Source of the DNA: an uncultured Rikenellaceae bacterium
GTDB lineage: Bacteria > Bacteroidota > Bacteroidia > Bacteroidales > VadinHA17
Length of the DNA: 64,000 bases
Assembly: GCA_964640125.1 (NCBI GenBank)
Contig: CAZXGG010000006.1
Coordinates: forward strand, 15,756-79,755
Direction of reading: 5' to 3'
Below, one piece after another: positions 1 through 64,000 of the stretch. The notes under the pieces are model-generated. The model did not search any database. It was not told where the DNA came from and worked only from the letters and a program-made list of their open reading frames with translations. Position numbers and translations under genes: made by a program. Within the stretch, counting starts at the first letter, position 1; the number at the start of each line of letters is the position of its first letter.

Positions 1-79
1 GGAAATTATTGATCGTATTTATCATTTCTTCTCTTTGCATGTTTCAATCGTTTTCTAAAGCAAGCAGCCTTATGCGAAC

Positions 80-1303
80 CTACAAATTAGCACGTTTTAC
101 AATAATGGTTGAATTGGTCCCTCCAAATCCAAATGAATTGGAAAGAAAGATATTAATTTTTTTTGACATTGTTTCACAAATTATATTGAGTTTAGCAGAA
201 GCCTCATCCGGTTTTTCAAAATTGATATTTGGTGCGATAAATGAATGCTGCATCATCAGGATTGAATAGATAATTTCACTTGCTCCTCCCATCCACATTT
301 CATGACCGGTCATGGATTTGGTGGAGCTGACCGGGATATGGTATTCACCGAATATCTGGTTAAGTGCTTTTGCTTCATTCAGATCTCCTATTGGTGTAGA
401 GGTTGCATGGGCATTGATATAATCTAAACTTCTGGCATCTAAACCTGCATTGTCAATTGCTCTTTGCAGCGAGCGTACGGGTCCTTCAACGTTGGGTTGT
501 GAGATATGATCACCGTTGGAGGAGAAGCCATATCCTATCATTTCGGCCAGTATGGGAGCTCCTCTTTTCTTTGCCGACTCATACTCCTCCAGGATCAAGG
601 TAGCTGCTCCGCCACTCGGAACGAGTCCATCCCGGTCAATATCAAAGGGCCTGGAGGCTTTTGTCGGCTCATGTTCCCGCAGCGAAAATGCGCCCAATCC
701 ATCAAAACTTCCCATGGATTCCAGGCTGATCTCCTGCCCTCCACCACAGATTATCCGATCCTGCAGGCCATGTTGAATCAAGAAATAGGCCATCCCGAGT
801 GCATGCGATCCACTGGCACAGGCTCCACTTACCGTGAAATTTATTCCTTTCAGTTTATAAATAACCGACAGATTCATACTGATTGTGGAATTCATGGACT
901 GGAAGATAGTGCCTGAACCCAGCATGGTTGTATCCTTCTTCTCCCTCAACAAATCGAAGGATGCGACAACCGACTTTGCTGTGCTATCGTTCCCGTAAAG
1001 AATCCCCACTTCATTTTTCTCCAGGAACTCCCGGTCCAGACGGGCATTATCCAACGCTTCTTCAGTAGCAATAAAAGCATATTCACCCTCCTCTCCCAGG
1101 CCAACCCTTAACCTTCTATGCAGCCGGCCTTTCAAATCCGGTTTCTCAATCATTCCGGTAAGGGCGGAACGGAAACCCATTTTTTTCCGCTCCGGATCAA
1201 ACCCTATTCCCGATTTACCATAGTAAAGGGAATCCCTCACCTCGGAGAGGTTTTTGCCAATCGTCGAATAGATCCCCATTCCTGTAATAACCACCCTTCG
1301 CAT
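80..1303 (-). CDS. beta-ketoacyl-ACP synthase, KAS I/II family (elongating ketosynthase)
   Basis: 407-aa ORF. Active-site Cys in 'SGACASGSHALG'. His motifs 'INAHATSTPIGD' and 'STKSMTGHEMWMGGA'. C-terminal 'NSFGFGGTNSTIIV'. Together these give a thiolase-fold Cys-His-His KS. Confidence 0.9.
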   Translation of the reverse strand: MRRVVITGMGIYSTIGKNLSEVRDSLYYGKSGIGFDPERKKMGFRSALTGMIEKPDLKGRLHRRLRVGLGEEGEYAFIATEEALDNARLDREFLEKNEVGILYGNDSTAKSVVASFDLLREKKDTTMLGSGTIFQSMNSTISMNLSVIYKLKGINFTVSGACASGSHALGMAYFLIQHGLQDRIICGGGQEISLESMGSFDGLGAFSLREHEPTKASRPFDIDRDGLVPSGGAATLILEEYESAKKRGAPILAEMIGYGFSSNGDHISQPNVEGPVRSLQRAIDNAGLDARSLDYINAHATSTPIGDLNEAKALNQIFGEYHIPVSSTKSMTGHEMWMGGASEIIYSILMMQHSFIAPNINFEKPDEASAKLNIICETMSKKINIFLSNSFGFGGTNSTIIVKRANL

Positions 1304-1349
1304 CGATGTCCCTGTTACAATAATGGTAAAAATCTTACACTTTATTCAC

Positions 1350-2078
1350 TCAGGTGTATAACCCGCCATTTACTGAAATCACTTCGCCTGTAATATAGGA
1401 TGCCCCTTCTGACGCAAGGAATGCAACGGTTTCGGCAACCTCTTCCGGGGTGCCGAAACGATTCAGGGGAATAACGGATTTAAACTCCTTTTCATCCAGA
1501 TCCCTGGTCATATCCGTGGTGATGAAACCCGGAGCAACAGCATTCACCGTAACGTTTTTCTTGCCAACTTCCTGTGCAAGCGATTTGGTTGCGGCAATAA
1601 CACCGGCTTTTGAAGCGGCATAATTCGTTTGACCCGGAAGACCTTTTATTCCGGAGAGAGAGACAACATTTACAATCCTGCCATACTTCCCAATCATCAT
1701 ATCTTTTACCAGCCTTCTGGTCAGATAAAAAAAACCGTTCAGGTTGGTATTGATCACATCCATCCATTCTTCATCGGTCATCCAAACCAAAACGGCATCC
1801 TTGCGTATCCCGGCATTATTTATTAATATTTCAATGTACTTCTCCGGATTCCGTTCAGTCCAGGATTCCAGTGCAGCATCAATATCGGAAAGCTTTGAAA
1901 CATTAAACTGGATCAGTTCACCAGATCCACCACCATCCACTACCTGGCTCAGGGTTTGCTCTGCCTCTTCTTTACTTTTGTTGTAGTTGATCAAAACGTG
2001 ATGACCCAATCCGGCCATTTTCATGCAAATTGCCCGCCCAATACCACGCGACCCACCAGTAACCAATACATGTTTCAT
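1350..2078 (-). CDS. fabG: 3-oxoacyl-ACP reductase (SDR family, FabG-like)
   Basis: 242 aa. 'VLVTGGSRGIGRAI' (TGxxxGIG), 'NNAGI', catalytic 'YAASKAG' (YxxxK). Sits between the KS and the ammonia-lyase. Confidence 0.88.
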   Translation of the reverse strand: MKHVLVTGGSRGIGRAICMKMAGLGHHVLINYNKSKEEAEQTLSQVVDGGGSGELIQFNVSKLSDIDAALESWTERNPEKYIEILINNAGIRKDAVLVWMTDEEWMDVINTNLNGFFYLTRRLVKDMMIGKYGRIVNVVSLSGIKGLPGQTNYAASKAGVIAATKSLAQEVGKKNVTVNAVAPGFITTDMTRDLDEKEFKSVIPLNRFGTPEEVAETVAFLASEGASYITGEVISVNGGLYT

Positions 2079-2110
2079 AACAGGAGGTTGAATCCGTATA
2101 TCATTCGATA

Positions 2111-3649
2111 CTATCTCAATTTCTTTCTGGTACTCAATAGGTGCTGCTTCACTCTCCGGATCTCATCACTCATCACATGATCACCGATAAATTTGGGAAT
2201 GATGTCCCGTACTTCTTTAAAAACAGACCGGTTGAATGCAGAAAGTTTCTTCTCAATCTCCAGGTAATCCACCGCCTGAAGAACAGCGATGAGTTCAATT
2301 GCAACGACTTCATATGCATTTTCGATCACCTTTCTTGCTATCAATGCCGCAGTGGTTCCCATGCTTACGATGTCCTGGTTATCGTTGTTACATGAGATGC
2401 TATGAATATATGCCGGGAAGGATAACGTTTGGTTTTCGGCAACCGTTGATGTTGCTGTGAACTGAATCCCCTGCATTCCAAAATTCAGTCCAAGTTTTCC
2501 TAAATTCACAAACGGTTGTAATCTCGCATTCAATTTACTGTTCAAGAGGAAATTCAACTGTCGTTCTGCCAGCATGGATAATTTGCTAATGGCTATTTTC
2601 AGCTTATCCATTTCGATGGCAACGTAATCTCCATGAAAATTACCTCCGTGAAAAACATTCTCATTATCCTGGTCAATGATCGGATTATCATCCACAGAAT
2701 TGACTTCATTCATGACCACTGATTCTGCATGATCAAGTGTATCCAGCACAGGTCCCAGAATTTGAGGTATACAACGAACCGAATAGTACTCCTGTACCTT
2801 GTCGTTTAATACACCGGGACCAATATGGTTGTTATAGAGGTGTTCGGATCTTCTTCTGATCAGCTGACTATCTGAAAGAACATCCCTCATCCATTTTGAA
2901 ACGGTTCTCTGTCCCTCATGCGATTTGACCTGGTTCAGCTCAAATGAAAAATGATCGTCATAGGATTCGACAATCTCATTGATCAGGCAGGAAATGATCA
3001 CAGACCAATGCAACATGTTTCTTGCCTGTATCAGATTAACCACACCGATCCCTGACATGGCAGAGGTCCCGTTAATTATCCCCAATCCCTCACGAATATA
3101 CATTTTCAGTGGTTGAAGGGAATATTCGTCGAACACCTCCTTTGTCGGACGGGTTTCACCCTGATGAGTAACTTCTCCTTCGCCTATCAATGCAAGCCCC
3201 AGGTGGGATAATTGAACAAGGTCACCGCTTGCACCTACACCTCCATGTTCATAAATAACCGGGTAGATCTCCCGGTTTATCATCTCCTTGAGCAGGTGAA
3301 TTATATCCGGATGAACGCCGGAATTACCCTGCAAAAAGGTGATTAACCGCGCTATCATCAACGATTTAACATAGATCCCGGGGATTGGATCACCCGTGCC
3401 AGCTGAATGGCTGCGAATGAGATTATACTGAAGCTCTATCTGATCAGCCTCATCGATCCTGTATTGCGCCATGGGTCCAAGTCCGGTATTGATCCCATAG
3501 ATGATCTTATCTTTTGAAAAACCTTGCAAAAAGTCGAAACTGGATTTCACCCTGCTGATGACTTCCTCGCTGATTTCGATTTTTTCTCCACCAAAAAGCA
3601 GTCTGTAAAAATCCTCGGCGGTTACCTTCTGTTTCTTAAACGTTATCAT
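2111..3649 (-). CDS. MIO-dependent aromatic amino-acid ammonia-lyase (HAL/PAL/TAL family); by context probably tyrosine ammonia-lyase supplying a 4-coumarate starter
   Basis: 512 aa. MIO-forming Ala-Ser-Gly in 'GGVGASGDLVQLSH'. Also 'NTGLGPMAQY', 'LQYNLIRSHSAGTG', 'NDNQDIVSMG'. The TAL assignment is contextual, based on the flexirubin FlxA-type arrangement next to KS/FabG. Confidence 0.85.
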   Translation of the reverse strand: MITFKKQKVTAEDFYRLLFGGEKIEISEEVISRVKSSFDFLQGFSKDKIIYGINTGLGPMAQYRIDEADQIELQYNLIRSHSAGTGDPIPGIYVKSLMIARLITFLQGNSGVHPDIIHLLKEMINREIYPVIYEHGGVGASGDLVQLSHLGLALIGEGEVTHQGETRPTKEVFDEYSLQPLKMYIREGLGIINGTSAMSGIGVVNLIQARNMLHWSVIISCLINEIVESYDDHFSFELNQVKSHEGQRTVSKWMRDVLSDSQLIRRRSEHLYNNHIGPGVLNDKVQEYYSVRCIPQILGPVLDTLDHAESVVMNEVNSVDDNPIIDQDNENVFHGGNFHGDYVAIEMDKLKIAISKLSMLAERQLNFLLNSKLNARLQPFVNLGKLGLNFGMQGIQFTATSTVAENQTLSFPAYIHSISCNNDNQDIVSMGTTAALIARKVIENAYEVVAIELIAVLQAVDYLEIEKKLSAFNRSVFKEVRDIIPKFIGDHVMSDEIRRVKQHLLSTRKKLR

Positions 3650-3822
3650 AATTTACTCTCCTGTTTCACTGAAGGCCCGATAAAATATCGTGTCCCGGCA
3701 AATCTTGCTTTTCCTTAGTTTTTTTAAGTGAGCAAATTTAAGCAATATCTTCTTAAAATAAGCCAAACTGTCAGGCTTTCCTGTTGCAGATCATACTTAT
3801 CCGCAAAATGGGTTCCGCTATC

Positions 3823-4737
3823 CTATGAATTCATGTACACCGGCAGTTTGTTAATTGGAAAAATCCTGAAATCCCCCTCAATAAACTTGCCCATTTTGTA
3901 TAGGCTTTTTCCTGCTCCACACTCAATGAATGTTTCTATTCCCAGTTCAATCATGGTTTTCATGGTCCGATACCAGTTTATTTCAGAGTCCAGGTTTCTT
4001 GCCAGTTCATGAGCAATTTCTTCCCGGTACCTGAAAGTTGATTGATCGATCAGGGAGACCAATGGAATTTCAGATGTCTCAATACTCAGCTCATTAACAT
4101 AAGCATGAAATTCCGAAGCCACATCCTTCATAAATTTTGAATGATAGGGGCAAGATACATCGAGTAATCCGGAATGAAATGCACCTTCTGTACGGGCTTT
4201 CAATGCTACCTGTTTAACATCAGAGGAGATCCCTGAAATGACATATGAGTGGAGCCCGTTGGTATTCACAATATCAACATCATTGCTGATGGAGTGGATA
4301 ATGTTATCAAGTTCCTCATGCGTAAGACCAATGATTGCCCCCATCCCAAAATCATACTGATTCAACCTGTTGTCTGACAGTTCATATGCTTCTTTTATAC
4401 AACGTAATCCATCCTCATAGGAAATGGAATTCCCGGCATACAGTGCTGCGTAGATTCCCATACTCAATCCGGAAAGAAAATCCGGTTTTAATCCTCTTCT
4501 TTTCAGGATATTAACAACAACACAACTAAACACATAGGATATATATTGATTCTTATTTTCCTCAGCCAGGAAGTCATTGGTTTCCATTTGAAAGCTGTTC
4601 AGATCTGTTTGGGTAACCTCAGCAGCTCTTTTCAATAACGCATCAAAATCGGATGATAATAAGGAGAGAATCTGATCCTCGTTGCCAATGTATTCCGAAA
4701 TAAAAGCGGGAAAAATCCAAGCTGTTTTCATTCTCAT
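3823..4737 (-). CDS. acyl-carrier-protein acyltransferase, FabD-like fold (atypical)
   Basis: 304 aa. GxSxG nucleophile elbow 'GLSMGIYAAL' where FabD has GHSLGEY. Later 'HSGLLD..PYHS' region. Start abuts the stop of the PPTase gene. Confidence 0.7.
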   Translation of the reverse strand: MRMKTAWIFPAFISEYIGNEDQILSLLSSDFDALLKRAAEVTQTDLNSFQMETNDFLAEENKNQYISYVFSCVVVNILKRRGLKPDFLSGLSMGIYAALYAGNSISYEDGLRCIKEAYELSDNRLNQYDFGMGAIIGLTHEELDNIIHSISNDVDIVNTNGLHSYVISGISSDVKQVALKARTEGAFHSGLLDVSCPYHSKFMKDVASEFHAYVNELSIETSEIPLVSLIDQSTFRYREEIAHELARNLDSEINWYRTMKTMIELGIETFIECGAGKSLYKMGKFIEGDFRIFPINKLPVYMNS

Positions 4738-5127
4738 CTACTTAATCAAAACCACCTGAAACATCACGAAGGTTTCGGTATATTCTGCATGTGAGTCTAT
4801 TCGCTGTAATCCCTGTTGGATGAATAGTTCCTTTGCATAACCACCCAATTCGATATCATAATTTTCCTGTGTATCTCCACGAAAGATTAATTCAATGTCT
4901 TTCCAGGATATCGGGCTGTTGGTCCAGCTTCTTCCAAACGCCTTGAACATTGCCTCCTTGCAGGAGAAGCCCAATGAAAATCTGATTTCTTTGTGTAAGG
5001 CATTGTTTAACGAGACCTCCTTCTGTGTAAAAACATCAGCAATAAAGGAGGGAGGGGGTTCATATAGATCTAAATGCCTGGTAAACCTGTTTATCTCTTC
5101 AATATCAACACCGCAACCAAAGATCAT
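4738..5127 (-). CDS. acpS: 4'-phosphopantetheinyl transferase, AcpS type
   Basis: 129 aa. N-terminal 'GCGVDIEEI' (GxD Mg site), 'FTQKE', 'FSCKEAMFKAFG' (KEA motif). Directly downstream of the ACP. Confidence 0.8.
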   Translation of the reverse strand: MIFGCGVDIEEINRFTRHLDLYEPPPSFIADVFTQKEVSLNNALHKEIRFSLGFSCKEAMFKAFGRSWTNSPISWKDIELIFRGDTQENYDIELGGYAKELFIQQGLQRIDSHAEYTETFVMFQVVLIK

Positions 5128-5150
5128 TAGCAGGGATTTAGTGAACAGGA

Positions 5151-5465
5151 TTAATCCAATTCCAGGATGGCATTCTCGTGTTCAATGATCAACAATTGGG
5201 TGTGGATCAATTGACCCACGGTACGCACAGGATGCTTAACATTGTATTTACCAATTGTCTTTAGATCGATATTCAGAGAGTATTTCTTTTTAAAAATTTC
5301 AATCAGTTCCAGGAACATCAGGGAATCACCACCAAGATCTTGAAAAATATCGGTTGTATCATCAATTGCGTTCAATTCCACTTCGCACTCATCGGCAAAA
5401 AATTGATAAACAATTTCATTCACTTCTTTCCGAGTCTCGTCTGTTAATTTGTTCATTTTCTTCAA
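5151..5465 (-). CDS. acyl carrier protein
   Basis: 104 aa. Phosphopantetheine attachment motif 'LGGDSLMFLELIE'. Lies between KS and PPTase. Confidence 0.85.
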   Translation of the reverse strand: MKKMNKLTDETRKEVNEIVYQFFADECEVELNAIDDTTDIFQDLGGDSLMFLELIEIFKKKYSLNIDLKTIGKYNVKHPVRTVGQLIHTQLLIIEHENAILELD

Positions 5466-5543
5466 CTTATACTAAACATCAATACACCTTTTAAAATAAA
5501 CGAGTGTAAATATAGAAAAATTCTTACATATATATGATTCTCA

Positions 5544-6782
5544 TTATTCAAAAGTGTCGTACTTTTTCAGGACGATTGATGCATTGTGTCCCCCGAATGC
5601 AAATGAGTTTGAAAGGGCATGTGTTATGGGGTGTTTTCTGGCTTTGTTGGGAACAAAATCAAGGTCCAGTTCCGGATCTTTTTCATAGTTAATGGTCGGT
5701 GTGACGGTTTCTTTCAACATGCTCATGATGGTAATCGCTGCCTCGATTGCACCGGCAGCACCAATGGTATGTCCTATCATCGATTTCAATGATGAGATGG
5801 GGATCTGGTATGCTTGCTCCTGAAAAACTTTTTTGATTGCCAGTGTTTCATATCGGTCATTCAGGATTGTAGAGGTCCCGTGTGTATTAATATATTGAAT
5901 ATCAGCCGGTTTAAGATTGCTATTCTGCAAGGCCAGTTCCATGGTTTGAGCCATGCCTTCTCCATCATTCATGGGTGCCATAATATTATAGGCCTCACTG
6001 GTTAGCGCATAACCTGTAATTTCTGCAATGATTGTTGCTTTTCTCGCCAGTGCGAACTCTTCCGATTCAAGGATAAGGACACCTGCACCCTCTCCAATAA
6101 CAAATCCATCCCTGCTTTTTGAGAATGGTTTGCTTGCTTTTTCCGGAGGATCATTTTCAACCGACAGGGCAAAGAGTTCATTAAACCCGCGTATCTCTTC
6201 AGGATTGATGATTGAATCCGCCCCACCCACTATCACAATATCTGCTTTGTTCGATTGAATCAGGTCATAGCCCAATCCGATGGCATAAGCTGAGGATGCA
6301 CATGCTGTAGCCACAGTATAATTGGGTCCAAGAAGTTTATATTCCAGCGATATCCAGGCAGACATGGAATTATTCATACTTTTTAAGATCGCATTTTGAA
6401 TGGTTGTTCCCTTTTCCACACTGGAATTACCGGTATTTACAACACCCATTATTACAGCACATCGGGTTTTGTCAACGCTTGAGAAATCGATTCCGCTTTT
6501 TTCAACAGCCACTTTGGCACAGGTAAAACAGAACTGTGTCACTCTGGTCATTTGCCTTGCCGTACGTTTCCGGATATACTCTCTGGCGAGATCCTCAAAA
6601 TTCATTGGAACCTCTGCAGCAATCTGTGTTTGGAGATCTGAAGGGTCAAACAATGAAATTCGCTTAACACCGCTTTTACCCTGAACAAGGTTTTCCCAAT
6701 TCGTATCGAGATTCAGCCCAAGGGCAGAAATAACATCCATCCCCGTAACCACTACTTTTCGATTCATCGCTGTATGATTCAT
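5544..6782 (-). CDS. beta-ketoacyl-ACP synthase II family (FabF-like)
   Basis: 412 aa. 'TVATACASSAYAIG' (Cys), 'INTHGTST' (His), 'LKSMIGHTIGAAG' (His), 'NSFAFGGHNASIVL'. The start may be the internal 'MNRKVVVTG' at 6767. Confidence 0.9.
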   Translation of the reverse strand: MNHTAMNRKVVVTGMDVISALGLNLDTNWENLVQGKSGVKRISLFDPSDLQTQIAAEVPMNFEDLAREYIRKRTARQMTRVTQFCFTCAKVAVEKSGIDFSSVDKTRCAVIMGVVNTGNSSVEKGTTIQNAILKSMNNSMSAWISLEYKLLGPNYTVATACASSAYAIGLGYDLIQSNKADIVIVGGADSIINPEEIRGFNELFALSVENDPPEKASKPFSKSRDGFVIGEGAGVLILESEEFALARKATIIAEITGYALTSEAYNIMAPMNDGEGMAQTMELALQNSNLKPADIQYINTHGTSTILNDRYETLAIKKVFQEQAYQIPISSLKSMIGHTIGAAGAIEAAITIMSMLKETVTPTINYEKDPELDLDFVPNKARKHPITHALSNSFAFGGHNASIVLKKYDTFE

Positions 6783-6787
6783 TTTAT

Positions 6788-7846
6788 TTACAATTCAAAG
6801 GGACCTTTTTCACAATTCATGTATTCTTTGACCGCGAAGGTAAGTTCTTCTTCAGTACAATACCCCTGTTCGACGAACCGCGTGGCAGCATCGACATACC
6901 AACCTCTCAGCCTCTCTGTAATCGATCCGTTACACGCCTCTATGCTGCTTTTTTGATTGTTGTTATCCGGAGTGACTCTTTGCTGTGCTTCCCAGGTATA
7001 GAAACCCTGGGCCGTTTTCATCCCTAACCTGTTCTCTCTAATCATGTTCCCCAGATGATTCAGCAACGGTTGGTAGAATCCCCGGTTCTTCGCATTTTCC
7101 GTGTACCGGTCAATTGAATTGCGTATTACATCAATTCCAACACGATCAAAAAATTCAAACACTCCCACAGGGAAAAAATCCCTTACAATCAAGTCATCCA
7201 TTTCTTTAAATGAAAGGTTGTTCTCTTTACATAGCTGGAATGCTCCTGCCTGAAAATCCAAAAATAAACGGTTTAACAAAAAAGCACTTTCCCCCTGCTG
7301 AAGAATAAACTTCTTATTCATGTGGTTTAGGAAAAGCCGGGAGTTCTGCAGTGTTTGCCTGCTTGTATTCCGGGCAATGATTAACTCGACAATATTGGTA
7401 AACGGGACGGGATAAAAAAAATGCATCCCAATCACTTTATCTTTCCTCTTACCATGTGTATACCAATCTTCCGGGAGTATGGAAGAGGAACAGGATGCAA
7501 AGATACAATCGCTATTTGTGACCCGATCAAGTTTTTCAAACAATTTTCTTTTCAGGCAGAGATCCTCCGTTATGGTTTCGATGATTAAATTACATTGTGC
7601 CAACTTCCGGGGCAAATGACTTACGTGTATTTGATTCAACCGGTTTTCATACCTGTCATGATCAATAAGTCCTGTTCTAAACGTTCTCGTCCATCTTTTC
7701 CTTACCTGTTTTTCAAGATCCTCAACATCATTCTTTGTTTTGCAGATCCACACCAGTGGGAATTCAAAGTCAAGGAGATAACCGAAAAGACTGGTTCCCA
7801 TTTTTCCTTTCCCTACGATACCCACATGAAAATCTAACGGGTTCAT
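6788..7846 (-). CDS. 3-hydroxyacyl-CoA dehydrogenase family, NAD-binding
   Basis: Rossmann 'VGIVGKGKMGTSL' followed by a 3HCDH-like body. I place the start at the ATG at 7846 ('MNPLDFHVG'). That ATG overlaps the upstream rSAM stop as ATGA. The track ORF extends to 7873. Confidence 0.75.
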   Translation of the reverse strand: MNPLDFHVGIVGKGKMGTSLFGYLLDFEFPLVWICKTKNDVEDLEKQVRKRWTRTFRTGLIDHDRYENRLNQIHVSHLPRKLAQCNLIIETITEDLCLKRKLFEKLDRVTNSDCIFASCSSSILPEDWYTHGKRKDKVIGMHFFYPVPFTNIVELIIARNTSRQTLQNSRLFLNHMNKKFILQQGESAFLLNRLFLDFQAGAFQLCKENNLSFKEMDDLIVRDFFPVGVFEFFDRVGIDVIRNSIDRYTENAKNRGFYQPLLNHLGNMIRENRLGMKTAQGFYTWEAQQRVTPDNNNQKSSIEACNGSITERLRGWYVDAATRFVEQGYCTEEELTFAVKEYMNCEKGPFEL

Positions 7847-9429
7847 TTCTGATCTACCATTTGGTTTTTCCATGCTCCTTTATCCTGCAATTTTATCTCG
7901 TTCCGCATTTCCGGAAGGTGTTTTTTCATTACCCGGAGGTGGCGGCGAAATCCTTCCATTGAAACAAGGAAAATTGCTGCCGACTCAATGGCAATCTTAT
8001 CCTTCCGGATCAGGTTGATCATTTTTAAAAACGCTTGGCGTTTGGATTTATCCCTGGAAAAGAGGTAAATCCACAAAAGATGGAAGGTCATTTTTAATTT
8101 AAAGAAAAATCCACTCTGATCGGTCTTATAGGTTCGAACAAAATATCCCTTAACAAAGAGTGGAAATGCTCTTTCTCCAATGGATTCCCAGGTGTACAAG
8201 TGGTTAAGAGTTTCGTGATACCTGTCGAATAGTTCAAGCTGGGACATCTGCATATAGTGAAGGACGGGAAACATGCCGCCGGTATATTTTGCTTTCCCCT
8301 GAACCAATCTGCCCTCCTTTTTCATTCTTTCATGCAGGTCTGTCCCTTCGTGGGTTCCCAGTATACTGACCATGACATACACCAGTTCAGCTTTAATGGC
8401 AAACTGATAAATGTTGTTAAACTCTTCCAGCGTATCATGGTCAAATCCGACGATAAACGAGCTGTAAACCTGAATTCCAGCTTTGTTTATCCGGCGAATC
8501 GCATCGAGGTAGTGTTCTGCTTTGTTCTGAAATTTCTTGGTCTCTTTAATGCTCTCCGGGTTGACGGATTCTAAACCCAATACGATAAAACGGCAACCGG
8601 CTTCTGCCATTTCTTTTAACAGTTCCTCATCGTCAGCCACATCAAGGCTTGACTGGCAGGTCCAGGTAATTTCGAAGGGCTTTATTCTCCGCATCAATTC
8701 CAGAGCATATTTTTTATTTATGGTCAGGTTATCATCCACAAACAGGATGTTCCTGATGGGCAGGGCTGCCACCTCCTCAACCACATTATCGATATCCCGG
8801 AATCGGACTTTCCTGCCAAACATTTTTGAGACAATACAAAATTCACATTTATAAGGGCACCCTCTGGTAGCCTGTACACTGAGCGACAGCACGTTACTTG
8901 TGTCCACCAGGTCCCATCTCGGGAGGACATTCTGTGAGAAGTCTATTTTCTGTTCCGACTGATATATCTCCTGAAGTTTTCCCTGCTCGAAGTCTGCCAG
9001 GCACTTTCCCCATAGTTCTTCCGCTTCACCGATAACCACGCTATCGGCATGTACAAGACCCTCTTCCGGTTCATAGGTCACATGCGGTCCTCCAAGGATC
9101 ACTTTAGCTCCCCGGTCTCTGAACATACCTGCTATTTGATAGGTTCTCTGAATTGACGGAGTATGAGTTGTAATACCAACGATATCCGGTTTTGCATTTA
9201 TGGGAATGGGGTTCAGCTCCTCATCAAAAATTTTGATATCATAATAATCGGGGGTGAGGGCTGCCAAAATCGGAAGGGCGAGGGATGTGTTTGCGTTTTT
9301 CCGGCCAACCAGTCTGGCAGTAAAACATTGTGTTCCAAAATGCTTGAATTGCTGAAATGGACTGATCAGGAATAACGTAAATTTTTTTCCCTCCCTGCAT
9401 CCCGTTCCTTCATGTTCATAGTCCGGCAT
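7843..9429 (-). CDS. B12-binding-domain radical SAM enzyme (class B), paralog 1
   Basis: 528 aa. N-terminal cobalamin-domain-like 'DIVGITTHT...VILGGPHVT...HADSVVIGEAE'. Radical SAM cluster motif 'ATRGCPYKCEFCIV' (CxxxCxxC). Long C-terminal extension. Confidence 0.85.
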   Translation of the reverse strand: MPDYEHEGTGCREGKKFTLFLISPFQQFKHFGTQCFTARLVGRKNANTSLALPILAALTPDYYDIKIFDEELNPIPINAKPDIVGITTHTPSIQRTYQIAGMFRDRGAKVILGGPHVTYEPEEGLVHADSVVIGEAEELWGKCLADFEQGKLQEIYQSEQKIDFSQNVLPRWDLVDTSNVLSLSVQATRGCPYKCEFCIVSKMFGRKVRFRDIDNVVEEVAALPIRNILFVDDNLTINKKYALELMRRIKPFEITWTCQSSLDVADDEELLKEMAEAGCRFIVLGLESVNPESIKETKKFQNKAEHYLDAIRRINKAGIQVYSSFIVGFDHDTLEEFNNIYQFAIKAELVYVMVSILGTHEGTDLHERMKKEGRLVQGKAKYTGGMFPVLHYMQMSQLELFDRYHETLNHLYTWESIGERAFPLFVKGYFVRTYKTDQSGFFFKLKMTFHLLWIYLFSRDKSKRQAFLKMINLIRKDKIAIESAAIFLVSMEGFRRHLRVMKKHLPEMRNEIKLQDKGAWKNQMVDQK

Positions 9430-9569
9430 CGCTCCTGCTTACTAAACTAATTATCTTTCAAATGGTTAGTTCAATCTCTCATCAAAAAATACCCTTTTTC
9501 AAAGAAATGGTATTTCCAGGCTGTAAAAATATTGATTTGTTTACATTCAGGAAAATTCCACAAGAAAAT

Positions 9570-9577
9570 TATTTTTG
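9570..9577 (+). promoter_or_regulatory. candidate Bacteroidetes -7 promoter box (TAnnTTTG) for rSAM paralog 2
   Basis: 'TATTTTTG' read at 9570..9577, 78 nt upstream of the ATG at 9655, in the divergent intergenic region. No well-spaced -33 TTTG was seen. Confidence 0.3.
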
Positions 9578-9654
9578 TGATTTAAAAGTGGTTAATAAAA
9601 TCCTGGAGATCCGTAAACCAATCCCATGTATTGTTACCTCTGAGACAGTGTACT

Positions 9655-11064
9655 ATGAAGATTAAGCTTATTTTATCTGCAAACCCAAACGATCCGTTGA
9701 AGAACCGGGAACCCTTTATGCCTTTATCTCTGCCGATTCTCGCTGGTACAGCACCGGAGCATGATTATGAGTTTATTGATATGCTGATGGATTCCAATGA
9801 AATCAACTATGATGAACCCATTGATCTTGTCGGTATTAGCATCAGGCTTTCTGCTGAAGATATAGCATACCGTATCGCAGATGAGTTTAGCAAAAGAAAT
9901 GTAACGGTTGTCCTTGGCGGTCCGCAGGTCTCTTCTGTTCCTTTTGAAGCGATTGAACATGCCGATAGCGTGGTTATCGGAGAAGCGGAGACATTGTGGC
10001 CCAAATTACTCAAGGATCTGCAAAACGATCGGTTGAAGGATTTTTATGTTTGTTCCCCTTCTCCATTTGATCCGCAAGGGAGAACATACTACCAGCTCGA
10101 TGAAATGCCTAACCTGGAAGGTCTTCCAAAACCCAACAGAAGTTTGTTTAAAAGAAAATACACCTTCGACATGGTTTATGCTTCCAGGGGATGCCCGATA
10201 GATTGTGACTTCTGTACTGTGACGACCTTATTTGGAAGTAAATACAGAATGCGACCCGTTGAGGAGGTGGTGAATGAAATTGCCGGTTTTACAGGATATT
10301 ATTATCTCCTGGATGATACGGTATTCGGCAGACCATCCACGTATGCTTATTACCTGGAGCTATTCGACCGGATTTCGAAGCTGAAAAAAAGAAATTACTG
10401 GACCGGCCAGGCTAATCTTGATGCGGCAACAACAAAAAAAGGACAGGAGGTCATCCGAAAAGCAGTTGAAACTGGATTTCTTTATGCAGCCGTGGGTATT
10501 GAATCCATTAATAACAAGGTGCTGAAAAAAAGCCGAAGCATTTCCAAAATGGGTATTCGCAACCACCAGGATGTAATCTCCAGGATGAAAGAGAGCATTG
10601 CTTTTATGCAGGAGCAGGGTATTGTCATCTCCGGATGGTTTGCCATCGGCTATGAAGAAGATGATATCGATGCCTATTATCGAACCTGCGAATTTTGCGA
10701 GGAAACCAATATTCTTCCGGTATTTTCACCCGTTCATGCACTGCCGGGATCAAGATTATACCAGCGGCTGTCAAAGGAGGATAAATTGCAGGATAACAGA
10801 ACAAACATCACCAATGTATCCCACCCGAGTATGACAAACCAGGAAATCATGAAAGCCCTTGAATATGTTGTGGAAAAAGGTTATAGCTTCAATGAGATCG
10901 TGAAAAGGACACGGTTCTATTGGAACAAGTTTACCCCGGAAAACTTCAATTCAACAGGCGATAAGATTCACAAGACCATTTTTACCTATATGACACAACA
11001 ACGAATGAAAAAAATCACGCAAAGCGAAAACAGGAAACTTCAAAGTAAGCTTCAAGACCGGTAA
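9655..11064 (+). CDS. B12-binding-domain radical SAM enzyme (class B), paralog 2
   Basis: 'DLVGISIRL...VVLGGPQVS...HADSVVIGEAE' and 'ASRGCPIDCDFCTV'. ATG at 9655 ('MKIKLILSANP') is preferred over the TTG at 9631 used by the track. Confidence 0.85.
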   Translation: MKIKLILSANPNDPLKNREPFMPLSLPILAGTAPEHDYEFIDMLMDSNEINYDEPIDLVGISIRLSAEDIAYRIADEFSKRNVTVVLGGPQVSSVPFEAIEHADSVVIGEAETLWPKLLKDLQNDRLKDFYVCSPSPFDPQGRTYYQLDEMPNLEGLPKPNRSLFKRKYTFDMVYASRGCPIDCDFCTVTTLFGSKYRMRPVEEVVNEIAGFTGYYYLLDDTVFGRPSTYAYYLELFDRISKLKKRNYWTGQANLDAATTKKGQEVIRKAVETGFLYAAVGIESINNKVLKKSRSISKMGIRNHQDVISRMKESIAFMQEQGIVISGWFAIGYEEDDIDAYYRTCEFCEETNILPVFSPVHALPGSRLYQRLSKEDKLQDNRTNITNVSHPSMTNQEIMKALEYVVEKGYSFNEIVKRTRFYWNKFTPENFNSTGDKIHKTIFTYMTQQRMKKITQSENRKLQSKLQDR

Positions 11065-11179
11065 TGTCTTGCCCTGTTTAAAACCTTTGTGAAAAATTTT
11101 ACCAGGTTAAGTAGCATATCGAATATAAAAAACTATACCTTTACGCGTTGATTTTTTAAAATCCAAAAAACGATACATT

Positions 11180-11740
11180 ATGAAAAAAATTGCTATGATT
11201 ATGGTTGTTGTTTTCGGAGTCCAGCTCATGGCTCAGGGACAACCGTTTGAGAAAGGAGACAAAACGATTAATCTGGGGATTGGAATAGGTTCTGCTCTTT
11301 ACTCCGGTAAACTTTACAAAATGAGAATCCCACCGATATCCCTCTCCTATGAGCAGGGTATTACCAATAAGTTAGGCATCGGGTATATCGGTGTTGGTGG
11401 ATATTTCGGGATCAGCGGATCGAAATGGGAGACAGAGTACCTAACCTATGAATACGGATGGAAATATACGTACATCGTTCTTGGCGCTCGTGGAGCCTAT
11501 CATTTTGATCTGGTAGATAACCTGGATCTCTATGCCGGCCTTATCCTCGGGGTCAAATTTGTAAGCAGTAAAGAGATCGGTGATTGGCCAACGGGTGTCA
11601 CTGTTAGTGAACAGAGCACCGGTGTGGCTCATAGTGAATTTGCAGGAATACGGTGGTTTTTCAAGCCAAATTTTGCCTTAATGGCGGAACTTGGATACGG
11701 TATAAGCTATCTCACTGTTGGAGCATCTTTCAAATTTTAA
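11180..11740 (+). CDS. small outer-membrane beta-barrel protein (OmpW/porin-like)
   Basis: 186 aa. Signal peptide 'MKKIAMIMVVVFGVQLMAQG'. Alternating Gly/aromatic beta-strand pattern. C-terminal 'GASFKF' ends in Phe. Confidence 0.65.
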   Translation: MKKIAMIMVVVFGVQLMAQGQPFEKGDKTINLGIGIGSALYSGKLYKMRIPPISLSYEQGITNKLGIGYIGVGGYFGISGSKWETEYLTYEYGWKYTYIVLGARGAYHFDLVDNLDLYAGLILGVKFVSSKEIGDWPTGVTVSEQSTGVAHSEFAGIRWFFKPNFALMAELGYGISYLTVGASFKF

Positions 11741-11762
11741 CGGATGGTATACATCCAAAGCT

Positions 11763-11797
11763 AGACCTCGCAATCTGTTTGCGGGGTCTTGTTTTTT
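11763..11797 (+). terminator. rho-independent terminator after the OMP gene
   Basis: 11-bp stem 'agacctcgcaa'/'ttgcggggtct' with one G-U pair, loop 'tctgt', followed by 'tgtttttt'. Confidence 0.7.
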
Positions 11798-11935
11798 AGT
11801 ACGGAATACTATAAAATATTGCTCACCCGTTGAATTGCCACTATTTTGTTACTTTTATTGCTAATCCGGGAAACCGGTTCCATCCTCCTTTGAAAATATG
11901 GAGAGATTTTTGCATTACGGAATGAAAAAAATCTT

Positions 11936-14332
11936 TTGATACCGTTTACGCCCATGACATTCTCCAGATCAGTCCATTCATTTCCACTGACTATCCTGTT
12001 TCTGGGAATCTTTATTTCCAGCGGCTTTTCTCAGGTTGTTTTCAAACAGAATATTCGTGGGACTGTTGTGGATAAAGCATCACAATTCCCGCTGTCAGGT
12101 GTGAATGTCATCCTTATTGGTTCCGATTCCCAGCATGGTACCATTACAAATGACCATGGGGAGTTTCGCTTTGAAGAAATCGTTATCGGAAGATACGACC
12201 TTCAGGTGAGCTATGTTGGATACAATACAGTAACCACTCCGGGAATGGAACTCACCTCTGCCAAAGAGATGGTGCTTGAGATAGAGATGGAAGAGAAAGT
12301 ATTAACCCTCGATGAAGTGACCGTAAAGGCTTACTCGAGGAAAGACCGCCCCATTAATGAAATGGCAACAGTCAGTGCACGGTCTTTTACAGTGGAAGAG
12401 ACAAACCGGTATCCTGGAAGTTATGGAGATCCTGCACGAATGGCTGCCAATTACGCAGGGGTTATGACAGCCAGGGATAACAGGAATGACATCGTGATCC
12501 GTGGCAATTCTTCCATTGGCCTGCTCTGGCGTCTTGATGGCATTGAGATCCCGAATCCAAATCATTTCGGTGCTTCCGGAACGACCGGTGGTCCCATTTC
12601 AATCCTGAACAACAACCTGTTAACCAATTCCGATTTTTATACCGGTGCATTCCCCGCTGAATACGGGAATGCGCTCGCCGGAGTATTTGACCTTAACATG
12701 CGGTTCGGGAATAATGAAAAACGGGAACACTGGGGCCAGATTGGATGGAACGGTATAGAATTTGGAACAGAAGGACCCTTTTCAAAGAACTCAAAAGCTT
12801 CCTATCTTTTCAGTTATCGATACTCGATTGTCTCCATTATTGAAAAACTAGGGATTAATCTGGAAGAAGCAGCAGAGTACCAGGACCTGACACTAAAAAT
12901 CAATCTGCCCAACACCAGGGCCGGCAGTTTTTCCATCATCGGAATGGGCGGACTGAGTCACATTGATATATGGGATTCCGATAAGGATCAGTCCGACTGG
13001 TCATTTAATGATTCTGGAGAAGATCTTACCAATGGATCAGATATCGGGGTGATTGGCCTTACACACACCCATTTCATTAAAAAGAAAACCCGGTTAAAAA
13101 CCACCGCTTCGGTAATGGGTTCCCGTGTTGAAACCAGGATCGACACATTTACTGTGAGCAACCCCGACCCGTTTATCTGGGCTGGAGAGCAATCATCAGA
13201 AACGAAATACTCCTTTACCTCCCAGCTTACCCGGAAGATCAATGCCAGAAATACACTGGTTCTTGGTGCAATGTACGATATCTACCAGACCAGCTTTGCC
13301 GATAGTCAATACTATCACGGGAACTACCGGTTGGATACCGATGCCGAAGGTAACCTTTCATTGATCAGGGCTTTTACCCAATGGCAGCATAAATTTACGG
13401 ATCATCTCTCTTCATCCATGGGTGTACATTACCAATACCTTACCTTTAACGGGTCCTGGTCTCTTGAACCAAGAGTGGGGATTACGTGGGAGTTCATTAC
13501 AAATCAATCGATCAACCTGGGTTACGGATTGCACAGTCAGATTCAGCCTCGTTTATTCTATTTCGTGTTGTCTCCCCAAACGGATGGAAGCTATGTTCAA
13601 TCCAATCGAAACCTTGGAATGTCAAAAAGCCATCAAGTGATCCTCGGATACGATTATCTGCTGAATGAAAACCTGAGACTAAAGATTGAAACATACTACC
13701 AAAAATTGTTTAATATTCCTGTTCAACCAAAAAATCCCGCTTACTCCCTCCTGAATACCGGGGCAGAATATTTTATTGAAAGGCAGGATAGCCTTGTTAA
13801 CGAAGGGACCGGTGAAAATTACGGGGTTGAATTGACATTCGAACGGTTCCTGAGCAATAACTATTATTTCCTCATTACAGCATCCTTGTTCAGCTCCACC
13901 TATGAGGGCCATGATGGAATAAAAAGAAACAGTGCTTTTAATGGCAATTATGTTTTCAATGCCATTGGTGGTTATGAGCTGATTTTCCCAAACCGGAAAG
14001 ATATTGCATTCAATTTCGGACTGAAAGCAACCTGGGCCGGTGGAGTTCCCTATGTCCCATATGATGTTGAAGAGACGGTACGATTGGGGGAAATTGTCCT
14101 GGATTGGGACCGGGCTTATGAACCCCGGCGCAAGGATTACATCAGGGCGAGCCTTCGATTGGGCATTAAGCGGAACAGACCAAAATTCGACATGGAAACG
14201 GCCATGGATTTTCAGTACCGGACAAATTACACCACCGTATTCCTGGAAAGGATCGATGTCAATACCGGAGAAATTCACAAAAATTATAAGATGGGATTCT
14301 ACCCGATGGCGACCTGGAAAATACAGTTTTGA
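11936..14332 (+). CDS. TonB-dependent receptor with N-terminal carboxypeptidase-regulatory-like domain
   Basis: 798 aa. 'IRGTVVDKASQFPLSGVNVILIGSD' (CarbopepD_reg-like). Plug-like 'IVIRGNSSIGLLWRLDGIEIPNP'. Long beta-barrel ending 'ATWKIQF'. Start is uncertain: TTG at 11936 or ATG at 11951. Confidence 0.85.
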   Translation: MIPFTPMTFSRSVHSFPLTILFLGIFISSGFSQVVFKQNIRGTVVDKASQFPLSGVNVILIGSDSQHGTITNDHGEFRFEEIVIGRYDLQVSYVGYNTVTTPGMELTSAKEMVLEIEMEEKVLTLDEVTVKAYSRKDRPINEMATVSARSFTVEETNRYPGSYGDPARMAANYAGVMTARDNRNDIVIRGNSSIGLLWRLDGIEIPNPNHFGASGTTGGPISILNNNLLTNSDFYTGAFPAEYGNALAGVFDLNMRFGNNEKREHWGQIGWNGIEFGTEGPFSKNSKASYLFSYRYSIVSIIEKLGINLEEAAEYQDLTLKINLPNTRAGSFSIIGMGGLSHIDIWDSDKDQSDWSFNDSGEDLTNGSDIGVIGLTHTHFIKKKTRLKTTASVMGSRVETRIDTFTVSNPDPFIWAGEQSSETKYSFTSQLTRKINARNTLVLGAMYDIYQTSFADSQYYHGNYRLDTDAEGNLSLIRAFTQWQHKFTDHLSSSMGVHYQYLTFNGSWSLEPRVGITWEFITNQSINLGYGLHSQIQPRLFYFVLSPQTDGSYVQSNRNLGMSKSHQVILGYDYLLNENLRLKIETYYQKLFNIPVQPKNPAYSLLNTGAEYFIERQDSLVNEGTGENYGVELTFERFLSNNYYFLITASLFSSTYEGHDGIKRNSAFNGNYVFNAIGGYELIFPNRKDIAFNFGLKATWAGGVPYVPYDVEETVRLGEIVLDWDRAYEPRRKDYIRASLRLGIKRNRPKFDMETAMDFQYRTNYTTVFLERIDVNTGEIHKNYKMGFYPMATWKIQF

Positions 14333-14451
14333 TTTAGCCCAGGAAGCACCTATAATACATGGTTGGAATCTTATGCATCTCTTTAAGTTCGTTGAACGGG
14401 ATTTTTTTCTAAATTTGAGCGGAATCCTTTTACTCATACCTAATTATTCAT

Positions 14452-14829
14452 GTGATGAAAAATCAAATGCTAAAGACACTTTTTTTAGTTGCCCTGGTGT
14501 TAATCATCCCGGTTTCGGCAATGGCAAACAAAACATCTGTTGAGTTAACCGCACCTGAAAAAGCTGAAAAAGGAAGTGAAGTTACAGTGGTCATCCATGT
14601 AAAACACATGGGAAATTCAGCTACTCATTTTACCGATTGGGTTTCTGTTAAGATCAATGATAAAGAGGTGAAACGCTGGGAATACAACAAAAAGGAGCGG
14701 CCTGAAGCGGGCAATTTTACACTGGAATACAAATTTGTATTGAACGAAAAATCGAAAATCGTTATCCAGGGCAATTGCAATAAACACGGAAGCGCCGGCC
14801 CGAAAGAAGTAGTGATCGATGTGATGTGA
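14452..14829 (+). CDS. secreted desulfoferrodoxin/neelaredoxin-fold (superoxide-reductase-like) domain protein
   Basis: 125 aa. Signal peptide 'MMKNQMLKTLFLVALVLIIPVSAMA'. 'HVKHMGNSATHFTDWV' and 'GNCNKHGSAG' resemble the His...His and C-N-x-H-G iron-ligand motifs of SOR domains. The first N-terminal His ligand was not seen. Confidence 0.45.
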   Translation: MMKNQMLKTLFLVALVLIIPVSAMANKTSVELTAPEKAEKGSEVTVVIHVKHMGNSATHFTDWVSVKINDKEVKRWEYNKKERPEAGNFTLEYKFVLNEKSKIVIQGNCNKHGSAGPKEVVIDVM

Positions 14830-14894
14830 CCGGTAACCCTTTCTTTTGTGCTATTCACACGATAATATCAATGCATTAACTAAATCCTTTCACC

Positions 14895-15071
14895 ATGTAT
14901 ATCGTTATTATTGTTCTTGGGATAATCAATCTGGTTCTGGTTCTAATCCAACTTTTTAGTGGACTTAAAGTAATCAGGATCTCATTCAAAAGCCACAAGA
15001 GGTTCGGTATAGCACTGGCCACAGGCGCAATTGTTCATGGCTTCCTGGCCCTGTATTATAGTTTCTTTTGA
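14895..15071 (+). CDS. possible small two-TM membrane protein (58 aa)
   Basis: My own translation gives MYIVIIVLGIINLVLVLIQLFSGLKVIRISFKSHKRFGIALATGAIVHGFLALYYSFF. It has two hydrophobic helices flanking a basic loop. It is shorter than any ORF listed in the supplied track. There is no homology evidence. Confidence 0.3.
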   Translation: MYIVIIVLGIINLVLVLIQLFSGLKVIRISFKSHKRFGIALATGAIVHGFLALYYSFF

Positions 15072-15258
15072 TCATTATTAAACCCTATTACCATGAAAAA
15101 ATTCTATTTAGATCCCGGTATTCGGATCGCTGAAGCATATGCCACATGTGGTAAGGAACTGGGCGCTTTTCTTGGAAAGAAAGTCCTTTAATTGGTTTGG
15201 GAATTGCCGTTCCATCTGTGAACCGGTATTCCTTTTTCAGCCTTGCTATTAATTCACT

Positions 15259-15295
15259 GCTGCCGGATTTTCAGTCCGGCAGCCTGTTATTTTAT
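15259..15295 (+). terminator. stem-loop terminator candidate downstream of the SOR-like/small-ORF unit
   Basis: Perfect 9-bp stem 'gctgccgga'/'tccggcagc', 7-nt loop 'ttttcag', followed by the T-rich 'ctgttattttat'. Confidence 0.5.
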
Positions 15296-15373
15296 ACCAC
15301 GATGACGAGCCTTACACCCAACAGCTCCTGTCCCATTTAAAATTAGAAAAGTGAATAATATCACTTAGCTCTC

Positions 15374-16711
15374 ATGAAGATCCTGTTAATCAATCCACCT
15401 CGTTCACCGAAGAATCAGATCCTTGAATCCGCTCCTGAGGAGGCAAAACCATTCATTCATAGAAAGCTCATTGGACCACCGCTGGGTTTACTGACCATCG
15501 CAGCTGCAACAAAAGATCATGATGTCAGGGTTTTTGATATGAAAGGAGAGTATGATCTCGATCCCGCGACACCTTCGCTACAGAATTTAACCCTACAACT
15601 ACTCCGTGAGCATGATCCTGACATCGTAGGCATAACCGTCATCACATCGGAATTCAACTTCTCCATTGAAATATTCGAAACCGTCAAACAATATGATCCC
15701 TCCATTTTAACGGTTGCAGGAGGACTTCATACCACACTCTGCCCCGAAGATTTCACGGATCGGGCCATCGATATTGTCTGTCCCGGACAAGCTGGTGATA
15801 CGTTTCGAAAGGTGGTTGAAGCCCGGGAGAAAGCTTTGCCATTCCATAAAATCCCCGGAATATTTGTCAACTCACCAGATGGATTAACCAGGACCCCCGG
15901 TCATACGCCATCATGGGATGCAGCCGGAAGGGATTTTCTGATGCCCGACCGCAGCCTCCTGAACCGCTGGAGATCAACTTACAGGGTGGGGAAAAACATT
16001 GAACCGTCGACCTACCTGTTTACATCACAGGGTTGTCCTTATGAATGTACTTTTTGCTCCATCTGGTGCGAGTTCAAAAAGAAATTCCACCAGCGTGATC
16101 TGGAAAGTATCATCACGGAATTGAAACTGGTCGATTATTCAATTGTCCGGTTTGCAGATGCCAACACCATTGTGAATGTTGACTTTATTAACCGGCTGCT
16201 CGACCGTATTCAGGAAGAAGGCATTGAAAAAGAGTTCATCATGGATATCCGTGCTGATACGGCAGTAAAACACCCAGGGCTTATTGAGAAACTTGCCAGA
16301 ACGGGATTAAAAGTGGTTATCTGTGGATTCGAATCATTCAGGGATGAAGAACTTGCGTATTACAAAAAAAAGTCACCTGCCGGTATCATTGAGGAAGCCA
16401 TTCGTGTTTTTCACCAGAACGGGATCCTGTTGCGTGGCAATTACGTTGTTCCGGGTTACTATACTCACGATGACTTCAAGGCCCTGGCTGATTATGCCGA
16501 TTCACACCGGGTGAGTTATGCAGGATATACTATTCTGACTCCAATGCCGGGTACACTCCTATACCGGGAAATGAAAGAGGCGATCATCGATCATGACCTT
16601 GCCAAATACAACTTTTTCAACTCCGTAACAACAACCCGGTTGCCGATTGATGAGTTTCACTACGAGGTTGGAAAACTCTGGTTGATAAAAAAGGGAACAG
16701 ATGTGATATAA
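15374..16711 (+). CDS. B12-binding-domain radical SAM enzyme (class B), paralog 3 (most divergent)
   Basis: 445 aa. 'DIVGITVITS...TVAGGLHTT' N-terminal domain. 'TSQGCPYECTFCSIW' CxxxCxxC motif. Confidence 0.82.
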   Translation: MKILLINPPRSPKNQILESAPEEAKPFIHRKLIGPPLGLLTIAAATKDHDVRVFDMKGEYDLDPATPSLQNLTLQLLREHDPDIVGITVITSEFNFSIEIFETVKQYDPSILTVAGGLHTTLCPEDFTDRAIDIVCPGQAGDTFRKVVEAREKALPFHKIPGIFVNSPDGLTRTPGHTPSWDAAGRDFLMPDRSLLNRWRSTYRVGKNIEPSTYLFTSQGCPYECTFCSIWCEFKKKFHQRDLESIITELKLVDYSIVRFADANTIVNVDFINRLLDRIQEEGIEKEFIMDIRADTAVKHPGLIEKLARTGLKVVICGFESFRDEELAYYKKKSPAGIIEEAIRVFHQNGILLRGNYVVPGYYTHDDFKALADYADSHRVSYAGYTILTPMPGTLLYREMKEAIIDHDLAKYNFFNSVTTTRLPIDEFHYEVGKLWLIKKGTDVI

Positions 16712-16793
16712 TGTGCGCGGGATATTAATTTTTCACGGTACACAATCAGGCGATTCTCTTTGTACACTGCCATTTGATTCCGGCATTCATCCA

Positions 16794-18128
16794 TCACCTC
16801 TGAAAAGAGGATGAATAACACTCCCCTTTCAGTTGCTCATATTCCTTCGCAAGATATTGCCTCACCTGTTTTGCCCGTTTAGAATAGTTCTCACCAAAAT
16901 TACTGTCCGTGATGTTTATCCGGGGGAATATTTTCTGAACAATTGAATTACTTTTCCCCCAAAACTCATCCTTTTTCAGTACTTCATCCGTTCCACAAAA
17001 TAGGATGGGGACAATATCCATTTCCAGTTTTTCAGCTATATAAAAAGCACCCCGGTGAAAACGCTGGATTTTTTTATTCCTGGAACGGGTCCCCTCTGGA
17101 AAAACGATGATGGAATATCCTTCTTCAATCCTTCCCCTGAGCTTTTCAAAAACCCGGTCAATACCAGCAGAAACATTGTAGAAATCAGCAAGTTTGGAAA
17201 TGTGGCCAAAAATGGGGGAGTTGTAAACCCAATCATTCGTCAGGATAATTGCCTTTGGGCATAATCGAAACATAAGCGTTGTATCGATCAGGGATTGATG
17301 ATTAGAAATAAGTACAGCCGGCTTTTTAAATTTTTCTTGCGTTTCATTGATTAGCTTGGCCCTCATGGGGATAATCCATATGAAAAACCGTGAGTAATAC
17401 ATCACCATATAGTGAAAAATCAATTTCCTGCGTTCAATGTCCAAAAACAGGAGCGCGTACACCAGCAATCCGAATAATCCCAGTAATCCGCTTCCCAACA
17501 CCAGGATAAAATAGGTCCACAAGGTTTGAATGATCTGAAGGAAAGTCAACGGCTTCACCCCTCTTTCAATCCGTTTACTAAAAAGTTGCTCATAAGCCAT
17601 CCGTTGAAAATAAACAGTATATAAAAGGGTGTTGGCGACACCTGTTAAGGCAAGACCGATGAACTTACCCGCCCTGTTATCTGTGATTGTAAGGAGCAAA
17701 AATCCGGTTGCCAGGAGAACCAGGCAGGTGAGCGGAAAACCAGCAGCTGAAAACCATTTCATTCCTCTCCCTCCATGATGAAAGGTAAACAATAATGTTG
17801 TTCCCAGGGACAAATTAAATCCGTATATCAAGATCCAGGGGACGGATACATCTCTTCCAAACCTAAAAAAGAAACCGATACCCGCAGTAAGGATAAACGC
17901 AAGGAGGGTGCTTAGAAATGCTATGATCGTCAGTTCAAAATTTCTGAAAACAAGGTAGAGAACAATCAACACAGAAAGAGCAACAGCGATGGACACCGTT
18001 CCGGGACTTGTACCCATGATAAAAAAACATACGCTTTCCTGGTTGATCAGATAGAAGAGAAAAAACATCAGTCCGGGTAACGCAATCCAGGAGAGAGTAT
18101 CCATTATTTTTTTCAATCCCGAAGTCAT
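16794..18128 (-). CDS. polytopic membrane protein fused to a PlsC-type lysophospholipid/glycerol acyltransferase domain
   Basis: 444 aa. About 240 aa of TM helices, then acyltransferase motifs 'ISNHQSLIDT' (HX4D) and 'VFPEGTRS'. ATGA overlap with the upstream MMPL-fusion gene. Confidence 0.8.
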   Translation of the reverse strand: MTSGLKKIMDTLSWIALPGLMFFLFYLINQESVCFFIMGTSPGTVSIAVALSVLIVLYLVFRNFELTIIAFLSTLLAFILTAGIGFFFRFGRDVSVPWILIYGFNLSLGTTLLFTFHHGGRGMKWFSAAGFPLTCLVLLATGFLLLTITDNRAGKFIGLALTGVANTLLYTVYFQRMAYEQLFSKRIERGVKPLTFLQIIQTLWTYFILVLGSGLLGLFGLLVYALLFLDIERRKLIFHYMVMYYSRFFIWIIPMRAKLINETQEKFKKPAVLISNHQSLIDTTLMFRLCPKAIILTNDWVYNSPIFGHISKLADFYNVSAGIDRVFEKLRGRIEEGYSIIVFPEGTRSRNKKIQRFHRGAFYIAEKLEMDIVPILFCGTDEVLKKDEFWGKSNSIVQKIFPRINITDSNFGENYSKRAKQVRQYLAKEYEQLKGECYSSSFQR

Positions 18129-21100
18129 GATGTTGTTCGTTTTGCGATATAGATCAAATTGGATGTATACCGTGTATTATCGATCACTTCAACTGTGAAT
18201 TTCTGTTTCGATAAAATGTTGATCAGCCCGTTTCTTGTAGGAAAGAACAGGTCTCGTTTCTCATCCAGGGTCTTATTAAATGCCAACCGGGTGGAAAAAA
18301 ATTCAGATAGCCTGGTTAAAAAATGCCTTGATTTCAATTCCGCATCACCTTCCCGTATGATAACCCTGCCTTCGGGTGCAAGCTTTTCGGCACACCGGTG
18401 GATCAGTTTTTCCTGCATATCATAGGGCAGATAGTGCAACACATCGCTCAGAATAAAGGCGTTGCTTTCCGGTAGATCTATCTCATTAATGTTTCCATGA
18501 GTAAATACAATCCGGTTGCTTTTTGCCTGACAATGATTGGCAACAGCAATTTTTTCCTCGTCATAATCAATGCCTGTTAATGTACGACCGGGAGTAAGGA
18601 TACTCAGCATGTAGGTCATGGACCCATAACCACATCCGATATCAGTTATGGCACCTTCTCCCGGCAGCAATTCATGAAACAGGGTGTAATTCTTCTCCAG
18701 GTGAATCTTAACTCTCATATACCATTCAAGCACAGGTCCTTTAAAAATATAATTTTTTATGAGGGCCCTCCTGAGAATATCAGGGGTTCTCAATCTGCCT
18801 GTGAACTGTTTAAACTGGATTCCTATTCGTTCATTGATCTCCCCGATCCTCACTGAAACAAGAGCATTCCTGTTTATTCCCGCCAGTGATATGGGTTCTG
18901 CATGGGTTATTCTGATTTTATCCGGTAACAGGAAGGAAGCTCTTCCATCAAAACAGGCACTGGCCCTGAAAAAAAACATGGGAATAACACTCATCCCGGT
19001 CAACCTGGCAAGATGAATCAGTTTTTCATCAACCCGTGGATAAGGATCAGTTGAATGACCAGGTAATGGAACAGCATACACTATGGATATGGCATTATTG
19101 TTTTCGTTATCGGGATTCCCGTCCGGAAAGAAATGGTTAAATAACCTCCTCGGGATGCCGAAAAACAGATCAACCCGCTTTCCTCCCTGTTGGTTTTCCG
19201 GCTCATAAATTACCACCCTTCTCTTCAGTGCATGAAGAACCAGTTGACTCCAAACCGGTTCAGCAGTGAATGCGTAAATGCCGGGATCCAACGGCAAACC
19301 TGAAAAGAGAAGGTTCTTTCTTCTTGAGAATCCTACGGAAAAAAGTATTCCTTTCGAACAATAATAGATCAGCTCAACTAAAAACCTGTATCGTCTATTC
19401 CTGCCTACAGGTAGAACATAGATCGGGATAACCAGTAAAACGAAAACAACATGGAACAGGGTCAATATCAGTATTCTGTAAAATGATACAATCCCTTCCA
19501 CAAATGTAATCGGGTATAATTTTTCGGCACTTCTGCGGGATAGGAGCCACCGAAACAAGATGGGTTGAACAGTAAATGAGATGATAATAACGCTGATGAT
19601 CCCCACGACAGATACCGCTGCTATTGATTTCAAAGCAGGATGTTTTGCAAGCAGTAAAACCCCGATCCCAATGACAGTTGTTGTTGCAGATAGAAGAATG
19701 GATGTTTTATAGGAATTGAAATTTTGGTAACCGAATTTAAACTCCTGCAACAACCCACGCATAATGAAGAGGGAGTAATCTATTCCAAGGCCAAAAACAA
19801 AGGTTGAAATGATGATGTTAAAGATGGTAAACTGAATGCCCATCATACCCATGATACCCAGTGTCCATAACCAGCTTAACAGGATGGGTATAAAACCGAT
19901 TGTAGCTAACTCTATCCTGCCAAAATAGAGAAGAAGGAAAGAGAACACCAAACTCATTGAAACGATGAGAAGAAACTTAAAATTCGATTTCAGCACCTCA
20001 ATCAGCTTGTCTGTTATAAAGGATTTATCAAAAATAATGACCTCATCGTCCCCGAACCGGGAATAAATTAGATGTCGCTGTTCCCTGTCAATTTTAACCT
20101 GGTTGGCGATGTAAACTTCATCTTCAGATTCGGAGATCCAATCCTTAAAAACCGCAAGATCCAGTTTCAAAAACTCTTTCCCGGAAATGGGTCGGTATTC
20201 CCGATCGATCATGCTCCTGACACCATCAAAAGCACTCTCTTTAAAATGGTATTGAGATCCGGCAGAAACCAGGTTAGACAACAATGTTTCCTTCTTGCCC
20301 CCAGACCAGTATTGTTTCCACCGTTCAATCCTCCCTTCCTGTATCGAGTCGGAGACAAAAAATGAACTGATAGAGAGATAATTAGTAACTATATTCTCCT
20401 CTTTTAACTTCTCTAATTCAGGCAATAGTTTTTCATTGCTGCATAATGCTTCATTGAAATCTTTTCCTCTTGACACAATATAGGTTGAATTCAGGGTCAA
20501 GTCGGTAAGTTGACTTAAATTGGCTTCGGCTGTTGTAAGTTCATCAGACATATAGTTCATTGCATACATATTCCCCTCAAATCCGACCTTCCGAAAGAAA
20601 AAGAGAGAAAGGAATGAAATGATAAAAACCGCACCGATGATATACCTGTTTTTATCAACCGGAATTGCGGATATTTTGTGAATCAGCCCCATGTGGAGTT
20701 TACTATCATTCCCGGGTTCTCTTTTAATGAAGTGAGGCAGTACCAGTAAAGAAAACAGAGAAGCAATAAAGACACTAAATGCTGCAAAAAGTCCAAGATC
20801 CTTAAGTACATCGGATGCAATCAACAAGAGGCAAAGAAATGCGGATCCGGTGGTTAGACTGCTCATCAGCACGGGTGAAGCAATATCATCAAGTACTTTT
20901 TCAACTGATCGAACGTGTTTATAATGGGTAAAGAAGTGCAGGCCATAATCAATGGTTATTCCAAGCAATACTGATCCGATTGCCAGAGAGATCGCTGAAA
21001 CGCCATGCGAGACAAAGGAAAGGATAGAAAGCGAAAGGATTGCCCCAAAGATTGCCGGAAGAAAAATAACAAAAAAGAGTACAAATCGCCGGAAAAACAG

Positions 21101-21976
21101 ACCGATCATTAACAGGATTAAGATGACAGCAATGCTAATGGTTACCGCTATGTCCTTTTTTATTCGGTTGGCATTGCCTACAGCAACGGCAACACCACCA
21201 TAATATTCAGCTGTCACATCTCCCATTTTATCTTCCAGCAGACCAATATGCTCATCAATGGTCTTAATCAAATGGTTATTCAGTTTTGATTCGCTGGATG
21301 GATGTGCCGGAGTGATAAAAATAAACAGGTGATTCAGGTTGCTGGTAAAAAAATGATCCTCATGCATTACGAAATTCTCTGCAACCTGAAATTCTTCCAA
21401 TTTGGCAAGTGCCAGGGGTGTAAAATTCAGTGGATCGAGCACAATAAATTTCTTAAATATTGAACTCGCCGGGGAAACGAGCGTCCGGTAATTTCTTTTT
21501 ACACCCTGATGGATTGATTCCTCCCGGATCAGGCTATCGATCACCAGATAATCCCCTTCATCCAGAAATAGCGGCAAGTGTTTGTGAATGAAATCGTAGA
21601 TTTCCAAAACCTGATCTTCACCGGCCGATACCAATACCTCTGTGGTATAATCAGGATAGAGGGTTTGTTTTATAGACTCCGCCAGCATATCGGCATATTC
21701 GATCAAACGATCCGGAGCAATATTCCTTCCCGAATCCGCTGGCGATACGGTAATGACCAGCTTGTCGATGAAGTCAAACTTACGGTACACCTTACCAACC
21801 TGATCCAGTTGTTTATCTTTGGGCATAATCCGAGTGATATCCTCTTCAAAAGAGAGCCCGAAAATGAAGAAACCAGAAACAACAAACAGGAGCAGAAAGA
21901 TCATGCTCAGAAAGATTTTCCTGTTCCTGAAAAAATGAAAAAAATTAACAAAAAAGCGGGTCATGAAATTACCCAT
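18125..21976 (-). CDS. trifunctional fusion: MMPL/RND-type exporter + acyltransferase-like middle domain + class I SAM-dependent methyltransferase
   Basis: 1283 aa. Two six-TM MMPL-like halves with large loops. A middle region resembles PlsC-type acyltransferases. C-terminal 'ITDIGCGYGSMTYML' (SAM motif I) and 'ILSDVLHYLP...LAPEGRVIIRE'. Confidence 0.8.
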   Translation of the reverse strand: MGNFMTRFFVNFFHFFRNRKIFLSMIFLLLFVVSGFFIFGLSFEEDITRIMPKDKQLDQVGKVYRKFDFIDKLVITVSPADSGRNIAPDRLIEYADMLAESIKQTLYPDYTTEVLVSAGEDQVLEIYDFIHKHLPLFLDEGDYLVIDSLIREESIHQGVKRNYRTLVSPASSIFKKFIVLDPLNFTPLALAKLEEFQVAENFVMHEDHFFTSNLNHLFIFITPAHPSSESKLNNHLIKTIDEHIGLLEDKMGDVTAEYYGGVAVAVGNANRIKKDIAVTISIAVILILLMIGLFFRRFVLFFVIFLPAIFGAILSLSILSFVSHGVSAISLAIGSVLLGITIDYGLHFFTHYKHVRSVEKVLDDIASPVLMSSLTTGSAFLCLLLIASDVLKDLGLFAAFSVFIASLFSLLVLPHFIKREPGNDSKLHMGLIHKISAIPVDKNRYIIGAVFIISFLSLFFFRKVGFEGNMYAMNYMSDELTTAEANLSQLTDLTLNSTYIVSRGKDFNEALCSNEKLLPELEKLKEENIVTNYLSISSFFVSDSIQEGRIERWKQYWSGGKKETLLSNLVSAGSQYHFKESAFDGVRSMIDREYRPISGKEFLKLDLAVFKDWISESEDEVYIANQVKIDREQRHLIYSRFGDDEVIIFDKSFITDKLIEVLKSNFKFLLIVSMSLVFSFLLLYFGRIELATIGFIPILLSWLWTLGIMGMMGIQFTIFNIIISTFVFGLGIDYSLFIMRGLLQEFKFGYQNFNSYKTSILLSATTTVIGIGVLLLAKHPALKSIAAVSVVGIISVIIISFTVQPILFRWLLSRRSAEKLYPITFVEGIVSFYRILILTLFHVVFVLLVIPIYVLPVGRNRRYRFLVELIYYCSKGILFSVGFSRRKNLLFSGLPLDPGIYAFTAEPVWSQLVLHALKRRVVIYEPENQQGGKRVDLFFGIPRRLFNHFFPDGNPDNENNNAISIVYAVPLPGHSTDPYPRVDEKLIHLARLTGMSVIPMFFFRASACFDGRASFLLPDKIRITHAEPISLAGINRNALVSVRIGEINERIGIQFKQFTGRLRTPDILRRALIKNYIFKGPVLEWYMRVKIHLEKNYTLFHELLPGEGAITDIGCGYGSMTYMLSILTPGRTLTGIDYDEEKIAVANHCQAKSNRIVFTHGNINEIDLPESNAFILSDVLHYLPYDMQEKLIHRCAEKLAPEGRVIIREGDAELKSRHFLTRLSEFFSTRLAFNKTLDEKRDLFFPTRNGLINILSKQKFTVEVIDNTRYTSNLIYIAKRTTS

Positions 21977-22021
21977 ATCATCGTCTGTATAGATCTATCG
22001 TTGGTAACCAGCATCACTCGA

Positions 22022-23242
22022 TTACCCATGGACTTGCTTCAATTCATTCGGATTCCTTCTATTCCTCCTGAAAAAAAAGAGGCTCAAAAAGGTAATTCCT
22101 CCCAGAGTCAGAGCCAGTAACGCACCAAAAACAAGACTTCCAAGTATATATTGAAAAATATTGGCCATGACTACCTCAAAATCAATATTTCTGCCGAATT
22201 TTATCGCTGCGGATCCATTGCCAAGAATTATTCCACCTGTTTTATAACTGAAATATAGGACAAAAGGGATCATGGGTGGGATACTGATATTTGCAGTGGT
22301 AATAACGATCGGTTTATTCATTTTGAAGAGATATGCAAAAAAGATGGCAATGGCAAGTTGCCATCCCCAGATGGGCAGTATTCCACAAAATATACCGAGA
22401 GTTACAGACAGTGAGAGTTTTAAATTCGAATCACTTGGAGTAAGAAACAACTCCTGCATTGAGCGCTTAAATCCCTTTCGTTTAAATTCCCGGACAAATT
22501 TGAATGGTTTTATGTAAAAAAATGCCACAAAAAACAGGATCGTATTCAGCACACTGATCCGCAAAAAATCCCGTATGGGCCGAAAATGTGTGACCCGTTT
22601 TTCTTGCGGAGGATAGTAAACATCGACAGGAACCGAGTCTATTCCAATCCCATTCCAGGAGGAACGGACCAATATTTCCACCTCAAACTCATATTTTGTG
22701 GAATAAAACGTTATATCCTGTAAATGCTTCAAAGGATAAAGCCTGTATCCACATTGAGTATCAGGGATTTTCTTACCTGTATAAAGCCGGAACCAAAAGT
22801 TCGAGAATTTATTGGCAAATGTATTCCTGGCTGGAACATTCTTTCCCGGCATCCTTCGCTCACCAACCACAATGGAACTTCCATTTTGGGAAAGGCGGTT
22901 TATAAAGTGTGGCAGGTCAGCAGGGAGGTGCTGTCCATCAGAATCTATGGTAATGGCGTACTCATATCCAAGGTCCATCGCCCGTAAAAATCCCTTTTTT
23001 ATGGCATACCCCTTCCCTCTGTTCTTCGGATAATCAACGACATCAACCTTTTTGTTTAACCCATTTTCCAGCAGCGTTTGCGTTTTATCCGTCGATCCGT
23101 CATTTACTACAATGACCTGACGCGTGTACCGGCTAACTTCTTCAATGAGGTCCGGAAGGGTATCAGAATTATTGTATGTGGGAATGATCACACAGCACTT
23201 CTTTTCCCTGAAGAGATTCTGATATTTCCTGTTCACTTCCAT
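22022..23242 (-). CDS. family 2 glycosyltransferase fused to a C-terminal membrane domain (DUF2062-like)
   Basis: 406 aa. 'CCVIIPTYNNSDTL', 'VVNDGSTDKT', 'ITIDSDGQH' (DxD). C-terminal TM helices. Confidence 0.82.
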   Translation of the reverse strand: MEVNRKYQNLFREKKCCVIIPTYNNSDTLPDLIEEVSRYTRQVIVVNDGSTDKTQTLLENGLNKKVDVVDYPKNRGKGYAIKKGFLRAMDLGYEYAITIDSDGQHLPADLPHFINRLSQNGSSIVVGERRMPGKNVPARNTFANKFSNFWFRLYTGKKIPDTQCGYRLYPLKHLQDITFYSTKYEFEVEILVRSSWNGIGIDSVPVDVYYPPQEKRVTHFRPIRDFLRISVLNTILFFVAFFYIKPFKFVREFKRKGFKRSMQELFLTPSDSNLKLSLSVTLGIFCGILPIWGWQLAIAIFFAYLFKMNKPIVITTANISIPPMIPFVLYFSYKTGGIILGNGSAAIKFGRNIDFEVVMANIFQYILGSLVFGALLALTLGGITFLSLFFFRRNRRNPNELKQVHG

Positions 23243-23404
23243 GCTACAAAAATAATCTTATCACCGGTTTTTCACAGATAACCGGAAAAATTAATTGATC
23301 TGAATTCATTATATTAGGAACGCATTTGAACCGGTTATCCGTTAAAAAGATAACACAATTGATTGGAAATCATAAAATCCTTACTATAGCGGAAAGAGCC
23401 TAAA

Positions 23405-24916
23405 ATGAAAAAGTATGATGTAATAGTCGTTGGAAGCGGACTTGGAGGTTTGCTATGCGGTGCCATTCTGAGTAAGGAAGGGTATAGGGTGTGCCTGGTT
23501 GAAAAAAATGACAAAATCGGAGGGGCATTACAAACCTTTGTCAGGGATGGTGTCAGGTTCGACGTTGGAGTACATTATTTTGGTGGTTTTGCACCCGGGC
23601 AAAACCTCTACCAGCTTTTCAAATATGTTGGGATACATGACAAATTGAACGTTAGCAAACTGGATGAAAATGGATTTGACCGGATAACCTTTGCCGGCGA
23701 TCAGAATGAGTATCCGCTTTCCCAGGGTCACAACCGTTTCGTCCAGAATCTTCTTCCTTTTTTCCCGGATGAAAAAAAGGCTTTAGCCCGGTATATTGAC
23801 AAATTGCATGAGATGTGCAGTAATTTCCCATTATACAACCTTACCTATAAAAGGAAAAAAAAACTAGGCGCCAAATTTGAAGAACTGAATGCAAAAGAAT
23901 TTATTGGTACAATCACATCCAATCCGAAATTACAGATGGTACTGGCAGCGACCAATCCTTTGTATGCCGGAGAACCCGAAACCACTCCATTCTATTTGCA
24001 TGCTCTGATCAACAATTCCTATATTGAAAGTGCATGGAGATGTGAGGGTGGAGGATCACAAATTGCCACTCATCTGATGAAGCTTATAAAACAAAACCAG
24101 GGAATCTTTTATTTGAATGCAGCTGTTGAAAAGTTCGTGGTAAAAAACGGAATGATCGAGTCTGTCGTTCTCGAAAATGAGCAGCGACTCGAGGCTGATC
24201 AATTTATATCCAATGTTCACCCCGCCACAACAATGGAAATGATCGATCCGGGGATGATCAGAAAATCATACAGAAAACGGATCAAATCCCTGCAAAATAC
24301 GACTTCAGTATTTATTGTTAACGCAATCCTGAAAAAAGAATTCCTCGAATTCTGGAATTACAACCGGTATTATTACCGTCAGAATGATGTGTGGACTTGC
24401 CACCGCTACAGTGAAGAGAACTGGCCCACCGGATTGGTTGCTTTTATGTCTTCCAAGAGAGGTCCCGATGGTTTTGCAGAGGGGATTACTCTCATGACGT
24501 ATATGAACTTTTCAGATGTTAACAAATGGAGTAATACGTTCAATACAGTATCCAGACCAAGTGACAGGGGTAAAGATTATTTCGAATTCAAACAGCAGAA
24601 GGGGTGGAAGCTCATCAAAGCTGCGGAAGAGATCATTCCCGGACTCGCGGACAATATCGTTTCATTTACCACCTCTTCCCCCTTAACCTTTCGGGATTAC
24701 CTGGGAACAAAAGATGGATCAATATACGGTGTTATGAAAAATTGTAGAAATCCACTGCAAACATTCATTTCACCCCGTACAAAAATTCCAAACCTCTTCC
24801 TGGCCGGACAAAATCTTGACCTGCACGGTATTCTGGGAGTTACCATCAGCTCTATCCTAACCTGTTCTGAGTTTATGAAATCACGCTCACTAATCGATAA
24901 AATACTTTACTCCTGA
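23405..24916 (+). CDS. FAD/NAD(P)-dependent oxidoreductase, phytoene-desaturase (CrtI)-like
   Basis: 503 aa. 'YDVIVVGSGLGGLLCGAILSKEGYRVCLVEKNDKIGG' dinucleotide-binding fold. Length and C-terminus are typical of CrtI-like amine-oxidase-fold enzymes. Confidence 0.8.
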   Translation: MKKYDVIVVGSGLGGLLCGAILSKEGYRVCLVEKNDKIGGALQTFVRDGVRFDVGVHYFGGFAPGQNLYQLFKYVGIHDKLNVSKLDENGFDRITFAGDQNEYPLSQGHNRFVQNLLPFFPDEKKALARYIDKLHEMCSNFPLYNLTYKRKKKLGAKFEELNAKEFIGTITSNPKLQMVLAATNPLYAGEPETTPFYLHALINNSYIESAWRCEGGGSQIATHLMKLIKQNQGIFYLNAAVEKFVVKNGMIESVVLENEQRLEADQFISNVHPATTMEMIDPGMIRKSYRKRIKSLQNTTSVFIVNAILKKEFLEFWNYNRYYYRQNDVWTCHRYSEENWPTGLVAFMSSKRGPDGFAEGITLMTYMNFSDVNKWSNTFNTVSRPSDRGKDYFEFKQQKGWKLIKAAEEIIPGLADNIVSFTTSSPLTFRDYLGTKDGSIYGVMKNCRNPLQTFISPRTKIPNLFLAGQNLDLHGILGVTISSILTCSEFMKSRSLIDKILYS

Positions 24917-24923
24917 AAATATT

Positions 24924-26627
24924 ATGAAACGCGTTATCAAATGGATAGGAGTTACCCTGGGAACGATACTGGTCGTAATGATTGTCGGATTATTCATCCT
25001 GCAGAAAGTTACAACTCTTCCCTGTCCCTCTCCCGCCGATACAGGTATTACTGAACTGGAGAGAACACAATCTGTTGACGGGGTATTCAGAATTAAGAAC
25101 AACTGGTTAAAGAAAAACAGTGCGGGGATTTATGAACTCTACATCGAAGGCAGTGCATTCGAAAGAGGGGTGTTTAACGGAAAACTTACACGTGAACTGA
25201 TCCATGAACAGGAAGAATATTTCATTCAGCAAATTGAACACATCATTCCCTCAAAACTATATCTCCGGTTCCTCAAAGTTTTTATCAGCTGGTTTAACCG
25301 GGACCTGGACAAATATATAAAGCCTGAATTTCTGAATGAAATCTATGGTGTTTCTCTTTCAGCTTCCCATGAGTTTGATTATATCGGCAATGCCTACCAG
25401 CGAATCCTGAATTATCATGCAGCACATGATATGGGTCATGCATTACAGGATTTCCAGCTCGTCGAATGCACTTCCTTTTCTGTATGGAATGAGAAATCCT
25501 CAGACTCATCGCTCATCCATGGCAGGAATTTTGATTTCTATTTTGGAGATGATTTTGCTAAAAACAAGATTATCTCATTTACCAATCCCGACCAGGGATA
25601 CCGGTTTATGACGGTAACCTGGGGGGGTATGATCGGCGCAGTCTCTGGAATGAATGAAAAAGGGTTGTCGGTTACCATCAATGCTGCAAAATCTACTATC
25701 CCTGGAAAAGCCAAAACACCCATAACCATCTTAACCCGTGAGATCCTTCAATATGCTAAAAACATTGAGGAAGCTTTTAATATAGCCAGCACGACTGAGA
25801 TCTTTGTTTCTGAATCCATAATGATCGGATCCGCCGAAGACAACAAAACAGCCATTATCGAAAAAACACCAGATAAGTATGCACTGTACCTTCCCGATAC
25901 GAATTTTATTACCTGTACCAACCACTTCCAAAGCGATTCTTTTAAAACCGACAGTTTAAATCTTCAAAACATGGAGGAAAGCTCATCCCAATACCGGTCC
26001 ATGAGGCTAATGGAACTGATGGATCGATATGAGCGAATCTCCCCGCAAAAGATGGCAGAAATTTTAAGAAACCGGGATGGCATTCATGATAAAAAAATCG
26101 GTCTGGGAAATGAAAAAGCGATTAACCAGCTTATCGCACATCATTCCATCATTTTTAAACCGGAAGAAAAGAAGGTTTGGATTTCTGCTAACCCGTACCA
26201 ATTGGGCCAATACCTTGCATATGATCTGGATGATGTGTTTACTAAATATGCACCACTTACAGAAAACAGGGTAATTATCGATACCAACCTGACACTTGCT
26301 GCTGATACCTTTCTGTTTAGCCAGGAATATCAGAATTATTTGATATTCCAGAGCATGCGAAAAGAGATTAACCAAATCATCCGCAGGAAAGGAAAGGGAA
26401 ACTGGAATTTGGAAAAGACAGAAATTTTTATCCGCTCGAATCCCGATTTTTACCAGGTCTATTCACTGGTTGGTGATCTCCACATGGCACGGAAAGAATA
26501 TCTGCAGGCGGAACGGTATTATTCTCAATCTCTTGAAAAAGAAGTAGTTACATTAAAGGAAAGAAGAGAAATCGTTAAAAAGTTAAGCCATTCGCGGGAA
26601 AAGATTAGAAATCCTCAGGGTCCATGA
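24924..26627 (+). CDS. C45-family (acyl-CoA:6-APA acyltransferase-like) Ntn acyltransferase/hydrolase with N-terminal TM anchor and C-terminal TPR-like tail
   Basis: 567 aa. TM 'WIGVTLGTILVVMIVGLFIL'. Putative nucleophile in 'LVECTSFSVW'. 'HGRNFDF' follows. The C45 call comes from motif recall only. Confidence 0.6.
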   Translation: MKRVIKWIGVTLGTILVVMIVGLFILQKVTTLPCPSPADTGITELERTQSVDGVFRIKNNWLKKNSAGIYELYIEGSAFERGVFNGKLTRELIHEQEEYFIQQIEHIIPSKLYLRFLKVFISWFNRDLDKYIKPEFLNEIYGVSLSASHEFDYIGNAYQRILNYHAAHDMGHALQDFQLVECTSFSVWNEKSSDSSLIHGRNFDFYFGDDFAKNKIISFTNPDQGYRFMTVTWGGMIGAVSGMNEKGLSVTINAAKSTIPGKAKTPITILTREILQYAKNIEEAFNIASTTEIFVSESIMIGSAEDNKTAIIEKTPDKYALYLPDTNFITCTNHFQSDSFKTDSLNLQNMEESSSQYRSMRLMELMDRYERISPQKMAEILRNRDGIHDKKIGLGNEKAINQLIAHHSIIFKPEEKKVWISANPYQLGQYLAYDLDDVFTKYAPLTENRVIIDTNLTLAADTFLFSQEYQNYLIFQSMRKEINQIIRRKGKGNWNLEKTEIFIRSNPDFYQVYSLVGDLHMARKEYLQAERYYSQSLEKEVVTLKERREIVKKLSHSREKIRNPQGP

Positions 26628-26704
26628 TGATTCCCACACAATTTTTCCTTAATTTAACATAAAAACAGGGAGCTATTTAATGAACCACACTATATCAATC
26701 CGGA

Positions 26705-27805
26705 ATGAAAGAAGAGGTTAAAATTCCGCGGTTTCCACCAGCAATACTGGTTAAGTTTATCGACAGGATCAAGAATTGTCTGTTGACTACGGCAAGAAGA
26801 ATGGGGCCAAACAGTATGACAATATTTGAACTTAGTCAATCTATTTGGATCGCCCGTGCAATTGGTGTAGCCGTTGAACTGGAGTTGGCCGATAGCTTGT
26901 CTGACGGACCAAAAACAGTAACAGAACTGGCTGATCTCACAAAGACCAATCCTGAAAATCTCTACCGGCTTTTACGGGCTCTTGCCAGCTATGGTATCTT
27001 TCGTGAGAAACCAAATAAAACATTCCAAATGACACCCCTTGCCAGGGGATTGAAAGAGGGTGTTGGCTCGATGAAAAACATGATTGCCCACCAGCAGAAT
27101 CCGGTTAACTGGCAAATGGTTGGTGAAATGAATTACTGTATTAAAACCGGTAAGGATGTGGCGGTAAAGATACTGGGAACGGATATTTTTGAACATTTAA
27201 AGAAATATCCGGAAAAAAACAGGCTGTATAACCTTGCAATGACCGAAACGTCTGAAATAGTGAGTGCAACGGTTCTTTCAGCCTACAATTTTTCCAGGAG
27301 GAAGAAACTGGTTGATATCGGGGGAGGACACGGATACCTGCTATCCATCATTCTTTATGAATATCCAAAACTGGAAGGTGTTCTTTTCGATCTTTCCCAC
27401 GTTGTTGACGGAGCAAAAAAAATCATTGAAAAACTGGGCGTGGAGGATCGTGTTACCATTATTCCCGGAGATTTTTTTGAAACCGTTCCGCAAGGAGGGG
27501 ATACCTACATCCTGAAAAGCATCATTCATGCCTTTGATGATGATCAATGCGTGGCCCTATTGAAAAATATTTATCATGCCATGGCTGATTCGGGAAAACT
27601 GCTTATCGTCGAAGTGGTGATTAGCGAAGACAACGCTCCATCCTTTGGGAAAATTTTTGACCTTCAGATGTTGATTGGTGCTCCAGGGGGTAAAGAGCGG
27701 ACACGCAGTGAATTTGAAGAGATTCTGGGGCGCTCCGGTTTCAAGCTAAAAAGGGTTATTCGAACGGTATCCCATTTCAACATCATTGAAGCGGTGAAAA
27801 AATAA
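26705..27805 (+). CDS. SAM-dependent O-methyltransferase (family 2, with N-terminal dimerisation/winged-helix domain)
   Basis: 366 aa. 'LVDIGGGHGYLLSIIL' SAM motif I, 'IPGDFFETVPQGGDTYILKSIIH', 'LLIVE'. Confidence 0.82.
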   Translation: MKEEVKIPRFPPAILVKFIDRIKNCLLTTARRMGPNSMTIFELSQSIWIARAIGVAVELELADSLSDGPKTVTELADLTKTNPENLYRLLRALASYGIFREKPNKTFQMTPLARGLKEGVGSMKNMIAHQQNPVNWQMVGEMNYCIKTGKDVAVKILGTDIFEHLKKYPEKNRLYNLAMTETSEIVSATVLSAYNFSRRKKLVDIGGGHGYLLSIILYEYPKLEGVLFDLSHVVDGAKKIIEKLGVEDRVTIIPGDFFETVPQGGDTYILKSIIHAFDDDQCVALLKNIYHAMADSGKLLIVEVVISEDNAPSFGKIFDLQMLIGAPGGKERTRSEFEEILGRSGFKLKRVIRTVSHFNIIEAVKK

Positions 27806-27999
27806 ACCCGATTTGAATCAGAACTTTTTTCATTCAAATTTGTTACCTTATTACCGTGTCTAATAATCCCCGGGATAATGATGATAAAATCATTTCACAA
27901 ATCGTTATTTTTGCAATAATTTTTATTTTTTTTGTGTTGTTTTTTGTTTACGAGTGCTTTATTTGAGGGATTGATATTTGAATCAGATAACGTTTTGGT

Positions 28000-28473
28000 A
28001 TGAAAGAGAAAGATCTTTACGTGGATTATAAACCACAGCAACATATCTATTATGTTGAGAAAGAAGATCAGCAATATGGTCCGATTATTTCCGGATCGTA
28101 CCTGGCAAAAAATTATCTGGATGATTATTACCTGAAGCAAAAAAACCTGGAATTTTCATTGAGAACAAAGGTTATTGAAGGTAAAATCAGTCCGATCGAA
28201 TATTACATGACGTTACAGGATCTGAGCATTGCCGATCTGGCATCACGTGTGAATATTCGGCGTGTTAAACTTAAAAAATACCTGAAACCTGAGTCTTTTA
28301 ACAAGGTCCGTCTTCCCCTGTTGAGTAAATTTGCAGAGGTGTTTGATATCCCTGTTGCAAACTTCTTCCAGATATTAATCACCCGGGAAGAGGAACGCTC
28401 AAAATTAGATATCAACCAGTTAAACACAAAGAACCCGACATTTGTAGTTACCAAAATTGAATCGAAGCAGTAA
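28000..28473 (+). CDS. hypothetical protein with C-terminal XRE-like helix-turn-helix
   Basis: 157 aa. 'LSIADLASRVNIRRVKLKKYLK...LSKFAEVFDIPVANFF' resembles an HTH_XRE layout. Its stop overlaps the next ATG (TAATG). Confidence 0.45.
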   Translation: MKEKDLYVDYKPQQHIYYVEKEDQQYGPIISGSYLAKNYLDDYYLKQKNLEFSLRTKVIEGKISPIEYYMTLQDLSIADLASRVNIRRVKLKKYLKPESFNKVRLPLLSKFAEVFDIPVANFFQILITREEERSKLDINQLNTKNPTFVVTKIESKQ

Positions 28474-29474
28474 TGAGTAAAGTCCATTTTGAACATAGAA
28501 TGGGGGCACATTGTGAATCCGGTACAGTTGCCAGCCTGTTAAACCATGCTGGCCTGGAAATTACCGAACCGCTTGTATTTGGTATTGCCGGGGGAATATT
28601 CTTCGGATACATTAATACCCCTTTCTTCACTTTTCCTACCTTCATCGTACGGAATCGTCCCGGTCATATCCGGACAAATGTGGCAAAACGCCTGGGTATT
28701 TCATTCAAAACCCATAAATTCCGCAACCAAAAATCCGGTATTGAAGCATTAGACTCCCTTCTTGAACAAAATATTGCCACCGGCGCCCAGGTTGATTTCT
28801 TTTACATGAAATACATTCCGGAGTGGCAACGGGTCCATATCAATGTTCACTACATTACTATAATCGGAAAAAACGGGGCAAAATATATTCTGAGTGACAG
28901 TTATTATCCACAAATTGTTGAACTGGATTTCGAGCTCATGAGAAAAGCCCGCTTTGCTGGTGGCAACATGGCTCCAAAAGGATTCCTCTTCTACCCGGAA
29001 AAAATCACCAGCGAAGTACCCTTTGAAAAAGCGATCGTAACAGGGATAAAAAGTGCCTGTTACAACATGCTGAAACTGCCGGTGCCTTTTATCGGTGTTA
29101 AAGGAATATACCGGTTTGCAGATAAAATCATGGAGTGGCCCAGGTTAGCCAGGGATATCGAACACCTTTCCCATGAAGTAATGAAGATTAATATCTTGCT
29201 AGAGGACCAGGGAACAGGAGGAGCCGGATTTCGTTACATGTATGCTACCTTTTTACAACAAGCATCCGGTATTTTAAATAGCCCCACTCTCTCCGATATG
29301 TCAAAAAGAATGATGGAAATTGGTGACGGTTGGCGGAACATTTCTTATATTGCAGCCAAAATTGGAAAAAAGAGAGAATTGGGTGAAAGTAACCTGAAAG
29401 AGTTGAGTAACCTCATCAGAGAAAGAGGTGATCTTGAAAAAGCATTCTTTCAGGATTTGAGTAAAACGGTGTAA
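28473..29474 (+). CDS. BtrH N-terminal (peptidase C39-like) domain protein; putative ACP-dependent acyltransferase
   Basis: 333 aa. N-terminal 'GAHCESGTVASLLNHAG' matches the Cys-containing signature I associate with BtrH_N/DUF4872 proteins. Immediately followed by an ACP gene. Confidence 0.6.
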   Translation: MSKVHFEHRMGAHCESGTVASLLNHAGLEITEPLVFGIAGGIFFGYINTPFFTFPTFIVRNRPGHIRTNVAKRLGISFKTHKFRNQKSGIEALDSLLEQNIATGAQVDFFYMKYIPEWQRVHINVHYITIIGKNGAKYILSDSYYPQIVELDFELMRKARFAGGNMAPKGFLFYPEKITSEVPFEKAIVTGIKSACYNMLKLPVPFIGVKGIYRFADKIMEWPRLARDIEHLSHEVMKINILLEDQGTGGAGFRYMYATFLQQASGILNSPTLSDMSKRMMEIGDGWRNISYIAAKIGKKRELGESNLKELSNLIRERGDLEKAFFQDLSKTV

Positions 29475-29498
29475 GAATAGTGTAAAACTGAAGCAGGA

Positions 29499-29783
29499 AT
29501 GAATCAGGTGAATATTTCCGGTTTGAAGGATGAAATTAAAGCCCTGATTATCGAAGCGTTAAATATACAACACGTTAAACCAGAAAATATTAACACCGGC
29601 GATCCGCTGTTTGCCAGGGACAATATTCTGGGTTTGGATTCCATTGATGCTATCGAGATTGTCATGGCTGTTCAACGAAAATATAATGTCAGAATTGCCG
29701 ATCAAAACCTGGCACGTACTGTGCTGGAATCCATTGATACAATCGCTGAATTTGTTGCCAAAGAATTAGCACATATAGCATAA
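29499..29783 (+). CDS. acyl carrier protein (second, dedicated)
   Basis: 94 aa. 'ILGLDSIDAIEIVMAV' phosphopantetheine Ser motif. Confidence 0.85.
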   Translation: MNQVNISGLKDEIKALIIEALNIQHVKPENINTGDPLFARDNILGLDSIDAIEIVMAVQRKYNVRIADQNLARTVLESIDTIAEFVAKELAHIA

Positions 29784-29879
29784 TATTCATTCTTCATCAG
29801 GTTGTCTGATCCACATTTCTTCTGTATAATTCTCACGGCCCATACCTGGTCTGACATATCGAGTTAATTTTTGGTAGTG

Positions 29880-30971
29880 ATGAAACATTCTTACCTCCTT
29901 GCCGGAATAAAATTGAGCCATTTTTTTCGACTGATCAGGCGGAATGGATTATCCTATCGTCCAAAATACCTATTCCGCGTCCTTTTTTTGTTGCAAGGAG
30001 GAGTCTGGTCATCTTTCCTCTCCTCTCTCGAGGTAAAACGGTTCAGAGAAAAGACAAAGAATTTTCAGCCACCTGATGATCCGATTTTCATTATTGGACA
30101 TTGGAGGACGGGGAGCACCTATCTCCATCAATTGTTAAACCTGGATGATCGATTTGCATCCCCGACGGTTTTTCAGGTCTCCGTTCCCGATAATTTTTTG
30201 GTTTCCAGACGATATTATAAACCCATCATAACCCGCATGCTGGGAAGTGTTCGTCCGATGGATCAGGTTAAACTTGGTTTTGATGAGCCACAAGAGGATG
30301 AATATGCGATTTTGAAAATGGGCATGCAGTCACCCCTTGAAAAACTGATCTTTCCTAAAAACCAACGCTATTTTCTCTCCGGTTATTCTACCTTCGTCCC
30401 GGACACAACTCAACTCAACGGGTGGATCGATTCCTTTAAATTGTTTTATACGAAACTTGTTTTTCATTACAAAACAAGGATCCTGTTTAAAAATCCATTC
30501 CATTCCCTGCGAATCGAGCTGTTAAAAAAGATGTTCCCAAATGCCTATTTCATCCACATTTACCGAAATCCATACGTTGTTGTTCCCTCCACACGGCACA
30601 TGTGGAGAATTGTTGGAAGACAGAATTGTCTGCGACAATATCATTCCGATCCACCGTTTTCTGAAGTGGTTTCCTTTTATAAAATGATGATGAACAACAT
30701 CAGAAAATCCCTGGATTCACTCCCGGAGAACAGCTTTAGTGAGGTGAAATTTGAGGAGTTTGAAACCGATCCGCTGCACGTACTCAAAACCCTGTATGAT
30801 CAAATGGGCCTGACTTTTTCCTCAGAACAGGAACAGGTAATACTCAATTTTCTCAGGCAAAACAAAGATTTTAGAAAAAACAGGTATACATTATCCGCAG
30901 AGGAAGCGGATCAGATTTCAGTAGAATTGAGTCATGAATTGAAACGATGTGGTTATGAGAATCCGTATTAA
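29880..30971 (+). CDS. PAPS-dependent sulfotransferase family protein
   Basis: 5'-PSB loop 'IIGHWRTGSTYLHQLL' and 3'-PB-like 'IYRNPYVVVPST'. ATG at 29880 is preferred over the TTG at 29871. Confidence 0.78.
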   Translation: MKHSYLLAGIKLSHFFRLIRRNGLSYRPKYLFRVLFLLQGGVWSSFLSSLEVKRFREKTKNFQPPDDPIFIIGHWRTGSTYLHQLLNLDDRFASPTVFQVSVPDNFLVSRRYYKPIITRMLGSVRPMDQVKLGFDEPQEDEYAILKMGMQSPLEKLIFPKNQRYFLSGYSTFVPDTTQLNGWIDSFKLFYTKLVFHYKTRILFKNPFHSLRIELLKKMFPNAYFIHIYRNPYVVVPSTRHMWRIVGRQNCLRQYHSDPPFSEVVSFYKMMMNNIRKSLDSLPENSFSEVKFEEFETDPLHVLKTLYDQMGLTFSSEQEQVILNFLRQNKDFRKNRYTLSAEEADQISVELSHELKRCGYENPY

Positions 30972-31021
30972 CCGAATCGTGATACACGGAATGGGAAGAG
31001 TTTTTGAAAAGTAGAAGCACT

Positions 31022-32290
31022 ATGAAATTTAAACTGATATATCCGCGATGGGAGAAACTGGAGGGGCAGACCATTTTTAATCTTCCCCCGCATGGCCCGG
31101 TTGTATTTGCAGCAGCCCTGCCCGATTTTGTCGAGATTGATTTCATTGATGAAAACGTTCAGCCGCTTGACTTTGAGGATCCGGTTGATTTTGTTGGTAT
31201 TTCAATGATGCTCACCATACAGCTTAAACGGGGCTGGGAGATCGCCCATGAATACCAGAAAAGGGGCATAAAGGTAATCTTCGGAGGGATCGCCACCATG
31301 TTGCACGCTGAAGAAACAATGCAACATGCCGACTCAATATTCCTCGGTGAAGTAGAAGGCAGACTGGAACAGGTCTTTGAGGACTTCAAACAAAACCGGT
31401 TAAAGAAAGTCTATAATTATTTGAATCAGGAGCCATTAGATGTCTCTATTGTTGGCCCTGCACGCAGGGATATCCTTACCAGGGAACTTTACTTCCATAA
31501 AGGAGTGCAGATGGTTGACCTGTTCCATGCATCGCGGGGGTGCAGGTTCAATTGCTACCCATGTGCCGTCTCTTTTCTGGGCGGAAGAGTATTCCGGCCA
31601 CGACCGATCGAAAAGTCAATCGAGGAATTGGAAACCATTGAAAACAACCGGCTCTTCATTGTGGATAATTCCCTCGCACAGGACACACAGTGGGAAAAAG
31701 ATCTCTTCAAAGCCATGATCCCCTTGAAAAAAAACTGGTGCAGTCATACCATTGAAGATAAACCCGAAGTGTTGGATCTTGCTGCCCAGGCTGGTGCATG
31801 GTATGTTTACCAGGCAATATTTGATACCTCCGACTACATCAGAAAGAGAATACAACGATACCATGACTTTGGCATTTCAGTGGAAGGGACTATCTTGCTC
31901 GGAATGGATAACCAGACCGAGGATGACATAAAACGGCTGATTGATTTTCTTCTTGAAATTAACCTTGATCTCGCTGAATTCACCGTGTTGACACCCTTCC
32001 CACATACCAAAGCACATGATGATCTAAAAAAAGAACGCCGGATTATCAGCAACGATTGGAACGATTACAACGCCGGAAAGGTCGTTTTTAAACCAAAGCA
32101 TATGTCTCCGGAACGGTTACAGGAATTGTACCATTATGCCTGGGATTCATTTTATAAGGATGAAACACAGGAGCAGAAAATGTTCACATTAATTATGAAA
32201 GTAATCGAAAAAGAGATGGACGATGGTACCTACCAACCCCGGAGAAGAGATCTTGCCGATAAAAGTTTCGGAAGGGTTATTCAACGGTAA
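31022..32290 (+). CDS. B12-binding-domain radical SAM enzyme (class B), paralog 4
   Basis: 'VDFVGISMML...VIFGGIATM...HADSIFLGEVE' and 'ASRGCRFNCYPCAV'. ATG at 31022 ('MKFKLIYP') is preferred over the TTG at 31004. Confidence 0.85.
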   Translation: MKFKLIYPRWEKLEGQTIFNLPPHGPVVFAAALPDFVEIDFIDENVQPLDFEDPVDFVGISMMLTIQLKRGWEIAHEYQKRGIKVIFGGIATMLHAEETMQHADSIFLGEVEGRLEQVFEDFKQNRLKKVYNYLNQEPLDVSIVGPARRDILTRELYFHKGVQMVDLFHASRGCRFNCYPCAVSFLGGRVFRPRPIEKSIEELETIENNRLFIVDNSLAQDTQWEKDLFKAMIPLKKNWCSHTIEDKPEVLDLAAQAGAWYVYQAIFDTSDYIRKRIQRYHDFGISVEGTILLGMDNQTEDDIKRLIDFLLEINLDLAEFTVLTPFPHTKAHDDLKKERRIISNDWNDYNAGKVVFKPKHMSPERLQELYHYAWDSFYKDETQEQKMFTLIMKVIEKEMDDGTYQPRRRDLADKSFGRVIQR

Positions 32291-32333
32291 TCGGAGGGAA
32301 CCGCATGCTTAACCTGGTGAATTTTTTTACACC

Positions 32334-32708
32334 ATGAAAGGTCAGGATCAATTTGTTGAAGAAATGTATCACTTCAAGGGTGAATGGGGAATCCCTTCCC
32401 TGTGTGGTTTGAAAATTGTTATAAAAAAAGAGAAAGCAATCATCCTGGTCACTGAATTTTATGATACTAACCCTGGTACATCGATAACGAATTGGAATAC
32501 TCATCTGGCGCAGGAGATCTGCCAGAAATACAGGATTGATCCGAACCGTATGATATTCATCGAGCATGCGCCGAAAACGAGTTCAACCTTATCCTTTTAT
32601 CAGGAGACTTTTGATCGCGTCACCTTCGCCTGGGATGGAGAATCGCTTGCTGATCCTAAATGGGAAAGAATAAGTAAAGAGGAGGTTATAAAACTGATGG
32701 ATGAATAA
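32334..32708 (+). CDS. hypothetical protein (no recognisable domain)
   Basis: 124-aa ORF in operon context between the rSAM and the ligase. No motif recognised. Confidence 0.5.
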   Translation: MKGQDQFVEEMYHFKGEWGIPSLCGLKIVIKKEKAIILVTEFYDTNPGTSITNWNTHLAQEICQKYRIDPNRMIFIEHAPKTSSTLSFYQETFDRVTFAWDGESLADPKWERISKEEVIKLMDE

Positions 32709-32726
32709 TATTGAAATTGTCATCAT

Positions 32727-34079
32727 ATGAACCTGCATGAAATAACCAATATGCCTCCGGGCTGGGATTTTATTCCTGAAATTGAAAAACAACCATCCGA
32801 TGTTGTTGAGAAATATCAGGTTGAAAAATTGGTGAATCTGTTACATTATCTTTCCGGTAACTCCGCCTTTTACTCCGCGCTGTTCAAACAGTGCGGATTG
32901 GATATCGGTGCAATCCGAACCCTGAAAGATCTCTCGCATATTCCCCCAACGACAAAGAATGATCTGCAGTTATATAACCTGGATTTTATCTGTGTCGGAC
33001 AGGAAAAAATCATAGATTACATTACCACTTCCGGGACCCTTGGTGACCCCGTTACCCTGGCAATGACCGATCAGGATCTGAATCGTCTGGCGTACAATGA
33101 AGCCATCTCCTTTGCCTGTGCCGACGGTTCTTCCAATGATATCTATCAGCTTGCGCTGACCATTGACAAACGGTTTATGGCTGGCCTGGCCTATTGGATG
33201 GGAGCCCGAAAGCTGGGAGCAGGAGTTGTCAGGGTTGGAGGCGGTATTCCGGAATTGCAGTGGGATACTGTTCAACGACTATCCCCAACAACAATCGTTT
33301 GTGTTCCATCATTCATTCTGAAACTGATTGAATATGCCGAACAGCAAAAAATAGATTATCGCAACTCCTCATTAAAAAAGGCGGTATGTATTGGAGAACC
33401 AATCCGAAATCCTGATTTCACACTGGGCCCGATCGGGACAAGAATAAAGGAAAAATGGGGACTTGCACTCTATTCAACCTATGCATCCACAGAGATGTCA
33501 ACCGCTTTTACAGAATGCAGACAGGGAAAGGGCGGTCATCATCACCCGGAACTTATCATTGTTGAATTTCTTGACGAGAAGGATACCCCGGTTCGTGAAG
33601 GGGAGGCTGGTGAAGTTACAATTACTACCCTCGGTGTGGAGGGAATGCCCCTGTTGCGCTATAAGACCGGAGATATCTGTTTCCACTATACCGATCCCTG
33701 TCCATGCGGGCGTCAGAGCATGCGGTTGGGACCGGTTATTGGCAGAAAAAATCAGATGATCAAATTCAAAGGAACCACACTCTATCCCTATGCTTTATAC
33801 GATATTCTCGATAACCTGCAGGAGGTGGCAAATTATGTTGTAGAGGTGTATACCGACGAGATTGGTACGGATCAAATCTTAATCCGCATCGGATGTGAAC
33901 AGATACCGCAAGGTTTTGAAAAGGAGATCAAAGATCATTTCCGTGCACGCCTGCGGGTTGCTCCTGCTATTCGTTTTGAATCCATCGACTACATCAATAA
34001 GATACAAAATCCCCGGTCGGGAAGAAAAACGGTAAAATTTATCGACCACAGGAACAATAAAAAACAACAGGATAACTAA
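32727..34079 (+). CDS. phenylacetate-CoA ligase / F390-synthetase family adenylate-forming enzyme (PaaK-like)
   Basis: 450 aa. 'ITTSGTLGDPV' (AMP motif), 'STYASTEM', 'LRYKTGDI'. Short PaaK-type architecture. Confidence 0.8.
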   Translation: MNLHEITNMPPGWDFIPEIEKQPSDVVEKYQVEKLVNLLHYLSGNSAFYSALFKQCGLDIGAIRTLKDLSHIPPTTKNDLQLYNLDFICVGQEKIIDYITTSGTLGDPVTLAMTDQDLNRLAYNEAISFACADGSSNDIYQLALTIDKRFMAGLAYWMGARKLGAGVVRVGGGIPELQWDTVQRLSPTTIVCVPSFILKLIEYAEQQKIDYRNSSLKKAVCIGEPIRNPDFTLGPIGTRIKEKWGLALYSTYASTEMSTAFTECRQGKGGHHHPELIIVEFLDEKDTPVREGEAGEVTITTLGVEGMPLLRYKTGDICFHYTDPCPCGRQSMRLGPVIGRKNQMIKFKGTTLYPYALYDILDNLQEVANYVVEVYTDEIGTDQILIRIGCEQIPQGFEKEIKDHFRARLRVAPAIRFESIDYINKIQNPRSGRKTVKFIDHRNNKKQQDN

Positions 34080-34087
34080 ACAGGATC

Positions 34088-34121
34088 ATTCCTGAGCTGT
34101 GTAGGGTATAGCGTCAGGAAT
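34088..34121. terminator. hairpin between convergent operons (possible bidirectional terminator)
   Basis: Perfect 8-bp stem 'attcctga'/'tcaggaat' with an 18-nt loop. No clear U-tract. Confidence 0.35.
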
Positions 34122-34165
34122 CCATCAGTACATATCTCCCATAAACGGATCATCCGGTTTGTCAA

Positions 34166-35293
34166 TCAACGATACTCAAACGTAAATCCGGCTTGCATAA
34201 ACTTACTCACCTCGGTTACAAAACTGAGTACCAGGTCTCCTTTTTCCATGGACTCTTCCCGCATGATCTTGTCCATACAGATGAATACCATTGGAGGTCC
34301 GACGTATCCCATGGAAGCCATTTTTGAATAGAAGGCATCCCTGGGAATCCCAAGGTTTGCAGACTCTTCCAGCACAATCTCAGAAATATGCCTTGATGGG
34401 AAATTAATCTGGAAAAAGCGGATCTTGCGAATATCGATGGGATAACGGGTAAGCATCCGTTTTAAACCCTGGTAAAAAACAGAACCCTCCTCCTCATAAA
34501 AATGTTCGCGCAATTGCTCATTAAACATCTGGGAGAGGTGGTGTAATCCTTGTTCATACTCATCCCTGGGATTAATCCAATAGGCCGGACGGTGGTTCAA
34601 CATCGATGCTGGTTTGTTCCCACCGATGGATTCCATATAGGAGTTTTTCAGGAAAAATCCACCGGTCATCTTATTTTCTGCCTGCAATACAATAGCCCCC
34701 GCTCCATCACTCAAAAAATACCGCAAAAAAACCTCTTCTTTCTTCAGGATCTCCTGATGATAATATTCGGCACGCAACTCGGAAGATGACATGCTGGAGG
34801 AGATGATGAGAGCATTCCTATACCTGCCAGACTGCAACAGGTCATGTGCCACTACTACTCCCTTATATGCAGAAGTGCAATTAGCATGTATGGATAGTTC
34901 ACTGCAGTGATCGATTCCCAGTGCTTCCTGGATTCTTACCGAAGCGGTTGGCATCTGGTCCTGGTGAGCACTTCCGTAAATGATCAGTTCCAGATCGTTC
35001 GGGCGAATACCGGCCATATCCAATGCTTTCCTTGCAGATTTAACTGACATGGTCACATTATCATCAGTAAATTCCCTGGTTTCTGGATCAATGGCAAAAT
35101 GATAGTACTCCACCTCCAGCATCTCTTTCATCAATAGCTTCATCCTTTTCAACCATTTTTGTATTCGTACAGGCGCCCTGGTCAACTCACCCAGAAAATA
35201 ATCCACCTCATCAATGGTTACCGGAGTCCCGGGTAGATATGAGCCAGTACCTGTCAACTTAATGTGCACACTATTTTTCATTGCTCTTGTCAA
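34166..35293 (-). CDS. KAS III (FabH/CHS-like thiolase fold) family protein, non-canonical active site
   Basis: 375 aa. Colinear with FabH. Cys candidate in 'IHANCTSAYKG'. Carries 'FFQINFPSRH' where FabH has 'PHQAN', and 'MGYVGPP' where FabH has 'YGNTSAAS'. C-terminal 'KGDLVLSF'. Confidence 0.75.
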   Translation of the reverse strand: MTRAMKNSVHIKLTGTGSYLPGTPVTIDEVDYFLGELTRAPVRIQKWLKRMKLLMKEMLEVEYYHFAIDPETREFTDDNVTMSVKSARKALDMAGIRPNDLELIIYGSAHQDQMPTASVRIQEALGIDHCSELSIHANCTSAYKGVVVAHDLLQSGRYRNALIISSSMSSSELRAEYYHQEILKKEEVFLRYFLSDGAGAIVLQAENKMTGGFFLKNSYMESIGGNKPASMLNHRPAYWINPRDEYEQGLHHLSQMFNEQLREHFYEEEGSVFYQGLKRMLTRYPIDIRKIRFFQINFPSRHISEIVLEESANLGIPRDAFYSKMASMGYVGPPMVFICMDKIMREESMEKGDLVLSFVTEVSKFMQAGFTFEYR

Positions 35294-35966
35294 ATTCCAT
35301 CAACTGTTTTTCACCATAAATCCGGTTATACTTTCCTTCCAGGAATTTTGCCAATCGCACTGCATAGGTCAGTATACCCTTTTTATCCAACACTTTATCC
35401 ACAACTCCCCATGCAAGTGCTTCCCGCGGGGTAAAACTATGTCCTCCCAGAACGATTTCAAACGTTTTTAAAGTATCGGTTAAGTTTAGCATATAATGCA
35501 CTCCGCCCAAGCCAGGCAGCAGATTAAAGGATGATTCCGGTAATCCGAGAACAGCTCTTTCGGAACAAATTCGTATATGGCAGCTCAATGCCAATTCAAA
35601 AGCAGCTCCAAGGCAAACTCCTGTAATAACAGCAATAACAGGAATAGACATTCTGCTGAAAAAACGAAAGGTTTCCAGGTTTTCAATCAAGAAATCAGGT
35701 TGTTTATCTGCCTGACTTGAGTGGCTTTCCGAACAATTTTCGGTGACGTTTTGAAGCAGGTCTTTCAATTCAGCACCCGAAGAAAAGTGCCGGCCCTTTC
35801 CGTAAACCAGGATTGCATTGATCTTTTCATCTGGAATGACATTCCGCACAAGATCACCCAGTTCTTTGAAAAACAGGTTGCCCATGGAATTGTTTGGTGG
35901 CTGGTTCAGCACTAAATGTCCTATCATCTCCTCCACTTTCCACTCTATGGTTGTATAGTGATCCAC
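35271..35966 (-). CDS. enoyl-CoA hydratase/isomerase (crotonase) family
   Basis: 231 aa. 'GKGRHFSSGAEL', 'GVCLGAAFELALSCHIRIC', 'LGLPESSFNLLPGLGG'. Both catalytic Glu positions are present. Confidence 0.82.
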   Translation of the reverse strand: MDHYTTIEWKVEEMIGHLVLNQPPNNSMGNLFFKELGDLVRNVIPDEKINAILVYGKGRHFSSGAELKDLLQNVTENCSESHSSQADKQPDFLIENLETFRFFSRMSIPVIAVITGVCLGAAFELALSCHIRICSERAVLGLPESSFNLLPGLGGVHYMLNLTDTLKTFEIVLGGHSFTPREALAWGVVDKVLDKKGILTYAVRLAKFLEGKYNRIYGEKQLMEFDKSNEK

Positions 35967-35991
35967 AATTTAAATGGGGTTATTTCTTTAT

Positions 35992-36360
35992 TTATATCTC
36001 AATAATGATCATTCCAACTACCCGTTTCCTGGAATGCGAAATAGAACAGCAGATATTTTGTATCCCTCTGTTGTAACACCAACCTTTCAAATGATCAGAC
36101 AAACGGAGTACAGGTTTCCCAAAATCGTCGTTCAATATCTCGATTTCCCTGAAATCTCCCTCGTGCTGAAACTCAGTAAACAGTAGCTTTTTTATAATGT
36201 ATCGTCCTGCAAGGCTCCCAGCATTCGCTTTACCTGGGAAAAGCTCCAGTTCCCTCGGTGTGAACAATGGCTCAAGAACAGATTTCTTGTTAAATCGTTC
36301 GTGCCATTTATCAAGCAACATGATCTCATGTTTCTTTCCATATTTAACCGAATGATTCAC
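35992..36360 (-). CDS. AcpS-like phosphopantetheinyl-transferase homolog, apparently degenerate
   Basis: 122 aa. 'FTPRELELF', 'LAGRYIIKKLLF', 'EIEILNDDFGKPVL' and 'ISHSRKRVVGMIIIE' are colinear with AcpS. No N-terminal GxD motif, and KK replaces the KE(A/S) Glu. Confidence 0.55.
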   Translation of the reverse strand: MNHSVKYGKKHEIMLLDKWHERFNKKSVLEPLFTPRELELFPGKANAGSLAGRYIIKKLLFTEFQHEGDFREIEILNDDFGKPVLRLSDHLKGWCYNRGIQNICCSISHSRKRVVGMIIIEI

Positions 36361-36388
36361 TGCAGCATGGGATTTTCAACGATAACGT

Positions 36389-37141
36389 TCAGTCTGATTC
36401 ATTTTCTCTTCGCTTTGCTTCTTTGCAGGCAAGATCACAAAAAAGTTTTGTCTCTTCTATAAAGGCTTCCTCAGCGGTTTTATTCCTGCAATAATAGATC
36501 GCTCTGGTGATGGCTTGAATGACTTCCATCGGTTTATTATGAACCATAGATTTCAACAGATGGACGGAATAGGATAAGGTTTCACCAGAATCCACAACAT
36601 GGTCCACAATATTCAATTCCAATGCTTTTTCTGCATCAATCATATCCCCACCAATGATCATCTCATAACTCACTCCTCCTTTGAGAAGTTTTGATAACCG
36701 GCGAATACCTCCAAGACCGGGCATCAAATTGTGGTTTACTTCAGGAAAAGCAAACAGGGTTTTTTCGCCGCAAACTCTAATATGGCAGGCTAACGCAATT
36801 TCAAAGCCCCCTCCAAAACAGATTCCGTCAACAGCGGCTACGACGGGAATATTCAATTCTTCAATTGATTGTAACAGGCGTTTCCCCTGTTCGATTTTCT
36901 TTTGAAGCAGGTTTTTCTTCCCGGCTATTTCAAATAATTCCTGAAGATCTGCCCCCGCAGAAAAATGCCTGCCACTACCTGTAAAAACAAGACCTTTCAG
37001 CCTGTTTTTATGAAGAAAATCCTCCAACTCGCTATCCTTCAGAAAATCCGGTTCAGACAGGGAGTTCTCTGGAGGATTATCCAGGGTAATGATTCCAACA
37101 GGGTCATCAACAGTAAATTGAATATGTCCTTTCTTATTCAT
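36389..37141 (-). CDS. enoyl-CoA hydratase/isomerase (crotonase) family
   Basis: 250 aa. 'GSGRHFSAGADL', 'GICFGGGFEIALACHIRVC', 'FAFPEVNHNLMPGLGG'. Confidence 0.85.
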   Translation of the reverse strand: MNKKGHIQFTVDDPVGIITLDNPPENSLSEPDFLKDSELEDFLHKNRLKGLVFTGSGRHFSAGADLQELFEIAGKKNLLQKKIEQGKRLLQSIEELNIPVVAAVDGICFGGGFEIALACHIRVCGEKTLFAFPEVNHNLMPGLGGIRRLSKLLKGGVSYEMIIGGDMIDAEKALELNIVDHVVDSGETLSYSVHLLKSMVHNKPMEVIQAITRAIYYCRNKTAEEAFIEETKLFCDLACKEAKRRENESD

Positions 37142-37565
37142 TAAGCATCATTAAAATCTCTTGTGGCATATCAATGGGTGTCCTTGTTTCATCCAGCAAT
37201 AACGTTTTAACAGTTGCTTTTGATACCTTTTTATTTGAACCGGATTGAAGCATTTCATGATGAAAAATCAGATAGGGATCTTCCCTTCCAATGGATGTGT
37301 TGATCACCAGTTTATCAAAAAGTTTGATCTCTCTAATGTATTTAATGTGTGTCTCAACCACAACCAGAAAATTACCCGATTTCCTGAAGAAGTCAATGAG
37401 TCCTTTCTCCTTCATAATCTCCCACCTTGCATGTTCGAAATAGTTGAGATAAACGGCATTGTTCACATGGTTGAATGAATCGAGCTCATATCCCCTAACC
37501 TCAACAAAACTTTGAAACATAGATATAATTATTAAATGATTTGTCTGCCGGAAATTATTCATCAC
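37134..37565 (-). CDS. hotdog-fold acyl-CoA/ACP thioesterase (4HBT/YbgC family)
   Basis: 'VEVRGYELDSFNHVNNAVYLNYFEHARWE' is the typical 4HBT N-terminal motif. The true start may be 'MFQSF' at 37520. Confidence 0.8.
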   Translation of the reverse strand: MMNNFRQTNHLIIISMFQSFVEVRGYELDSFNHVNNAVYLNYFEHARWEIMKEKGLIDFFRKSGNFLVVVETHIKYIREIKLFDKLVINTSIGREDPYLIFHHEMLQSGSNKKVSKATVKTLLLDETRTPIDMPQEILMMLNE

Positions 37566-37608
37566 AGGATAACTTCCATTTGCTTTCCAACATTTTTGTA
37601 TGAAAATA

Positions 37609-37616
37609 CAAATGTA
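37609..37616 (-). promoter_or_regulatory. candidate -7 promoter box (TAnnTTTG on minus strand) for the thioesterase-to-KSIII operon
   Basis: Plus-strand 'caaatgta' is 'TACATTTG' on the minus strand, 44 nt upstream of the ORF start at 37565. Confidence 0.3.
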
Positions 37617-37713
37617 AAAATTAATTTTATTTCAATTTCCCTTAATACAACCTGACGGATACATTCCGTTTAGTATCAATAATAATGAAATAGTGTAAAA
37701 ACATCACAAGGCC

Positions 37714-39072
37714 ATGTCAGATGAAAAGAAGTTAAATCTGGATTACCAGACAATAAAAGAACTGGAGATTATGTATGGTGAAGGCTCCGGTTTAACACTG
37801 TTTGACCTGTTAAACAGAACCGTTACACCCGGAGGAGGTGAATTTTTGCGAAAAAGATTCAAAAATCCGCTTTGCGACAGAGAAGAGATCGTACGCAGGC
37901 AGGCGAGTATAACATACATCATGGACCGGTTTGAAAACTGGGATATTAAGGCATTCAAAACTTTGATGGACCAGGTCGAACAGTATTATTATTCGAAAGC
38001 AGAACCGGTATCCAGTAACCATAAAATTGCCATCTACCTGGAAGGTTTGATTGATGTGATCCGGAACAAAAATTTCCGTAAAACCATCTTTAATGGAACC
38101 CGGATAACCATCGTTTTTATCACCTTGCTTTCAAACTTTTTAAACCGGATTCCTTCAGATGATCTCCCCTCCCTGTTGCTGGAAATAACCGGTGAGATGG
38201 CTCGAATTCTCGGATCTGACCCTTTTTCAAGGATTATCCACAAAGGGTTAGATAAGGGAGTGAGCGCAGCACAACTCATTTACTACGACAAGCTATTCAG
38301 AGAGAAGCATAAGGCAGAAGTAATCAACCTGGTTTCCCTTCTTTACGAACTGGATGTATTGATCTCCATGGCAAAAGCCAATGATGAATACGGTCTTGTT
38401 TTCCCGGAGATTATCGATTCCAGTGAGCCGGAAATGGAAGTCGAGGGATTATACCATCTATTTCTAAAAAATCCAGTTGGTAATTCCACCCGATTCAGTA
38501 ACAAGCGTAATTTTCTTTTCCTGACAGGTCCAAACATGTCCGGGAAAACCACTTTTTTAAAATCTTGTGGCATCGCTGTTTTTCTTACTCATCTCGGAAT
38601 GGGAGTCCCTGCAATTTCCATGCGGGTGAGCCTGTTCCAATGCCTCTTCAGCAGCCTGAACACCACGGATAACCTGAGCCTCGGATACAGCTATTTCTAC
38701 AGCGAGGTCCTCCGGATAAAGAAAGCCGCAGAAAGCCTTCGGAATCATGAAAAATCGTTCATGATATTCGATGAACTATTTAAAGGAACAAATGTAAAGG
38801 ATGCCTACGATGGGTCAATCCTTGTGATCGATGGATTGATGAAATGGAATTCATCACTCTTCATTCTTTCCTCGCATCTGCTGGAACTGGAACATGCAAT
38901 ACGTGACTATCCGAACACTTTTTTTCAGCATTTTGATTCCGATGTTATTAATGGGAAACCGGTTTTTAACTTTGGATTACACGACGGGATATCAAACGAA
39001 AGACTGGGTTTATTGATCCTGAAAAATGAAAAAATCGATGAGATGTTGGTTCCGCAGAATAGAGCGGATTAA
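37714..39072 (+). CDS. MutS-related protein (core + ATPase domains only; no mismatch-binding domain)
   Basis: 452 aa. 'LDYQTIKELEI...LFDLLNRTVTPGGGEFLRKRFKNPL' (MutS domain III start). Walker A 'LTGPNMSGKTTFLK'. 'IFDELFKGTN' (Walker B region). Confidence 0.8.
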   Translation: MSDEKKLNLDYQTIKELEIMYGEGSGLTLFDLLNRTVTPGGGEFLRKRFKNPLCDREEIVRRQASITYIMDRFENWDIKAFKTLMDQVEQYYYSKAEPVSSNHKIAIYLEGLIDVIRNKNFRKTIFNGTRITIVFITLLSNFLNRIPSDDLPSLLLEITGEMARILGSDPFSRIIHKGLDKGVSAAQLIYYDKLFREKHKAEVINLVSLLYELDVLISMAKANDEYGLVFPEIIDSSEPEMEVEGLYHLFLKNPVGNSTRFSNKRNFLFLTGPNMSGKTTFLKSCGIAVFLTHLGMGVPAISMRVSLFQCLFSSLNTTDNLSLGYSYFYSEVLRIKKAAESLRNHEKSFMIFDELFKGTNVKDAYDGSILVIDGLMKWNSSLFILSSHLLELEHAIRDYPNTFFQHFDSDVINGKPVFNFGLHDGISNERLGLLILKNEKIDEMLVPQNRAD

Positions 39073-39452
39073 TTGCTTGTCTCTTCCACCTCAATAAAAT
39101 TAAATGGCGATAACACCAGCTTTTTCAATACATGTCCAAGCTCATACATATCATCATCTCCCACCTCATAATGCCAGTTGACAACCATTTTTTTCTGATG
39201 CCCTTCGACTTCTCCCAATATCTTAAGTATGTTGTAAATCCACTTGGTTGCTGCCGTATTAATATATTCAAACTTCAGGTCAATTGTAGTATGATCTGCC
39301 AATGATTTAGCATATTCTTTTATCCAAACCATCACCGGTTTGAAAAAATCTGCCGGGTTTTCGGGAATTGCCCGGCCGATAAACTGGAGATCGCCATCTT
39401 GTAAACTAACGAGTGGGGACTTCCGGGTAGATTCAATAAGTAAGTCTTGCAT
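39069..39452 (-). CDS. DUF1987 / SiaC-like small regulatory protein
   Basis: 127 aa. 'IESTRKSPLVSLQDGDLQFIGRAIPENPADFFKPVMVWIKEY' matches my recollection of the DUF1987 N-terminus. Convergent 4-nt overlap with the MutS-related gene. Confidence 0.5.
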   Translation of the reverse strand: MQDLLIESTRKSPLVSLQDGDLQFIGRAIPENPADFFKPVMVWIKEYAKSLADHTTIDLKFEYINTAATKWIYNILKILGEVEGHQKKMVVNWHYEVGDDDMYELGHVLKKLVLSPFNFIEVEETSN

Positions 39453-39606
39453 ATCTATTTTATTCTTTTATTGCCTGGAATAAAAATAAAACAATTAATT
39501 CAAAAGTAAAAACCAACTTTCCTTCCCCATCCATCATCCGCGGCTCACAAACAACCCGAAGATGCTCTGATCTATCTATTTACCGGCGATTACACCTCAT
39601 TCGATG

Positions 39607-40758
39607 CTACGACCTGAAGATGAACATCGGGATGGCAGTTTGCTGAATCATCCGTTTCAGATTATTCGGGCTCAGCAAACGATATATCATACTTCTCCTG
39701 GGATTCGTAAATGAAATGATATGAATATTCTCTTCTTTAACAAAATCCATTATCCCATTGATCATGTCCTCGTTCTTGATTAACCGAAGATCGATGGAAT
39801 AATTGCTGTAATCCTGCTCGATCACCTCCTGAAGTTCACGCATTTTTTGAACTTTCAGTATGTTATCATCCTCATTCTCAACATGAATGCAGAAGTATTT
39901 CACCTTGAAAGGAGCCATAAGGGCAAGCAGTGTTCTTAAGGAGGTGAAATCGGAATCGAGGAAATCCGTGGCATAGAGAAGATTGATATTTTCCACACCC
40001 TGAAATTCAGCCTCCTGCGGAATGACCAGTAATGGAACAGTTACATTTTGGGCTATTTTCAAACAGAGCATTTCAGACAGTTGGTTTATCTTATCTGGTT
40101 CCCTGCTAGTACCCAGAATAATTAATTCTGGCCGATACTGGCTACTCATCTGAATAATTTCACTATCCAGTGATCCCAGCGCCATTGAATAGTGAATTCT
40201 TGCCCTTGTAACTGTTTCAGGTTTTACTTTTTCTTTCAATTTCGACGTGAATGTAAAAATATTTTCTTTACACCTCTCCTCGATCAACTGTAACTCTTCG
40301 TCATGATATTTTTCAAAGGTACTTGTTTGCTTTATTCGCTGTTCCTTAAGGGGATCATCGTATACATGGAAAAGACGAATTTCACCGTGCAGGTTCTCAG
40401 CCAGGCTGATGGCATATTGGGATGCTGTCACAGCCACATCCGAAAAGTCAACCGGGACCAGAATTTTCCTGAAGTGTATTGCTTTCTGATCATCCAGTTT
40501 CCCGTATTTGCCTGTCAATTCCAGGATTACCCCGACAGCTTTCTCAACATCGCAATCCTTCACTTTTACCTTCACCCCTGCGGTCCTTTTCATTTTTCTT
40601 GATGTGTTGCTTTCATCGAATGCAAGGAAAGATTCAATACTGCACGAATCAAGATGGCTTTTAAGAAAATAGGCTGCCTGGGAATTCCCCAGTGTAATAA
40701 TATTAATCAAGGTGCTGCTCATAGCCGGGTCATTGAGAATGTGATCATTTTTTGCCAC
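39607..40758 (-). CDS. universal stress protein, tandem UspA domains with an extra N-terminal domain
   Basis: 383 aa. 'ILVPVDFSDVAVTASQYAISLAENLHGEIRLFHV', plus a second Usp-like half ('LLYATDF...YFCIHV'). Confidence 0.72.
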   Translation of the reverse strand: MAKNDHILNDPAMSSTLINIITLGNSQAAYFLKSHLDSCSIESFLAFDESNTSRKMKRTAGVKVKVKDCDVEKAVGVILELTGKYGKLDDQKAIHFRKILVPVDFSDVAVTASQYAISLAENLHGEIRLFHVYDDPLKEQRIKQTSTFEKYHDEELQLIEERCKENIFTFTSKLKEKVKPETVTRARIHYSMALGSLDSEIIQMSSQYRPELIILGTSREPDKINQLSEMLCLKIAQNVTVPLLVIPQEAEFQGVENINLLYATDFLDSDFTSLRTLLALMAPFKVKYFCIHVENEDDNILKVQKMRELQEVIEQDYSNYSIDLRLIKNEDMINGIMDFVKEENIHIISFTNPRRSMIYRLLSPNNLKRMIQQTAIPMFIFRS

Positions 40759-40877
40759 TAAAATTTACAAAATATTATGGTTATTTCCCACTCCCGGAAG
40801 GTATAAAAGGTCTTACCAATGAAGCAAAAAATGATCTATGAGGATGGGAACAGGTTCTCTATAAAGGAATTGGGGTG

Positions 40878-42023
40878 TTATTCAAAGATTACCGGGTATA
40901 CCAGCTGCACGTTTACTTTTTCACCGTTTTGCCTCCCGGATCTCCATCTTGGGGAGGATTTAACCACCCTGATTGCCTCCTGGTCCAGCAACGGATCAAC
41001 TACCTGTATCGCCTTAACGTCTTCCACTTTTCCGTATGTATTAACTATAAACTGGATCAATACTTCCCCGGTAACACCACGTTCTCTTGCGTTTTCAGGA
41101 TATTTCAGATTCTTGCGGATATAATCATTAAAATCCTGATATCCGTTGACGGAGAACTGCGGCATTTCATCAACCCATGTCAAGAAAAGAGTGCCCGTTG
41201 CAGTTCTTCCAGTATCCCCTTTTTCCAATCCTGTCTCAACATCCATGTCGGCTGATACATGTTTTACGGGCAGGGTAACAAATTTTCTGGCTGCTGACTT
41301 TCCAGCTTCAGATACGGTTTTAACCTCAACACCGGCAACCTGTTTAACTCCTTCAATCAAAAGGGTATCCACTGGTTCATCCGGTATCATCTCCTCAGCT
41401 GCTTGTGCAAGACGAACATCCCTTTCGGGGATAGCTTTTTCTTCCATTTCTCTGACACCGGTAATAACAATCGTTTCTTCCGTTAATTCAGGTTCCTGGT
41501 TATCAAGATGGGCGGTTGATGAATCCGGGCGCTTGGACAGTTCAGGAGGAGTTTCAATTTGTGCTTCAGATGTTGGTTCTTCCACCCGTGTAATCTGATC
41601 CTCACTTTTCATTTCTTCCTCCTGTATCTGTTCGGCCACATAGTTTTCGTGACGGAAAATATCGGTATTTATAAGACCAAATATCCCAAGAATGATAAGT
41701 ATTGTTGCTGCTGCAGAGATGTATGTTAATGTAGGATTAAGCCTTCTTTCTCTACCATAAAGCATCTTTGTGGGCCTGGTTGAATACCTGCTTCTGATTT
41801 TTTTTCGCAGGGCTAAAACAAGCTCGTGCTGCCTCTTTTGATCGGTGATGTTCTTATATCCCTCAACCGCATCCCTGCACATTTCACACTCCACTATATG
41901 CTGCCTGACAACCTCCAGGTCCTTATTGCTGAGCCTGCCTGAATGATACCGGTTAATAGCATCCAGGGTTAAACAACCCGAAGGATTGAACAGATTACGA
42001 GTATGTTTTGATTTAACCATCAC
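40878..42023 (-). CDS. anti-sigma factor (zf-HC2) with single TM and C-terminal TonB_C domain
   Basis: 381 aa. 'HIVECEMCRDAV' (Hx3Cx2C). TM 'YISAAATILIILGIFGLI'. Acidic/Pro linker. C-terminal 'GVTGEVLIQFIVNTYGKVEDVKAI...DPLLDQEAIRVVKSSPRWRSGRQNGEKV'. Overlaps the sigma gene stop by 11 nt. Confidence 0.8.
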   Translation of the reverse strand: MMVKSKHTRNLFNPSGCLTLDAINRYHSGRLSNKDLEVVRQHIVECEMCRDAVEGYKNITDQKRQHELVLALRKKIRSRYSTRPTKMLYGRERRLNPTLTYISAAATILIILGIFGLINTDIFRHENYVAEQIQEEEMKSEDQITRVEEPTSEAQIETPPELSKRPDSSTAHLDNQEPELTEETIVITGVREMEEKAIPERDVRLAQAAEEMIPDEPVDTLLIEGVKQVAGVEVKTVSEAGKSAARKFVTLPVKHVSADMDVETGLEKGDTGRTATGTLFLTWVDEMPQFSVNGYQDFNDYIRKNLKYPENARERGVTGEVLIQFIVNTYGKVEDVKAIQVVDPLLDQEAIRVVKSSPRWRSGRQNGEKVNVQLVYPVIFE

Positions 42024-42705
42024 CTCTGTTCAGGATTTTTTGTAAATTTCTTTTGCCATTCTGTATATAACTTTTTACCTGCTTGAGGTTGTAGCCCGTA
42101 AGGCTGGCGATCTCTTTATACGACTTGTCCTTCAGGTACATCAACTCAATGCATTTCGATTGCTCTATTGACAGCATCGCAATTCCACTTGAAAGTGCTT
42201 CCAACATATGATCCAGTTCTTTCTTATTGTTTAGATGCATTTCGTCTTCAGATTCCATAACCGATTCTCTTAATTTAATCAGTTCAGCTTCATGGTATCT
42301 GTTTACTGTCCGAATTCTTCTCAATTGTATCAGACAATGATTCCTGGTAAGGGTGTACAACCAGGATTTAAAATGATCCACACGATGGTTCACCAGATCA
42401 TCCATCAGGTTTTCAAATATCTGCATCACAGCATCTTTTGAATCTTCTTCACTCTTCAGATATTTTAGACATATACCCAACACCAGGTGGGTGTATCGTT
42501 CAAACAAAATACCGATCCATTCCGGATCACGATCCTCCCGATACCACGCGATTATCTCCTGGTCGCTGTATTGATCCGGCTTCTCTTTTCCACCCTTATG
42601 TGCTAATCTGAGAAACAAAACAATGTTTTGATTTTTTAGTTTATAACAAAAGTAATAAAAAGGTGCACCAAATATAAAACCGCAAAAAGCAAGCCGGAAA
42701 TCCAA
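42013..42705 (-). CDS. ECF-type RNA polymerase sigma-70 factor
   Basis: Region 2 'ILFERYTHLVLGICLKYL...DAVMQIFENL...FKSWLYTLTRNHCL'. Region 4 'CIELMYLKDKSYKEIASLTGYNLKQVKSYIQNGKRNL'. The first ~45 aa of the track ORF are hydrophobic and probably not translated, so the start is uncertain. Confidence 0.82.
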   Translation of the reverse strand: MDFRLAFCGFIFGAPFYYFCYKLKNQNIVLFLRLAHKGGKEKPDQYSDQEIIAWYREDRDPEWIGILFERYTHLVLGICLKYLKSEEDSKDAVMQIFENLMDDLVNHRVDHFKSWLYTLTRNHCLIQLRRIRTVNRYHEAELIKLRESVMESEDEMHLNNKKELDHMLEALSSGIAMLSIEQSKCIELMYLKDKSYKEIASLTGYNLKQVKSYIQNGKRNLQKILNRGDG

Positions 42706-42832
42706 TCGGTAGTAAACAGTTCGTTACTTCAAAATCTTTGAGTTACCCATTTTTTCAGAAAAAAATATGGCATTTCATTATGGAATTTAAATCACAACTG
42801 CATCCCATTAATGAAATCAAAACATATTTATT

Positions 42833-43513
42833 ATGGAAATCAAAAAGAACAAGAGCGTTAATCTTGAAAATAGAAAGGGAACTTTTTTGCAATTAGGTTT
42901 CATCATCACACTTTCATTGATTTTGATCGCTTTTGAATGGATAACCACAGAAAAAGGCATTCAGGATTATGAAATAACGTTTGGTGATGGTAATGTTGAG
43001 ACAGACATAATACGTACCTACAGGAAAAAAGAGGAGGTCCGTCCTCCGATCCCAAAGATTACTGAGGAGTTTGTAATCCGGCAGGATACTGCAGATCTAA
43101 CTCACCTTTTTGAACCGCCAGACCAGGAAATAACCATGGAAACGGAAAAATGGGAGCCACCCGAGTACATTGAACCTGAGGTCACAGAACCAACAATCTT
43201 TGTGGTCGCAGAGGTAATGCCCAGATTTCGTGGTGGTGATCTTAAATCATTCTGGAAATATGTCCAATCTGAAATCACCTATCCCGAAGAAGCAAGAAGG
43301 TTAGGTATTGACGGTACGGTTATTGTACAATTCGTTGTGAATGAAAAAGGGTATGTTTCAAGGGTGACTTTGACCAGAAGTATTGATCCATACCTGGATC
43401 AGGAGGCTGTTCGTGTAATTAGCTCATCCCCTCAATGGGAGCCGGGCATTCAGGCCGGGAATCCGGTGTCTGTCCTGTTCTCCATCCCGGTTAAGTTTGA
43501 GCTTAAATATTAA
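42833..43513 (+). CDS. tonB: energy transducer TonB
   Basis: 226 aa. N-terminal TM 'FLQLGFIITLSLILIAFEW'. Pro/Glu-rich spacer. C-terminal 'GIDGTVIVQFVVNEKGYVSRVTL...DPYLDQEAVRVISSSPQWEPG'. Confidence 0.85.
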   Translation: MEIKKNKSVNLENRKGTFLQLGFIITLSLILIAFEWITTEKGIQDYEITFGDGNVETDIIRTYRKKEEVRPPIPKITEEFVIRQDTADLTHLFEPPDQEITMETEKWEPPEYIEPEVTEPTIFVVAEVMPRFRGGDLKSFWKYVQSEITYPEEARRLGIDGTVIVQFVVNEKGYVSRVTLTRSIDPYLDQEAVRVISSSPQWEPGIQAGNPVSVLFSIPVKFELKY

Positions 43514-43558
43514 GTCATTGTATAAAAACAGATTATCACAAATTAAAAAGAATGTATC

Positions 43559-45967
43559 ATGAAAATCATATATAAATTAAAAGAAATGGTCTTACGGAGG
43601 TTGGGGACTTCCCTGACAGCTTTACTGATGATCTTTTTTGCAAACGCACAGGTTGTTCCTCCTCCTGATCGATGGCCAACCTGGAATGAAGAGAACCAGG
43701 ATAAAACCTTGTCTCCTTATTTTTTTGTACAGAGTGATGATCCTTCAACCGACAGATTGCCGCTCAAGGAGACCCGTGCCAATGTAAACATAGCAGGGGT
43801 TATTGCCGATGTGACCATTACGCAAACCTATAAAAACGAGGGGCAAAATGTACTGGAAGCCATTTATGTCTTTCCCGCTTCCACCCGCGCTGCGGTGTAC
43901 AGTATGACCATGACAATCGGGGAACGTGAGATCGTTGCCATTATCCAGGAAAAACAGAAAGCACGGGAAAGCTATGAACAGGCAAAGGAAGAAGGGAAAT
44001 CCGCATCTCTCCTGGAACAGATGAGGCCCAATGTATTCCAGATGAATGTTGCCAATATCCTTCCGGGTGATGTGATAAAAGTTGAAATGAAATATACGGA
44101 ATTGCTCATCCCCGAAAGTGGCCTGTACGAATTTATCTTTCCCACCGTGGTTGGCCCCAGGTACTCGAATACCCTGGTTGAAAATGCTGCCCCTGAAGAG
44201 GGATGGATCGCCAACCCCTATACCCGTGAGGGAGAAGATCCTTTCTACGCTTTTGATATTTCCATTGGGATTACTGCCGGTCTGCCCATTCAGGATGTCC
44301 GGTCCCCCTCACATGATATGAACATCAATTTTGAAAACCGGTCTACTGCGATCCTGACCCTCTCTCCCGAAGAGAAGTCCGGTGGAAATAAAGACTGTAT
44401 TGTACAATATCGTCTTGCCGGTAACAAAATCGAATCGGGATTGCTGCTGTATGAGGGAGTCGAAGAGAATTTTTTCCTGGCAATGATCCAACCCCCGAAA
44501 ATCGTTAAGAAGGAGTTGATTCCTCCAAGAGAATATGTTTTTATTGTCGATGTTTCGGGTTCAATGTATGGATTCCCGCTGAACATTTCAAAAACGCTGA
44601 TGCGAAACCTGATGTCGAACCTCAGGCCTACCGATCGGTTTAACATCCTGCTTTTTGCCGGTGGTTCAGAATTGTTCGCTGAACAATCACTTCCGGCAAC
44701 CAGGGAGAATGTATCCAGGGCAATCCAGTTTATCGATAACCAGCGGGGGGGTGGTGGTACGGAACTGCTTCCTGCATTAAAACGGGCACTCTCCTTAACA
44801 GGAACGGAAGACTATTCAAGGAGCTTTGTTATTGCAACTGACGGTTATGTATCCGTCGAAAAAGAGGCATTCGACCTGATCCGTGAAAATCTTGGCAGGG
44901 CTAATTTCTTCACCTTTGGTATTGGGAGTTCAGTTAACCGTTACCTGCTTGAAGGGATGGCTCATGTTGGAACGGGAGAGGCATTCATCATCACGAAGGA
45001 AAACGAAGCTGAAATCAAAGCTGAAAAATTCAGAACCTATATCCAAACTCCCGTGCTTACAAACATAAAGCTTCGGTTTGAGGATTTTGAAGTGTTTGAT
45101 GTTGAACCATTAACCGTCCCCGATGTTCTGGCCGAAAAACCGGTGATCGTGTATGGTAAATGGAAAGGTAAACCCAAAGGTAAAATCAACCTGACCGGTG
45201 ATAGTGGTGAAGGGGAATACATGGTAAGTCTCGATGTTGGTTCAACGTCCCCGGCAAAATCAAATATCGGCTTAAAATACCTCTGGGCCAGGGAAACCAT
45301 TCGACTCCTGGACGATTACACTTCATTGGGAAGATCCACAGAAGAACATGCACGGAAAATCACTGACCTTGGGTTGAAATATAACCTGTTAACCAATTAT
45401 ACATCCTTCATAGCCATCGATTCAGAAATCCGGAATGAGGGCGGTAATGTGACCACTGTCAAACAACCCTTGCCCTTACCTGAAGGAGTAAGCAATTACG
45501 CTGTTGGTGGTGCTTATCCCGTTCAGGGTATCGCTGCAGCACCCCGAACAGCTCAAAAATACGGTGGCGTTAAATGGGCCAACGTGTCAGAGCTTTCTTT
45601 AGAAACGGAAGATATGATCTCCCTGGATGAGGATACCGGAGTGGAGAGAAAAGACCGAATCTTTGCATCGGTGGAAATTATGCCTGAATTCCCGGGTAAA
45701 ACGGAAGGACTGAAACGATTCATTGAAAAACACCTGAACTATCCGGAGAGGCTAAAAAATGCAGGTATTTCCGGGAATGTATTTGTTGAGTTTATTGTGG
45801 ATGTTGATGGTTCAGTTAAAGAAGTAAAGATCCTCAGGGGAATTCATCCGGAACTTGACAAAGAAGCCATCCGGGTGATCAAGCTGACTTCAAACATGTG
45901 GAAACCAGGAAAACAGGGAGGAAAAGCAGTCAGGGTGCGGATGGTGATCCCGGTTAAGTTTGGTTGA
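43559..45967 (+). CDS. secreted VIT + von Willebrand A domain protein with C-terminal TonB_C domain
   Basis: 802 aa. Signal peptide. VIT-like 'ANVNIAGVIADVTITQTYKNEG...VYSMTMTIGEREI'. vWA MIDAS 'VFIVDVSGSMYG'. C-terminal 'GISGNVFVEFIVDVDGSVKEVKIL...HPELDKEAIRVIKLTSNMWKPGKQGGKAV'. Confidence 0.82.
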   Translation: MKIIYKLKEMVLRRLGTSLTALLMIFFANAQVVPPPDRWPTWNEENQDKTLSPYFFVQSDDPSTDRLPLKETRANVNIAGVIADVTITQTYKNEGQNVLEAIYVFPASTRAAVYSMTMTIGEREIVAIIQEKQKARESYEQAKEEGKSASLLEQMRPNVFQMNVANILPGDVIKVEMKYTELLIPESGLYEFIFPTVVGPRYSNTLVENAAPEEGWIANPYTREGEDPFYAFDISIGITAGLPIQDVRSPSHDMNINFENRSTAILTLSPEEKSGGNKDCIVQYRLAGNKIESGLLLYEGVEENFFLAMIQPPKIVKKELIPPREYVFIVDVSGSMYGFPLNISKTLMRNLMSNLRPTDRFNILLFAGGSELFAEQSLPATRENVSRAIQFIDNQRGGGGTELLPALKRALSLTGTEDYSRSFVIATDGYVSVEKEAFDLIRENLGRANFFTFGIGSSVNRYLLEGMAHVGTGEAFIITKENEAEIKAEKFRTYIQTPVLTNIKLRFEDFEVFDVEPLTVPDVLAEKPVIVYGKWKGKPKGKINLTGDSGEGEYMVSLDVGSTSPAKSNIGLKYLWARETIRLLDDYTSLGRSTEEHARKITDLGLKYNLLTNYTSFIAIDSEIRNEGGNVTTVKQPLPLPEGVSNYAVGGAYPVQGIAAAPRTAQKYGGVKWANVSELSLETEDMISLDEDTGVERKDRIFASVEIMPEFPGKTEGLKRFIEKHLNYPERLKNAGISGNVFVEFIVDVDGSVKEVKILRGIHPELDKEAIRVIKLTSNMWKPGKQGGKAVRVRMVIPVKFG

Positions 45968-45991
45968 GGTGTCGGGTAAATACAACCTATA

Positions 45992-46032
45992 AACAAAGGG
46001 GATGTTACATGATACAGCCCCTTTGTTTTTTT
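45992..46032 (+). terminator. rho-independent terminator after the VIT-vWA gene
   Basis: 10-bp perfect stem 'aacaaagggg'/'cccctttgtt', 16-nt loop, followed by a T-run. Confidence 0.7.
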
Positions 46033-46068
46033 CTCCTCTCCCTCTCCCTGAATTGGTTCCGGTTGAAT

Positions 46069-46380
46069 TCAGTTTCTGCTGAAAAGTGTTTGTTGTTCCT
46101 CTTCCCAGAAGGTTGGGTAATCTTCATCGAATTTTTTGAGAATAGCCATGATGATGGTTTCTCTCATGTACTTGGAACGGTTATCTATCTTGTAACGGTC
46201 AAAGAAAGAGTTCAATGCATTCAACTCCCTGTCATTGAACATAATAGTATACCTGTTGGTCCGCTTCAGATGATCTTCTTTGGTCCTTCTTCGCCTCAAA
46301 ATCAATAATTTACATGAGATAAGAAACTTCAACCCTGTAAATATAAACAAATAGGGATGAAAAAAAACCACGGCGGACAA
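46069..46380 (-). CDS. hypothetical small protein (possibly ribbon-helix-helix-like); true start probably internal
   Basis: Only the C-terminal ~70 aa ('RRRRTKEDHLKRTNRYTIMFNDRELNALNSFFDRYKIDNRSKYMRETIIMAILKKF') look protein-like. No firm motif. Confidence 0.3.
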   Translation of the reverse strand: MSAVVFFHPYLFIFTGLKFLISCKLLILRRRRTKEDHLKRTNRYTIMFNDRELNALNSFFDRYKIDNRSKYMRETIIMAILKKFDEDYPTFWEEEQQTLFSRN

Positions 46381-46406
46381 TGACCAATTAACAAATAATT
46401 AACAAT

Positions 46407-46757
46407 TCATTCAAATTCTTTGGGTACACCACAGATAATAACCAGTGGTTTATCAGTTGATTTGTTACGGTATTGATGTTTTTCACCGGGTAAAACCAGG
46501 GCAAAATCACCCTGCTTTATCTCCTGCTCTTCCCCTTTATCATTTACCAGTGCACCCCTGCCACCGATGACATAGTTCATGTGTTCGTAGTTGTGCTGAT
46601 GGTAGGGTGTATATCCTCCCGGTTCAACGGTAAATACCCGGTAGGAGTAAACCGGGGCTCCATCCTTTCCCGAAAGAGGAACCTGTTTAAACGCGTTATG
46701 CGCTCCTTCCATCTCAACTTTTTTTCGTTCAACCTTTTCTAACGGAATGATTTTCAT
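46407..46757 (-). CDS. cupin domain protein
   Basis: 116 aa. 'GGYTPYHQHNYEHMNYVIGGRG' and 'GDFALVLPGEKHQYRN' are the two cupin motifs. Confidence 0.8.
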   Translation of the reverse strand: MKIIPLEKVERKKVEMEGAHNAFKQVPLSGKDGAPVYSYRVFTVEPGGYTPYHQHNYEHMNYVIGGRGALVNDKGEEQEIKQGDFALVLPGEKHQYRNKSTDKPLVIICGVPKEFE

Positions 46758-46864
46758 GTCTCGATTGTTTTGTCTTTTTCATTTGCTTCAAAAGTAGTAA
46801 GGATGGATCATCCTCCCAACCGAAATGGTAAAAAACAGGTTCTAAATAGTGATTCGAATGATTG

Positions 46865-47878
46865 TCAGCGAAGTGAGGAGTTCTTAATGATCAACCGGGT
46901 ATTAATAACTCGTGTAATGGGGGGATAGTTATCTGTTTTCTCTAAACGGTCAATCAGCAGCCGAACCGCTTCCTTCCCCATCTCATATCCATGCTGCTCC
47001 ACTGCACTCAGGGGAGGATCAGTCAGGTTAGCGATCTGTCCATTGGTAAATCCGACGATAGCAATATCCTGGGGTACTCTGTAGCCCGATTCCTTAACAA
47101 TCTTCATGGCTTCGGCTGCAGTAAGATCATTAACCGCAAAAAAAGCATCCGGCTTGGATAGTCCCCCAAGCAATCCCGGTATCACTTTCCTTGCCTCCTC
47201 CATCGTATCGCATTTGATGATCCAATCCGGATCGGGATTCAGGTTATAGGTTTTCATCGCCCGCAGATAACCTGCTTTTCTATCCTTCCCGATTAGCAAA
47301 TGGTCGGATGCAGCCAGATGGATAATGCGCCTGCATCCGACATTTATCAGATGTTCGGTGGCAAGAAATGCACCCTGTTCATCATCAACGACCACCCTAT
47401 CACTGATGATCTCTTCACATATTCTGTCGAAGAAAACAATGGGAACATCATGTTGCCGGATTACCTTGAAATGATCGAAATTTCTGGTCTCTTTTGAAAC
47501 AGATACTAAAATTCCCTCCACCCTGCTTGATAACAGGGCATGTACATTTTTTACTTCCCGTTCATACGTCTCATTCGACTCACAGATCATCACCTGATAG
47601 TTGGAATTATAGGCTACATCTCCAATTCCGCTGATAACTGTGGAGAAAAAATAGTGGACTACTTCCGGGATGATAACCCCGATGATCTTGCTTTTTCTGC
47701 TCTTCAGGCTCAGGGCTATGGGATCCGGCTGGTAATGCCATTTCTCTGCCAGCTCATTTACTGCCTTTTTGGTAGCAGGACTGATATCCGGATGATCCTT
47801 TAGTGCTCTGGAAACCGTCGAGGGAGATATTCCGAGGGCTTTGGCAATATCCTTTATAGTAACCTGTCCTTTGTGCAT
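46865..47878 (-). CDS. LacI-family transcriptional regulator
   Basis: 337 aa. N-terminal HTH 'VTIKDIAKALGISPSTVSRALKDH'. Periplasmic-binding-fold body. Divergent from the SusC/D locus. Confidence 0.9.
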   Translation of the reverse strand: MHKGQVTIKDIAKALGISPSTVSRALKDHPDISPATKKAVNELAEKWHYQPDPIALSLKSRKSKIIGVIIPEVVHYFFSTVISGIGDVAYNSNYQVMICESNETYEREVKNVHALLSSRVEGILVSVSKETRNFDHFKVIRQHDVPIVFFDRICEEIISDRVVVDDEQGAFLATEHLINVGCRRIIHLAASDHLLIGKDRKAGYLRAMKTYNLNPDPDWIIKCDTMEEARKVIPGLLGGLSKPDAFFAVNDLTAAEAMKIVKESGYRVPQDIAIVGFTNGQIANLTDPPLSAVEQHGYEMGKEAVRLLIDRLEKTDNYPPITRVINTRLIIKNSSLR

Positions 47879-48074
47879 GGTAAATACCCAGGATTGAATG
47901 GATCAGATGCTATCTTATTGCAGTGCAATTCAGTTAAAGATACTAAAAAATATGGAATGTGAGTGTTTCTTCCATTTCGCTCCAAACAGGATTGGATTCA
48001 CCAGATAATGAATGAGTAAAATGATCCCGGGTTAATTAGTCACAAAGAGCAGTACAAGGATAAAAATCCGATTT

Positions 48075-48084
48075 CAAACGTTTG
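48075..48084. promoter_or_regulatory. candidate LacI-type operator core
   Basis: Perfect 10-bp palindrome 'CAAACGTTTG' with a central CG, between lacI and susC. This is the core shape of many LacI/PurR/CcpA-family operators. Confidence 0.4.
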
Positions 48085-48139
48085 CGAAAACGATTGCAGT
48101 AATTTATTGAAAATAAATAGCTTATGTTTTGTTTTTTAC

Positions 48140-48147
48140 TATCTTTG
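48140..48147 (+). promoter_or_regulatory. candidate -7 promoter box (TAnnTTTG) for the SusC operon
   Basis: 'TATCTTTG' lies 59 nt upstream of the susC ATG and downstream of the palindrome. Confidence 0.35.
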
Positions 48148-48205
48148 TATCTGTTATTTCCACTTGAGACAAAACCTAATTTAGATTAACCTAAAATTTT
48201 AATCT

Positions 48206-51169
48206 ATGAAACAAAATCGTGTGATCCGGAAGCTGTTTTTTCTGATCCTGGTCTGTTTTATTCCCATGTTTGTCATGGGCCAGGAGATCGTGGTTTCCGG
48301 AAAGGTAACTGATATTGAGGATGGGATAGGAATACCCGGAGTCAATATCGTTGTAAAGGGAACAACCATGGGGACAACTACTGACCTGGATGGAAACTTC
48401 AGCCTAACAGTCAGTCGTGATGCAACCCTGGTTTTCTCATTTATCGGTTATACCTCTCAGGAGATAGCAGTGAACAATCAGTCAACCATTAATGTTTCCA
48501 TGGTTCTGGATATCCAGGCTTTGGAAGAGGTGGTTACGATCGGTTATGGTACTACCCGAAAACAGGATGCTACCGGATCCGTTACTGCTATTTCGACTGA
48601 TGATTTCAACCGGGGTGCAATTTTCTCCCCTCAGGAACTGGTTGCAGGCAAGATTGCCGGTGTGCAGATTACCAATTCAGGAGGTGCCCCCGGAGCCGGA
48701 GCAACCATCCGAATCAGGGGGGGATCTTCCCTCTCAGCCAGCAATGACCCGCTTATCGTCATTGATGGTGTACCTGTGGATAACGATGGCATATCCGGTA
48801 TGAGGAATCCGTTAAGTGCCATTCACCCGAACGATATCCAGACCTTTACCATTCTGAAGGATGCTTCGGCAACTGCCATTTATGGGTCCAGGGCTTCAAA
48901 CGGTGTGATTATCATTGAAACAAAGAAGGGGAAGAAAGATCTACCGTTTAAAATTAATTATGATGCAAATCTCTCCTTTGGTGTAATAACGGATTATCAT
49001 GATGTACTCTCTGCAGATCAATTCCGCGAGATCATCCTGGACCAGTATGGCAGCAATCCGAATGCAACCAATCTGCTGGGTGAGGCAAATACAGACTGGC
49101 AGAAAGAGATCTACCAAACGGCTGTTTCAACAGACCACAACCTGAGTTTTACCGGAAGTGCCATGAGCATTCCCTTTCGTGTATCCATTGGATATACCGA
49201 TCAGAAAGGGATTCTGAAGACATCCGGACTGGACCGGTATACCGGTGCTCTAAGTCTTAATCCGAGTTTCCTGGATGATCACTTGAAGGTTAATGTAAAT
49301 GTGAAAGGGATGCGTATTAAAAACCAGTTTGCAAACCAAGGTGCAGTGGGTGCTGCTGCTGACTTTGACCCGACTCAACCCGTTAAAGATCCGGACAGTC
49401 CCTATGGCGGATATTTTACCTGGGTCGATGCTTTTGGGAATCCTATATTTACTGCGACCTCAAACCCTGTAGCCATGCTGAACATGAGGGATGACCAATC
49501 GACCGTTCTGAGAAGCATTGGAAACCTTATGCTGGATTACCAGGTTCATTGGCTGCCCGAACTAAAGGCAAAATTGAACCTGGGATACGATATCTCAAGC
49601 AGTGAAGGAACGGTTGATGTTCCTAAAAATGCAGCATGGGCATACGATAATATCTATGGAGGTGGACAAAAAACAGAGTATACGCAGGGAAAAAAGAACG
49701 AATTGCTGGATTTTTATTTCAATTATGTGAAGGACCTGGGTACTGTTGATAGCCGGATTGATGCTACCGCCGGTTATTCCTGGCAGCATTTCTTCCGGGA
49801 AGGAACCAACTATACTACCAACGTGATTGGAACGGTGGTCGATGATGATTCTGATTACAAAACAGAAAGCTATCTGGTCTCCTTCTTCGGAAGGGTGAAT
49901 TATGTTTTCAAAGACCGGTACCTGGTAACCTTTACTTTGCGTGAAGATGGTTCATCCCGGTTTTCTCCGGATAACCGCTGGGGACTTTTTCCATCCGTCG
50001 CAGTGGCATGGGACATTGGTGACGAGTCGTTCATCAATCCCGACCTGTTCTCTGTCCTTAAATTGCGCCTGGGATGGGGTATCACCGGTCAGCAGAACAT
50101 ATCCAACAACGATTATCCTTACCTGCCAAGATACACTGCCAGCGAGGATAATGCACAGTATCAGTTCGGATCTACATTTTATACCACATTGCGGCCCGAA
50201 GGGTATGATGCCAACCTGAAATGGGAAGAGACCACAACCTACAATGTCGGACTCGATTTTGGAATCCTGAAAAACAGGTTTACCGGAGCATTGGATTACT
50301 ACTACCGGGTGACAGACGACCTGATTAATTTCATTCCTGTTCCAGCCGGTACGAATCTTACCAACCAGATCCTGACCAACGTGGGTGACCTGTACAACAC
50401 CGGTGTTGAATTCACGATCAATGCAAAAGCCATTTCCAGAACCGATATGTACTGGGAAGTCGGGTTCAATGCAACCTATAACAAGAATGAGATCACCAAG
50501 CTTACGCTGTATGAAGATCCTACATACATTGGTGTTCCCACCGGTGGTATTTCCGGAGGTGTTGGGAATACCATTCAAATACATACGGTTGGATACCCTA
50601 AAAATTCATTTTTTGTATATCAGCAGGTGTATGATGAGAGTGGGGATCCAATCGAAGGACTCTATGTTGACCGGAACGGGGATGGAATCATTTCAGAAGA
50701 CGACAAATACCGTTACAAGAAAGCCGATCCGGATGTATATCTGGGATTCTCCTCCTTTTTCCAGTATAAAAACTTCGATTTCAGTTTTAATGGAAGGGCA
50801 AACATCGGCAACTACGTGTATAACAACCAGTATTCAAGCAACGGAACCTATAGCGGGCTCTATAACTCCGTTGGCTCTCTGAGCAATTCGACTACCAGCC
50901 TGCTGGACTCGAAATTCCAGAATCCGAGATACCATACGGATTATTACATGGAGAATGGCTCTTTCCTCCGCATGGATAACATGACACTGGGGTATAATTT
51001 TAAAAACCTGCTGAGTGGAACGCTTGGATTGCGGATCTATGCATCGGTTCAGAATGTCTTTGTGATTACTAAATACCAGGGTCTGGATCCCGAGGTTAGC
51101 AGTGGTGTTGACAACAACATCTATCCTCGTCCAAGAACCTTCTTATTTGGTTTGAGACTTGAATATTAA
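48206..51169 (+). CDS. susC: SusC/RagA-family TonB-linked outer membrane protein
   Basis: 987 aa. CarbopepD_reg-like 'VSGKVTDIEDGIGIPGVNIVVKGT'. 'TIGYGTTRKQDATGSV', 'IRIRGGSSLSASNDPLIVIDGVP', 'ASATAIYGSRASNGVIIIETKKG'. C-terminal 'FLFGLRLEY'. Confidence 0.95.
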   Translation: MKQNRVIRKLFFLILVCFIPMFVMGQEIVVSGKVTDIEDGIGIPGVNIVVKGTTMGTTTDLDGNFSLTVSRDATLVFSFIGYTSQEIAVNNQSTINVSMVLDIQALEEVVTIGYGTTRKQDATGSVTAISTDDFNRGAIFSPQELVAGKIAGVQITNSGGAPGAGATIRIRGGSSLSASNDPLIVIDGVPVDNDGISGMRNPLSAIHPNDIQTFTILKDASATAIYGSRASNGVIIIETKKGKKDLPFKINYDANLSFGVITDYHDVLSADQFREIILDQYGSNPNATNLLGEANTDWQKEIYQTAVSTDHNLSFTGSAMSIPFRVSIGYTDQKGILKTSGLDRYTGALSLNPSFLDDHLKVNVNVKGMRIKNQFANQGAVGAAADFDPTQPVKDPDSPYGGYFTWVDAFGNPIFTATSNPVAMLNMRDDQSTVLRSIGNLMLDYQVHWLPELKAKLNLGYDISSSEGTVDVPKNAAWAYDNIYGGGQKTEYTQGKKNELLDFYFNYVKDLGTVDSRIDATAGYSWQHFFREGTNYTTNVIGTVVDDDSDYKTESYLVSFFGRVNYVFKDRYLVTFTLREDGSSRFSPDNRWGLFPSVAVAWDIGDESFINPDLFSVLKLRLGWGITGQQNISNNDYPYLPRYTASEDNAQYQFGSTFYTTLRPEGYDANLKWEETTTYNVGLDFGILKNRFTGALDYYYRVTDDLINFIPVPAGTNLTNQILTNVGDLYNTGVEFTINAKAISRTDMYWEVGFNATYNKNEITKLTLYEDPTYIGVPTGGISGGVGNTIQIHTVGYPKNSFFVYQQVYDESGDPIEGLYVDRNGDGIISEDDKYRYKKADPDVYLGFSSFFQYKNFDFSFNGRANIGNYVYNNQYSSNGTYSGLYNSVGSLSNSTTSLLDSKFQNPRYHTDYYMENGSFLRMDNMTLGYNFKNLLSGTLGLRIYASVQNVFVITKYQGLDPEVSSGVDNNIYPRPRTFLFGLRLEY

Positions 51170-51187
51170 CGGAAAAAATAAGAAGCC

Positions 51188-53401
51188 ATGAATATGAAAT
51201 ATATAAAAATGCGTGCAATCACGGTATTGGCTGTCATCCTTGCTATTGCAGCCTGTACCAAAGATCTGGATACGGTACCGCTGGATAAAGATGTCATTAC
51301 ATCAGCATCCGTATACGAGGATTTTGATTCCTATAAAATGGTGCTGGCGAAATTGTATGCCGGCTTATCGTTGAGTGGTCAGACCGGACCACATGGGAAC
51401 AATGACCTGAGTGGTCTGGATGAGGGATTCGGACAGTACCTCAGGGGATACTGGTATGCACAGGAGCTATCAACAGATGAATGCATTATTTCCTGGAATG
51501 ACCTGACCCTCAAAGACTTTCACGAACAGGACTGGACCTCCTCTGATCCATTCATTATGAACGTGTATTACCGGTTATTTTACCAGATTGCTTTATGCAA
51601 CGAATTCATCAGGGAATCAACCGATGCAAAACTGGATGAGCGGGGAATGAACGGAACAGAGAAAGATGAGATAGCAGGCTACAGGGCCGAAGCACGCTTC
51701 CTGCGGGCATTGAGCTACTATCATGCATTGGACCTTTTCGGGAATGTCCCGTTTGTAACCGAAGATGATGAGGTCGGATCGTTCTTCCCGCAGCAAATCA
51801 TGAGGGCAGACCTGTTTGACTATGTCGAATCAGAATTGCTGGCTATTGAAACGGAGTTGCCTGCGCCCATGGCAAATGAATATGCAAGGGCTGACCAGGC
51901 GGCTGCCTGGATGATTCTGGCAAAACTCTATCTGAATGCTGAGGTTTATATTGATACACCCAAGTATACTGAGACCATTACCTATGCGAAAAAGATTATC
52001 GATGCAGGATACACCCTCGATACCGAGTGGGAGAATCTTTTCCTTGCAGATAACCACACGGCAGATGGAATAATATTTCCGATAACATTCGATGGAGTGC
52101 ATACTAAAACATGGGGAGGAACAACCTTTATTATCAATGCTGCTGTCGGAGGTTCCATGAATCCTGAAGATTTCGGAATTTCCGATGGTTGGGCTGGTAT
52201 CAGAACCACCAAGGAGATTGTTGGAAAGTTCTATGACCTCGAAACCCTGAAGAAGAAAGGTGACCTGTCCGGCAGGAAAGCTTATCCTGTTCTTTATGTC
52301 CCCGGCAGTTACCAGGGCTGGGATCCTTCTGATGCAACAACCGTTGTTGCATCCGTTAACGACGATGGAAAGTACGAGGGATACCTCTGGTTCCCGGATG
52401 CCGATGCCCAGTTCAAGTTTAGCAATGCACCGGACTGGGATCACAGTATATTCGGTGATGTGGATCCCTCAGGTACGACCGGAACACTGGTGAAACCCGG
52501 GAATAATATTGTTGCAGGAGTTGCCGGTTACTATAAGGTCAATGTTGATACTGTTGCACTGACCTATACACTTGAAAAAACCGATTGGGGATTGATTGGT
52601 GATGCAACGCCCGGTGGCTGGGATAACGATACAGACATGTCTTACGATGCCGTGGAGGGGGTATGGGAACTGATCGTTGAACTGGGTACCGGAAGTATTA
52701 AATTCAGGGCAAACGATGACTGGGCTATTAATTATGGAGATACCGGTGTAGATGGTATTCTTGAAGCAGGAGGAGATAATATTACAATTACCGAACCCGG
52801 GAAATACGAGATCAAAATGAAGCTGGGATTCCCGGATTATACTTACACCATCGAACAGTTTAGTTCGGATGGCCGCATCATGTTCTATAGCGATGGACAG
52901 TCACTTGAGATTGACGATGTGTTTGAATTCACCGAAGGGTGGGCTGTTACCAAATTCAAAAACATCACGTCAACGGGTGCTCCCGGATCGGATCAGACCC
53001 ATCCGGATACCGATTTCCCATTGTTCCGACTGGCCGATGCGTACCTGATGTATGCTGAAGCAGTACTCAGGGGCGGCAGTGGTGGTGATGCTGCAACGGC
53101 TCTAACCTATGTCAATATGCTGAGAGAACGTGCATACGGCGATGCCAACGGGAACATCACAGCCGATGACCTTGACCTGGATTTCATCCTGGATGAACTG
53201 GCTCGTGAGTTCTTATGGGAAGCACACCGGAGGACTGACCTGATCCGGTTTGGCCGGTTCAGCAACACATCCTATACCTGGGCATGGAAAGGTGGAGTGA
53301 AAGAAGGTCAGAGTGTGCAAGGATTTTACGACCTCTATCCCATTCCTGCTTCCGATGTTGCTGCTAACCTGAACCTGGAACAGAATGATGGCTATTATTA
53401 A
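51188..53401 (+). CDS. susD: SusD/RagB-family lipoprotein carrying an internal ~190-aa SusE/F-like insertion
   Basis: 737 aa. Lipobox 'AIAACT'. SusD hallmarks 'RAEARFLRALSYYHALDLFGNVPF' and C-terminal 'FRLADAYLMYAEA...LARELWEAHRRTDLIRFGRF'-type region. Residues ~364-557 are homologous to the next gene. Confidence 0.9.
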   Translation: MNMKYIKMRAITVLAVILAIAACTKDLDTVPLDKDVITSASVYEDFDSYKMVLAKLYAGLSLSGQTGPHGNNDLSGLDEGFGQYLRGYWYAQELSTDECIISWNDLTLKDFHEQDWTSSDPFIMNVYYRLFYQIALCNEFIRESTDAKLDERGMNGTEKDEIAGYRAEARFLRALSYYHALDLFGNVPFVTEDDEVGSFFPQQIMRADLFDYVESELLAIETELPAPMANEYARADQAAAWMILAKLYLNAEVYIDTPKYTETITYAKKIIDAGYTLDTEWENLFLADNHTADGIIFPITFDGVHTKTWGGTTFIINAAVGGSMNPEDFGISDGWAGIRTTKEIVGKFYDLETLKKKGDLSGRKAYPVLYVPGSYQGWDPSDATTVVASVNDDGKYEGYLWFPDADAQFKFSNAPDWDHSIFGDVDPSGTTGTLVKPGNNIVAGVAGYYKVNVDTVALTYTLEKTDWGLIGDATPGGWDNDTDMSYDAVEGVWELIVELGTGSIKFRANDDWAINYGDTGVDGILEAGGDNITITEPGKYEIKMKLGFPDYTYTIEQFSSDGRIMFYSDGQSLEIDDVFEFTEGWAVTKFKNITSTGAPGSDQTHPDTDFPLFRLADAYLMYAEAVLRGGSGGDAATALTYVNMLRERAYGDANGNITADDLDLDFILDELAREFLWEAHRRTDLIRFGRFSNTSYTWAWKGGVKEGQSVQGFYDLYPIPASDVAANLNLEQNDGYY

Positions 53402-53425
53402 TGATAATACGTAAAACAAGTAGAT

Positions 53426-54493
53426 ATGAAAAAGATAAATCTGATCATCCTTATCCTTGTTGGCCTGTTTGCTATTATCTCCTGCGAAAAGGATGAAACA
53501 AAAGTGGTCATTGGAGTCTTTAATCCTCCGGCAATCACTGCGCCAACAGGTGGATCAAGTTACGTGCTTACAGAAGAGACCGAAACGGATACCATGACAA
53601 CCTTTACCTGGAGTGCTGCTGATTTTGGCTTCCAGTCATCTGTATTATATTCCGTTCAGTTCGATTTTGTCGGAAATGATTTTGCCTCTCCCGGTGATAT
53701 GGGAAGCACGAATGACCTCGAATTGGCTGTAACGGTTGGAAACGTGAACCAGAAGATCATCCTTGCAGGAGGATATACTGGTGTGGTCAATTCACTGGAG
53801 ACCAGGATCATGGCAGTTATTCAAGCCATCGATAAAACGAATATAGACACCCTGTTCTCTTCATCAATCACAATGGACGTTACCCCGTTTGAGAAGATCA
53901 TTATTTATCCCTCTGTTTATGTAGCCGGGAATTACCAGGCAGCCAGTGGCTATACTTCCGACTGGTCGCCGGATTTAGGCCCGCAACTGTACTCGTTGAA
54001 GGATAATGAAAAATACGAAGGGTATGTCTACATGGCGAATGGTTCCAATGAGTTCAAATTCACCGATGGCCCGAACTGGGATCTCAACTGGGGAGATGAT
54101 GGTGCGGATGGTACTCTTGACGAGAATGGAGCGAACATCTTGGAAGCCAATGCAGGCTACTATAAGATGAACGTGGACCTGAATACCTTTACCTATACAT
54201 ACATGGGAACAGACTGGGGTCTGATTGGTGATGCAACGCCCGGTGGTTGGGATTCAGACACGAATATGACCTTTGATGATGTAAACCACGTCTGGACCAT
54301 TACAGTGGATCTCGTTGTTGGTACTATAAAATTCAGGGCAAACGATGATTGGGCGCTGAACTATGGTGATGATGGCGGAGACCTGAAGCTCGATAAGGAT
54401 GGGGCAGATATTGCGGTTGCCGAAGCCGGCAATTATACCATTACTATGGATCTTGAACAACCACTGTACAGATACACAATTGTAAAGAATTAG
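53426..54493 (+). CDS. SusE/SusF-like outer-membrane lipoprotein (starch-binding module type)
   Basis: 355 aa. Lipobox 'AIISCEKD'. Position directly after SusD. Repeated 'GD(A)TPGGWD...KFRANDDWA.NYG' modules. Confidence 0.75.
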   Translation: MKKINLIILILVGLFAIISCEKDETKVVIGVFNPPAITAPTGGSSYVLTEETETDTMTTFTWSAADFGFQSSVLYSVQFDFVGNDFASPGDMGSTNDLELAVTVGNVNQKIILAGGYTGVVNSLETRIMAVIQAIDKTNIDTLFSSSITMDVTPFEKIIIYPSVYVAGNYQAASGYTSDWSPDLGPQLYSLKDNEKYEGYVYMANGSNEFKFTDGPNWDLNWGDDGADGTLDENGANILEANAGYYKMNVDLNTFTYTYMGTDWGLIGDATPGGWDSDTNMTFDDVNHVWTITVDLVVGTIKFRANDDWALNYGDDGGDLKLDKDGADIAVAEAGNYTITMDLEQPLYRYTIVKN

Positions 54494-54508
54494 GTTGTAG
54501 GTTAAGTA

Positions 54509-54557
54509 AAAAGAGGTTGTCCCGGGAGTTCGCTTCTGAGATAACCTCTTTTTATTT
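54509..54557 (+). terminator. stem-loop plus T-tract after the SusE/F-like gene
   Basis: 'agaggttgtc'/'gataacctct' stem with one mismatch, followed by 'ttttatttc'. Confidence 0.5.
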
Positions 54558-54570
54558 CAAATGATAACAC

Positions 54571-55740
54571 ATGAAAAAATACCTGTTTTCAGGACTTGTA
54601 TTCCTGCTACTGGTCCTTTTTTCCTGCAAGGAGGATGGGAACAATAATCATGATCCCAACGAAAAAATATTTTATACCCCCGATCAGTTCTGTATGGGAG
54701 CAGACCTTTCCTATGTCAACCAGATCCTGGATTTTGGAGGAACCTACCGGGATTCAGGAATAGTCAAAGACCCGTACCTCATCTTCAACAATAACGGTGC
54801 AAATGTTATACGGTTCCGGCTATTCCATACACCCACCTGGACAAAAGAGATTTACGGCCCCGATGGAACACAGATGTATCATGATTACAACGATGTGAAG
54901 TTGGGGATTGAACGGGCAAAATACGCTGGCTGTGCCGTTTGTCTCGACTTTCACTATTCCGATAGCTGGGCCGATCCTGGTAAACAGGTGCCGCCTGCTG
55001 CCTGGGAATCGCTGGATCTCGAACAAATGCACGACAGCATCTATGCCTACACCTTTACCACCGTGTCAAACCTTGAAATGGAGGGGTTGATGCCCGAATA
55101 TGTCCAGATCGGGAATGAGATAAATCCCGGTTTTGTTCTGCCATTGGGAAGCCGGTGGAACGGGAATGAAAACAACTGTGCCTATTTGCTAAATGCCGGA
55201 ATAGAGGCTGTGCGGGATGCCTCTGAAAGCAGCACAACTGATCCGGAAATCATTATCCACATCGCTCAACCGGAAAATGTCGACACATGGTTTGATGGGA
55301 TGAATGCAGCCGGTTTGACCGATTATGACATCATCGGAATTTCCTATTACTATATGTGGTCAAATGTCAATATCGGCAACATCAGTAATTACGTTTCATT
55401 CCTGAAAGAAAAATACGAAAAAGAGGTCATGATCATGGAAACAGGTTATCCATGGACTACCGGATATGCTGATAACTACAATAACATTATCAATGTGGAT
55501 AAACTTTTGCCCGATTATCCGGCAACCCTGGAAGGACAATTTAACTACCTTGTAAAGCTGACACAAGAGATCATCGACGGTGGCGGGAAAGGAATATTTA
55601 CCTGGGAACCTGCCTGGATCACATCAGACATGAAGGACCAGTGGGGACAGGGTTCTTCATGGGAATGCAATACACTCTTTGATTTCCAGGGCAACGTAAT
55701 CAAGGGAATGCATTTTATGACCTATCCCTATGCGTTTTGA
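54571..55740 (+). CDS. glycoside hydrolase family 53 (endo-beta-1,4-galactanase-like) lipoprotein
   Basis: 389 aa. 'GADLSYVNQ', 'NVIRFRLF', 'DFHYSDSWADPGKQVPPAAW', acid/base 'VQIGNEINPG', nucleophile 'IMETGYPW'. Confidence 0.85.
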   Translation: MKKYLFSGLVFLLLVLFSCKEDGNNNHDPNEKIFYTPDQFCMGADLSYVNQILDFGGTYRDSGIVKDPYLIFNNNGANVIRFRLFHTPTWTKEIYGPDGTQMYHDYNDVKLGIERAKYAGCAVCLDFHYSDSWADPGKQVPPAAWESLDLEQMHDSIYAYTFTTVSNLEMEGLMPEYVQIGNEINPGFVLPLGSRWNGNENNCAYLLNAGIEAVRDASESSTTDPEIIIHIAQPENVDTWFDGMNAAGLTDYDIIGISYYYMWSNVNIGNISNYVSFLKEKYEKEVMIMETGYPWTTGYADNYNNIINVDKLLPDYPATLEGQFNYLVKLTQEIIDGGGKGIFTWEPAWITSDMKDQWGQGSSWECNTLFDFQGNVIKGMHFMTYPYAF

Positions 55741-55765
55741 AGAATATAACAAAACCATTCCGATC

Positions 55766-57616
55766 ATGAAAAAAGTAACATTTATTAGCCTTCTGGTATT
55801 CATCTCTTTACTCATTACTCCAGGGATTTCTGCACAGATCCAACACCTTGAGCCGCCGTTCTGGTGGGCCGGGATGAAAAATCCCAACCTCCAGTTAATG
55901 GTTCATGGTAAAGATATCTCAAAACACACCGTTGAGCTTTCCTATGATGGAGTAAGCATTCAATCCGTCTCATCCGTTGAAAATCCAAACTTCCTTTTTA
56001 TCGATCTGAAGCTGGATCCGGAGGTTTTACCAGGGAAATTCGATATTCATTTCCTTGCGGATGGAAAAACAGCTTTTTCCTATACCTATGAACTGAAACA
56101 ACGGGAACACGGTTCAGCTGAGCGCGAGGGGTTCAATAATTCCGATGTTATGTACCTGATTATGCCGGACCGTTTTGCCAATGGCAATCCTTCAAACGAT
56201 GCAATCAGTGAATTAAAAGAACAACCGAACAGAAATGAAATGCTGGGCCGGCACGGAGGTGATATTAAAGGAATAAAAGATCACCTGGATTATATTGCAG
56301 ATATGGGTTTTACAGCCATATGGCTTAACCCGGTCCTGGAAAACGACCAGGAAAGGTCTTCGTACCACGGTTATTCAACCACCAACTTTTATCGGGTTGA
56401 TCAGCGGTTCGGGACGAATGAAGAGTACCGGGAATTGTGTTACCAGGCAAAAACGAAAGGTCTAAAGATGGTCATGGACATGATCTTCAATCATTGCGGA
56501 TCGGAACACTGGTGGATGAAGGATATGCCCACAGCAGACTGGATCAATTACTATCCTGAATACGTTAGCACCAACCACCGGAGAACTGTAAACCAGGATC
56601 CCTATGCCTCATATGCCGACTATGCCCTGATGCGCGATGGCTGGTTTGTCCGCTCCATGCCGGATATGAATGTCAGAAATCCTTTTTTTGCCAACTACCT
56701 CATTCAAAACAGCATCTGGTGGATTGAGTACACTGGTCTGGCTGGCATTCGTATGGATACCTATCCCTATCCGGATAAATTTATGATGGCAGAATGGAAC
56801 CGTAGGGTGTTGCATGAATACCCGCATTTCAATATCGTTGGTGAAGAGTGGAGTGAAAACCAGGCAACTGTATCCTACTGGCAAAAAGGACAAATGAACC
56901 GGGATGGTTATGATGGACAGTTACCCAGCCTGATGGACTTTCCGTTACAAAGCGCTCTCCGTAAGAGCCTTATGGAAGAAGAGGGGTGGAATACCGGCTT
57001 GATTAAACTGTATGAGGCAATTTCGTATGATTACCTCTATCCCAATCCCTTTAACCTGGTCATTTTCCCCGATAATCATGACATGAGCCGGTTCTACATG
57101 CAGGTGGGCATGAGTGATGATCTCTATAAACTGGGAATCACCTATGTGCTTACCACCCGCGGCATCCCACAGATCTTTTATGGCTCCGAGATATTGATGA
57201 CCCATACAGAAAGCAACCATCACGGCCACATCAGGAAAGATTTTCCCGGAGGATGGGAAGGGGATGAAAAAAACGGATTTACCGGAGAAGGACTCTCGGA
57301 GAACGAACTGGAGATGCAACAATATTTTAAGAAACTCCTGCATTGGAGAAAAGAGAATCCGGTGATCCATACCGGAAAACTGATACATTTTGCCCCTGAA
57401 AATGGTATCTACGTATTCTTCAGATACAGTAATACACAAAAAGTGATGATCGTGTTGAACAAAAACAGCACCAGCCAGGAATTACAGCCTGACCGGTTTG
57501 CAGAAATGCTGAAAGGTGTAAAGAATGGAACGGATATATTTACCGGGAAAACGGTTGAACTGGAAAACAGTTTATCCATTCCTGCACGATCCCCGCTAAT
57601 TTTAAAACTGAATTAA
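55766..57616 (+). CDS. GH13 alpha-amylase-family enzyme with N-terminal cyclomaltodextrinase-type Ig-like domain
   Basis: 'EPPFWWAGM', 'YLIMPDRFANGNP', 'GFTAIWLNPV', 'YHGYSTTNFYRVDQRFG', 'MDMIFNHCG', 'GIRMDTYPY', 'IVGEEW', 'FPDNHDMSRF'. ATG at 55766 ('MKKVTFISLL') precedes a signal peptide. Confidence 0.9.
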   Translation: MKKVTFISLLVFISLLITPGISAQIQHLEPPFWWAGMKNPNLQLMVHGKDISKHTVELSYDGVSIQSVSSVENPNFLFIDLKLDPEVLPGKFDIHFLADGKTAFSYTYELKQREHGSAEREGFNNSDVMYLIMPDRFANGNPSNDAISELKEQPNRNEMLGRHGGDIKGIKDHLDYIADMGFTAIWLNPVLENDQERSSYHGYSTTNFYRVDQRFGTNEEYRELCYQAKTKGLKMVMDMIFNHCGSEHWWMKDMPTADWINYYPEYVSTNHRRTVNQDPYASYADYALMRDGWFVRSMPDMNVRNPFFANYLIQNSIWWIEYTGLAGIRMDTYPYPDKFMMAEWNRRVLHEYPHFNIVGEEWSENQATVSYWQKGQMNRDGYDGQLPSLMDFPLQSALRKSLMEEEGWNTGLIKLYEAISYDYLYPNPFNLVIFPDNHDMSRFYMQVGMSDDLYKLGITYVLTTRGIPQIFYGSEILMTHTESNHHGHIRKDFPGGWEGDEKNGFTGEGLSENELEMQQYFKKLLHWRKENPVIHTGKLIHFAPENGIYVFFRYSNTQKVMIVLNKNSTSQELQPDRFAEMLKGVKNGTDIFTGKTVELENSLSIPARSPLILKLN

Positions 57617-57626
57617 CTCTTTAGGT

Positions 57627-60509
57627 ATGAAAAAAGGTATCCTTCTGATCGCACTGCTTTTTTTCGGTGGATTACTATCCCGTGCACAGATCGTTACCAC
57701 CGATCCAGTTTTTGCGACCCCTTTTGATTCAATCATCGTCTTCTTCGATGCCAGTCTGTCCACCGGTGAATACGGTAATGATGCAACCAGCCTGGAGGGG
57801 TACGCCGGAAGCGATGTATATGCCCATACGGGAGTTACCATTGAGGGCGAAGGGACATGGAAGTACGTCAATAGCACGTGGGGTACAGCAGATAGTGCGA
57901 AATTCAAGCTGGAGAGAGTAAGCGGCGATCTGTGGAAACTGGTGATCGGAGATCCGTATAAATACTATTATGTACCCTCTGCCAGGAAAATCACACAACT
58001 GAGTTTCGTATTCCGCAACTCAGATGGCAGCCGTTCGGGTCGTGCACCGGGGGGTGCAGATATATTCCTTGATCTTTTTGAACCGGGGGTGACAGTGACC
58101 TTCAGCAAGCCTCTGGTGAACAATGAATTTGGTGATCCCCGTCGTCAACCCGTTTTTTTGGAGACCGGCGACACCCTGGATATACAATCGATCGGGGTTG
58201 CTATCGGCACCGAAGTGGAAAAGATGGAACTGCTTGTCGATGATCTCCTGACGGAAACTGTATTCGATGACACATTGGACTATGGCTATATTGCCGATGC
58301 AGAATATGGCAGAAAAATCATTAAGGTGATTGCCTATGATGTAGCTGAACTTTCCGATACCGGTGAGCTGGTGGTGATGGTCAACCCGCCCGTTGAGGAT
58401 CTCAGCCGTTCTCCGGAAATTACAGATGGTATCAATTACATTGATGATAACACGGTGGTTGTCTCATTGAATGCTCCGGAAAAAGATTTTGCTTATGTAA
58501 TCGGTGATTTCAATGAGTGGCTGGTGGATGAGGATTACTTTATGCAACGGGACAGCATTGATGCAATGCATGTTCACTGGTGGCTGGAGATCAACGGGCT
58601 TTCGGATACGGAAGAATATGGTTTTCAATACCTTGTGGATGGGGAAATACGTGTTGCCGATCCCTATTCGGAGAAGATCCTTGATCCCTGGAATGACCAG
58701 TACATCAACTCCCAGGTTTATCCCGGATTAAAAGCCTACCCGGCTGGTAAAACGGAACAGGCGGTTACAGCTTTCAAAACTGCCGAACCGGATTATCAAT
58801 GGCAAACATCCGGATATGTGAGACCTCCAAAAGAGGAACTGGTGATTTATGAATTGCTGATTCGCGATTTCCTGGAAGCACACAACTTTAGCACCCTCAT
58901 TGACACGCTGGATTACCTGGATAACCTCGGTGTCAATGCCATTGAACTGATGCCGGTAAATGAGTTCGAAGGAAACATCAGTTGGGGTTACAACCCCTCA
59001 TTTCACATGGCACTGGACAAATACTACGGGAACAAGAATACCTTTAAATCATTTATCGATAGCTGTCATTCCCGCGATATTGCCGTGATCCTTGATGTGG
59101 TCTTCAATCATGCTTTCGGCCAGTCCCCCCTGGTGCGGTTATACAGTTCGGGTGATTTCGGTCCCCCGACAGCACAGAATCCCTGGTTCAATGTTACGGC
59201 AACACACCCGTTTAATGTCGGGTATGACTTTAACCACGAAAGTATCCTGACTCAGGAATTCCTGGACCGCGTAAATGCTTTCTGGATCACTGAATACAAT
59301 GTTGACGGCTACCGCTTTGACCTGTCAAAAGGGTTTATGCAAACGGGTGATTTTTATGGGTATAATACTTCACGGATCGTCTTGCTTAAACGCATGGCGG
59401 ATGAGATCCGGAGTGTTGATCCGGATACCTATACTATTCTGGAACACCTGGGTGAAAATACCGAAGAGAAAGAGCTGGCAGAATATGGAATGATGCTCTG
59501 GGGGAACCTGAATCATGACTATGCTGAAGCTGCCATGGGCTACACTTCTGATTTCACCTGGGCTACCTCCAAGGGAAGGGGCTGGACAGTCCCTCATCTT
59601 GTTACCTATATGGAGAGCCATGACGAGGAGCGGTTGATGTACAAGACACTCAACTATGGGAATAGCAACGGTGGGTACAACACAAAGGAATTTGATGTAG
59701 CCATAAAAAGAATGGAACTGGATGCTGTTTTCTTTCTCACCATTCCCGGACCTAAAATGATCTGGCAATTTGGGGAGCTGGGATACGACCATTCGATCAA
59801 CCGTTGCCAGAATGGTTCAATAAATGACGGTTGCCGGCTAGATCCGAAACCCATTGAATGGGACTATTACGAAATGAATCCCCGCAAACGATTATTCCAG
59901 GTTTACCAGTCACTGATTCAATTGCGGAAGGATCATGAGGTGTTCAATACTGCAGATTACTCCTATGCACTGGGGGCCCCTGCAAAACGGTTAAACCTGA
60001 ATCATCCGGACCTGAAAGTTACTATCCTGGGCAATTTTGGCTTAACCCAGGGAAGCCTCAATCCAAGTTTCCAGGAGAGTGGGTACTGGTATGACTACTT
60101 CACAGGGGATTCAATCAATGTGGTCAATGTGACGGAAAGCATTACCCTTCAACCCGGAGAATACAGGGTCTATACCAACCGGAAACTGACAACACCTGAT
60201 TTCATCCTTGATGTAAATGAAACCCCTCCGAATGTGACGGAAACCCGGTTAACGGCATATCCCAATCCGTCAAGTGATAATTTCACCATACAGGTAGCCG
60301 TTCCCCAATTCAACTATGTAACCTTGACCATATTTGATATCACCGGGAAGGAAGTAAACCGGCTAATCGATGGTCGTGAGGTGAATGACATTCATGAATA
60401 CATGTGGGATGGTAAAAATTCAACGGGAAATGAAGTGGAAAGCGGGATCTATTTTATCCGGCTAACAACTCAGCATGAGACTCACATCATAAAGGTCATT
60501 AAGTATTAG
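57627..60509 (+). CDS. large GH13 alpha-glucan-active enzyme (pullulanase/amylase-like) with T9SS type A C-terminal sorting domain
   Basis: 960 aa. 'ELMPVNEFEGNISWGYNPSFHMALDKYYG', 'ILDVVFNHA', 'VDGYRFDLSKGF', 'ILEHLG', 'YMESHDEERL'. C-terminus 'YPNPSSDNFTIQV...GIYFIRLTT...IKVIKY'. Confidence 0.88.
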   Translation: MKKGILLIALLFFGGLLSRAQIVTTDPVFATPFDSIIVFFDASLSTGEYGNDATSLEGYAGSDVYAHTGVTIEGEGTWKYVNSTWGTADSAKFKLERVSGDLWKLVIGDPYKYYYVPSARKITQLSFVFRNSDGSRSGRAPGGADIFLDLFEPGVTVTFSKPLVNNEFGDPRRQPVFLETGDTLDIQSIGVAIGTEVEKMELLVDDLLTETVFDDTLDYGYIADAEYGRKIIKVIAYDVAELSDTGELVVMVNPPVEDLSRSPEITDGINYIDDNTVVVSLNAPEKDFAYVIGDFNEWLVDEDYFMQRDSIDAMHVHWWLEINGLSDTEEYGFQYLVDGEIRVADPYSEKILDPWNDQYINSQVYPGLKAYPAGKTEQAVTAFKTAEPDYQWQTSGYVRPPKEELVIYELLIRDFLEAHNFSTLIDTLDYLDNLGVNAIELMPVNEFEGNISWGYNPSFHMALDKYYGNKNTFKSFIDSCHSRDIAVILDVVFNHAFGQSPLVRLYSSGDFGPPTAQNPWFNVTATHPFNVGYDFNHESILTQEFLDRVNAFWITEYNVDGYRFDLSKGFMQTGDFYGYNTSRIVLLKRMADEIRSVDPDTYTILEHLGENTEEKELAEYGMMLWGNLNHDYAEAAMGYTSDFTWATSKGRGWTVPHLVTYMESHDEERLMYKTLNYGNSNGGYNTKEFDVAIKRMELDAVFFLTIPGPKMIWQFGELGYDHSINRCQNGSINDGCRLDPKPIEWDYYEMNPRKRLFQVYQSLIQLRKDHEVFNTADYSYALGAPAKRLNLNHPDLKVTILGNFGLTQGSLNPSFQESGYWYDYFTGDSINVVNVTESITLQPGEYRVYTNRKLTTPDFILDVNETPPNVTETRLTAYPNPSSDNFTIQVAVPQFNYVTLTIFDITGKEVNRLIDGREVNDIHEYMWDGKNSTGNEVESGIYFIRLTTQHETHIIKVIKY

Positions 60510-60548
60510 AGGACCATCTTCTGGCAGTGCTGATCTTCTCCCAAATTT

Positions 60549-60571
60549 ATTTCTTTTGGGAATTATTAGTT
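60549..60571 (+). terminator. weak hairpin downstream of the T9SS GH13 gene
   Basis: 7-bp stem 'tcccaaa'/'tttggga', 9-nt T-rich loop, AT-rich trailer. Confidence 0.3.
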
Positions 60572-60786
60572 GTTTGCCGTAAATTTATTGTTGTGTGTAA
60601 TTTATTTATTAAGGACACGAATATTAATCATACCCTTATTACTTCAGAATTTTCAGTGATAAAAAAATCGTACTTATGATGTCAGAATTCGAGCAAACAT
60701 TAAAAATAAAATTAATTAACCACAACCGCCTGTAATGTAGATTCTACAGGGGTATGTAATAAAAATGCACCCGGGGCCGGGAGAGT

Positions 60787-62172
60787 CTACTGCACCAATA
60801 CCTTGTATTCCCAGGGTCCTAATCTCAACGAATCCGGGAAAGGCAATACCATCTTTCCCTTTGTGAAATAGTCTTGATAATCACCGTTGTAATCATCCAG
60901 TTCCGGTTTGATGGTAGTGTTTTTCCTGCTCAGGTTAAGAAAAACAATCACTTTATTCCCATCCTTAACCCGGGAAAATGCAAAGATTCTTCTCTCTTTC
61001 GAGGTTTTAATCTTTTCCATCGGACCACCGAATTCTCCGTTCCACAATGCCACATTCTCCTTTTTCATCCGGATCAGGGATTGGTAGAAACCGGTCAGTT
61101 CACACTCTTCCCATTCAATGGGATCCCTTTCAAAAAATTTCAACCGTTTAGAAAGGCACACTTCCTGTCCGTTATAGATCAGGGGTGTCCCGGGTATTGC
61201 AAACATGAAAACGGCAAATGCTTCATGGGCTTCTCCCATTCTCTCCTCAATGGTTCCCTGCCATGAATTCTCATCATGGTTGGAGAGGAACCTCATCCGG
61301 TAAACATTAGGAGGAAACAGCGCTTCTTCCTTTCTGAAATATTTTGATAACGCCCTTACACTATCTTTTCCCTGGGCTACCCTGTTCATCAAATGATGAA
61401 GTTCCCAGGAATAATTCATGTCGAAACCCTTCTCCAGAAAATAGGTTTGTTCTTCATTTTCGGCAAGCATGAGAACGGGGCGGATTTCCTCCAGTGCAAC
61501 CCTTGCTCTTTCCCAGAATTCTTTCGGGGTTTTATGTGGATGATCAACCCGGAAGCCGTCAACCCCGAGTCTTACCCAGAAACTCAACGCCTCAATCATG
61601 TAATCATGCAATCCGGTTTTGGACCAGTCCAATTGAATGACATCTGTCCAGTCGGTTCCAATGGGTGGAATAAATTCCCCGGTCGAATCTTTCATGAAAA
61701 ATTCAGGGTGTTCAGTTGCCAGCGGATTATCCCATGCTGTATGGTTGGGAACCCAGTCAAGTATGACATAAAATCCCATTTCATGGGCTTTGTCAACCAT
61801 CGATTTAAAATCATCCAGTGTCCCAAATTCAGGATTAATATCCTTATAATCCCTTACAGAATAATAACTTCCCAGCTCTCCTTTCCGGTTTTTCAAGCCA
61901 ATCGGGTGTACAGGCATAAACCACAATACATCCACCCCGAGTTCATTCAGTCCTGGGAGGTGGTTCTCAAAAGCCTTAATGGTTCCCTCTTCCGTATATT
62001 GCCTGAGATTAATTTCATACAGGACGACGTTGCAGGACCACTCAGGATGAATGACCTCACTGATAAAGGGTTCGGGTTTTTCACCTTTGCTCTTTACCGC
62101 CCGTTTACAACCAAAAAAAACCATAGCCACAAATATCATTGTGGCAACTGTAATTACGATTGCTTTTTCCAT
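60787..62172 (-). CDS. GH13 alpha-amylase lipoprotein
   Basis: 461 aa. Lipobox 'VFFGCKR'. 'VLWFMPVHPIG', 'GSYYSVRDYKDINPEFG', 'ILDWVPNHTAWD', 'GVDGFRVDHPH', 'MLAENEE', 'FLSNHDENSW'. Confidence 0.9.
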   Translation of the reverse strand: MEKAIVITVATMIFVAMVFFGCKRAVKSKGEKPEPFISEVIHPEWSCNVVLYEINLRQYTEEGTIKAFENHLPGLNELGVDVLWFMPVHPIGLKNRKGELGSYYSVRDYKDINPEFGTLDDFKSMVDKAHEMGFYVILDWVPNHTAWDNPLATEHPEFFMKDSTGEFIPPIGTDWTDVIQLDWSKTGLHDYMIEALSFWVRLGVDGFRVDHPHKTPKEFWERARVALEEIRPVLMLAENEEQTYFLEKGFDMNYSWELHHLMNRVAQGKDSVRALSKYFRKEEALFPPNVYRMRFLSNHDENSWQGTIEERMGEAHEAFAVFMFAIPGTPLIYNGQEVCLSKRLKFFERDPIEWEECELTGFYQSLIRMKKENVALWNGEFGGPMEKIKTSKERRIFAFSRVKDGNKVIVFLNLSRKNTTIKPELDDYNGDYQDYFTKGKMVLPFPDSLRLGPWEYKVLVQ

Positions 62173-62205
62173 TTGTATCGTTTGATATGATTTATAAAAA
62201 GTAAT

Positions 62206-64000
62206 TTATTGTATCACGATTTTAGCCATTTCTCCATCTCCGGATTTTAAAATGTATAATCCGGGAGGTAGATCATGAACATCCAATTCCTGAACATCCC
62301 TTCTTTCCTTCCACATTCTGCCCGTCATGTCATAGAGTCGTACTGAGATCATTTTATTAAAATGCATCACCCCATATTGAACCGGATTGGGATAAACAAT
62401 AAGAGATTCATCCGTTGAACCCAATCCTTGAATTGCTGTCAGCGTATTGCTGTAACCGGGCGTAGAAACAATATAAGCGATCCATGCTGTTCCTCCATCT
62501 GTTTCCCTGCCATAAGAAATATCATCGATCTGACTTCCGAAAGCAAGGTAATCAATCAATAAAGAATTCCGCAAAGCAGATTCAAATATTCCAATCTCTT
62601 CACCGGATTTTTCCAATCTGAAATTTGCATGAAGGGGTCCCTGACCGTTCTGTCCATCGGTCCAGATAAGGATGAAGTCACCCGGTCCTAAAATGGAATC
62701 GGGCAGTAACCACCGCAATGGATTTTGAAGATCATCCGATAAATACTTATCACCCAGCCATACAGGATTGGGGTCCCGGTTGTAGAGTTCAACCCAATCA
62801 TCGTACTCACCATATTCGTCCGCAAAGGTTATATCATTCCCTGCCATAAACTCATTGATCACCAGGTCAGGATCACTGTTTTCAAACGCATGGATCAGAT
62901 CAGACCGGCAGGGTTCCCTGTATTCACCTGCTCCATCCGTATCATTCACGGTAACCTGATAATTGATCCGGCTTTCGACAGGTACCGGATCCAGTGAAAC
63001 AGTATAGATCTGATCGCCAGAGATTTGATCAAAGTCCAAACCGTTATCCTGCATTTGGAGGATTTCTTCCGGTCCACCATTCACCGAATATACCAGTTCA
63101 ACCCCGGTCAGTGGAGTATCATCAGATACATGAGCAGATATCACGGGTAGTTCGCCTAATCTTGGGTGATTGGACAGGATATACTTGATGACAGGCAGTG
63201 TATTATGGATTTCCAGTTGCTCCTTTGCTGCCTCCATTCTGGTTGTGATGTAGGGTTTTAATCCATAGGCAACATGCCCCCCGAGTGGTTCATCAAACGA
63301 TTGGTGGAAGTCTTCTATGGTATAGCCGTAATTTAGCGGATACCAGGGATCATTATGCAGAGAAGGTGTGATCATTGTATGCAGGGAGTCAATTCGGGGA
63401 AAAAGCAGAGCCGTATCCATAATTTCTGTTACCAGCTGCTGAACATACCGGGAGAATTGATCCCTGTATTGCTGAACCTCCAGTATACGGGTGTGAAGGG
63501 GTCTGCTTTCTCCATGTTTTGCCCAATCATAAATATCCCGAACACCCCAATCCCTGCCGATCCAGTCAATACCCAACGTGTTATCAAGATCGTAAGGTAT
63601 AAATTCAAACTTCCCGGTCGCTGTATTATGGTACAAATAGAAATTATTTTTATTATAGGAATATCCGTCCCAGTTACCGCTCACCACATCAAAAGCAAGG
63701 ATTTTCAGAAAATCGTCCACATTGAACAGGGTTTCAATTTCGCACGGCAGATCTTCTATTGGTGCTGTGTTGAGCAGTTGGATGAATTGATAGAGATCAT
63801 CATAATTATCCCGTTCGACATTGGTTCTTAAATCGTATGCCCGCCGGTCTCCACTGGTGAATTTATAGTCATCCGGGTTGGTGCTGAAGAAATCTAAATC
63901 GGCAGGCCAGAGGCATTTATACAAATTACCTCCCCTGTTTCCAAACCGGGAAAAAACAAATTGTTCATCAATATGTTCCACGTTGATATAGAGTCCATAA
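62206..64000 (-). CDS. CotH-family protein with lamin-tail (LTD) domain and T9SS C-terminal sorting domain (N-terminus off window)
   Basis: The reading frame stays open past the GTG at 63981 to the window edge (...YGLYINVEHIDEQF). CotH-like 'NNFYLYHN...FEFIPYDLDNTLG'. LTD 'VINEFMAGND...DDWVELYN'. CTD 'VYPNPVQYG...GLYILKSGDGEMAKIVIQ'. Confidence 0.75.
   Translation of the reverse strand, partial: YGLYINVEHIDEQFVFSRFGNRGGNLYKCLWPADLDFFSTNPDDYKFTSGDRRAYDLRTNVERDNYDDLYQFIQLLNTAPIEDLPCEIETLFNVDDFLKILAFDVVSGNWDGYSYNKNNFYLYHNTATGKFEFIPYDLDNTLGIDWIGRDWGVRDIYDWAKHGESRPLHTRILEVQQYRDQFSRYVQQLVTEIMDTALLFPRIDSLHTMITPSLHNDPWYPLNYGYTIEDFHQSFDEPLGGHVAYGLKPYITTRMEAAKEQLEIHNTLPVIKYILSNHPRLGELPVISAHVSDDTPLTGVELVYSVNGGPEEILQMQDNGLDFDQISGDQIYTVSLDPVPVESRINYQVTVNDTDGAGEYREPCRSDLIHAFENSDPDLVINEFMAGNDITFADEYGEYDDWVELYNRDPNPVWLGDKYLSDDLQNPLRWLLPDSILGPGDFILIWTDGQNGQGPLHANFRLEKSGEEIGIFESALRNSLLIDYLAFGSQIDDISYGRETDGGTAWIAYIVSTPGYSNTLTAIQGLGSTDESLIVYPNPVQYGVMHFNKMISVRLYDMTGRMWKERRDVQELDVHDLPPGLYILKSGDGEMAKIVIQ

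Follow-up and report, generated by a model that had tools for sequence, protein, structure and literature searches.

Cluster extent and flexirubin-type genes

Canonical flexirubin clusters include a BtrH-like protein, a PaaK-type ligase, a C45 enzyme and a CrtI-like oxidoreductase (PMC3992019 Table S5), and GT2 glycosyltransferases, exporter/acyltransferase genes and outer-membrane protein (OMP) barrels likewise belong to them (PMC3992019 Table S5; PMC3949708). The locus analyzed here comes from an uncultivated Bacteroidales bacterium and lies in a 64,000-nucleotide stretch of contig CAZXGG010000006.1 (the window). Positions 1-37565 are dense in lipid and polyketide genes (Pfam) and probably form, with about 3.6 kb to their left, a single biosynthetic gene cluster of ~41 kb. 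All the gene classes listed in the original prediction were recovered with Pfam, at the same positions or shifted by at most ~20 bases. FlxA, FlxB, FlxY and DarH all exceed curated NCBI cutoffs, in agreement with a cluster of flexirubin/aryl-polyene type. As in flexirubin clusters, FlxY, C45, the CrtI-like gene, the exporter/acyltransferase and the glycosyltransferase block are kept:

1-40, minus: ACP0, 81 aa, 5' end only, running off the left edge (ORF and flanking sequence)
80-1303, minus: KS_A, FabB/FabF-like ketosynthase (Pfam; Cys-His-His triad)
1350-2078, minus: FlxB, flexirubin SDR ketoreductase (NCBIfam NF053542, 386.6 bits vs cutoff 340)
2111-3649, minus: FlxA, tyrosine ammonia-lyase (TAL), MIO type (NF053541, 820 bits vs cutoff 700)
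16794-18128, minus: membrane PlsC-type acyltransferase (Pfam)
18125-21976, minus: fusion of an MMPL exporter with a SAM methyltransferase (Pfam)
22022-23242, minus: membrane glycosyltransferase, GT2 + DUF2062 (Pfam)
23405-24916, plus: CrtI-like flavin oxidoreductase, counterpart of Fjoh_1077 (Pfam; flexirubin comparison)
24924-26627, plus: C45 acyltransferase/hydrolase, counterpart of Fjoh_1076 (Pfam; flexirubin comparison)
26705-27805, plus: O-methyltransferase with dimerisation domain (Pfam/profile match)
32727-34079, plus: FlxY, 4-coumarate-CoA ligase type (AMP ligase; NF053551, 688 bits vs cutoff 520)
left of the window (locus L001, 10653-13635), same strand as ACP0: LipA-type acyltransferase, rSAM5, ApeP-like dehydratase

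FlxA matches the Pfam aromatic amino acid lyase family with an E value of 1e-160, and its MIO tripeptide, Ala-Ser-Gly, is located at residue 140. The Cys-His-His triads expected in two ketosynthases are present at the residue level in both KS_A and KS_B, and KS_A shows 71-76% identity to its counterparts in L109, L111, L112, L119 and L171, all of them loci with TAL. The minus-strand ORF from position 40 ('MQREEMINTINNF') is the 81-aa ACP, and the predicted leftward continuation of the cluster extends over ~3.6 kb, where this ACP is joined by genes for a LipA-type acyltransferase, a fifth B12 radical-SAM protein and an ApeP-like hotdog dehydratase. The reported lack of a hotdog dehydratase therefore holds inside the window but not for the cluster, since the ApeP-like enzyme sits just beyond the window's left edge. 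The right border is the hotdog thioesterase gene (37134-37565). Beyond it come MutS2, SiaC and Usp, the same flank as in L091 and L092. MutS2 at 37714, common to these two related genomes, is flank, and the cluster has five transcription blocks rather than six.

The BtrH_N protein (DarH) and the PaaK-type ligase (FlxY) had been regarded as oddities, but both belong to the standard flexirubin gene complement (PMC3992019 Table S5). The non-canonical genes relative to flexirubin are five radical-SAM paralogs, a sulfotransferase, a KSIII-like protein retaining only the Cys, two crotonases, a 3-hydroxyacyl-CoA dehydrogenase, an acyltransferase lacking the malonyl Arg and two PPTases. Neither DarA nor a catalytic DarB was found in the cluster, whose matches to the DarB and FlxJ models score below the family cutoffs. 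The opening steps resemble those leading to the yellow flexirubin pigments, while the usual resorcinol-making enzymes are absent and a widely conserved set of five radical-SAM enzymes and the sulfotransferase stands in their place. Literature and database searches found no paper or cultured host for such a cluster and, as anticipated, no compound or paper with the same gene set. The product is probably a membrane lipid or pigment not yet described. From the gene content, we favor, with moderate confidence, a flexirubin-like aryl-capped lipid made by a route without the canonical DarA/DarB dialkylresorcinol (DAR) enzymes.

Radical-SAM, acyl-chain and sulfotransferase genes

The four B12-domain radical-SAM paralogs noticed in the window all have B12-binding and Radical_SAM domains (Pfam) and a CX3CX2C motif, and the fifth lies to the left:

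7843-9429, minus: rSAM1, B12-binding + radical SAM + DUF4070 (Pfam)
9631-11064, plus: rSAM2, B12-binding + Radical_SAM (Pfam; alternative ATG start 9655)
15374-16711, plus: rSAM3, B12-binding + Radical_SAM (best family match hopanoid methylase HpnR, far below cutoff)
31022-32290 (or from 31004), plus: rSAM4, B12-binding + Radical_SAM (Pfam)
32334-32708, plus: hyp124, constant partner of rSAM4, no match to a known family or fold

The best solved-structure match of rSAM1 is the diol dehydratase AprD4, and rSAM1-like genes (46-49% identity) also occur outside any such cluster. An ortholog of rSAM2 in L089 is 63% identical, and for rSAM3 the identity is 62-67% in L005, L089 and L109-type loci. Within the set, conservation is highest for rSAM4 (69-98% identity across 75 metagenome loci), with hyp124 directly downstream in 59 of 66 loci. 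rSAM5 belongs to TIGR04072, a lipid-biosynthesis B12/radical-SAM family (425 vs cutoff 360). By their divergence, the five genes are evidently old, distinct paralogs: the proteins share only 20-29% mutual identity, yet each has its own ortholog elsewhere.

A further group of acyl-chain genes is located at the two ends of the window cluster:

3823-4737, minus: divergent FabD-like acyltransferase (AT; Pfam; GLSMG, Arg117->Ala, catalytic His kept)
4738-5127, minus: PPT1, AcpS-type phosphopantetheinyl transferase (Pfam)
5151-5465, minus: ACP1 (Pfam; 63-69% identical in distant loci)
5544-6782, minus: KS_B, FabF-like ketosynthase (Cys-His-His triad; 69% identical in L005 and L089)
6788-7873, minus: 3-hydroxyacyl-CoA dehydrogenase (3HCDH; Pfam)
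34166-35293, minus: KSIII-like protein, StlD/DarB lineage (Cys kept; Asn and Tyr in place of His and Asn)
35271-35966, minus: crotonase ECH_a (Pfam; both catalytic Glu present)
35992-36360, minus: PPT2, divergent AcpS-like protein (profile match)
36389-37141, minus: crotonase ECH_b (Pfam; both catalytic Glu present)
37134-37565, minus: hotdog acyl-CoA thioesterase (TE), YbgC/FadM type (Pfam)

Residue comparison bore out two predicted losses. The AT has Ala at the malonyl-binding Arg position and GLSMG instead of GHSLG, and the KSIII-like protein has Asn and Tyr at the His and Asn positions of StlD, invariantly in five orthologs. StlD uses His, Asn and Glu, whereas the KSIII of the window lacks all three, making a DarB-like cyclisation doubtful.

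The sulfotransferase belongs to a fixed six-gene cassette, completed by rSAM4 and hyp124:

28000-28473, plus: DarG-related protein (NF053545, 60.5 bits, below the cutoff of 170; E 1.7e-16)
28473-29474, plus: DarH, BtrH-related acyltransferase, BtrH_N + DUF4872 (NF053550, 313 bits vs cutoff 300)
29499-29783, plus: ACP2 (Pfam)
29871-30971, plus: PAPS-type sulfotransferase, Sulfotransfer_3 + Sulfotransfer_1 (Pfam)

DarH exceeds its family cutoff only narrowly. In the related loci compared, the DarG-like gene always precedes DarH, and DarH and ACP2 accompany the sulfotransferase in 19 of 19 loci. In CP070687.1 the sulfotransferase is adjoined by cysC, cysD and cysN, suggesting that PAPS is supplied nearby, and in one related genome it is truncated.

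Conservation across metagenomic loci

The non-canonical genes recur in many metagenomic Bacteroidota loci. In L005, TE-ECH-ECH-KSIII-rSAM1-3HCDH-KS_B-ACP1-AT form one same-strand block. All its genes are in the compact cluster of L089, where ACP1-AT is found at the opposite side of the block, and L009 holds the part from TE through rSAM1. In the window the block is split (34166-37565 and 80-9429), its halves bracketing all other genes. The radical-SAM, sulfotransferase and BtrH/ACP genes, whose co-conservation had been proposed as a check, are kept together across loci.

The original prediction framed the cluster as an aryl core with radical-SAM additions. Comparison inverts this and identifies the radical-SAM/sulfotransferase/KSIII/crotonase set as the conserved core. 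Seventeen window genes have distant orthologs (36-77% identity) in a single 27 kb cluster of GCA_964468645.1 (L089/L090), which contains the radical-SAM and sulfotransferase genes together with DarH, KSIII, the crotonases and KS_B and has no TAL, FlxY, C45, CrtI-like, GT2 or MMPL gene within 32 kb. As this compact version has neither TAL nor FlxY nearby, the aryl-starter genes are, as judged from gene content, the variable part of the cluster. It also means that the conserved core may make a separate product lacking the aryl cap.

The window could then hold two neighbors: an ordinary aryl-polyene/flexirubin-type pathway (FlxA, FlxB, FlxY, KS_A, C45, CrtI-like, GT2, MMPL and PlsC) beside an independent radical-SAM/sulfotransferase pathway that yields a separate lipid, sulfated, branched or cyclised and lacking an aryl cap. 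Besides the compact cluster, this is consistent with the scarcity of TAL near rSAM4 (of 20 loci with full flanks, only 5 have it at a distance of up to 10 kb) and with L095-type loci, where GT2, MMPL, PlsC, CrtI-like and C45 are joined to rSAM4-hyp124 without sulfotransferase or DarH. We nevertheless consider such a juxtaposition unlikely. The two sets are interleaved in the window, where the flexirubin-type genes sit between the two parts of the conserved TE...AT operon; the flexirubin/DAR-cluster genes DarG-like and DarH lie within the cassette; and in four genomes (those of the window, L091, L092 and L093) FlxY has rSAM4-hyp124 and the KSIII operon as immediate neighbors. Moreover, in five loci of different gene order, TAL, FlxB, KS_A, ACP0, LipA_AT, (rSAM5) and ApeP are directly beside the six-gene cassette, so that the predicted association of the extras with the KS/TAL core persists despite reshuffling.

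Proposed pathway

In the single-cluster reading, family membership suggests that FlxA would deaminate tyrosine to 4-coumarate and FlxY convert it to the CoA thioester. KS_A, FlxB, the ApeP-like dehydratase and ACP0 would then extend this starter to an aryl-polyenoyl-ACP. A second acyl or alkyl moiety, in place of the resorcinol, would be built and tailored by KS_B, ACP1, the Arg-less AT, 3HCDH, the two crotonases, the Cys-only KSIII, the thioesterase and rSAM1-3, a set whose co-conservation is seen across loci. The crotonases and 3HCDH may supply enoyl- and beta-ketoacyl-CoA, and the radical-SAM enzymes may methylate carbon, form C-C bonds or catalyze dehydration, all independently of oxygen, reactions not assignable to individual genes. 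Such chemistry may go with the anaerobic lifestyle predicted at the outset, and the product may also be glycosylated. The cassette could move the ACP-bound acyl group onto the second-moiety acceptor and sulfate a hydroxyl.

The sulfate might instead be transient. In the CurM and OLS sulfotransferase-thioesterase pairs, sulfation creates a leaving group. Here, sulfation of a beta- or other hydroxyl, followed by elimination or by the chemistry of the adjacent rSAM4, would give an alkene or ring and an end product without sulfate. OLS and CurM are among the solved-structure matches, though weakly (E 4e-4 and 7e-3), the cluster includes a hotdog thioesterase, and rSAM4 always directly follows the sulfotransferase. 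However, mycobacterial Stf lipid sulfotransferases match better (5e-9), and the thioesterase gene stands apart from the sulfotransferase gene, neither next to it nor fused with it. Of 44 loci, 22 have the sulfotransferase immediately upstream of rSAM4 and the other 22 have rSAM4-hyp124 without it, indicating that rSAM4 is independent of sulfation. We thus find this role improbable.

E. coli-type aryl polyenes use a benzoyl-type starter. That the crotonase/3HCDH/KSIII/thioesterase genes make one here, shortening 4-coumaroyl-CoA by beta-oxidation (hydration, oxidation and thiolytic cleavage) to 4-hydroxybenzoyl-CoA with no second moiety, agrees with 4-coumaroyl-CoA being itself an enoyl-CoA, with the two catalytic Glu of both crotonases and p-hydroxycinnamoyl-CoA hydratase/lyase among their solved homologs, with FlxY adjoining the operon, and with a KSIII that has a nucleophilic Cys without decarboxylation residues, but is very doubtful, since the operon (with rSAM1, 3HCDH, KS_B, ACP1 and AT) also occurs without TAL/FlxY nearby, thiolytic cleavage is normally performed by a thiolase (two Cys and His) rather than a KSIII fold, and KS_B, ACP1 and AT would be left without a role.

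Returning to the two-moiety lipid, the CrtI-like, C45 and O-methyltransferase enzymes would complete the molecule, PlsC, the LipA-type acyltransferase and GT2 would anchor it, and the MMPL fusion would export it together with the conserved outer-membrane barrel, one of several envelope-type genes in the window:

11180-11740, plus: small outer-membrane beta-barrel-like protein (conserved in L087, L088)
11936-14332, plus: outer-membrane barrel, CarboxypepD_reg + weak Plug match (Pfam)
14452-14829, plus: secreted 125-aa protein, weak desulfoferrodoxin-like match (co-conserved in L087, L088, L109, L171)
14895-15071, plus: 58-aa hydrophobic ORF (conserved in L087, L088)

The larger barrel directly follows rSAM4-hyp124 in most related loci, and a hairpin terminator (11763-11789) follows the small barrel gene.

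Gene content and borders of the cluster

Window positions 1-37565 contain 33 genes, almost without gaps, in five transcription blocks of alternating orientation, as given by ORF listing and Pfam scans.

Transcription blocks of the cluster within the window
80-9429 (-), transcription block 1
9631-16711 (+), transcription block 2
16794-23242 (-), transcription block 3
23405-34079 (+), transcription block 4
34166-37565 (-), transcription block 5

The gene classes named in the original prediction were all recovered at their predicted places, and its residue-level claims on the lyase, the two ketosynthases, the FabD-like acyltransferase and the KSIII-like protein agreed with the sequence. The lyase, FlxA, carries the MIO tripeptide Ala-Ser-Gly, and both FabF/B-like ketosynthases, KS_A (80-1303 (-)) and KS_B (5544-6782 (-)), have the Cys-His-His set. 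The FabD-like acyltransferase (AT, 3823-4737 (-)) showed the motif GLSMG and an alanine at the position of the malonyl-binding arginine of FabD. The KSIII protein (34166-35293 (-)) retains the cysteine, but the His and Asn of StlD, its closest solved relative, are changed to Asn and Tyr, and the catalytic Glu to Ser. All three changes recur without exception in five orthologs (61-89% identical) and are thus a family trait and not decay.

The right border was placed at the hotdog thioesterase (TE), which ends at 37565, since the genes beyond it (MutS2, SiaC, Usp, and TonB) form the same flank in two related genomes. To the left, the cluster extends further, as seen on L001, a metagenome contig whose sequence is the same as that of the window and which carries four more genes in the same orientation.

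Genes at and beyond the left edge of the window
ACP0, acyl carrier protein at the left edge, same strand, the ORF MQREEMINTINNF
LipA-type acyltransferase, left of the window, same strand, on L001
rSAM5, radical-SAM protein, left of the window, same strand, 425 bits against TIGR04072 (cutoff, 360)
ApeP-like hotdog dehydratase, left of the window, same strand, on L001

The claim that a FabZ-like dehydratase is lacking is accurate inside the window and fails just to its left: the enzyme seemed to be missing because the ApeP-like gene lies outside.

Flexirubin families and additions to the canonical cluster

Four genes passed the curated NCBI flexirubin models: FlxA (NF053541, 820 bits; cutoff, 700), FlxB (386.6 bits; cutoff, 340), FlxY (688 bits; cutoff, 520), and DarH (313 bits; cutoff, 300). 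The 157-aa gene upstream of DarH is a putative, below-cutoff relative of DarG, with 60.5 bits for the DarG model (cutoff, 170; E value, 1.7e-16) and 54.4 for the model of the wider family (cutoff, 70). As had been predicted, Pfam and NCBIfam gave no match to DarA, the aromatase, for any window protein, and no LolA-like protein was seen in the window. A catalytic DarB, the KSIII that makes the precursor of the dialkylresorcinol ring, was also not found there, the KSIII protein of the cluster reaching 110 bits against 450 for the StlD/DarB model and 89.7 against 550 for the DarB model. Its assignment as a DarB-like cyclase is weakened by the loss of the catalytic His, Asn, and Glu. An HMG-synthase beta-branching cassette was rejected, since the KSIII protein scored only 20 to 37 bits against HMG-CoA synthase models and both crotonases retain the two hydratase Glu residues.

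The cluster resembles the flexirubin clusters of Flavobacterium johnsoniae (Fjoh_1074-1110) and Chitinophaga pinensis (flx, dar) (Schoner et al. 2014, PMC3992019) in size (both about 37-41 kb) and in the presence of a FlxA tyrosine ammonia-lyase (TAL), FlxB, FlxY, DarH, and type II KS and ACP. Also shared are a LipA-type acyltransferase, a C45 enzyme, a CrtI-like reductase, a glycosyltransferase, an exporter/acyltransferase, a thioesterase, and outer-membrane protein (OMP) barrels. The BtrH_N protein with its own ACP and the PaaK-type ligase, first taken as oddities, are canonical, since the F. johnsoniae table already holds a phenylacetate-CoA-ligase-type enzyme and a BtrH-like protein, together with the C45, CrtI-like, exporter/acyltransferase, glycosyltransferase, barrel, LipA acyltransferase, and thioesterase genes (PMC3992019 Table S5), and a BtrH-like gene is present in the DAR cluster of Azoarcus (PMC3949708). 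The local order in F. johnsoniae, TAL ... KS, ACP, LipA acyltransferase, DarA, DarB, hotdog protein (PMC3992019), is matched here by TAL, FlxB, KS_A, ACP0, LipA acyltransferase, rSAM5, ApeP-like. This correspondence, drawn from the order of genes in the table, suggests that rSAM5 occupies the position of DarA/DarB. Unlike the flexirubin clusters, this one is without DarA, and its sole DarB relative has lost His, Asn, and Glu; deacetylase, ABC transporter, and halogenase genes, like LolA, were not seen in the window. In addition to the canonical set, it carries five B12 radical-SAM genes, a sulfotransferase, two crotonases, a 3-hydroxyacyl-CoA dehydrogenase (3HCDH, 6788-7873 (-)), the Arg-less AT, and two PPTases.

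Conservation of the cluster among related loci

In four close or near-identical loci (L093, L087, L088, and L091), the proteins are 75-98% identical to those of the window and gene order is kept. More distant loci revealed a different arrangement. In a 5.3-Mb genome (L005), TE-ECH-ECH-KSIII-rSAM1-3HCDH-KS_B-ACP1-AT, where ECH denotes a crotonase, form a single block on one strand. The same genes lie in one compact cluster in GCA_964468645.1, where ACP1-AT is found at the opposite side of the block, and a Bacteroidota metagenome-assembled genome (MAG; L009) has the part from TE through rSAM1. In the window it is broken in two, and its parts, at 34166-37565 and 80-9429, enclose all the remaining genes.

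GCA_964468645.1 has orthologs of 17 window genes within about 27 kb, including rSAM1 (52% identity), rSAM2 (63%), rSAM3 (67%), and rSAM4 (77%). The others are the DarG-like gene, DarH, ACP2, the sulfotransferase, hyp124 (a small gene following rSAM4), an outer-membrane barrel, KSIII, both crotonases, TE, 3HCDH, KS_B, ACP1, and AT; LolA and ApeI-like genes are also present. TAL, FlxY, C45, the CrtI-like gene, GT2, and MMPL were all absent from this compact cluster.

A metagenome scan seeded with rSAM4, in which tblastn with the full set of window proteins served to score the loci, gave orthologs of rSAM4 in 75 loci. The gene hyp124 directly follows rSAM4 in 59 of 66 loci, and the gene directly before it is the sulfotransferase in half of the cases (22/44) and C45 in 7 of 44. 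Every sulfotransferase locus having enough DNA (19/19) also contained DarH, ACP2, and the DarG-like gene. Five loci (L109, L111, L112, L119, and L171) have a gene order that differs from that of the window: ApeP-(rSAM5)-LipA_AT-ACP0-KS_A-FlxB-TAL directly adjoins the cassette of DarG-like gene, DarH, ACP2, sulfotransferase, rSAM4, and hyp124, which is followed by ACP1-PPT-AT and then by rSAM3 with the barrel.

These data bear on whether the locus encodes two independent pathways side by side. The compact cluster devoid of TAL and FlxY would fit such a juxtaposition, but the radical-SAM, sulfotransferase, and BtrH/ACP genes remain together with the KS/TAL core in all five reordered loci, and we consider two pathways unlikely. 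The comparison also inverted the original picture of an aryl core with an added radical-SAM set: it is the radical-SAM/sulfotransferase/KSIII genes that form the constant core, whereas the variable part consists of the aryl-starter genes.

All the relatives found were metagenome contigs or MAGs, labeled Bacteroidales, Bacteroidota, or Chlorobi, with Spirochaetota for one relative of rSAM1. In a 2.94-Mb Bacteroidales MAG (CP070687.1; locus L092 1-10000), the PAPS-supply genes cysC, cysD, and cysN are divergent from the sulfotransferase and adjoin it; the sulfotransferase itself carries a partial annotation there (327 aa), and DarH, ACP2, OMT, and C45 are missing from the locus.

Radical-SAM enzymes, sulfotransferase, and hyp124

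Radical-SAM genes in the window
7843-9429 (-), rSAM1
9631-11064 (+), rSAM2
15374-16711 (+), rSAM3
31022-32290 (+), rSAM4

The Pfam B12-binding and Radical_SAM domains were detected in all the radical-SAM proteins, some at scores under the gathering cutoff, and all five carry CX3CX2C, so that rSAM1 to rSAM5 are predicted to be class B (cobalamin-dependent) enzymes. The four B12-domain paralogs first proposed stand, and are joined by rSAM5 outside the window. Identity among the five is only 20-29%. Only rSAM5 exceeds the cutoff (360) of TIGR04072, the family named "lipid biosynthesis B12-binding/radical SAM"; the others remain far below it (rSAM1, 76.7 bits; rSAM2, 58.8; rSAM3, 19.9; rSAM4, 41). 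The nearest solved relative of rSAM1 is AprD4, which is a diol dehydratase and not a methylase, and its nearest models are HpnJ and BchE. For rSAM3, the nearest model is the HpnR methylase.

A genome scan seeded with rSAM1 was dominated by B12 radical-SAM genes of a generic kind and revealed only three true orthologs, none of them in a cultured host; the sole isolate match, in a Carboxylicivirga sp., was a generic paralog. Genes for proteins with 46-49% identity to rSAM1 lie outside any lipid cluster (L004, L007, and L008), which shows that the subfamily is not cluster specific. One of these genes lies beside mevalonate-pathway genes in a 6-Mb genome.

The sulfotransferase belongs to a family of 734 members. 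Its similarity to solved homologs is remote (E values, 5e-9 to 7e-3), the nearest being the mycobacterial Stf lipid sulfotransferases and the weaker ones CurM and OLS (4e-4 to 7e-3). All share the PAPS-type Sulfotransfer_3/Sulfotransfer_1 fold and a lipid or polyketide context. The likeness to CurM and OLS would speak for a role as leaving-group activator. In the olefin-forming CurM/OLS module, the sulfotransferase is fused with, or lies next to, a dedicated thioesterase at the end of a PKS; that of the window is free-standing, belongs to a fixed DarH-ACP-sulfotransferase-rSAM4 cassette, and is separated by 6 kb from the hotdog thioesterase, and the activator role seems quite improbable.

No family was found for hyp124 in Pfam or NCBIfam. 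Its confident AlphaFold model (pLDDT, 84.8) had no significant Foldseek match in the PDB (best E value, 7e-3; TM, 0.27), and hyp124 may represent a new small fold partnering rSAM4. In hyp124 (window 32334-32708 (+)), Cys24, Asn-Pro-Gly 46-48, and Glu-Thr-Phe-Asp 91-94 are invariant.

Likeness to ladderane-type and aryl-polyene clusters

The FASII clusters of Kuenenia, Desulfotalea, and Geobacter (Rattray et al. 2009, PMC2649909), in which the family of rSAM5 occurs, likewise combine type II KS, ACP, and KR with several radical-SAM genes and phytoene-desaturase-like flavoproteins. Their proposed products are ladderanes in Kuenenia and polyunsaturated hydrocarbons in Desulfotalea (PMC2649909). 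The likeness extends through TIGR04072 to rSAM5 and not to rSAM1 to rSAM4 (20-77 bits), and these clusters are without TAL, FlxY, DarH, and sulfotransferase, all present here. Looser lipid clusters with two B12 radical-SAM genes each were seen in two Geobacter MAGs (L021 and L023) and a Sedimenticolaceae MAG (L029). They share GT2, LipA_AT, ACP, rSAM, AT, rSAM, FabG, and KS with our cluster, and are probably the deltaproteobacterial "ladderane-like" FASII clusters of Rattray et al.

With the aryl-polyene (APE) clusters of the E. coli/Vibrio type, the cluster shares the ApeP-like dehydratase, an MMPL exporter, GT2, lysophospholipid-type acyltransferases, and an iterative type II KS; ApeI-like and LolA genes occur in related loci. 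Its starter would come from TAL and FlxY, whereas APE clusters use 4-hydroxybenzoate. A KS/CLF pair was not recognized in the window, and the radical-SAM and sulfotransferase set is missing from the described APE clusters.

Proposed pathway

From family membership, FlxA would convert tyrosine to 4-coumarate and FlxY would form the CoA thioester. KS_A, FlxB, the ApeP-like dehydratase, and ACP0 could then extend this starter to a polyenoyl-ACP. A second moiety replacing the dialkylresorcinol might be built by KS_B, ACP1, the Arg-less AT, 3HCDH, both crotonases, the Cys-only KSIII, TE, and rSAM1 to rSAM3. Here, crotonase and 3HCDH would supply enoyl and beta-keto thioesters, exactly those condensed by StlD/DarB-type enzymes; the condensation by KSIII is loosely held, because the catalytic residues of StlD are lost in it. 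Alternatively, the crotonase set may shorten coumaroyl-CoA to hydroxybenzoyl-CoA. The retained hydratase residues and the predicted coumaroyl-CoA would agree with this; the crotonases are also present in the compact cluster that has neither TAL nor FlxY, and we regard the shortening as very doubtful. In the preferred pathway, DarH with ACP2 would catalyze a BtrH-like, ACP-dependent acyl transfer, the sulfotransferase would add sulfate, and PlsC, the LipA-type acyltransferase, GT2, the MMPL fusion, and the barrel would ensure anchoring and export along canonical logic.

On the boldest reading, the product may be an unseen class of outer-membrane lipid in uncultivated, probably anaerobic Bacteroidota: a polyene primed with tyrosine and linked by DarH to a partner that B12 radical-SAM enzymes build without O2 in place of the DarA/DarB resorcinol route, possibly forming rings or C-C cross-links as proposed for ladderane-type clusters, and bearing a sulfate ester. 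We propose this tentatively and with low confidence. An anaerobic lifestyle is plausible, given five predicted oxygen-sensitive enzymes and relatives known only from MAGs and metagenomes.

We found no paper tying flexirubin or aryl-polyene clusters to radical SAM or sulfotransferase, nor one assigning a compound to this gene set, and neither flexirubin, Bacteroidota, nor sulfotransferases come up in a 2026 review of lipid-modifying radical-SAM enzymes. The cluster suggests a parallel, radical-SAM-based version of flexirubin, widespread in uncultivated Bacteroidota of sediments and anoxic habitats; rSAM4 occurred in 75 metagenome loci, and the sulfotransferase family counts 734 members. Flexirubins themselves, which are aryl-polyene esters of a dialkylresorcinol and show a color shift with KOH, are regarded as a chemotaxonomic pigment of aerobic Bacteroidota. 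The family of rSAM5 has long been suspected in the synthesis of ladderanes and anaerobic polyunsaturated lipids, and to our knowledge no reaction is yet known for it. The cluster offers an entry point, as its readable start (tyrosine to coumaroyl-CoA) is tied to five putative lipid-modifying radical-SAM enzymes. A sulfated outer-membrane aryl lipid, if real, could be a new biomarker and surface molecule.

Surroundings and minor features of the window

The remainder of the window consists of an ECF-sigma/TonB set and a starch-utilization locus with T9SS-tailed enzymes, which places the host in Bacteroidota. In 40878-45967, an ECF sigma factor lies between three TonB_C-domain proteins, one of them an 802-aa VIT-vWA-TonB_C fusion. 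The starch locus (46865-62172) encodes a LacI regulator, SusC, SusD with SusE/F-like domains, SusE, GH53, and three GH13, one of which has a T9SS sorting tail; a CotH-like T9SS protein follows at 62206-63981. A plasmid origin was rejected, since megablast gave no match to plasmids. No Rfam hit, including cobalamin riboswitches, was found anywhere in the window, a result that does not support a role for the outer-membrane barrel at 11936-14332 in B12 import under riboswitch control.

The 75%-identical relative L088 has a 379-aa gene without family (7126-8265) between a small OMP and rSAM2, missing from the window and from L087. Both relatives have an intact gene for a 204-aa secreted protein between a 58-aa ORF and rSAM3. 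Only the last 27 codons of this gene are present in the window, at 15108-15188 (+), which looks like a deletion remnant, and are followed by a strong hairpin terminator at 15259-15283.

Follow-up and report, generated by a model that had tools for sequence, protein, structure and literature searches.

The divergently transcribed genes p1 and p2 of the window (the whole 64,000-nt stretch of uncultured Rikenellaceae DNA analysed here) encode two different, anciently diverged radical SAM (rSAM) enzymes, each with an N-terminal B12-type Rossmann domain, and every copy of this kind in the window is, as judged from sequence comparison, its own old and widely conserved orthogroup. Gene content identifies the surrounding region as a flexirubin-type cluster (aryl-polyene acid plus dialkylresorcinol-type moiety) of an anaerobic Bacteroidales-like bacterium, because FlxA, FlxY and DarH exceed their NCBIfam cut-offs. 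p1 and p2 very probably belong to this cluster, and on balance we favour a reading in which p1-p4 and a fifth copy are non-redundant, O2-independent tailoring enzymes of it, p1 and p2 serving the resorcinol-type module. The features are as follows:

80-1303, minus: KS (p1 operon)
1350-2078, minus: ketoreductase (p1 operon)
2111-3649, minus: FlxA tyrosine ammonia-lyase (820 bits, cut-off 700)
3823-4737, minus: acyltransferase (p1 operon)
4738-5127, minus: PPTase (p1 operon)
5151-5465, minus: ACP (p1 operon)
5544-6782, minus: KS (p1 operon)
80..6782, minus: rest of the p1 operon as a whole, intergenic gaps 0-173 nt
6788..7846, minus: 3-hydroxyacyl/3-hydroxybutyryl-CoA dehydrogenase, start overlapping the p1 stop as ATGA
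7843..9429, minus: p1, Rossmann (B12-type), radical SAM and DUF4070 protein, 528 aa, CPYKCEFC motif
9430..9654: p1-p2 divergent spacer, 225 nt, AT-rich, 32% GC
9655..11064, plus: p2, Rossmann (B12-type) and radical SAM protein, 469 aa, CPIDCDFC motif
11180-11740, plus: small beta-barrel OMP, downstream of p2
11936-14332, plus: TonB-receptor-like OMP, downstream of p2
14452-14829, plus: secreted desulfoferrodoxin-like protein, downstream of p2
15374..16711, plus: p3, B12-binding and radical SAM protein, 445 aa
16794..27805: export and tailoring block (lysophospholipid acyltransferase, MMPL transporter-methyltransferase fusion, GT2-DUF2062, phytoene-desaturase-like flavoprotein, C45 acyltransferase, OMT-fold methyltransferase)
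28000-28473, plus: DarG-like protein, score below cut-off
28473-29474, plus: DarH acyltransferase (313 bits, cut-off 300)
29871-30971, plus: sulfotransferase
31022-32290, plus: p4, 422 aa, CRFNCYPC
32334-32708, plus: conserved 124-aa partner of p4
32727-34079, plus: FlxY acyl-CoA ligase (688 bits, cut-off 520)
34166..37565, minus: cassette made up of the next five genes
34166-35293, minus: DarB-like KSIII
35271-35966, minus: crotonase
35992-36360, minus: PPTase
36389-37141, minus: crotonase
37134-37565, minus: thioesterase

Relationships, domains and folds of the radical SAM copies

The first-pass annotation had taken p1 and p2 for near-paralogues within a family expanded to four copies. Pairwise alignment of the two gives only 29% identity over 404 aa (30% in a profile-profile comparison), the remaining p1-p4 pairs are 22-27% identical, and in a neighbour-joining tree every copy clusters with its own orthologues from other genomes, p1 and p2 falling into separate lineages; with 20-29% identity across all copies, no recent expansion is apparent. 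Many Bacteroidota metagenome-assembled genomes (MAGs) carry p1 relatives at 43-55% identity, the many relatives of p2 and p4 reach 55-64% and 73-79%, and p3 has orthologues at 63-68% identity in loci L082, L168 and L169. Between the window and L168 the identity is 53-77% per copy, and such distinct conserved orthogroups fit several distinct modifications better than redundancy. Four was also an undercount, a fifth B12-domain rSAM gene lying at window coordinates -2483..-1125, i.e., 1.1 kb left of the window, as read from a contig identical to the window but for 4 mismatches over 10,692 bp. Flanked by ACP/acyltransferase on one side and by an ApeP-like dehydratase of the polyene core on the other, this fifth copy is a member of TIGR04072 (rSAM_ladder_B12; 425 bits, cut-off 360) and the only one of the five to reach a curated family.

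The motifs quoted previously for p1, p2 and p4 are all present: HADSVVIGEAE is identical in p1 (residue 127) and p2 (residue 110), both of which also have the cobalamin-domain-like strands DIVGIT/DLVGIS and VILGGP/VVLGGP as well as ATRGCPYKCEFC/ASRGCPIDCDFC, and p4 carries HADSIFLGEVE and ASRGCRFNCYPCAV. CX3CX2C occurs in all four window ORFs p1-p4, and D[IL]VGI[TS] matches p3 too. The shared 11-mer HADSVVIGEAE does not point to a recent duplication, being a family-wide motif that recurs throughout the p1, p2 and p4 families in many of their members. The Pfam check proposed with the annotation returned PF04055 and PF02310 in all four copies and DUF4070 in p1 and p2, although PF02310 falls below its cut-off of 32.1 in p2 (29.6) and p4 (30.6), as does PF04055 in p4 (26.4, cut-off 29.5); the B12-binding match of p1 passes but is partial, and that of p3 is full-length (64.6 bits). 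None of p1-p4 reaches any curated (NCBIfam) cut-off, with TIGR04072 scores of 77, 59, 20 and 41 bits, respectively (cut-off 360). Their best partial matches are to the lipid/tetrapyrrole class-B enzymes HpnJ for p1 (130 bits, cut-off 578) and HpnR (128 bits, cut-off 650) and BchE (104 bits, cut-off 481) for p3, i.e., 4-5 times under the cut-offs, and no copy is a member of these families.

The AF2 models of p1 and p2 (pLDDT 91 and 92) both find AprD4 (PDB 6fd2), a radical SAM 1,2-diol dehydratase, as best structural match (TM ~0.72). For p1 the nearest fold after AprD4 is MgmA, with CysS, OxsB, TsrM and TokK, like MgmA all cobalamin enzymes, close behind; for p2 AprD4 and MgmA are about equally near, and MgmA is the best or second-best match for each of p1-p4. 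AprD4 is also the top PDB sequence match of p1 (E 2e-17, 21% identity) and of p4, and it has the same three-part architecture as p1 and p2, but its substrate is an aminoglycoside, its identity to them in the fold alignments is 17-22%, and it binds no cobalamin despite its Rossmann-like domain (PMC12931638). MgmA/QCMT (9ccb), CysS, TokK and TsrM, which are cobalamin rSAM methylases, have the Rossmann domain, the rSAM barrel and the helical C-terminal domain in common with the copies here, yet with E-values of just 1e-4 to 1e-11 and with all equivalog cut-offs widely missed. Because the nearest fold is a cobalamin-free enzyme and a cobalamin methylase is a close second, cobalamin use by p1 and p2 is unproven. 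The pairing of B12-type Rossmann and rSAM domains is confirmed, whereas the class-B label is drawn from domain homology only.

Gene order at the divergent pair and in relatives

The minus-strand operon opens with p1, and p1 and p2 indeed stand head-to-head across 225 nt when p2 starts at the ATG at 9655; its open frame spans 9631-11064 on the plus strand, and this ATG is the true start because 26/26 homologues begin MKIKLILSA. The spacer (9430..9654) has one Bacteroidetes-type TAnnTTTG box (plus strand, 9570, 77 nt upstream of the p2 ATG) and no Rfam match, and no cobalamin riboswitch was found within the window. As annotated, the TGA of p1 overlaps an ATG of the dehydrogenase gene as ATGA (7846-7843); this is the second ATG of that gene, and an independent gene call on the near-identical contig places the start there as well. 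The translational coupling to PKS/FAS genes proposed from this overlap is local to close relatives, the overlap being absent from L082 and L168. Likewise, only relatives at least 75% identical (L088, L173) retain the head-to-head layout; they have the same order of OMP, TonB-receptor-like and desulfoferrodoxin-like genes; the TonB-receptor-like gene is also kept in L168 and L169.

The proposal that the rSAM genes are dedicated to the KS/ACP cluster is borne out by their relatives. Cluster genes adjoin the p1 relative (at least 41% identity) in 14 of 19 distinct loci, p2, p3 and p4 are linked to the cluster at every sampled locus, with shuffled gene orders, and L168 holds all four copies within 16 kb in one other genome. 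Its order is p2-TE-ECH-ECH-KSIII-p1-3HCDH-KS, with p2, the cassette and p1 on one strand, and its upstream part comprises rSAM3, DarG/DarH, ACP, sulfotransferase and p4; L169 and L170 have similar gene orders. In relatives, a thioesterase-crotonase-crotonase-DarB-like KSIII cassette lies between p2 and p1, beside DarG/DarH, and 3-hydroxyacyl-CoA dehydrogenase, KS, ACP and acyltransferase follow; the cassette is found directly upstream of p1 in L082 and L092-L103, and the dehydrogenase adjoins p1 in L082, L083, L168 and L170. The pair of p4 and its small ORF lies 3' of the phytoene-desaturase-like flavoprotein gene in L171, L172, L093-L103 and L003. In L094-type loci p1 has no adjacent dehydrogenase, and L169 has the cassette without p1. 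Proteins 46-51% identical to p1 also occur away from such clusters, in L001, L002, L081 (beside mevalonate genes) and in L087 and L091, there within rSAM arrays that have an acyltransferase (in L087 also an AMP-ligase). Loci of Geobacter and Sedimenticolaceae hold distant p1/p2-like genes next to KS, KR and GT2 genes.

Comparison with flexirubin and ladderane-type clusters

With the flexirubin clusters of aerobic Bacteroidota (Chitinophaga pinensis, Flavobacterium johnsoniae; PMC3992019) the cluster shares FlxA, FlxY, DarH and a DarG-like gene, together with type II KS/ACP/KR/DH, LolA/LolB2 (LolB2 from L082, a syntenic locus), GT2-DUF2062, acyltransferases and an MMPL-type exporter. In contrast to them, DarA, true DarB and FlxJ had no match among window ORFs and a few relative loci, and NCBIfam returned no DarA for any of the 29 cluster ORFs compared with it (two small ORFs, for the ketoreductase and one PPTase, were scanned with Pfam only). 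Instead there are a distant DarB-like KSIII, two crotonases, a thioesterase and a 3-hydroxyacyl-CoA dehydrogenase, and additionally five B12-domain rSAMs, a sulfotransferase and a TonB-receptor-like OMP; at least three ACPs and two PPTases are present. The KSIII, with scores of 110 for the StlD/DarB model (cut-off 450) and 90 for the DarB model (cut-off 550), was rejected as a bona fide DarB and is a distant relative only, for which reason the 'resorcinol' product is itself a deduction; an OMT-like gene was rejected as FlxJ (37, cut-off 560). The dehydrogenase and crotonases, for which the best-scoring models are those of 3-hydroxybutyryl-CoA dehydrogenase and short-chain enoyl-CoA hydratase, would suit a role in providing 3-oxoacyl and enoyl partners to a DarB-type condensation (PMC3949708, PMC3992019). 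In the literature searched, no paper couples flexirubin or dialkylresorcinol biosynthesis with radical SAM in this sense.

'Ladderane-type' FASII clusters (Kuenenia, Desulfotalea, Geobacter; PMC2649909), whose own rSAMs are of unknown role (PMC13459092), likewise have several rSAMs amid KS/ACP genes, a phytoene-desaturase-like flavoprotein, a PaaK-like ligase, a glycosyltransferase and a transporter. The fifth copy belongs to the ladderane-type family TIGR04072, p1-p4 do not, and the flexirubin-specific genes and aryl starter distinguish the cluster described here.

Alternative readings and proposed roles

A recently expanded cobalamin class-B family, performing several or iterative methylations, ring formations or C-C couplings on a single KS/ACP-built acyl/polyene chain, appears unlikely. 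Such a family would suit the position of p1 at the head of a tight KS/ACP/AT/KR operon whose next gene it overlaps, that of the fifth copy between ACP/acyltransferase and polyene dehydratase, the co-travelling of p4 with the polyene core and the analogous multi-rSAM fatty-acid-synthesis clusters of the ladderane type (PMC2649909); however, the low identities and the tree indicate old separate lineages, p1 and p2 at 53-64% divergence do not stand at the head of the KS/ACP operon but flank the KSIII/crotonase cassette, and cobalamin use is unproven. What survives of the original proposal is several distinct modifications, but not simply the one scaffold, p1 and p2 going with the resorcinol half and p4 with the polyene core. 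The same fold evidence could be read to mean that p1, perhaps also p4, is a cobalamin-independent, AprD4-like radical dehydratase/dehydrogenase paired with the adjacent NAD(P)-dependent dehydrogenase and not functionally class-B. AprD4 works with a partner reductase, AprD3, and the p1-dehydrogenase adjacency is recurrent; AprD4 is also the best match of p1 by both sequence and fold and of p4 by sequence, and its Rossmann-like domain does without cobalamin (PMC12931638). Against this, p1 scores just 66 bits with the AprD4-family model (cut-off 500) at 21% identity, exceeds the Pfam B12-binding cut-off, albeit partially, and has five cobalamin enzymes close behind AprD4 in the fold search, and we consider this reading doubtful, slightly more so than the preceding one.

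A product of the kind proposed for ladderane-type clusters (a modified membrane lipid or hydrocarbon) in place of a flexirubin-like pigment, with rSAMs remodelling fatty acyl chains, would agree with Rattray's description of rSAMs, phytoene-desaturase-like flavoprotein, phenylacetate-CoA-ligase-like enzyme, glycosyltransferase and membrane transporter (PMC2649909), as well as with the Geobacter and Sedimenticolaceae loci, but is improbable given the FlxA, FlxY and DarH equivalogs, which indicate an aryl starter made from tyrosine and a DAR-type partner for esterification. A chance association of functionally unrelated rSAM genes, for which the few p1-like genes outside lipid/PKS contexts (L001, L002, L081) might speak, is contradicted by the synteny at the p1, p2, p3 and p4 loci and is extremely improbable.

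In the favoured reading of non-redundant tailoring enzymes, p1 and p2 are probably assigned to the resorcinol-type module. There, p1, p2 and probably p3 would use CoA- or ACP-bound intermediates of the resorcinol-type half as substrates, as the solved class-B enzymes CysS and TokK use pantetheine-linked ones, in O2-independent radical reactions that would be dispensable or done otherwise in the aerobic DarA/DarB route. As a tentative guess at the specific chemistry, p2 and p3 may be cobalamin-dependent C-methylases or alkyl modifiers (nearest solved relatives MgmA and TokK), while p1 might catalyse a dehydrogenation or dehydration-type step in concert with the neighbouring NAD-dependent dehydrogenase, conceivably the oxidation aromatising the cyclohexanedione; p4 and its 124-aa partner would belong to the polyene core. 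We infer that the radical SAM genes are part of an O2-free variant of the flexirubin pathway in an anaerobic Bacteroidota bacterium.

The radical SAM genes and their kinship

Five radical SAM (rSAM) genes with a B12-type Rossmann domain belong to the cluster, four in the window (p1 to p4) and one (p5) just left of it, where the first-pass annotation had counted four copies. The fifth lies on contig L084, which shows 4 mismatches to the window in 10,692 bp and reaches 3.1 kb beyond its left end; there the p1 operon continues with an ACP, a lipid-A-type acyltransferase, p5 and an ApeP-like dehydratase.

Radical SAM genes of the cluster in window coordinates, with Pfam scores (cut-offs 29.5 bits for PF04055, 32.1 bits for PF02310) and nearest solved relative by sequence.
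p1: 7843-9429, minus strand; complete ORF, 528 aa, heading the minus-strand operon; PF04055 96 bits; PF02310 40.9 bits, partial; DUF4070 present; AprD4, 2e-17
p2: 9655-11064, plus strand; 469 aa from the ATG at 9655 (full ORF 9631-11064); PF04055 43 bits; PF02310 29.6 bits, below cut-off; DUF4070 present; MgmA, 1e-9
p3: PF04055 55 bits; PF02310 64.6 bits, full length; DUF4070 absent; MgmA, 4e-11, and TokK
p4: 31022-32290, followed by a partner ORF at 32334-32708 (~124 aa); PF04055 26.4 bits, below cut-off; PF02310 30.6 bits, below cut-off; DUF4070 absent; AprD4, 7e-5
p5: -2483 to -1125 (L084:11818-13176), between the lipid-A-type acyltransferase and the ApeP-like dehydratase; TsrM, 6e-23

All four genes of the window carry CX3CX2C within PF04055 and fall in the radical SAM superfamily, p4 with a domain score under the cut-off and with the cluster motif kept as CxxxCYPC, a proline standing where an aromatic residue is usual, ahead of the third cysteine, in 120 of the 120 relatives listed. 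The B12-binding domain expected from the first reading is matched by PF02310 in all four, below the cut-off in p2 and p4, and such a match does not establish class-B chemistry. Only p5 belongs to a curated family, TIGR04072 ('lipid biosynthesis B12-binding/radical SAM protein'; 425 bits, cut-off 360), the scores of p1 (77), p2 (59), p3 (20) and p4 (41) being far lower. Matches of p1 to p4 to the HpnJ, HpnR, BchE, PhpK, AprD4 and MgmA equivalogs are all partial and three- to tenfold under the cut-offs, and no curated NCBIfam equivalog fits as the identity of any of them.

The description of p1 and p2 as near-paralogous does not hold: they are 29% identical over 404 aa (other pairs among p1 to p4, 22-27%), and profile-profile comparison of their families gives 30% identity across 385 columns. 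Mutual identities of the copies are 20-29%, each being 53-77% identical to its own orthologue in locus L168 (GCA_964468645.1), and in a neighbour-joining tree each clusters with orthologues from other genomes, apart from its window neighbours; both results argue against a recent paralogous expansion. The 11-mer HADSVVIGEAE is a family-wide motif that recurs with small variations across the p1, p2 and p4 families.

Every string quoted in the first reading is found in place, as is the 225-nt spacer between the head-to-head p1 and p2, which follows from placing the p2 start at 9655 because all 26 of 26 homologues begin with MKIKLILSA. With a GC content of 32%, this spacer contains a single Bacteroidetes-type TAnnTTTG box, 77 nt upstream of the p2 start. 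On the minus strand the run from p1 to a KS (80-1303) is tightly packed (gaps of -4 to 173 nt), and the reported ATGA overlap was confirmed at 7846-7843, where the p1 TGA shares bases with the second ATG of the following dehydrogenase gene, a start that was also called independently on a near-identical contig. The head-to-head pair with the same genes after p2 recurs only in relatives at least 75% identical (L088, L173), and we read the divergent arrangement as having arisen locally, by rearrangement of a co-directional operon that was ancestral.

The interval between p2 and p3 (11180-14829) encodes a small beta-barrel outer-membrane protein, a TonB-receptor-like outer-membrane protein (CarboxypepD_reg domain and weak Plug) and a secreted desulfoferrodoxin-like protein. 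In L168 and a second locus, L169, the clusters keep the receptor-like protein at 52-55% identity. It might serve cobalamin uptake or outer-membrane pigment placement; an Rfam scan found no riboswitch upstream of its gene and no cobalamin riboswitch in the window.

Cluster content and flexirubin character

In chemotaxonomy, flexirubins count as a marker of aerobic Bacteroidota. The 37 kb around the rSAM genes hold the following, in window order.

Minus-strand operon with p1 at its head: KS, KR, aromatic ammonia-lyase, AT, PPTase, ACP, KS, 3-hydroxyacyl-CoA dehydrogenase
Next block: p2, two outer-membrane proteins, secreted desulfoferrodoxin-like protein, p3
Next block: acyltransferase, MMPL transporter fused to a methyltransferase, GT2-DUF2062
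Next block: phytoene-desaturase-like flavoprotein, C45 acyltransferase, OMT-fold methyltransferase
Next block: DarG-like, BtrH-like, sulfotransferase, p4, 124-aa ORF, PaaK-like ligase
Last block: KSIII, crotonase, PPTase, crotonase, thioesterase

Three products score above their NCBIfam cut-offs: the FlxA tyrosine ammonia-lyase (820 bits, cut-off 700), the FlxY aryl-CoA ligase (688, cut-off 520) and DarH (313, cut-off 300); the DarG-like gene is under its own. The cluster thus has both FlxA and FlxY, as well as type II KS/ACP/KR/DH polyene machinery with LolA/GT2-DUF2062/MMPL export genes, i.e., the features of the flexirubin type; the ApeP-like dehydratase of the polyene machinery lies just left of the window, and LolB2 is found in the syntenic locus L082. 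Against cut-offs of 550 for DarB and 450 for StlD/DarB, the KSIII reaches 90 and 110 bits, respectively, and is only a distant StlD/DarB relative. NCBIfam scans of 29 cluster ORFs gave no DarA match; for two small ORFs, encoding the ketoreductase and a PPTase, the scan covered Pfam only. The OMT-like gene, with 37 bits against a cut-off of 560, is not FlxJ. An HMG-CoA-synthase-type beta-branching cassette was rejected on the KSIII scores (110 bits for StlD/DarB and 80 for FabH versus 25-37 for HMG-CoA synthase models).

In canonical flexirubin clusters the cyclase DarB joins two fatty-acid-derived thioesters into a cyclohexanedione, which the aromatase DarA turns into a resorcinol, and rSAM genes go unmentioned (PMC3949708, PMC3992019). 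The window cluster, by comparison, retains the aryl-starter genes and has a KSIII/crotonase cassette amid rSAMs in place of the resorcinol machinery. Its composition is also like that of the 'ladderane-type' multi-rSAM FASII clusters of Kuenenia, Desulfotalea and Geobacter (PMC2649909), whose rSAM functions are still unknown (PMC13459092). It is a variant of these two known cluster kinds, flexirubin-type and 'ladderane-type'. Within the library searched, no paper was found that joins flexirubin with radical SAM, and nothing relevant on aryl polyene, dialkylresorcinol or ladderane plus resorcinol with radical SAM or B12.

Several further features were observed. The sulfotransferase directly upstream of p4 (29871-30971), kept in L168 and L169 at 50-52% identity, suggests a sulfated product; sulfation is, to our knowledge, not a known flexirubin feature. 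The gene at 18125-21976 encodes a 1283-aa fusion of an MMPL/HAE3-type transporter with a C-terminal class I SAM methyltransferase, whose homologue in locus L171 bears an additional acyltransferase domain. Two separate PPTases are present, one in the p1 operon (4738-5127) and one within the KSIII/crotonase cassette (35992-36360), together with at least three ACP genes. Further right, at 48206-62172, the genes of a polysaccharide utilisation locus of the SusC/SusD type encode alpha-amylase-type glycoside hydrolases and proteins with T9SS tails; this locus confirms that the host belongs to Bacteroidota and has no connection with the rSAM genes.

Gene neighbourhoods of the rSAM families in other genomes

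Relatives of p1, p2 and p4 are very numerous in metagenome-assembled genomes of Bacteroidota (including Lentimicrobiaceae) and Chitinivibrionales, with 1,546 to 6,256 per family at E <= 1e-10. When genome contigs were scanned with the p1-family alignment, degenerate patterns mostly matched broad DUF4070-type rSAMs (30-38% identity) and only 3 loci exceeded 43%; a metagenome scan with p1 alone was more informative on orthologue context. Among 19 distinct loci with p1 identity of at least 41%, cluster genes adjoin the p1 relative in 14, and are not adjoining in three (L001, L002, L081); the other two (L087, L091) have arrays of further rSAMs beside an acyltransferase. In L081 the p1-like gene (10001-11674, 48% identity), from a 6-Mb genome, is without KS/ACP neighbours, and a full mevalonate operon (HMG-CoA synthase, reductase, kinases) lies ~3.5 kb downstream. 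The p1-like genes of L087 and L091 are 50-51% identical to p1: in L087 (10001-16131) the gene forms a tight array with three more rSAMs and an AMP-ligase, no KS being seen within 10 kb, and in L091 it is accompanied by at least one more rSAM beside the acyltransferase. These two look like multi-rSAM loci of another kind.

A block recurring in L003, L093-L099 and L103 runs from the MMPL-methyltransferase through an LPLAT, the flavoprotein, in some cases the C45 acyltransferase, p4 (72-75% identity) and the 124-aa ORF to thioesterase, two crotonases, KSIII (63%) and p1 (43-45%). In L168, p1 to p4 all lie inside 16 kb: p2 (64%), thioesterase, two crotonases, KSIII, p1 (53%), 3-hydroxyacyl-CoA dehydrogenase and KS follow one another on one strand, with AT, ACP, p3 (68%), DarG-like, DarH, ACP, sulfotransferase, p4 (77%), the 124-aa ORF and a receptor-like outer-membrane protein upstream. 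Locus L169 is arranged alike, without p1 and with KSIII split into two ORFs (13274-14393), and its module may be a decaying copy. In L170 the p2 relative adjoins ACP, DarH and DarG, with an rSAM-dehydrogenase pair and thioesterase-crotonase genes nearby, and L082 holds the order thioesterase, two crotonases, KSIII, p1, dehydrogenase, KS, ACP and AT, with a TIGR04072-like rSAM, p3 (63%), GT2 and flexirubin LolB2.

The p4 family is far better conserved than the others, its best 120 relatives listed—a set in which the window's own sequence and near-identical ones are counted—being all at least 73% identical, and the ~124-aa conserved ORF, which has no family match, follows p4 in every locus examined. 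In two independently sampled closed genomes with a compact cluster of aryl-polyene type, p4 and the small ORF directly follow the flavoprotein gene and the KSIII cassette is absent within 10 kb of p4; a tie of p4 to this cassette was rejected on these grounds. These comparisons show that five distinct rSAM enzymes are dedicated to clusters of this kind and that p1 and p2 are linked to the KSIII/crotonase/thioesterase/dehydrogenase cassette. We read the cluster as modular, with p4 and its partner, and p5, as members of the polyene core, and p1, p2 and p3 as members of an optional module centred on the DarB-like KSIII, crotonases, thioesterase, dehydrogenase, KS/ACP/AT and DarG/DarH.

Cobalamin, possible chemistry and alternative readings

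Confident AF2 models of p1 and p2 (pLDDT 91.4 and 91.8) show alternating strand and helix elements that would fit an N-terminal Rossmann-type domain. Foldseek against the PDB ranks AprD4 top for both (TM about 0.72), followed by MgmA/QCMT (0.62 for p1, 0.70 for p2) and then CysS, OxsB, TsrM and TokK; by fold, p2 is about equally near to cobalamin-free AprD4 and cobalamin-bound MgmA, and p1 is nearest to AprD4. A purely AprD4-like, cobalamin-free role is one of the main rivals to the chemistry proposed below. AprD4 has a Rossmann-like domain yet binds no cobalamin (PMC12931638), and a review describes no single sequence motif that settles cobalamin binding (PMC13331322). Of the five copies, p3 and p5 are the most plausible candidates for cobalamin dependence.

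The dehydrogenase and crotonases, whose best matches are 3-hydroxybutyryl-CoA dehydrogenase and short-chain enoyl-CoA hydratase models, might supply 3-oxoacyl and enoyl partners that the KSIII would condense. Because DarA is missing from the ORFs scanned, one rSAM could then provide an O2-independent oxidation or aromatisation, p1 being favoured for its AprD4-like core and recurrent dehydrogenase partner; p2 and p3 might act on unactivated carbons of intermediates bound to ACP or CoA, by methylation or another modification, much as CysS and TokK do with pantetheine-linked substrates. All of this chemistry is guesswork, and doubtful. The wider proposal, which we consider unlikely, is that strictly anaerobic Bacteroidota have an O2-independent flexirubin-like aryl-polyene/resorcinol route in which p1, p2 and p3 replace DarA and reshape the DarB step, e.g., by aromatising the cyclohexanedione through a radical step and C-methylating unactivated alkyl carbons.

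There are two other main rivals. The model of the first-pass annotation, whose observation was real but overstated and whose interpretation was right in part, has the rSAMs modify the polyene; it sits well with p4 beside the flavoprotein of compact aryl-polyene-type clusters, and less well with p1 and p2, which travel with the cassette. Alternatively the product would be a membrane lipid and not a pigment, a reading to which the 'ladderane-type' composition is congenial, and the FlxA, FlxY and DarH genes are not.

The cluster type is abundant in anoxic metagenomes. If the O2-independent route is true, it would bring new reaction types for three large rSAM families. If the inferred role of the rSAMs holds, the cluster would show in what way such pigments can be made or modified by anaerobes in the absence of oxygen, give a concrete substrate context to at least four large unnamed rSAM families, and offer a tractable relative of the unsolved 'ladderane-type' rSAM problem.

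Follow-up and report, generated by a model that had tools for sequence, protein, structure and literature searches.

The seven co-directional genes at 28000-34079 of the window, the 64,000-nucleotide stretch of DNA analysed here, are three independently moving units that lie side by side: a DarG'-DarH'-ACP2-sulfotransferase module, the rSAM4-u124 pair, and FlxY. They belong to a flexirubin-type cluster for an aryl polyene (APE), which begins outside the window on its left side and reaches approximately 37.6 kb, in an uncultured Bacteroidales bacterium that is probably anaerobic. The unusual feature of this cluster is the combination of a BtrH-like acyltransferase, a carrier and a sulfotransferase (ST), which suggests an undescribed sulfated pigment; the product is most likely an aryl-polyene or resorcinol-type lipid that bears sulfate. 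The relevant features are:

2111..3649, minus strand: FlxA, tyrosine ammonia-lyase and partner of FlxY (NCBIfam FlxA_rubin_TAL, 820.1 bits; cut-off 700).
11936..14332, plus strand: OMP798, a TonB-receptor-like outer-membrane protein that in other genomes completes the rSAM4-u124 unit as its third gene (CarboxypepD_reg, 61 bits; Plug, 23 bits, just below its cut-off).
26705..27805, plus strand: O-methyltransferase, often located upstream of the DarG' module (Methyltransf_2, 166.6 bits, with a dimerisation domain).
27806..27999, plus strand: A+T-rich spacer of 194 nt that may hold a promoter; a TAnnTTTG element lies at 27906.
28000..28473, plus strand: DarG', a DarG-like protein of 157 aa with a Cro/C1 (XRE) helix-turn-helix (HTH) core, translationally coupled to DarH' (NCBIfam, Pfam and AF2).
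28473..29474, plus strand: DarH', a BtrH-related, presumably ACP-dependent acyltransferase with papain-like Cys/His residues (NCBIfam DarH_acyl, 313.1 bits; cut-off 300).
29499..29783, plus strand: ACP2, a dedicated acyl carrier protein (PP-binding, 33.6 bits).
29880..30971, plus strand: PAPS-type sulfotransferase of 363 aa, longest ORF from 29871 (Sulfotransfer_3, 107.2 bits, cut-off 27; Sulfotransfer_1, 39 bits).
31022..32290, plus strand: rSAM4, a divergent radical SAM protein of 422 aa with a B12-binding-like N-terminal domain, longest ORF from 31004 (Pfam and motif).
32334..32708, plus strand: u124, a small alpha/beta protein and obligate neighbour of rSAM4, from a broad uncharacterised family.
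32727..34079, plus strand: FlxY, a PaaK-like 4-coumarate-CoA ligase supplying the activated aryl starter for the polyene (NCBIfam FlxY_rubin, 688.1 bits; cut-off 520).
34166..35293, minus strand: KS3, a divergent KAS III, distantly DarB/StlD-like (StlD/DarB family, 110 bits, cut-off 450; resorcinol_DarB, 89.7 bits, cut-off 550).

Three of the seven genes already have names in curated models (FlxY, DarH and, as a likeness, DarG), and the scores of FlxA and FlxY exceed their curated NCBIfam cut-offs, as do those of FlxB (386.6 bits; cut-off 340) and, marginally, DarH'. The cluster also contains KS, AT, ACP, MMPL, GT2, LPLAT, C45 and CrtI-like genes, as do those already published. The type II FAS-like machinery for polyene synthesis comprises two KAS I/II genes, FlxB, a FabD-like AT and ACPs, and an ApeP-like dehydratase gene lies just left of the window. 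KS3 recurs at 64-70% identity in three related loci (L005, L007 and L025), together with two ECH genes and a hotdog thioesterase. Across all ORFs of the window and the 3.2 kb to its left, there was no match to DarA, and none to DarB above the cut-off; a dialkylresorcinol acceptor is therefore a candidate, and the genes for making one may sit at another position in the genome. We observed no genes for PAPS synthesis within the window.

The layout described in the first-pass annotation agrees with both the coordinates and the sequence: all seven ORFs lie on the plus strand, separated by short gaps or an overlap, and follow the A+T-rich spacer. The DarG' stop codon (TAA, 28471-28473) overlaps the DarH' ATG at 28473 by 1 nt, forming TAATG, and the remaining gaps between the longest ORFs are 24, 87, 32, 43 and 18 nt, giving a full range of -1 to 87 nt. 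The start codons of the sulfotransferase (29880, MKHSY) and rSAM4 (31022, MKFKL) were revised, based on the gene calls of an identical metagenome contig and the lengths of homologues. This spacing suggests the seven genes may constitute an operon. The spacer is 71.6% A+T, relative to 57.3% for the window, and its TAnnTTTG is also retained in a relative (L004). There was no Rfam match within the spacer. Sigma-70-like promoter matches (17, with 20.3 expected) were not above chance in a scan that does not model Bacteroidota promoters, and neither were terminator matches (7, with 8.4 expected).

The domain labels originally given to these proteins also stand: BtrH_N with DUF4872, PP-binding, Sulfotransfer_3, B12-binding with Radical_SAM, and AMP-binding were all recovered with Pfam, with the B12-binding (30.6 bits; cut-off 32.1) and Radical_SAM (26.4 bits; cut-off 29.5) matches of rSAM4 each falling just below threshold. 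The 333-aa DarH', on which the proposal of acyl transfer depended, matches both BtrH_N (125.2 bits) and DUF4872 (152.7 bits), and its H13-C14-E15, H122 and H126 are conserved across 52 sequences. It has no sequence match to any solved structure, and is presumably an ACP-dependent acyltransferase; a 2014 paper proposed FlxW, not DarH, for the joining step. The D47-S48 of ACP2 is conserved across 53 sequences, and in the sulfotransferase both the 5'-PSB loop WRTGST (W78, R79, G81, T83) and the 3'-PB residues R232 and S240 are conserved across 56. DarG' scores below the cut-offs of NCBIfam flexirubin_DarG (60.5 bits; cut-off 170), DarG_fam (54.4; 70) and Pfam HTH_26 (20.8; 22). Nevertheless, residues ~60-122 of its AF2 model have a pLDDT of ~90, and this core has a five-helix HTH fold, for which Foldseek identified CylR2, SinR, C.BclI and C.AhdI (TM normalised to the target of 0.66-0.79, rmsd 1.5-2.7 Å). 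XRE-like domains also serve as structural domains in the enzymes HppE, HEPD and MPnS.

The boundaries of the three units emerged from a survey of 49 species-level genomes, all metagenome-assembled genomes (MAGs), encoding the sulfotransferase at an identity of at least 36%. DarG', DarH' and ACP2 were directly upstream of the sulfotransferase in 43 of the 49, always with ACP2 between DarH' and the sulfotransferase; the DarG'/DarH' junction measured -4 to 0 nt in 30 of 44 loci, and the O-methyltransferase adjoined DarG' in most. This pair is a paralogue of the canonical DarG-DarH found in flexirubin and dialkylresorcinol clusters. Both sets are carried by one MAG (L022), in which the canonical proteins score 170 bits (DarG) and 450 bits (DarH) and are accompanied by an ABC transporter, an ACP and a KS; the ST-linked ones score 63-68 bits (DarG') and 318 bits (DarH'). 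Hence the module is conserved, and separate from canonical DarG/DarH. The start-stop overlap is kept in both paralogous sets, and the conservation of this coupling suggests DarG' is a partner subunit of DarH'; together with the occurrence of XRE-like domains inside enzymes, it is compatible with a non-regulatory role for this HTH protein. Downstream of the sulfotransferase, the arrangement is variable: the next gene is FlxY in 20 genomes, rSAM4 in 10 and neither in 16, such that the order in the window, ST-rSAM4-u124-FlxY, is a minority arrangement. KS/FAS-type genes accompany these genes elsewhere, consistent with the biosynthetic context first assigned to them.

The rSAM4-u124 pair has its own pattern of association. 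Of the seven genes, rSAM4 shows the strongest conservation (62-79% identity), and its C180-x3-C184-x2-C187 motif (CRFNCYPC, residues 180-187) is conserved; its nearest solved structure is AprD4 (6fd2, E 6e-5), which is not known to use cobalamin. It is followed by u124 in 20 of 22 loci, a pairing also seen in divergent members, and u124 by OMP798 in 19 of 22. In most genomes the pair is upstream of the DarG' module, with the outer-membrane protein next. The 124-aa u124 had been regarded as an orphan, perhaps specific to this pathway, and has no Pfam or NCBIfam match; however, a family profile search found 1,514 cluster representatives (E<=1e-3), so it is no such novelty. Its AF2 model (pLDDT 84.8, pTM 0.82) yielded no fold match, with TM<=0.4.

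The reading we favour, which we hold to be evenly poised between right and wrong, is that the cluster holding the three units makes an anionic, sulfated, flexirubin-like pigment or lipid of the outer membrane. FlxA and FlxY would prime the pathway with 4-coumaroyl-CoA as the polyene starter, as shown for orthologues and expected here from family membership; the FlxY of C. pinensis was characterised in vitro as a 4-coumarate-CoA ligase (PMC3992019). The type II FAS-like enzymes of the cluster would then lengthen the polyene, and DarH', with its coupled DarG', would shift the ACP2-borne acyl group onto a hydroxyl or amine acceptor. The sulfotransferase, its PAPS-binding motifs intact, would O-sulfate a free hydroxyl of the DarH' product, most plausibly a phenolic or resorcinol OH, while the neighbouring O-methyltransferase may cap another.

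The unvarying adjacency of ACP2 and the sulfotransferase fits equally well with an ACP-bound substrate. The sulfotransferase could then be activating, sulfating the hydroxyl of an ACP2-tethered acyl chain as a leaving group, with DarH' off-loading the chain through elimination, decarboxylation or ring closure, and the final product being free of sulfate. In 43 of 49 genomes ACP2 directly precedes the sulfotransferase, just as the domains of CurM and OLS run ACP-ST-TE, and the sulfotransferase has profile matches to those of OLS (4gox, 1.6e-8) and CurM (4gbm, 2.3e-8); furthermore, a papain-like DarH' could act as an off-loading hydrolase or transferase, and a hotdog thioesterase and two ECH genes are close by. 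We nevertheless judge this rather unlikely. Mycobacterial Stf-type enzymes, which make stable sulfate esters, are the better matches (2z6v and 2zq5, ~1e-13), no alpha/beta-hydrolase TE adjoins the sulfotransferase, and ACP2 has no dedicated KR. Additionally, a phenol-type O-methyltransferase travels with the module, and hence the tailoring of free hydroxyls fits better.

The single, self-contained branch of the first-pass annotation, in which the ligase would load an aryl or short acid on ACP2, rSAM4 would modify it, DarH' would transfer it to the main scaffold and sulfation would come last, is quite improbable, despite the close packing of seven co-directional genes, the frequent proximity of FlxY to ACP2 (FlxY follows the sulfotransferase immediately in 20 genomes), and the suitability of a BtrH-type enzyme with its own ACP for ACP-to-acceptor transfer. 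The PaaK-type label for the ligase was correct, but a role in loading a branch-specific ACP is not supported, as the FlxY equivalog is the starter ligase of the main polyene pathway, forming CoA rather than ACP thioesters in vitro. Similarly, rSAM4-u124 is apart from ACP2 and paired with the outer-membrane protein in most genomes, and therefore radical SAM chemistry on an ACP-bound acyl group is not supported; nor does the minority gene order favour a single branch. It is highly improbable that the sulfotransferase acts on a non-aromatic portion of the finished lipid, such as a sugar or a head group attached by the cluster's GT2 and acyltransferases, with DarG' a conventional XRE-type transcription factor of the operon. 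The cluster does have GT2, LPLAT and MMPL genes, the full-length APE lipids of Xenorhabdus have a galactosamine-phosphate-glycerol head group (bioRxiv 10.1101/2020.12.19.423268), and DarG' has an XRE HTH fold, with some sources labelling its homologues XRE regulators. However, the sulfotransferase is linked to DarH'-ACP2 rather than to the GT2, the overlap with DarH' in both paralogous sets suggests a stoichiometric partner, and HppE, HEPD and MPnS illustrate that XRE-like domains need not be regulatory.

This cluster resembles those of Chitinophaga pinensis (flxA-flxY and the dar cluster) and Flavobacterium johnsoniae (Fjoh_1074-1110) in its FlxA tyrosine ammonia-lyase, FlxY 4-coumarate-CoA ligase and FlxB reductase; its type II FAS-like KS, AT and ACP; its C45 acyltransferase, CrtI-like reductase, MMPL exporter, GT2 and acyltransferases; and a translationally coupled pair resembling DarG-DarH beside an ACP. 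It differs in the window having no DarA, only a remote KAS III in place of an above-cut-off DarB, and no DarI/DarJ ABC transporter, and in DarG' and DarH' forming a divergent paralogous clade (60 versus 170 bits, and 313 versus 450 bits, respectively). It additionally encodes the sulfotransferase, u124, two ECH proteins, a 3-hydroxyacyl-CoA dehydrogenase and five B12-type radical SAM proteins (four in the window, one just outside). Neither a sulfotransferase nor a radical SAM gene is listed for published canonical flexirubin clusters, and the literature searched contained no paper tying flexirubin to a sulfotransferase; a sulfotransferase gene in a flexirubin-type cluster therefore appears undescribed, in line with the first-pass remark on sulfated flexirubin-type lipids.

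Parallels with other systems are partial. DarH' shares the BtrH_N domain, a conserved N-terminal Cys and His, and a dedicated ACP alongside with BtrH/BtrI of butirosin synthesis, but the likeness is one of family: an aminoglycoside amine is probably not what accepts the acyl group here, and DarH' carries DUF4872 at its C-terminus and is coupled to a partner with an HTH fold. The ST domains of CurM and OLS, which function in terminal-alkene formation, share the Sulfotransfer_3-type fold (~2e-8) and the position right after an ACP, whereas the sulfotransferase here is a stand-alone protein rather than a PKS domain, is nearer to the Stf type, and has as its only thioesterase a hotdog enzyme 6 kb away on the other strand. 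The adp cluster of Streptomyces davaonensis, which makes sulfated adipostatins (sulfatostatins), differs in its type III PKS, dedicated PAPS cassette and actinomycete host, and in having no ACP, BtrH-like enzyme or aryl polyene. Yet its AdpST is a bacterial precedent for the PAPS-dependent sulfation of a resorcinol lipid: both systems place a PAPS-type sulfotransferase inside a lipid-phenol (in adp, alkylresorcinol) pathway, and the products of the adp cluster are O-sulfated phenolic lipids (PMC12135136).

The seven plus-strand ORFs that the first-pass annotation had read as one self-contained tailoring and loading branch are all present, as follows. The true starts given for the sulfotransferase and radical SAM genes come from the genes called on a metagenome contig of identical sequence and from the lengths of homologues.

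28000-28473, plus strand: DarG-like gene (DarG', the prime marking the sulfotransferase-linked version)
28473-29474, plus strand: DarH', 333 aa
29499-29783, plus strand: acyl carrier protein, ACP2
29880-30971, plus strand: sulfotransferase (ST), true start 29880, 363 aa
31004-32290, plus strand: B12-type radical SAM gene (rSAM4), true start 31022, 422 aa
32334-32708, plus strand: 124-aa ORF (u124)
32727-34079, plus strand: ligase, FlxY

The DarG' stop codon (28471-28473) overlaps the DarH' start at 28473 in the sequence TAATG, and the remaining intergenic gaps, measured between the longest ORFs (29871 for the ST start, 31004 for rSAM4), are 24, 87, 32, 43 and 18 nt. The 194-nt spacer upstream (27806-27999) has an A+T content of 71.6%, against 57.3% for the window, and carries at 27906 a TAnnTTTG element, which matches the Bacteroidetes -7 promoter consensus, and which is kept in a relative with proteins 76-95% identical (L004). 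Rfam returned no riboswitch or other RNA from the whole window or from the spacer, and scans with generic models of sigma-70 promoters and terminators were at chance level, so gene spacing is the sole basis for the term operon. The sequence derives from sediment-type metagenomes (JGI samples 3300031652 and 3300031653), and a MAG at NCBI is syntenic with 76-95% protein identity.

Pfam matches among the seven genes comprise BtrH_N and DUF4872, PP-binding, Sulfotransfer_3 and AMP-binding, with B12-binding and Radical_SAM both falling slightly below their cut-offs on rSAM4. NCBIfam identifies the 333-aa protein as DarH, which it describes as a "BtrH-related acyltransferase" and which scores 313 bits where 300 are required, and the ligase as FlxY (688 bits; cut-off 520), with the first ORF DarG-like below the cut-off (60 bits versus 170). 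Elsewhere the window encodes a FlxA tyrosine ammonia-lyase (820 bits), a reductase, FlxB (387 bits), two enzymes of KAS I/II type, an AT resembling FabD, ACPs, AcpS-like proteins, an MMPL exporter with a fused methyltransferase, a GT2, an LPLAT, an oxidoreductase resembling CrtI, a C45 acyltransferase, an O-methyltransferase (OMT), and three B12-type radical SAM genes besides rSAM4. Left of the window lie further cluster genes, encoding an ACP, an acyltransferase of the LipA type, an ApeP-like dehydratase and a B12-type radical SAM enzyme, the fifth of the cluster. Therefore, from the NCBIfam identities and the surrounding gene content, the stretch belongs to a cluster of the flexirubin-type aryl-polyene kind. 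Flexirubins and aryl polyenes are made by a family of biosynthetic gene clusters that is among the most widespread in bacteria. In Chitinophaga pinensis, FlxY is a 4-coumarate-CoA ligase in vitro, acting after FlxA (PMC3992019). The gene annotated as a PaaK-type ligase is hence corrected to FlxY, the starter enzyme of the main pathway and no member of a side branch. The other features are these.

6788-7873: 3-hydroxyacyl-CoA dehydrogenase
7843-9429, minus strand: B12-type radical SAM gene
9631-11064, plus strand: B12-type radical SAM gene
11936-14332: homologue of the 798-aa TonB-receptor-like outer-membrane protein
14452-14829, plus strand: 125-aa desulfoferrodoxin-like (superoxide-reductase-type) ORF within the cluster, in keeping with an anaerobic host; another locus (L044) has a copy of 47% identity after the outer-membrane protein
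15374-16711, plus strand: B12-type radical SAM gene
18125-21976, minus strand: 1,283-aa MMPL/RND-type exporter with a C-terminal SAM-dependent methyltransferase domain, the fusion being kept in L004
26705-27805: OMT
34166-37565, minus strand: conserved block after FlxY, of a divergent KAS III (KS3, 34166-35293), two enoyl-CoA hydratases, an AcpS-like gene and a hotdog thioesterase
37714-39072, plus strand: 452-aa MutS-like protein with MutS_III and MutS_V (ATPase) only, lacking the mismatch-binding N-terminus; also beside the cluster in L004 and one further locus (L001)
40878-45967: ECF sigma factor (Bacteroidetes type), then TonB_C-domain proteins, including an 802-aa protein like a "marine proteobacterial sortase target" (446 bits, below the cut-off of 552) fused to a TonB C-terminal domain
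46865-63981: starch/maltodextrin utilisation locus with a LacI-type regulator, SusC/SusD and several GH13 enzymes, one carrying a T9SS sorting tail; this locus (~46-64 kb) has no relation to the pigment cluster
L088 (sequence extending the window leftward) 11818-13176: the fifth B12-type radical SAM gene

The conservation of these genes was followed through a scan of one genome per species anchored on ST, which gave 80 loci, all from MAGs, with all their ORFs compared with the window proteins by BLASTP. ST is at least 36% identical at 49 loci, from Bacteroidales (including Prolixibacteraceae, Draconibacterium, Lentimicrobiaceae and Rikenellaceae), Chlorobiota and Fibrobacterota; homologues of at most 34% identity, which have none of the neighbours described next, were set aside as a different context. 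These come mainly from Planctomycetota, besides a few from Proteobacteria, Desulfomonilaceae, a single Fibrobacterota MAG and a single MAG of an archaeon. DarG', DarH' and ACP2 lie immediately upstream of ST at 43 of the 49. The next gene after ST is FlxY at 20 loci, rSAM4 at ten and the outer-membrane protein at one; at 16 there is nothing in common with the window, and at two the sequence ends early. rSAM4 is followed by u124 in 20 of 22 cases, and u124 by the 798-aa outer-membrane protein in 19 of 22, the commonest order being rSAM4-u124-OMP-OMT upstream of DarG'. Therefore the seven-gene "operon" consists of three units that adjoin one another locally (DarG'-DarH'-ACP2-ST, rSAM4-u124 and FlxY) rather than a self-contained branch. 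ST homologues of 39-45% identity also occur without DarG'/DarH' at L036, L047 and L055 (Fibrobacterota/Chitinispirillaceae), L040 and L028; at L028 and L055 they still adjoin cluster-type radical SAM genes, and the other three loci have nothing in common with the window. The module-bearing cluster type is widespread in uncultured anaerobic Bacteroidota.

One Bacteroidales MAG (L022, 562-11095) carries two DarG/DarH sets side by side: a canonical set (DarG 170 bits, DarH 450 bits) with an ACP, KS and ABC transporter, and an ST-linked set (DarG' 63-68 bits, DarH' 318 bits) with ACP2 and ST. Therefore the canonical and ST-linked pairs are paralogous modules, presumably with different jobs, and the window holds the ST-linked type only. 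The DarG'/DarH' junction measures -4 to 0 nt in 30 of 44 loci, and in L022 the canonical pair has a 4-nt overlap. That translational coupling is conserved suggests that DarG' is a stoichiometric partner of DarH'. The AF2 model of DarG' (mean pLDDT 71, core ~90) supports a Cro/C1 HTH fold for the predicted core, which matches CylR2, SinR and C.AhdI at TM 0.7-0.8. The HTH assignment of the first-pass annotation thus stands at the level of fold, whereas a regulatory role is unsupported. The same fold search also retrieved HppE, HEPD and MPnS, through their XRE-like structural domains. A PDB profile search with DarG' gave nothing beyond designed repeat proteins and RecA, which we regard as spurious, and a PDB sequence search with DarH' gave no match. 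Conserved across homologues are H13-C14-E15, H122 and H126 of DarH', and D47-S48 of ACP2.

In the second unit, C180, C184 and C187 of rSAM4 are conserved across homologues, and its nearest PDB relative is AprD4 (6e-5). u124, previously taken for an orphan novelty, matched no Pfam or NCBIfam model, and a word-indexed search gave only 21 close clusters; a profile search of all cluster representatives returned 1,514 at E<=1e-3, of which 401 reach E<=1e-10. An rSAM4 orthologue lies directly upstream of even those members of its subfamily that diverge most, and some longer family proteins (P0176, P0213, P0226) are fused to DUF6166, a domain of unknown function. u124 is an obligate partner of rSAM4 and a member of a large unannotated family. 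Its AF2 model (pLDDT 84.8, pTM 0.82) has a predicted alpha/beta fold; no fold-based function follows, because Foldseek returned nothing at TM>0.4. A PDB profile search with u124 gave noise only (E>0.1). Of the five B12-binding-type radical SAM genes in the cluster, four in the window and one immediately to its left, the fifth adjoins the LipA-type acyltransferase, which is the position of DarA in F. johnsoniae (Fjoh_1103/1104). This hints that radical SAM enzymes here take on tasks for which aerobes use other enzymes.

In the proposed pathway, FlxA and FlxY supply 4-coumaroyl-CoA, as family membership and the literature show, and type II FAS-like enzymes would lengthen the chain to a polyene. 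DarH', with DarG', may move the ACP2-borne acyl group onto an acceptor, with ST next O-sulfating a free hydroxyl, and OMT, which often accompanies the module, capping another. Homologues of ST share its WRTGST 5'-PSB loop, the 3'-PB residues R232 and S240, and EPQEDEY, an acidic motif that does not vary. The main rival to such late sulfation is a role like that of CurM, in which the sulfate would serve as a leaving group on an ACP2-bound hydroxyacyl chain that DarH' off-loads. The invariant ACP2-ST order favours it, but ST matches the mycobacterial Stf-type enzymes better in a PDB profile search (2z6v and 2zq5, ~1e-13) than the "activating" sulfotransferases of OLS and CurM (~2e-8), there is no dedicated TE, and an O-methyltransferase is linked to the module. 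A sugar or head group is also a possible sulfate acceptor, as the cluster contains a GT2, and full-length aryl-polyene lipids of Xenorhabdus bear a GalN-phosphate-glycerol head group (bioRxiv 10.1101/2020.12.19.423268).

No DarA aromatase was found among all window ORFs of at least 90 aa or in the left flank of 3.2 kb, and KS3, the only DarB-like gene in the window, is far under the cut-offs (110 versus 450; 90 versus 550), so the dialkylresorcinol half of a true flexirubin is not demonstrated. KS3 is distantly DarB/StlD-like; its weak HMG-CoA-synthase matches, beside two enoyl-CoA hydratase genes, led us to consider a possible HMGS-type beta-branching cassette; the DarB/StlD and FabH models score higher. 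With the 3-hydroxyacyl-CoA dehydrogenase, the KS3 block could form a substitute branch of the resorcinol/cyclohexanedione type, or else a cassette for beta-branching.

We know of no experimental demonstration of the polyene-to-acceptor joining step or of the role of DarG/DarH, and a paralogous DarG'/DarH' pair tied to ST and to an ACP of its own offers a defined four-gene system open to experiment. This module may possibly be a dedicated, unrecognised means of building PAPS-dependent sulfation into type II aryl-polyene/flexirubin assembly, in which case many of the uncultured, anaerobic Bacteroidales, as well as some Chlorobiota MAGs, would make a new class of sulfated aryl-polyene/resorcinol outer-membrane lipids, and B12-type radical SAM enzymes would replace the other enzymes of aerobes; this is proposed tentatively, with the balance still somewhat against it as a whole. 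From the four-gene module one would predict, in Bacteroidales of anoxic sediments, a class of sulfated pigments or lipids for which, to our knowledge, nobody has looked.

Gene tables in the literature on the C. pinensis and F. johnsoniae clusters give darA, darB, darG (hypothetical), darH (BtrH-like peptidase), darI/J (ABC transporter), darC (ACP), darD/E (KS), a C45 gene, a retinol-reductase-like gene, an exporter/acyltransferase, GT, LolA, OMPs and a halogenase. Neither sulfotransferase nor radical SAM occurs once in the supplement containing them, whereas the window cluster has both. No paper pairing flexirubin with sulfotransferase was found in the literature searched, and the sulfated flexirubin-like product that the first-pass annotation believed undescribed is a reasonable and apparently new idea. 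A bacterial precedent is AdpST, which carries out PAPS-dependent sulfation of resorcinol lipids (PMC12135136).
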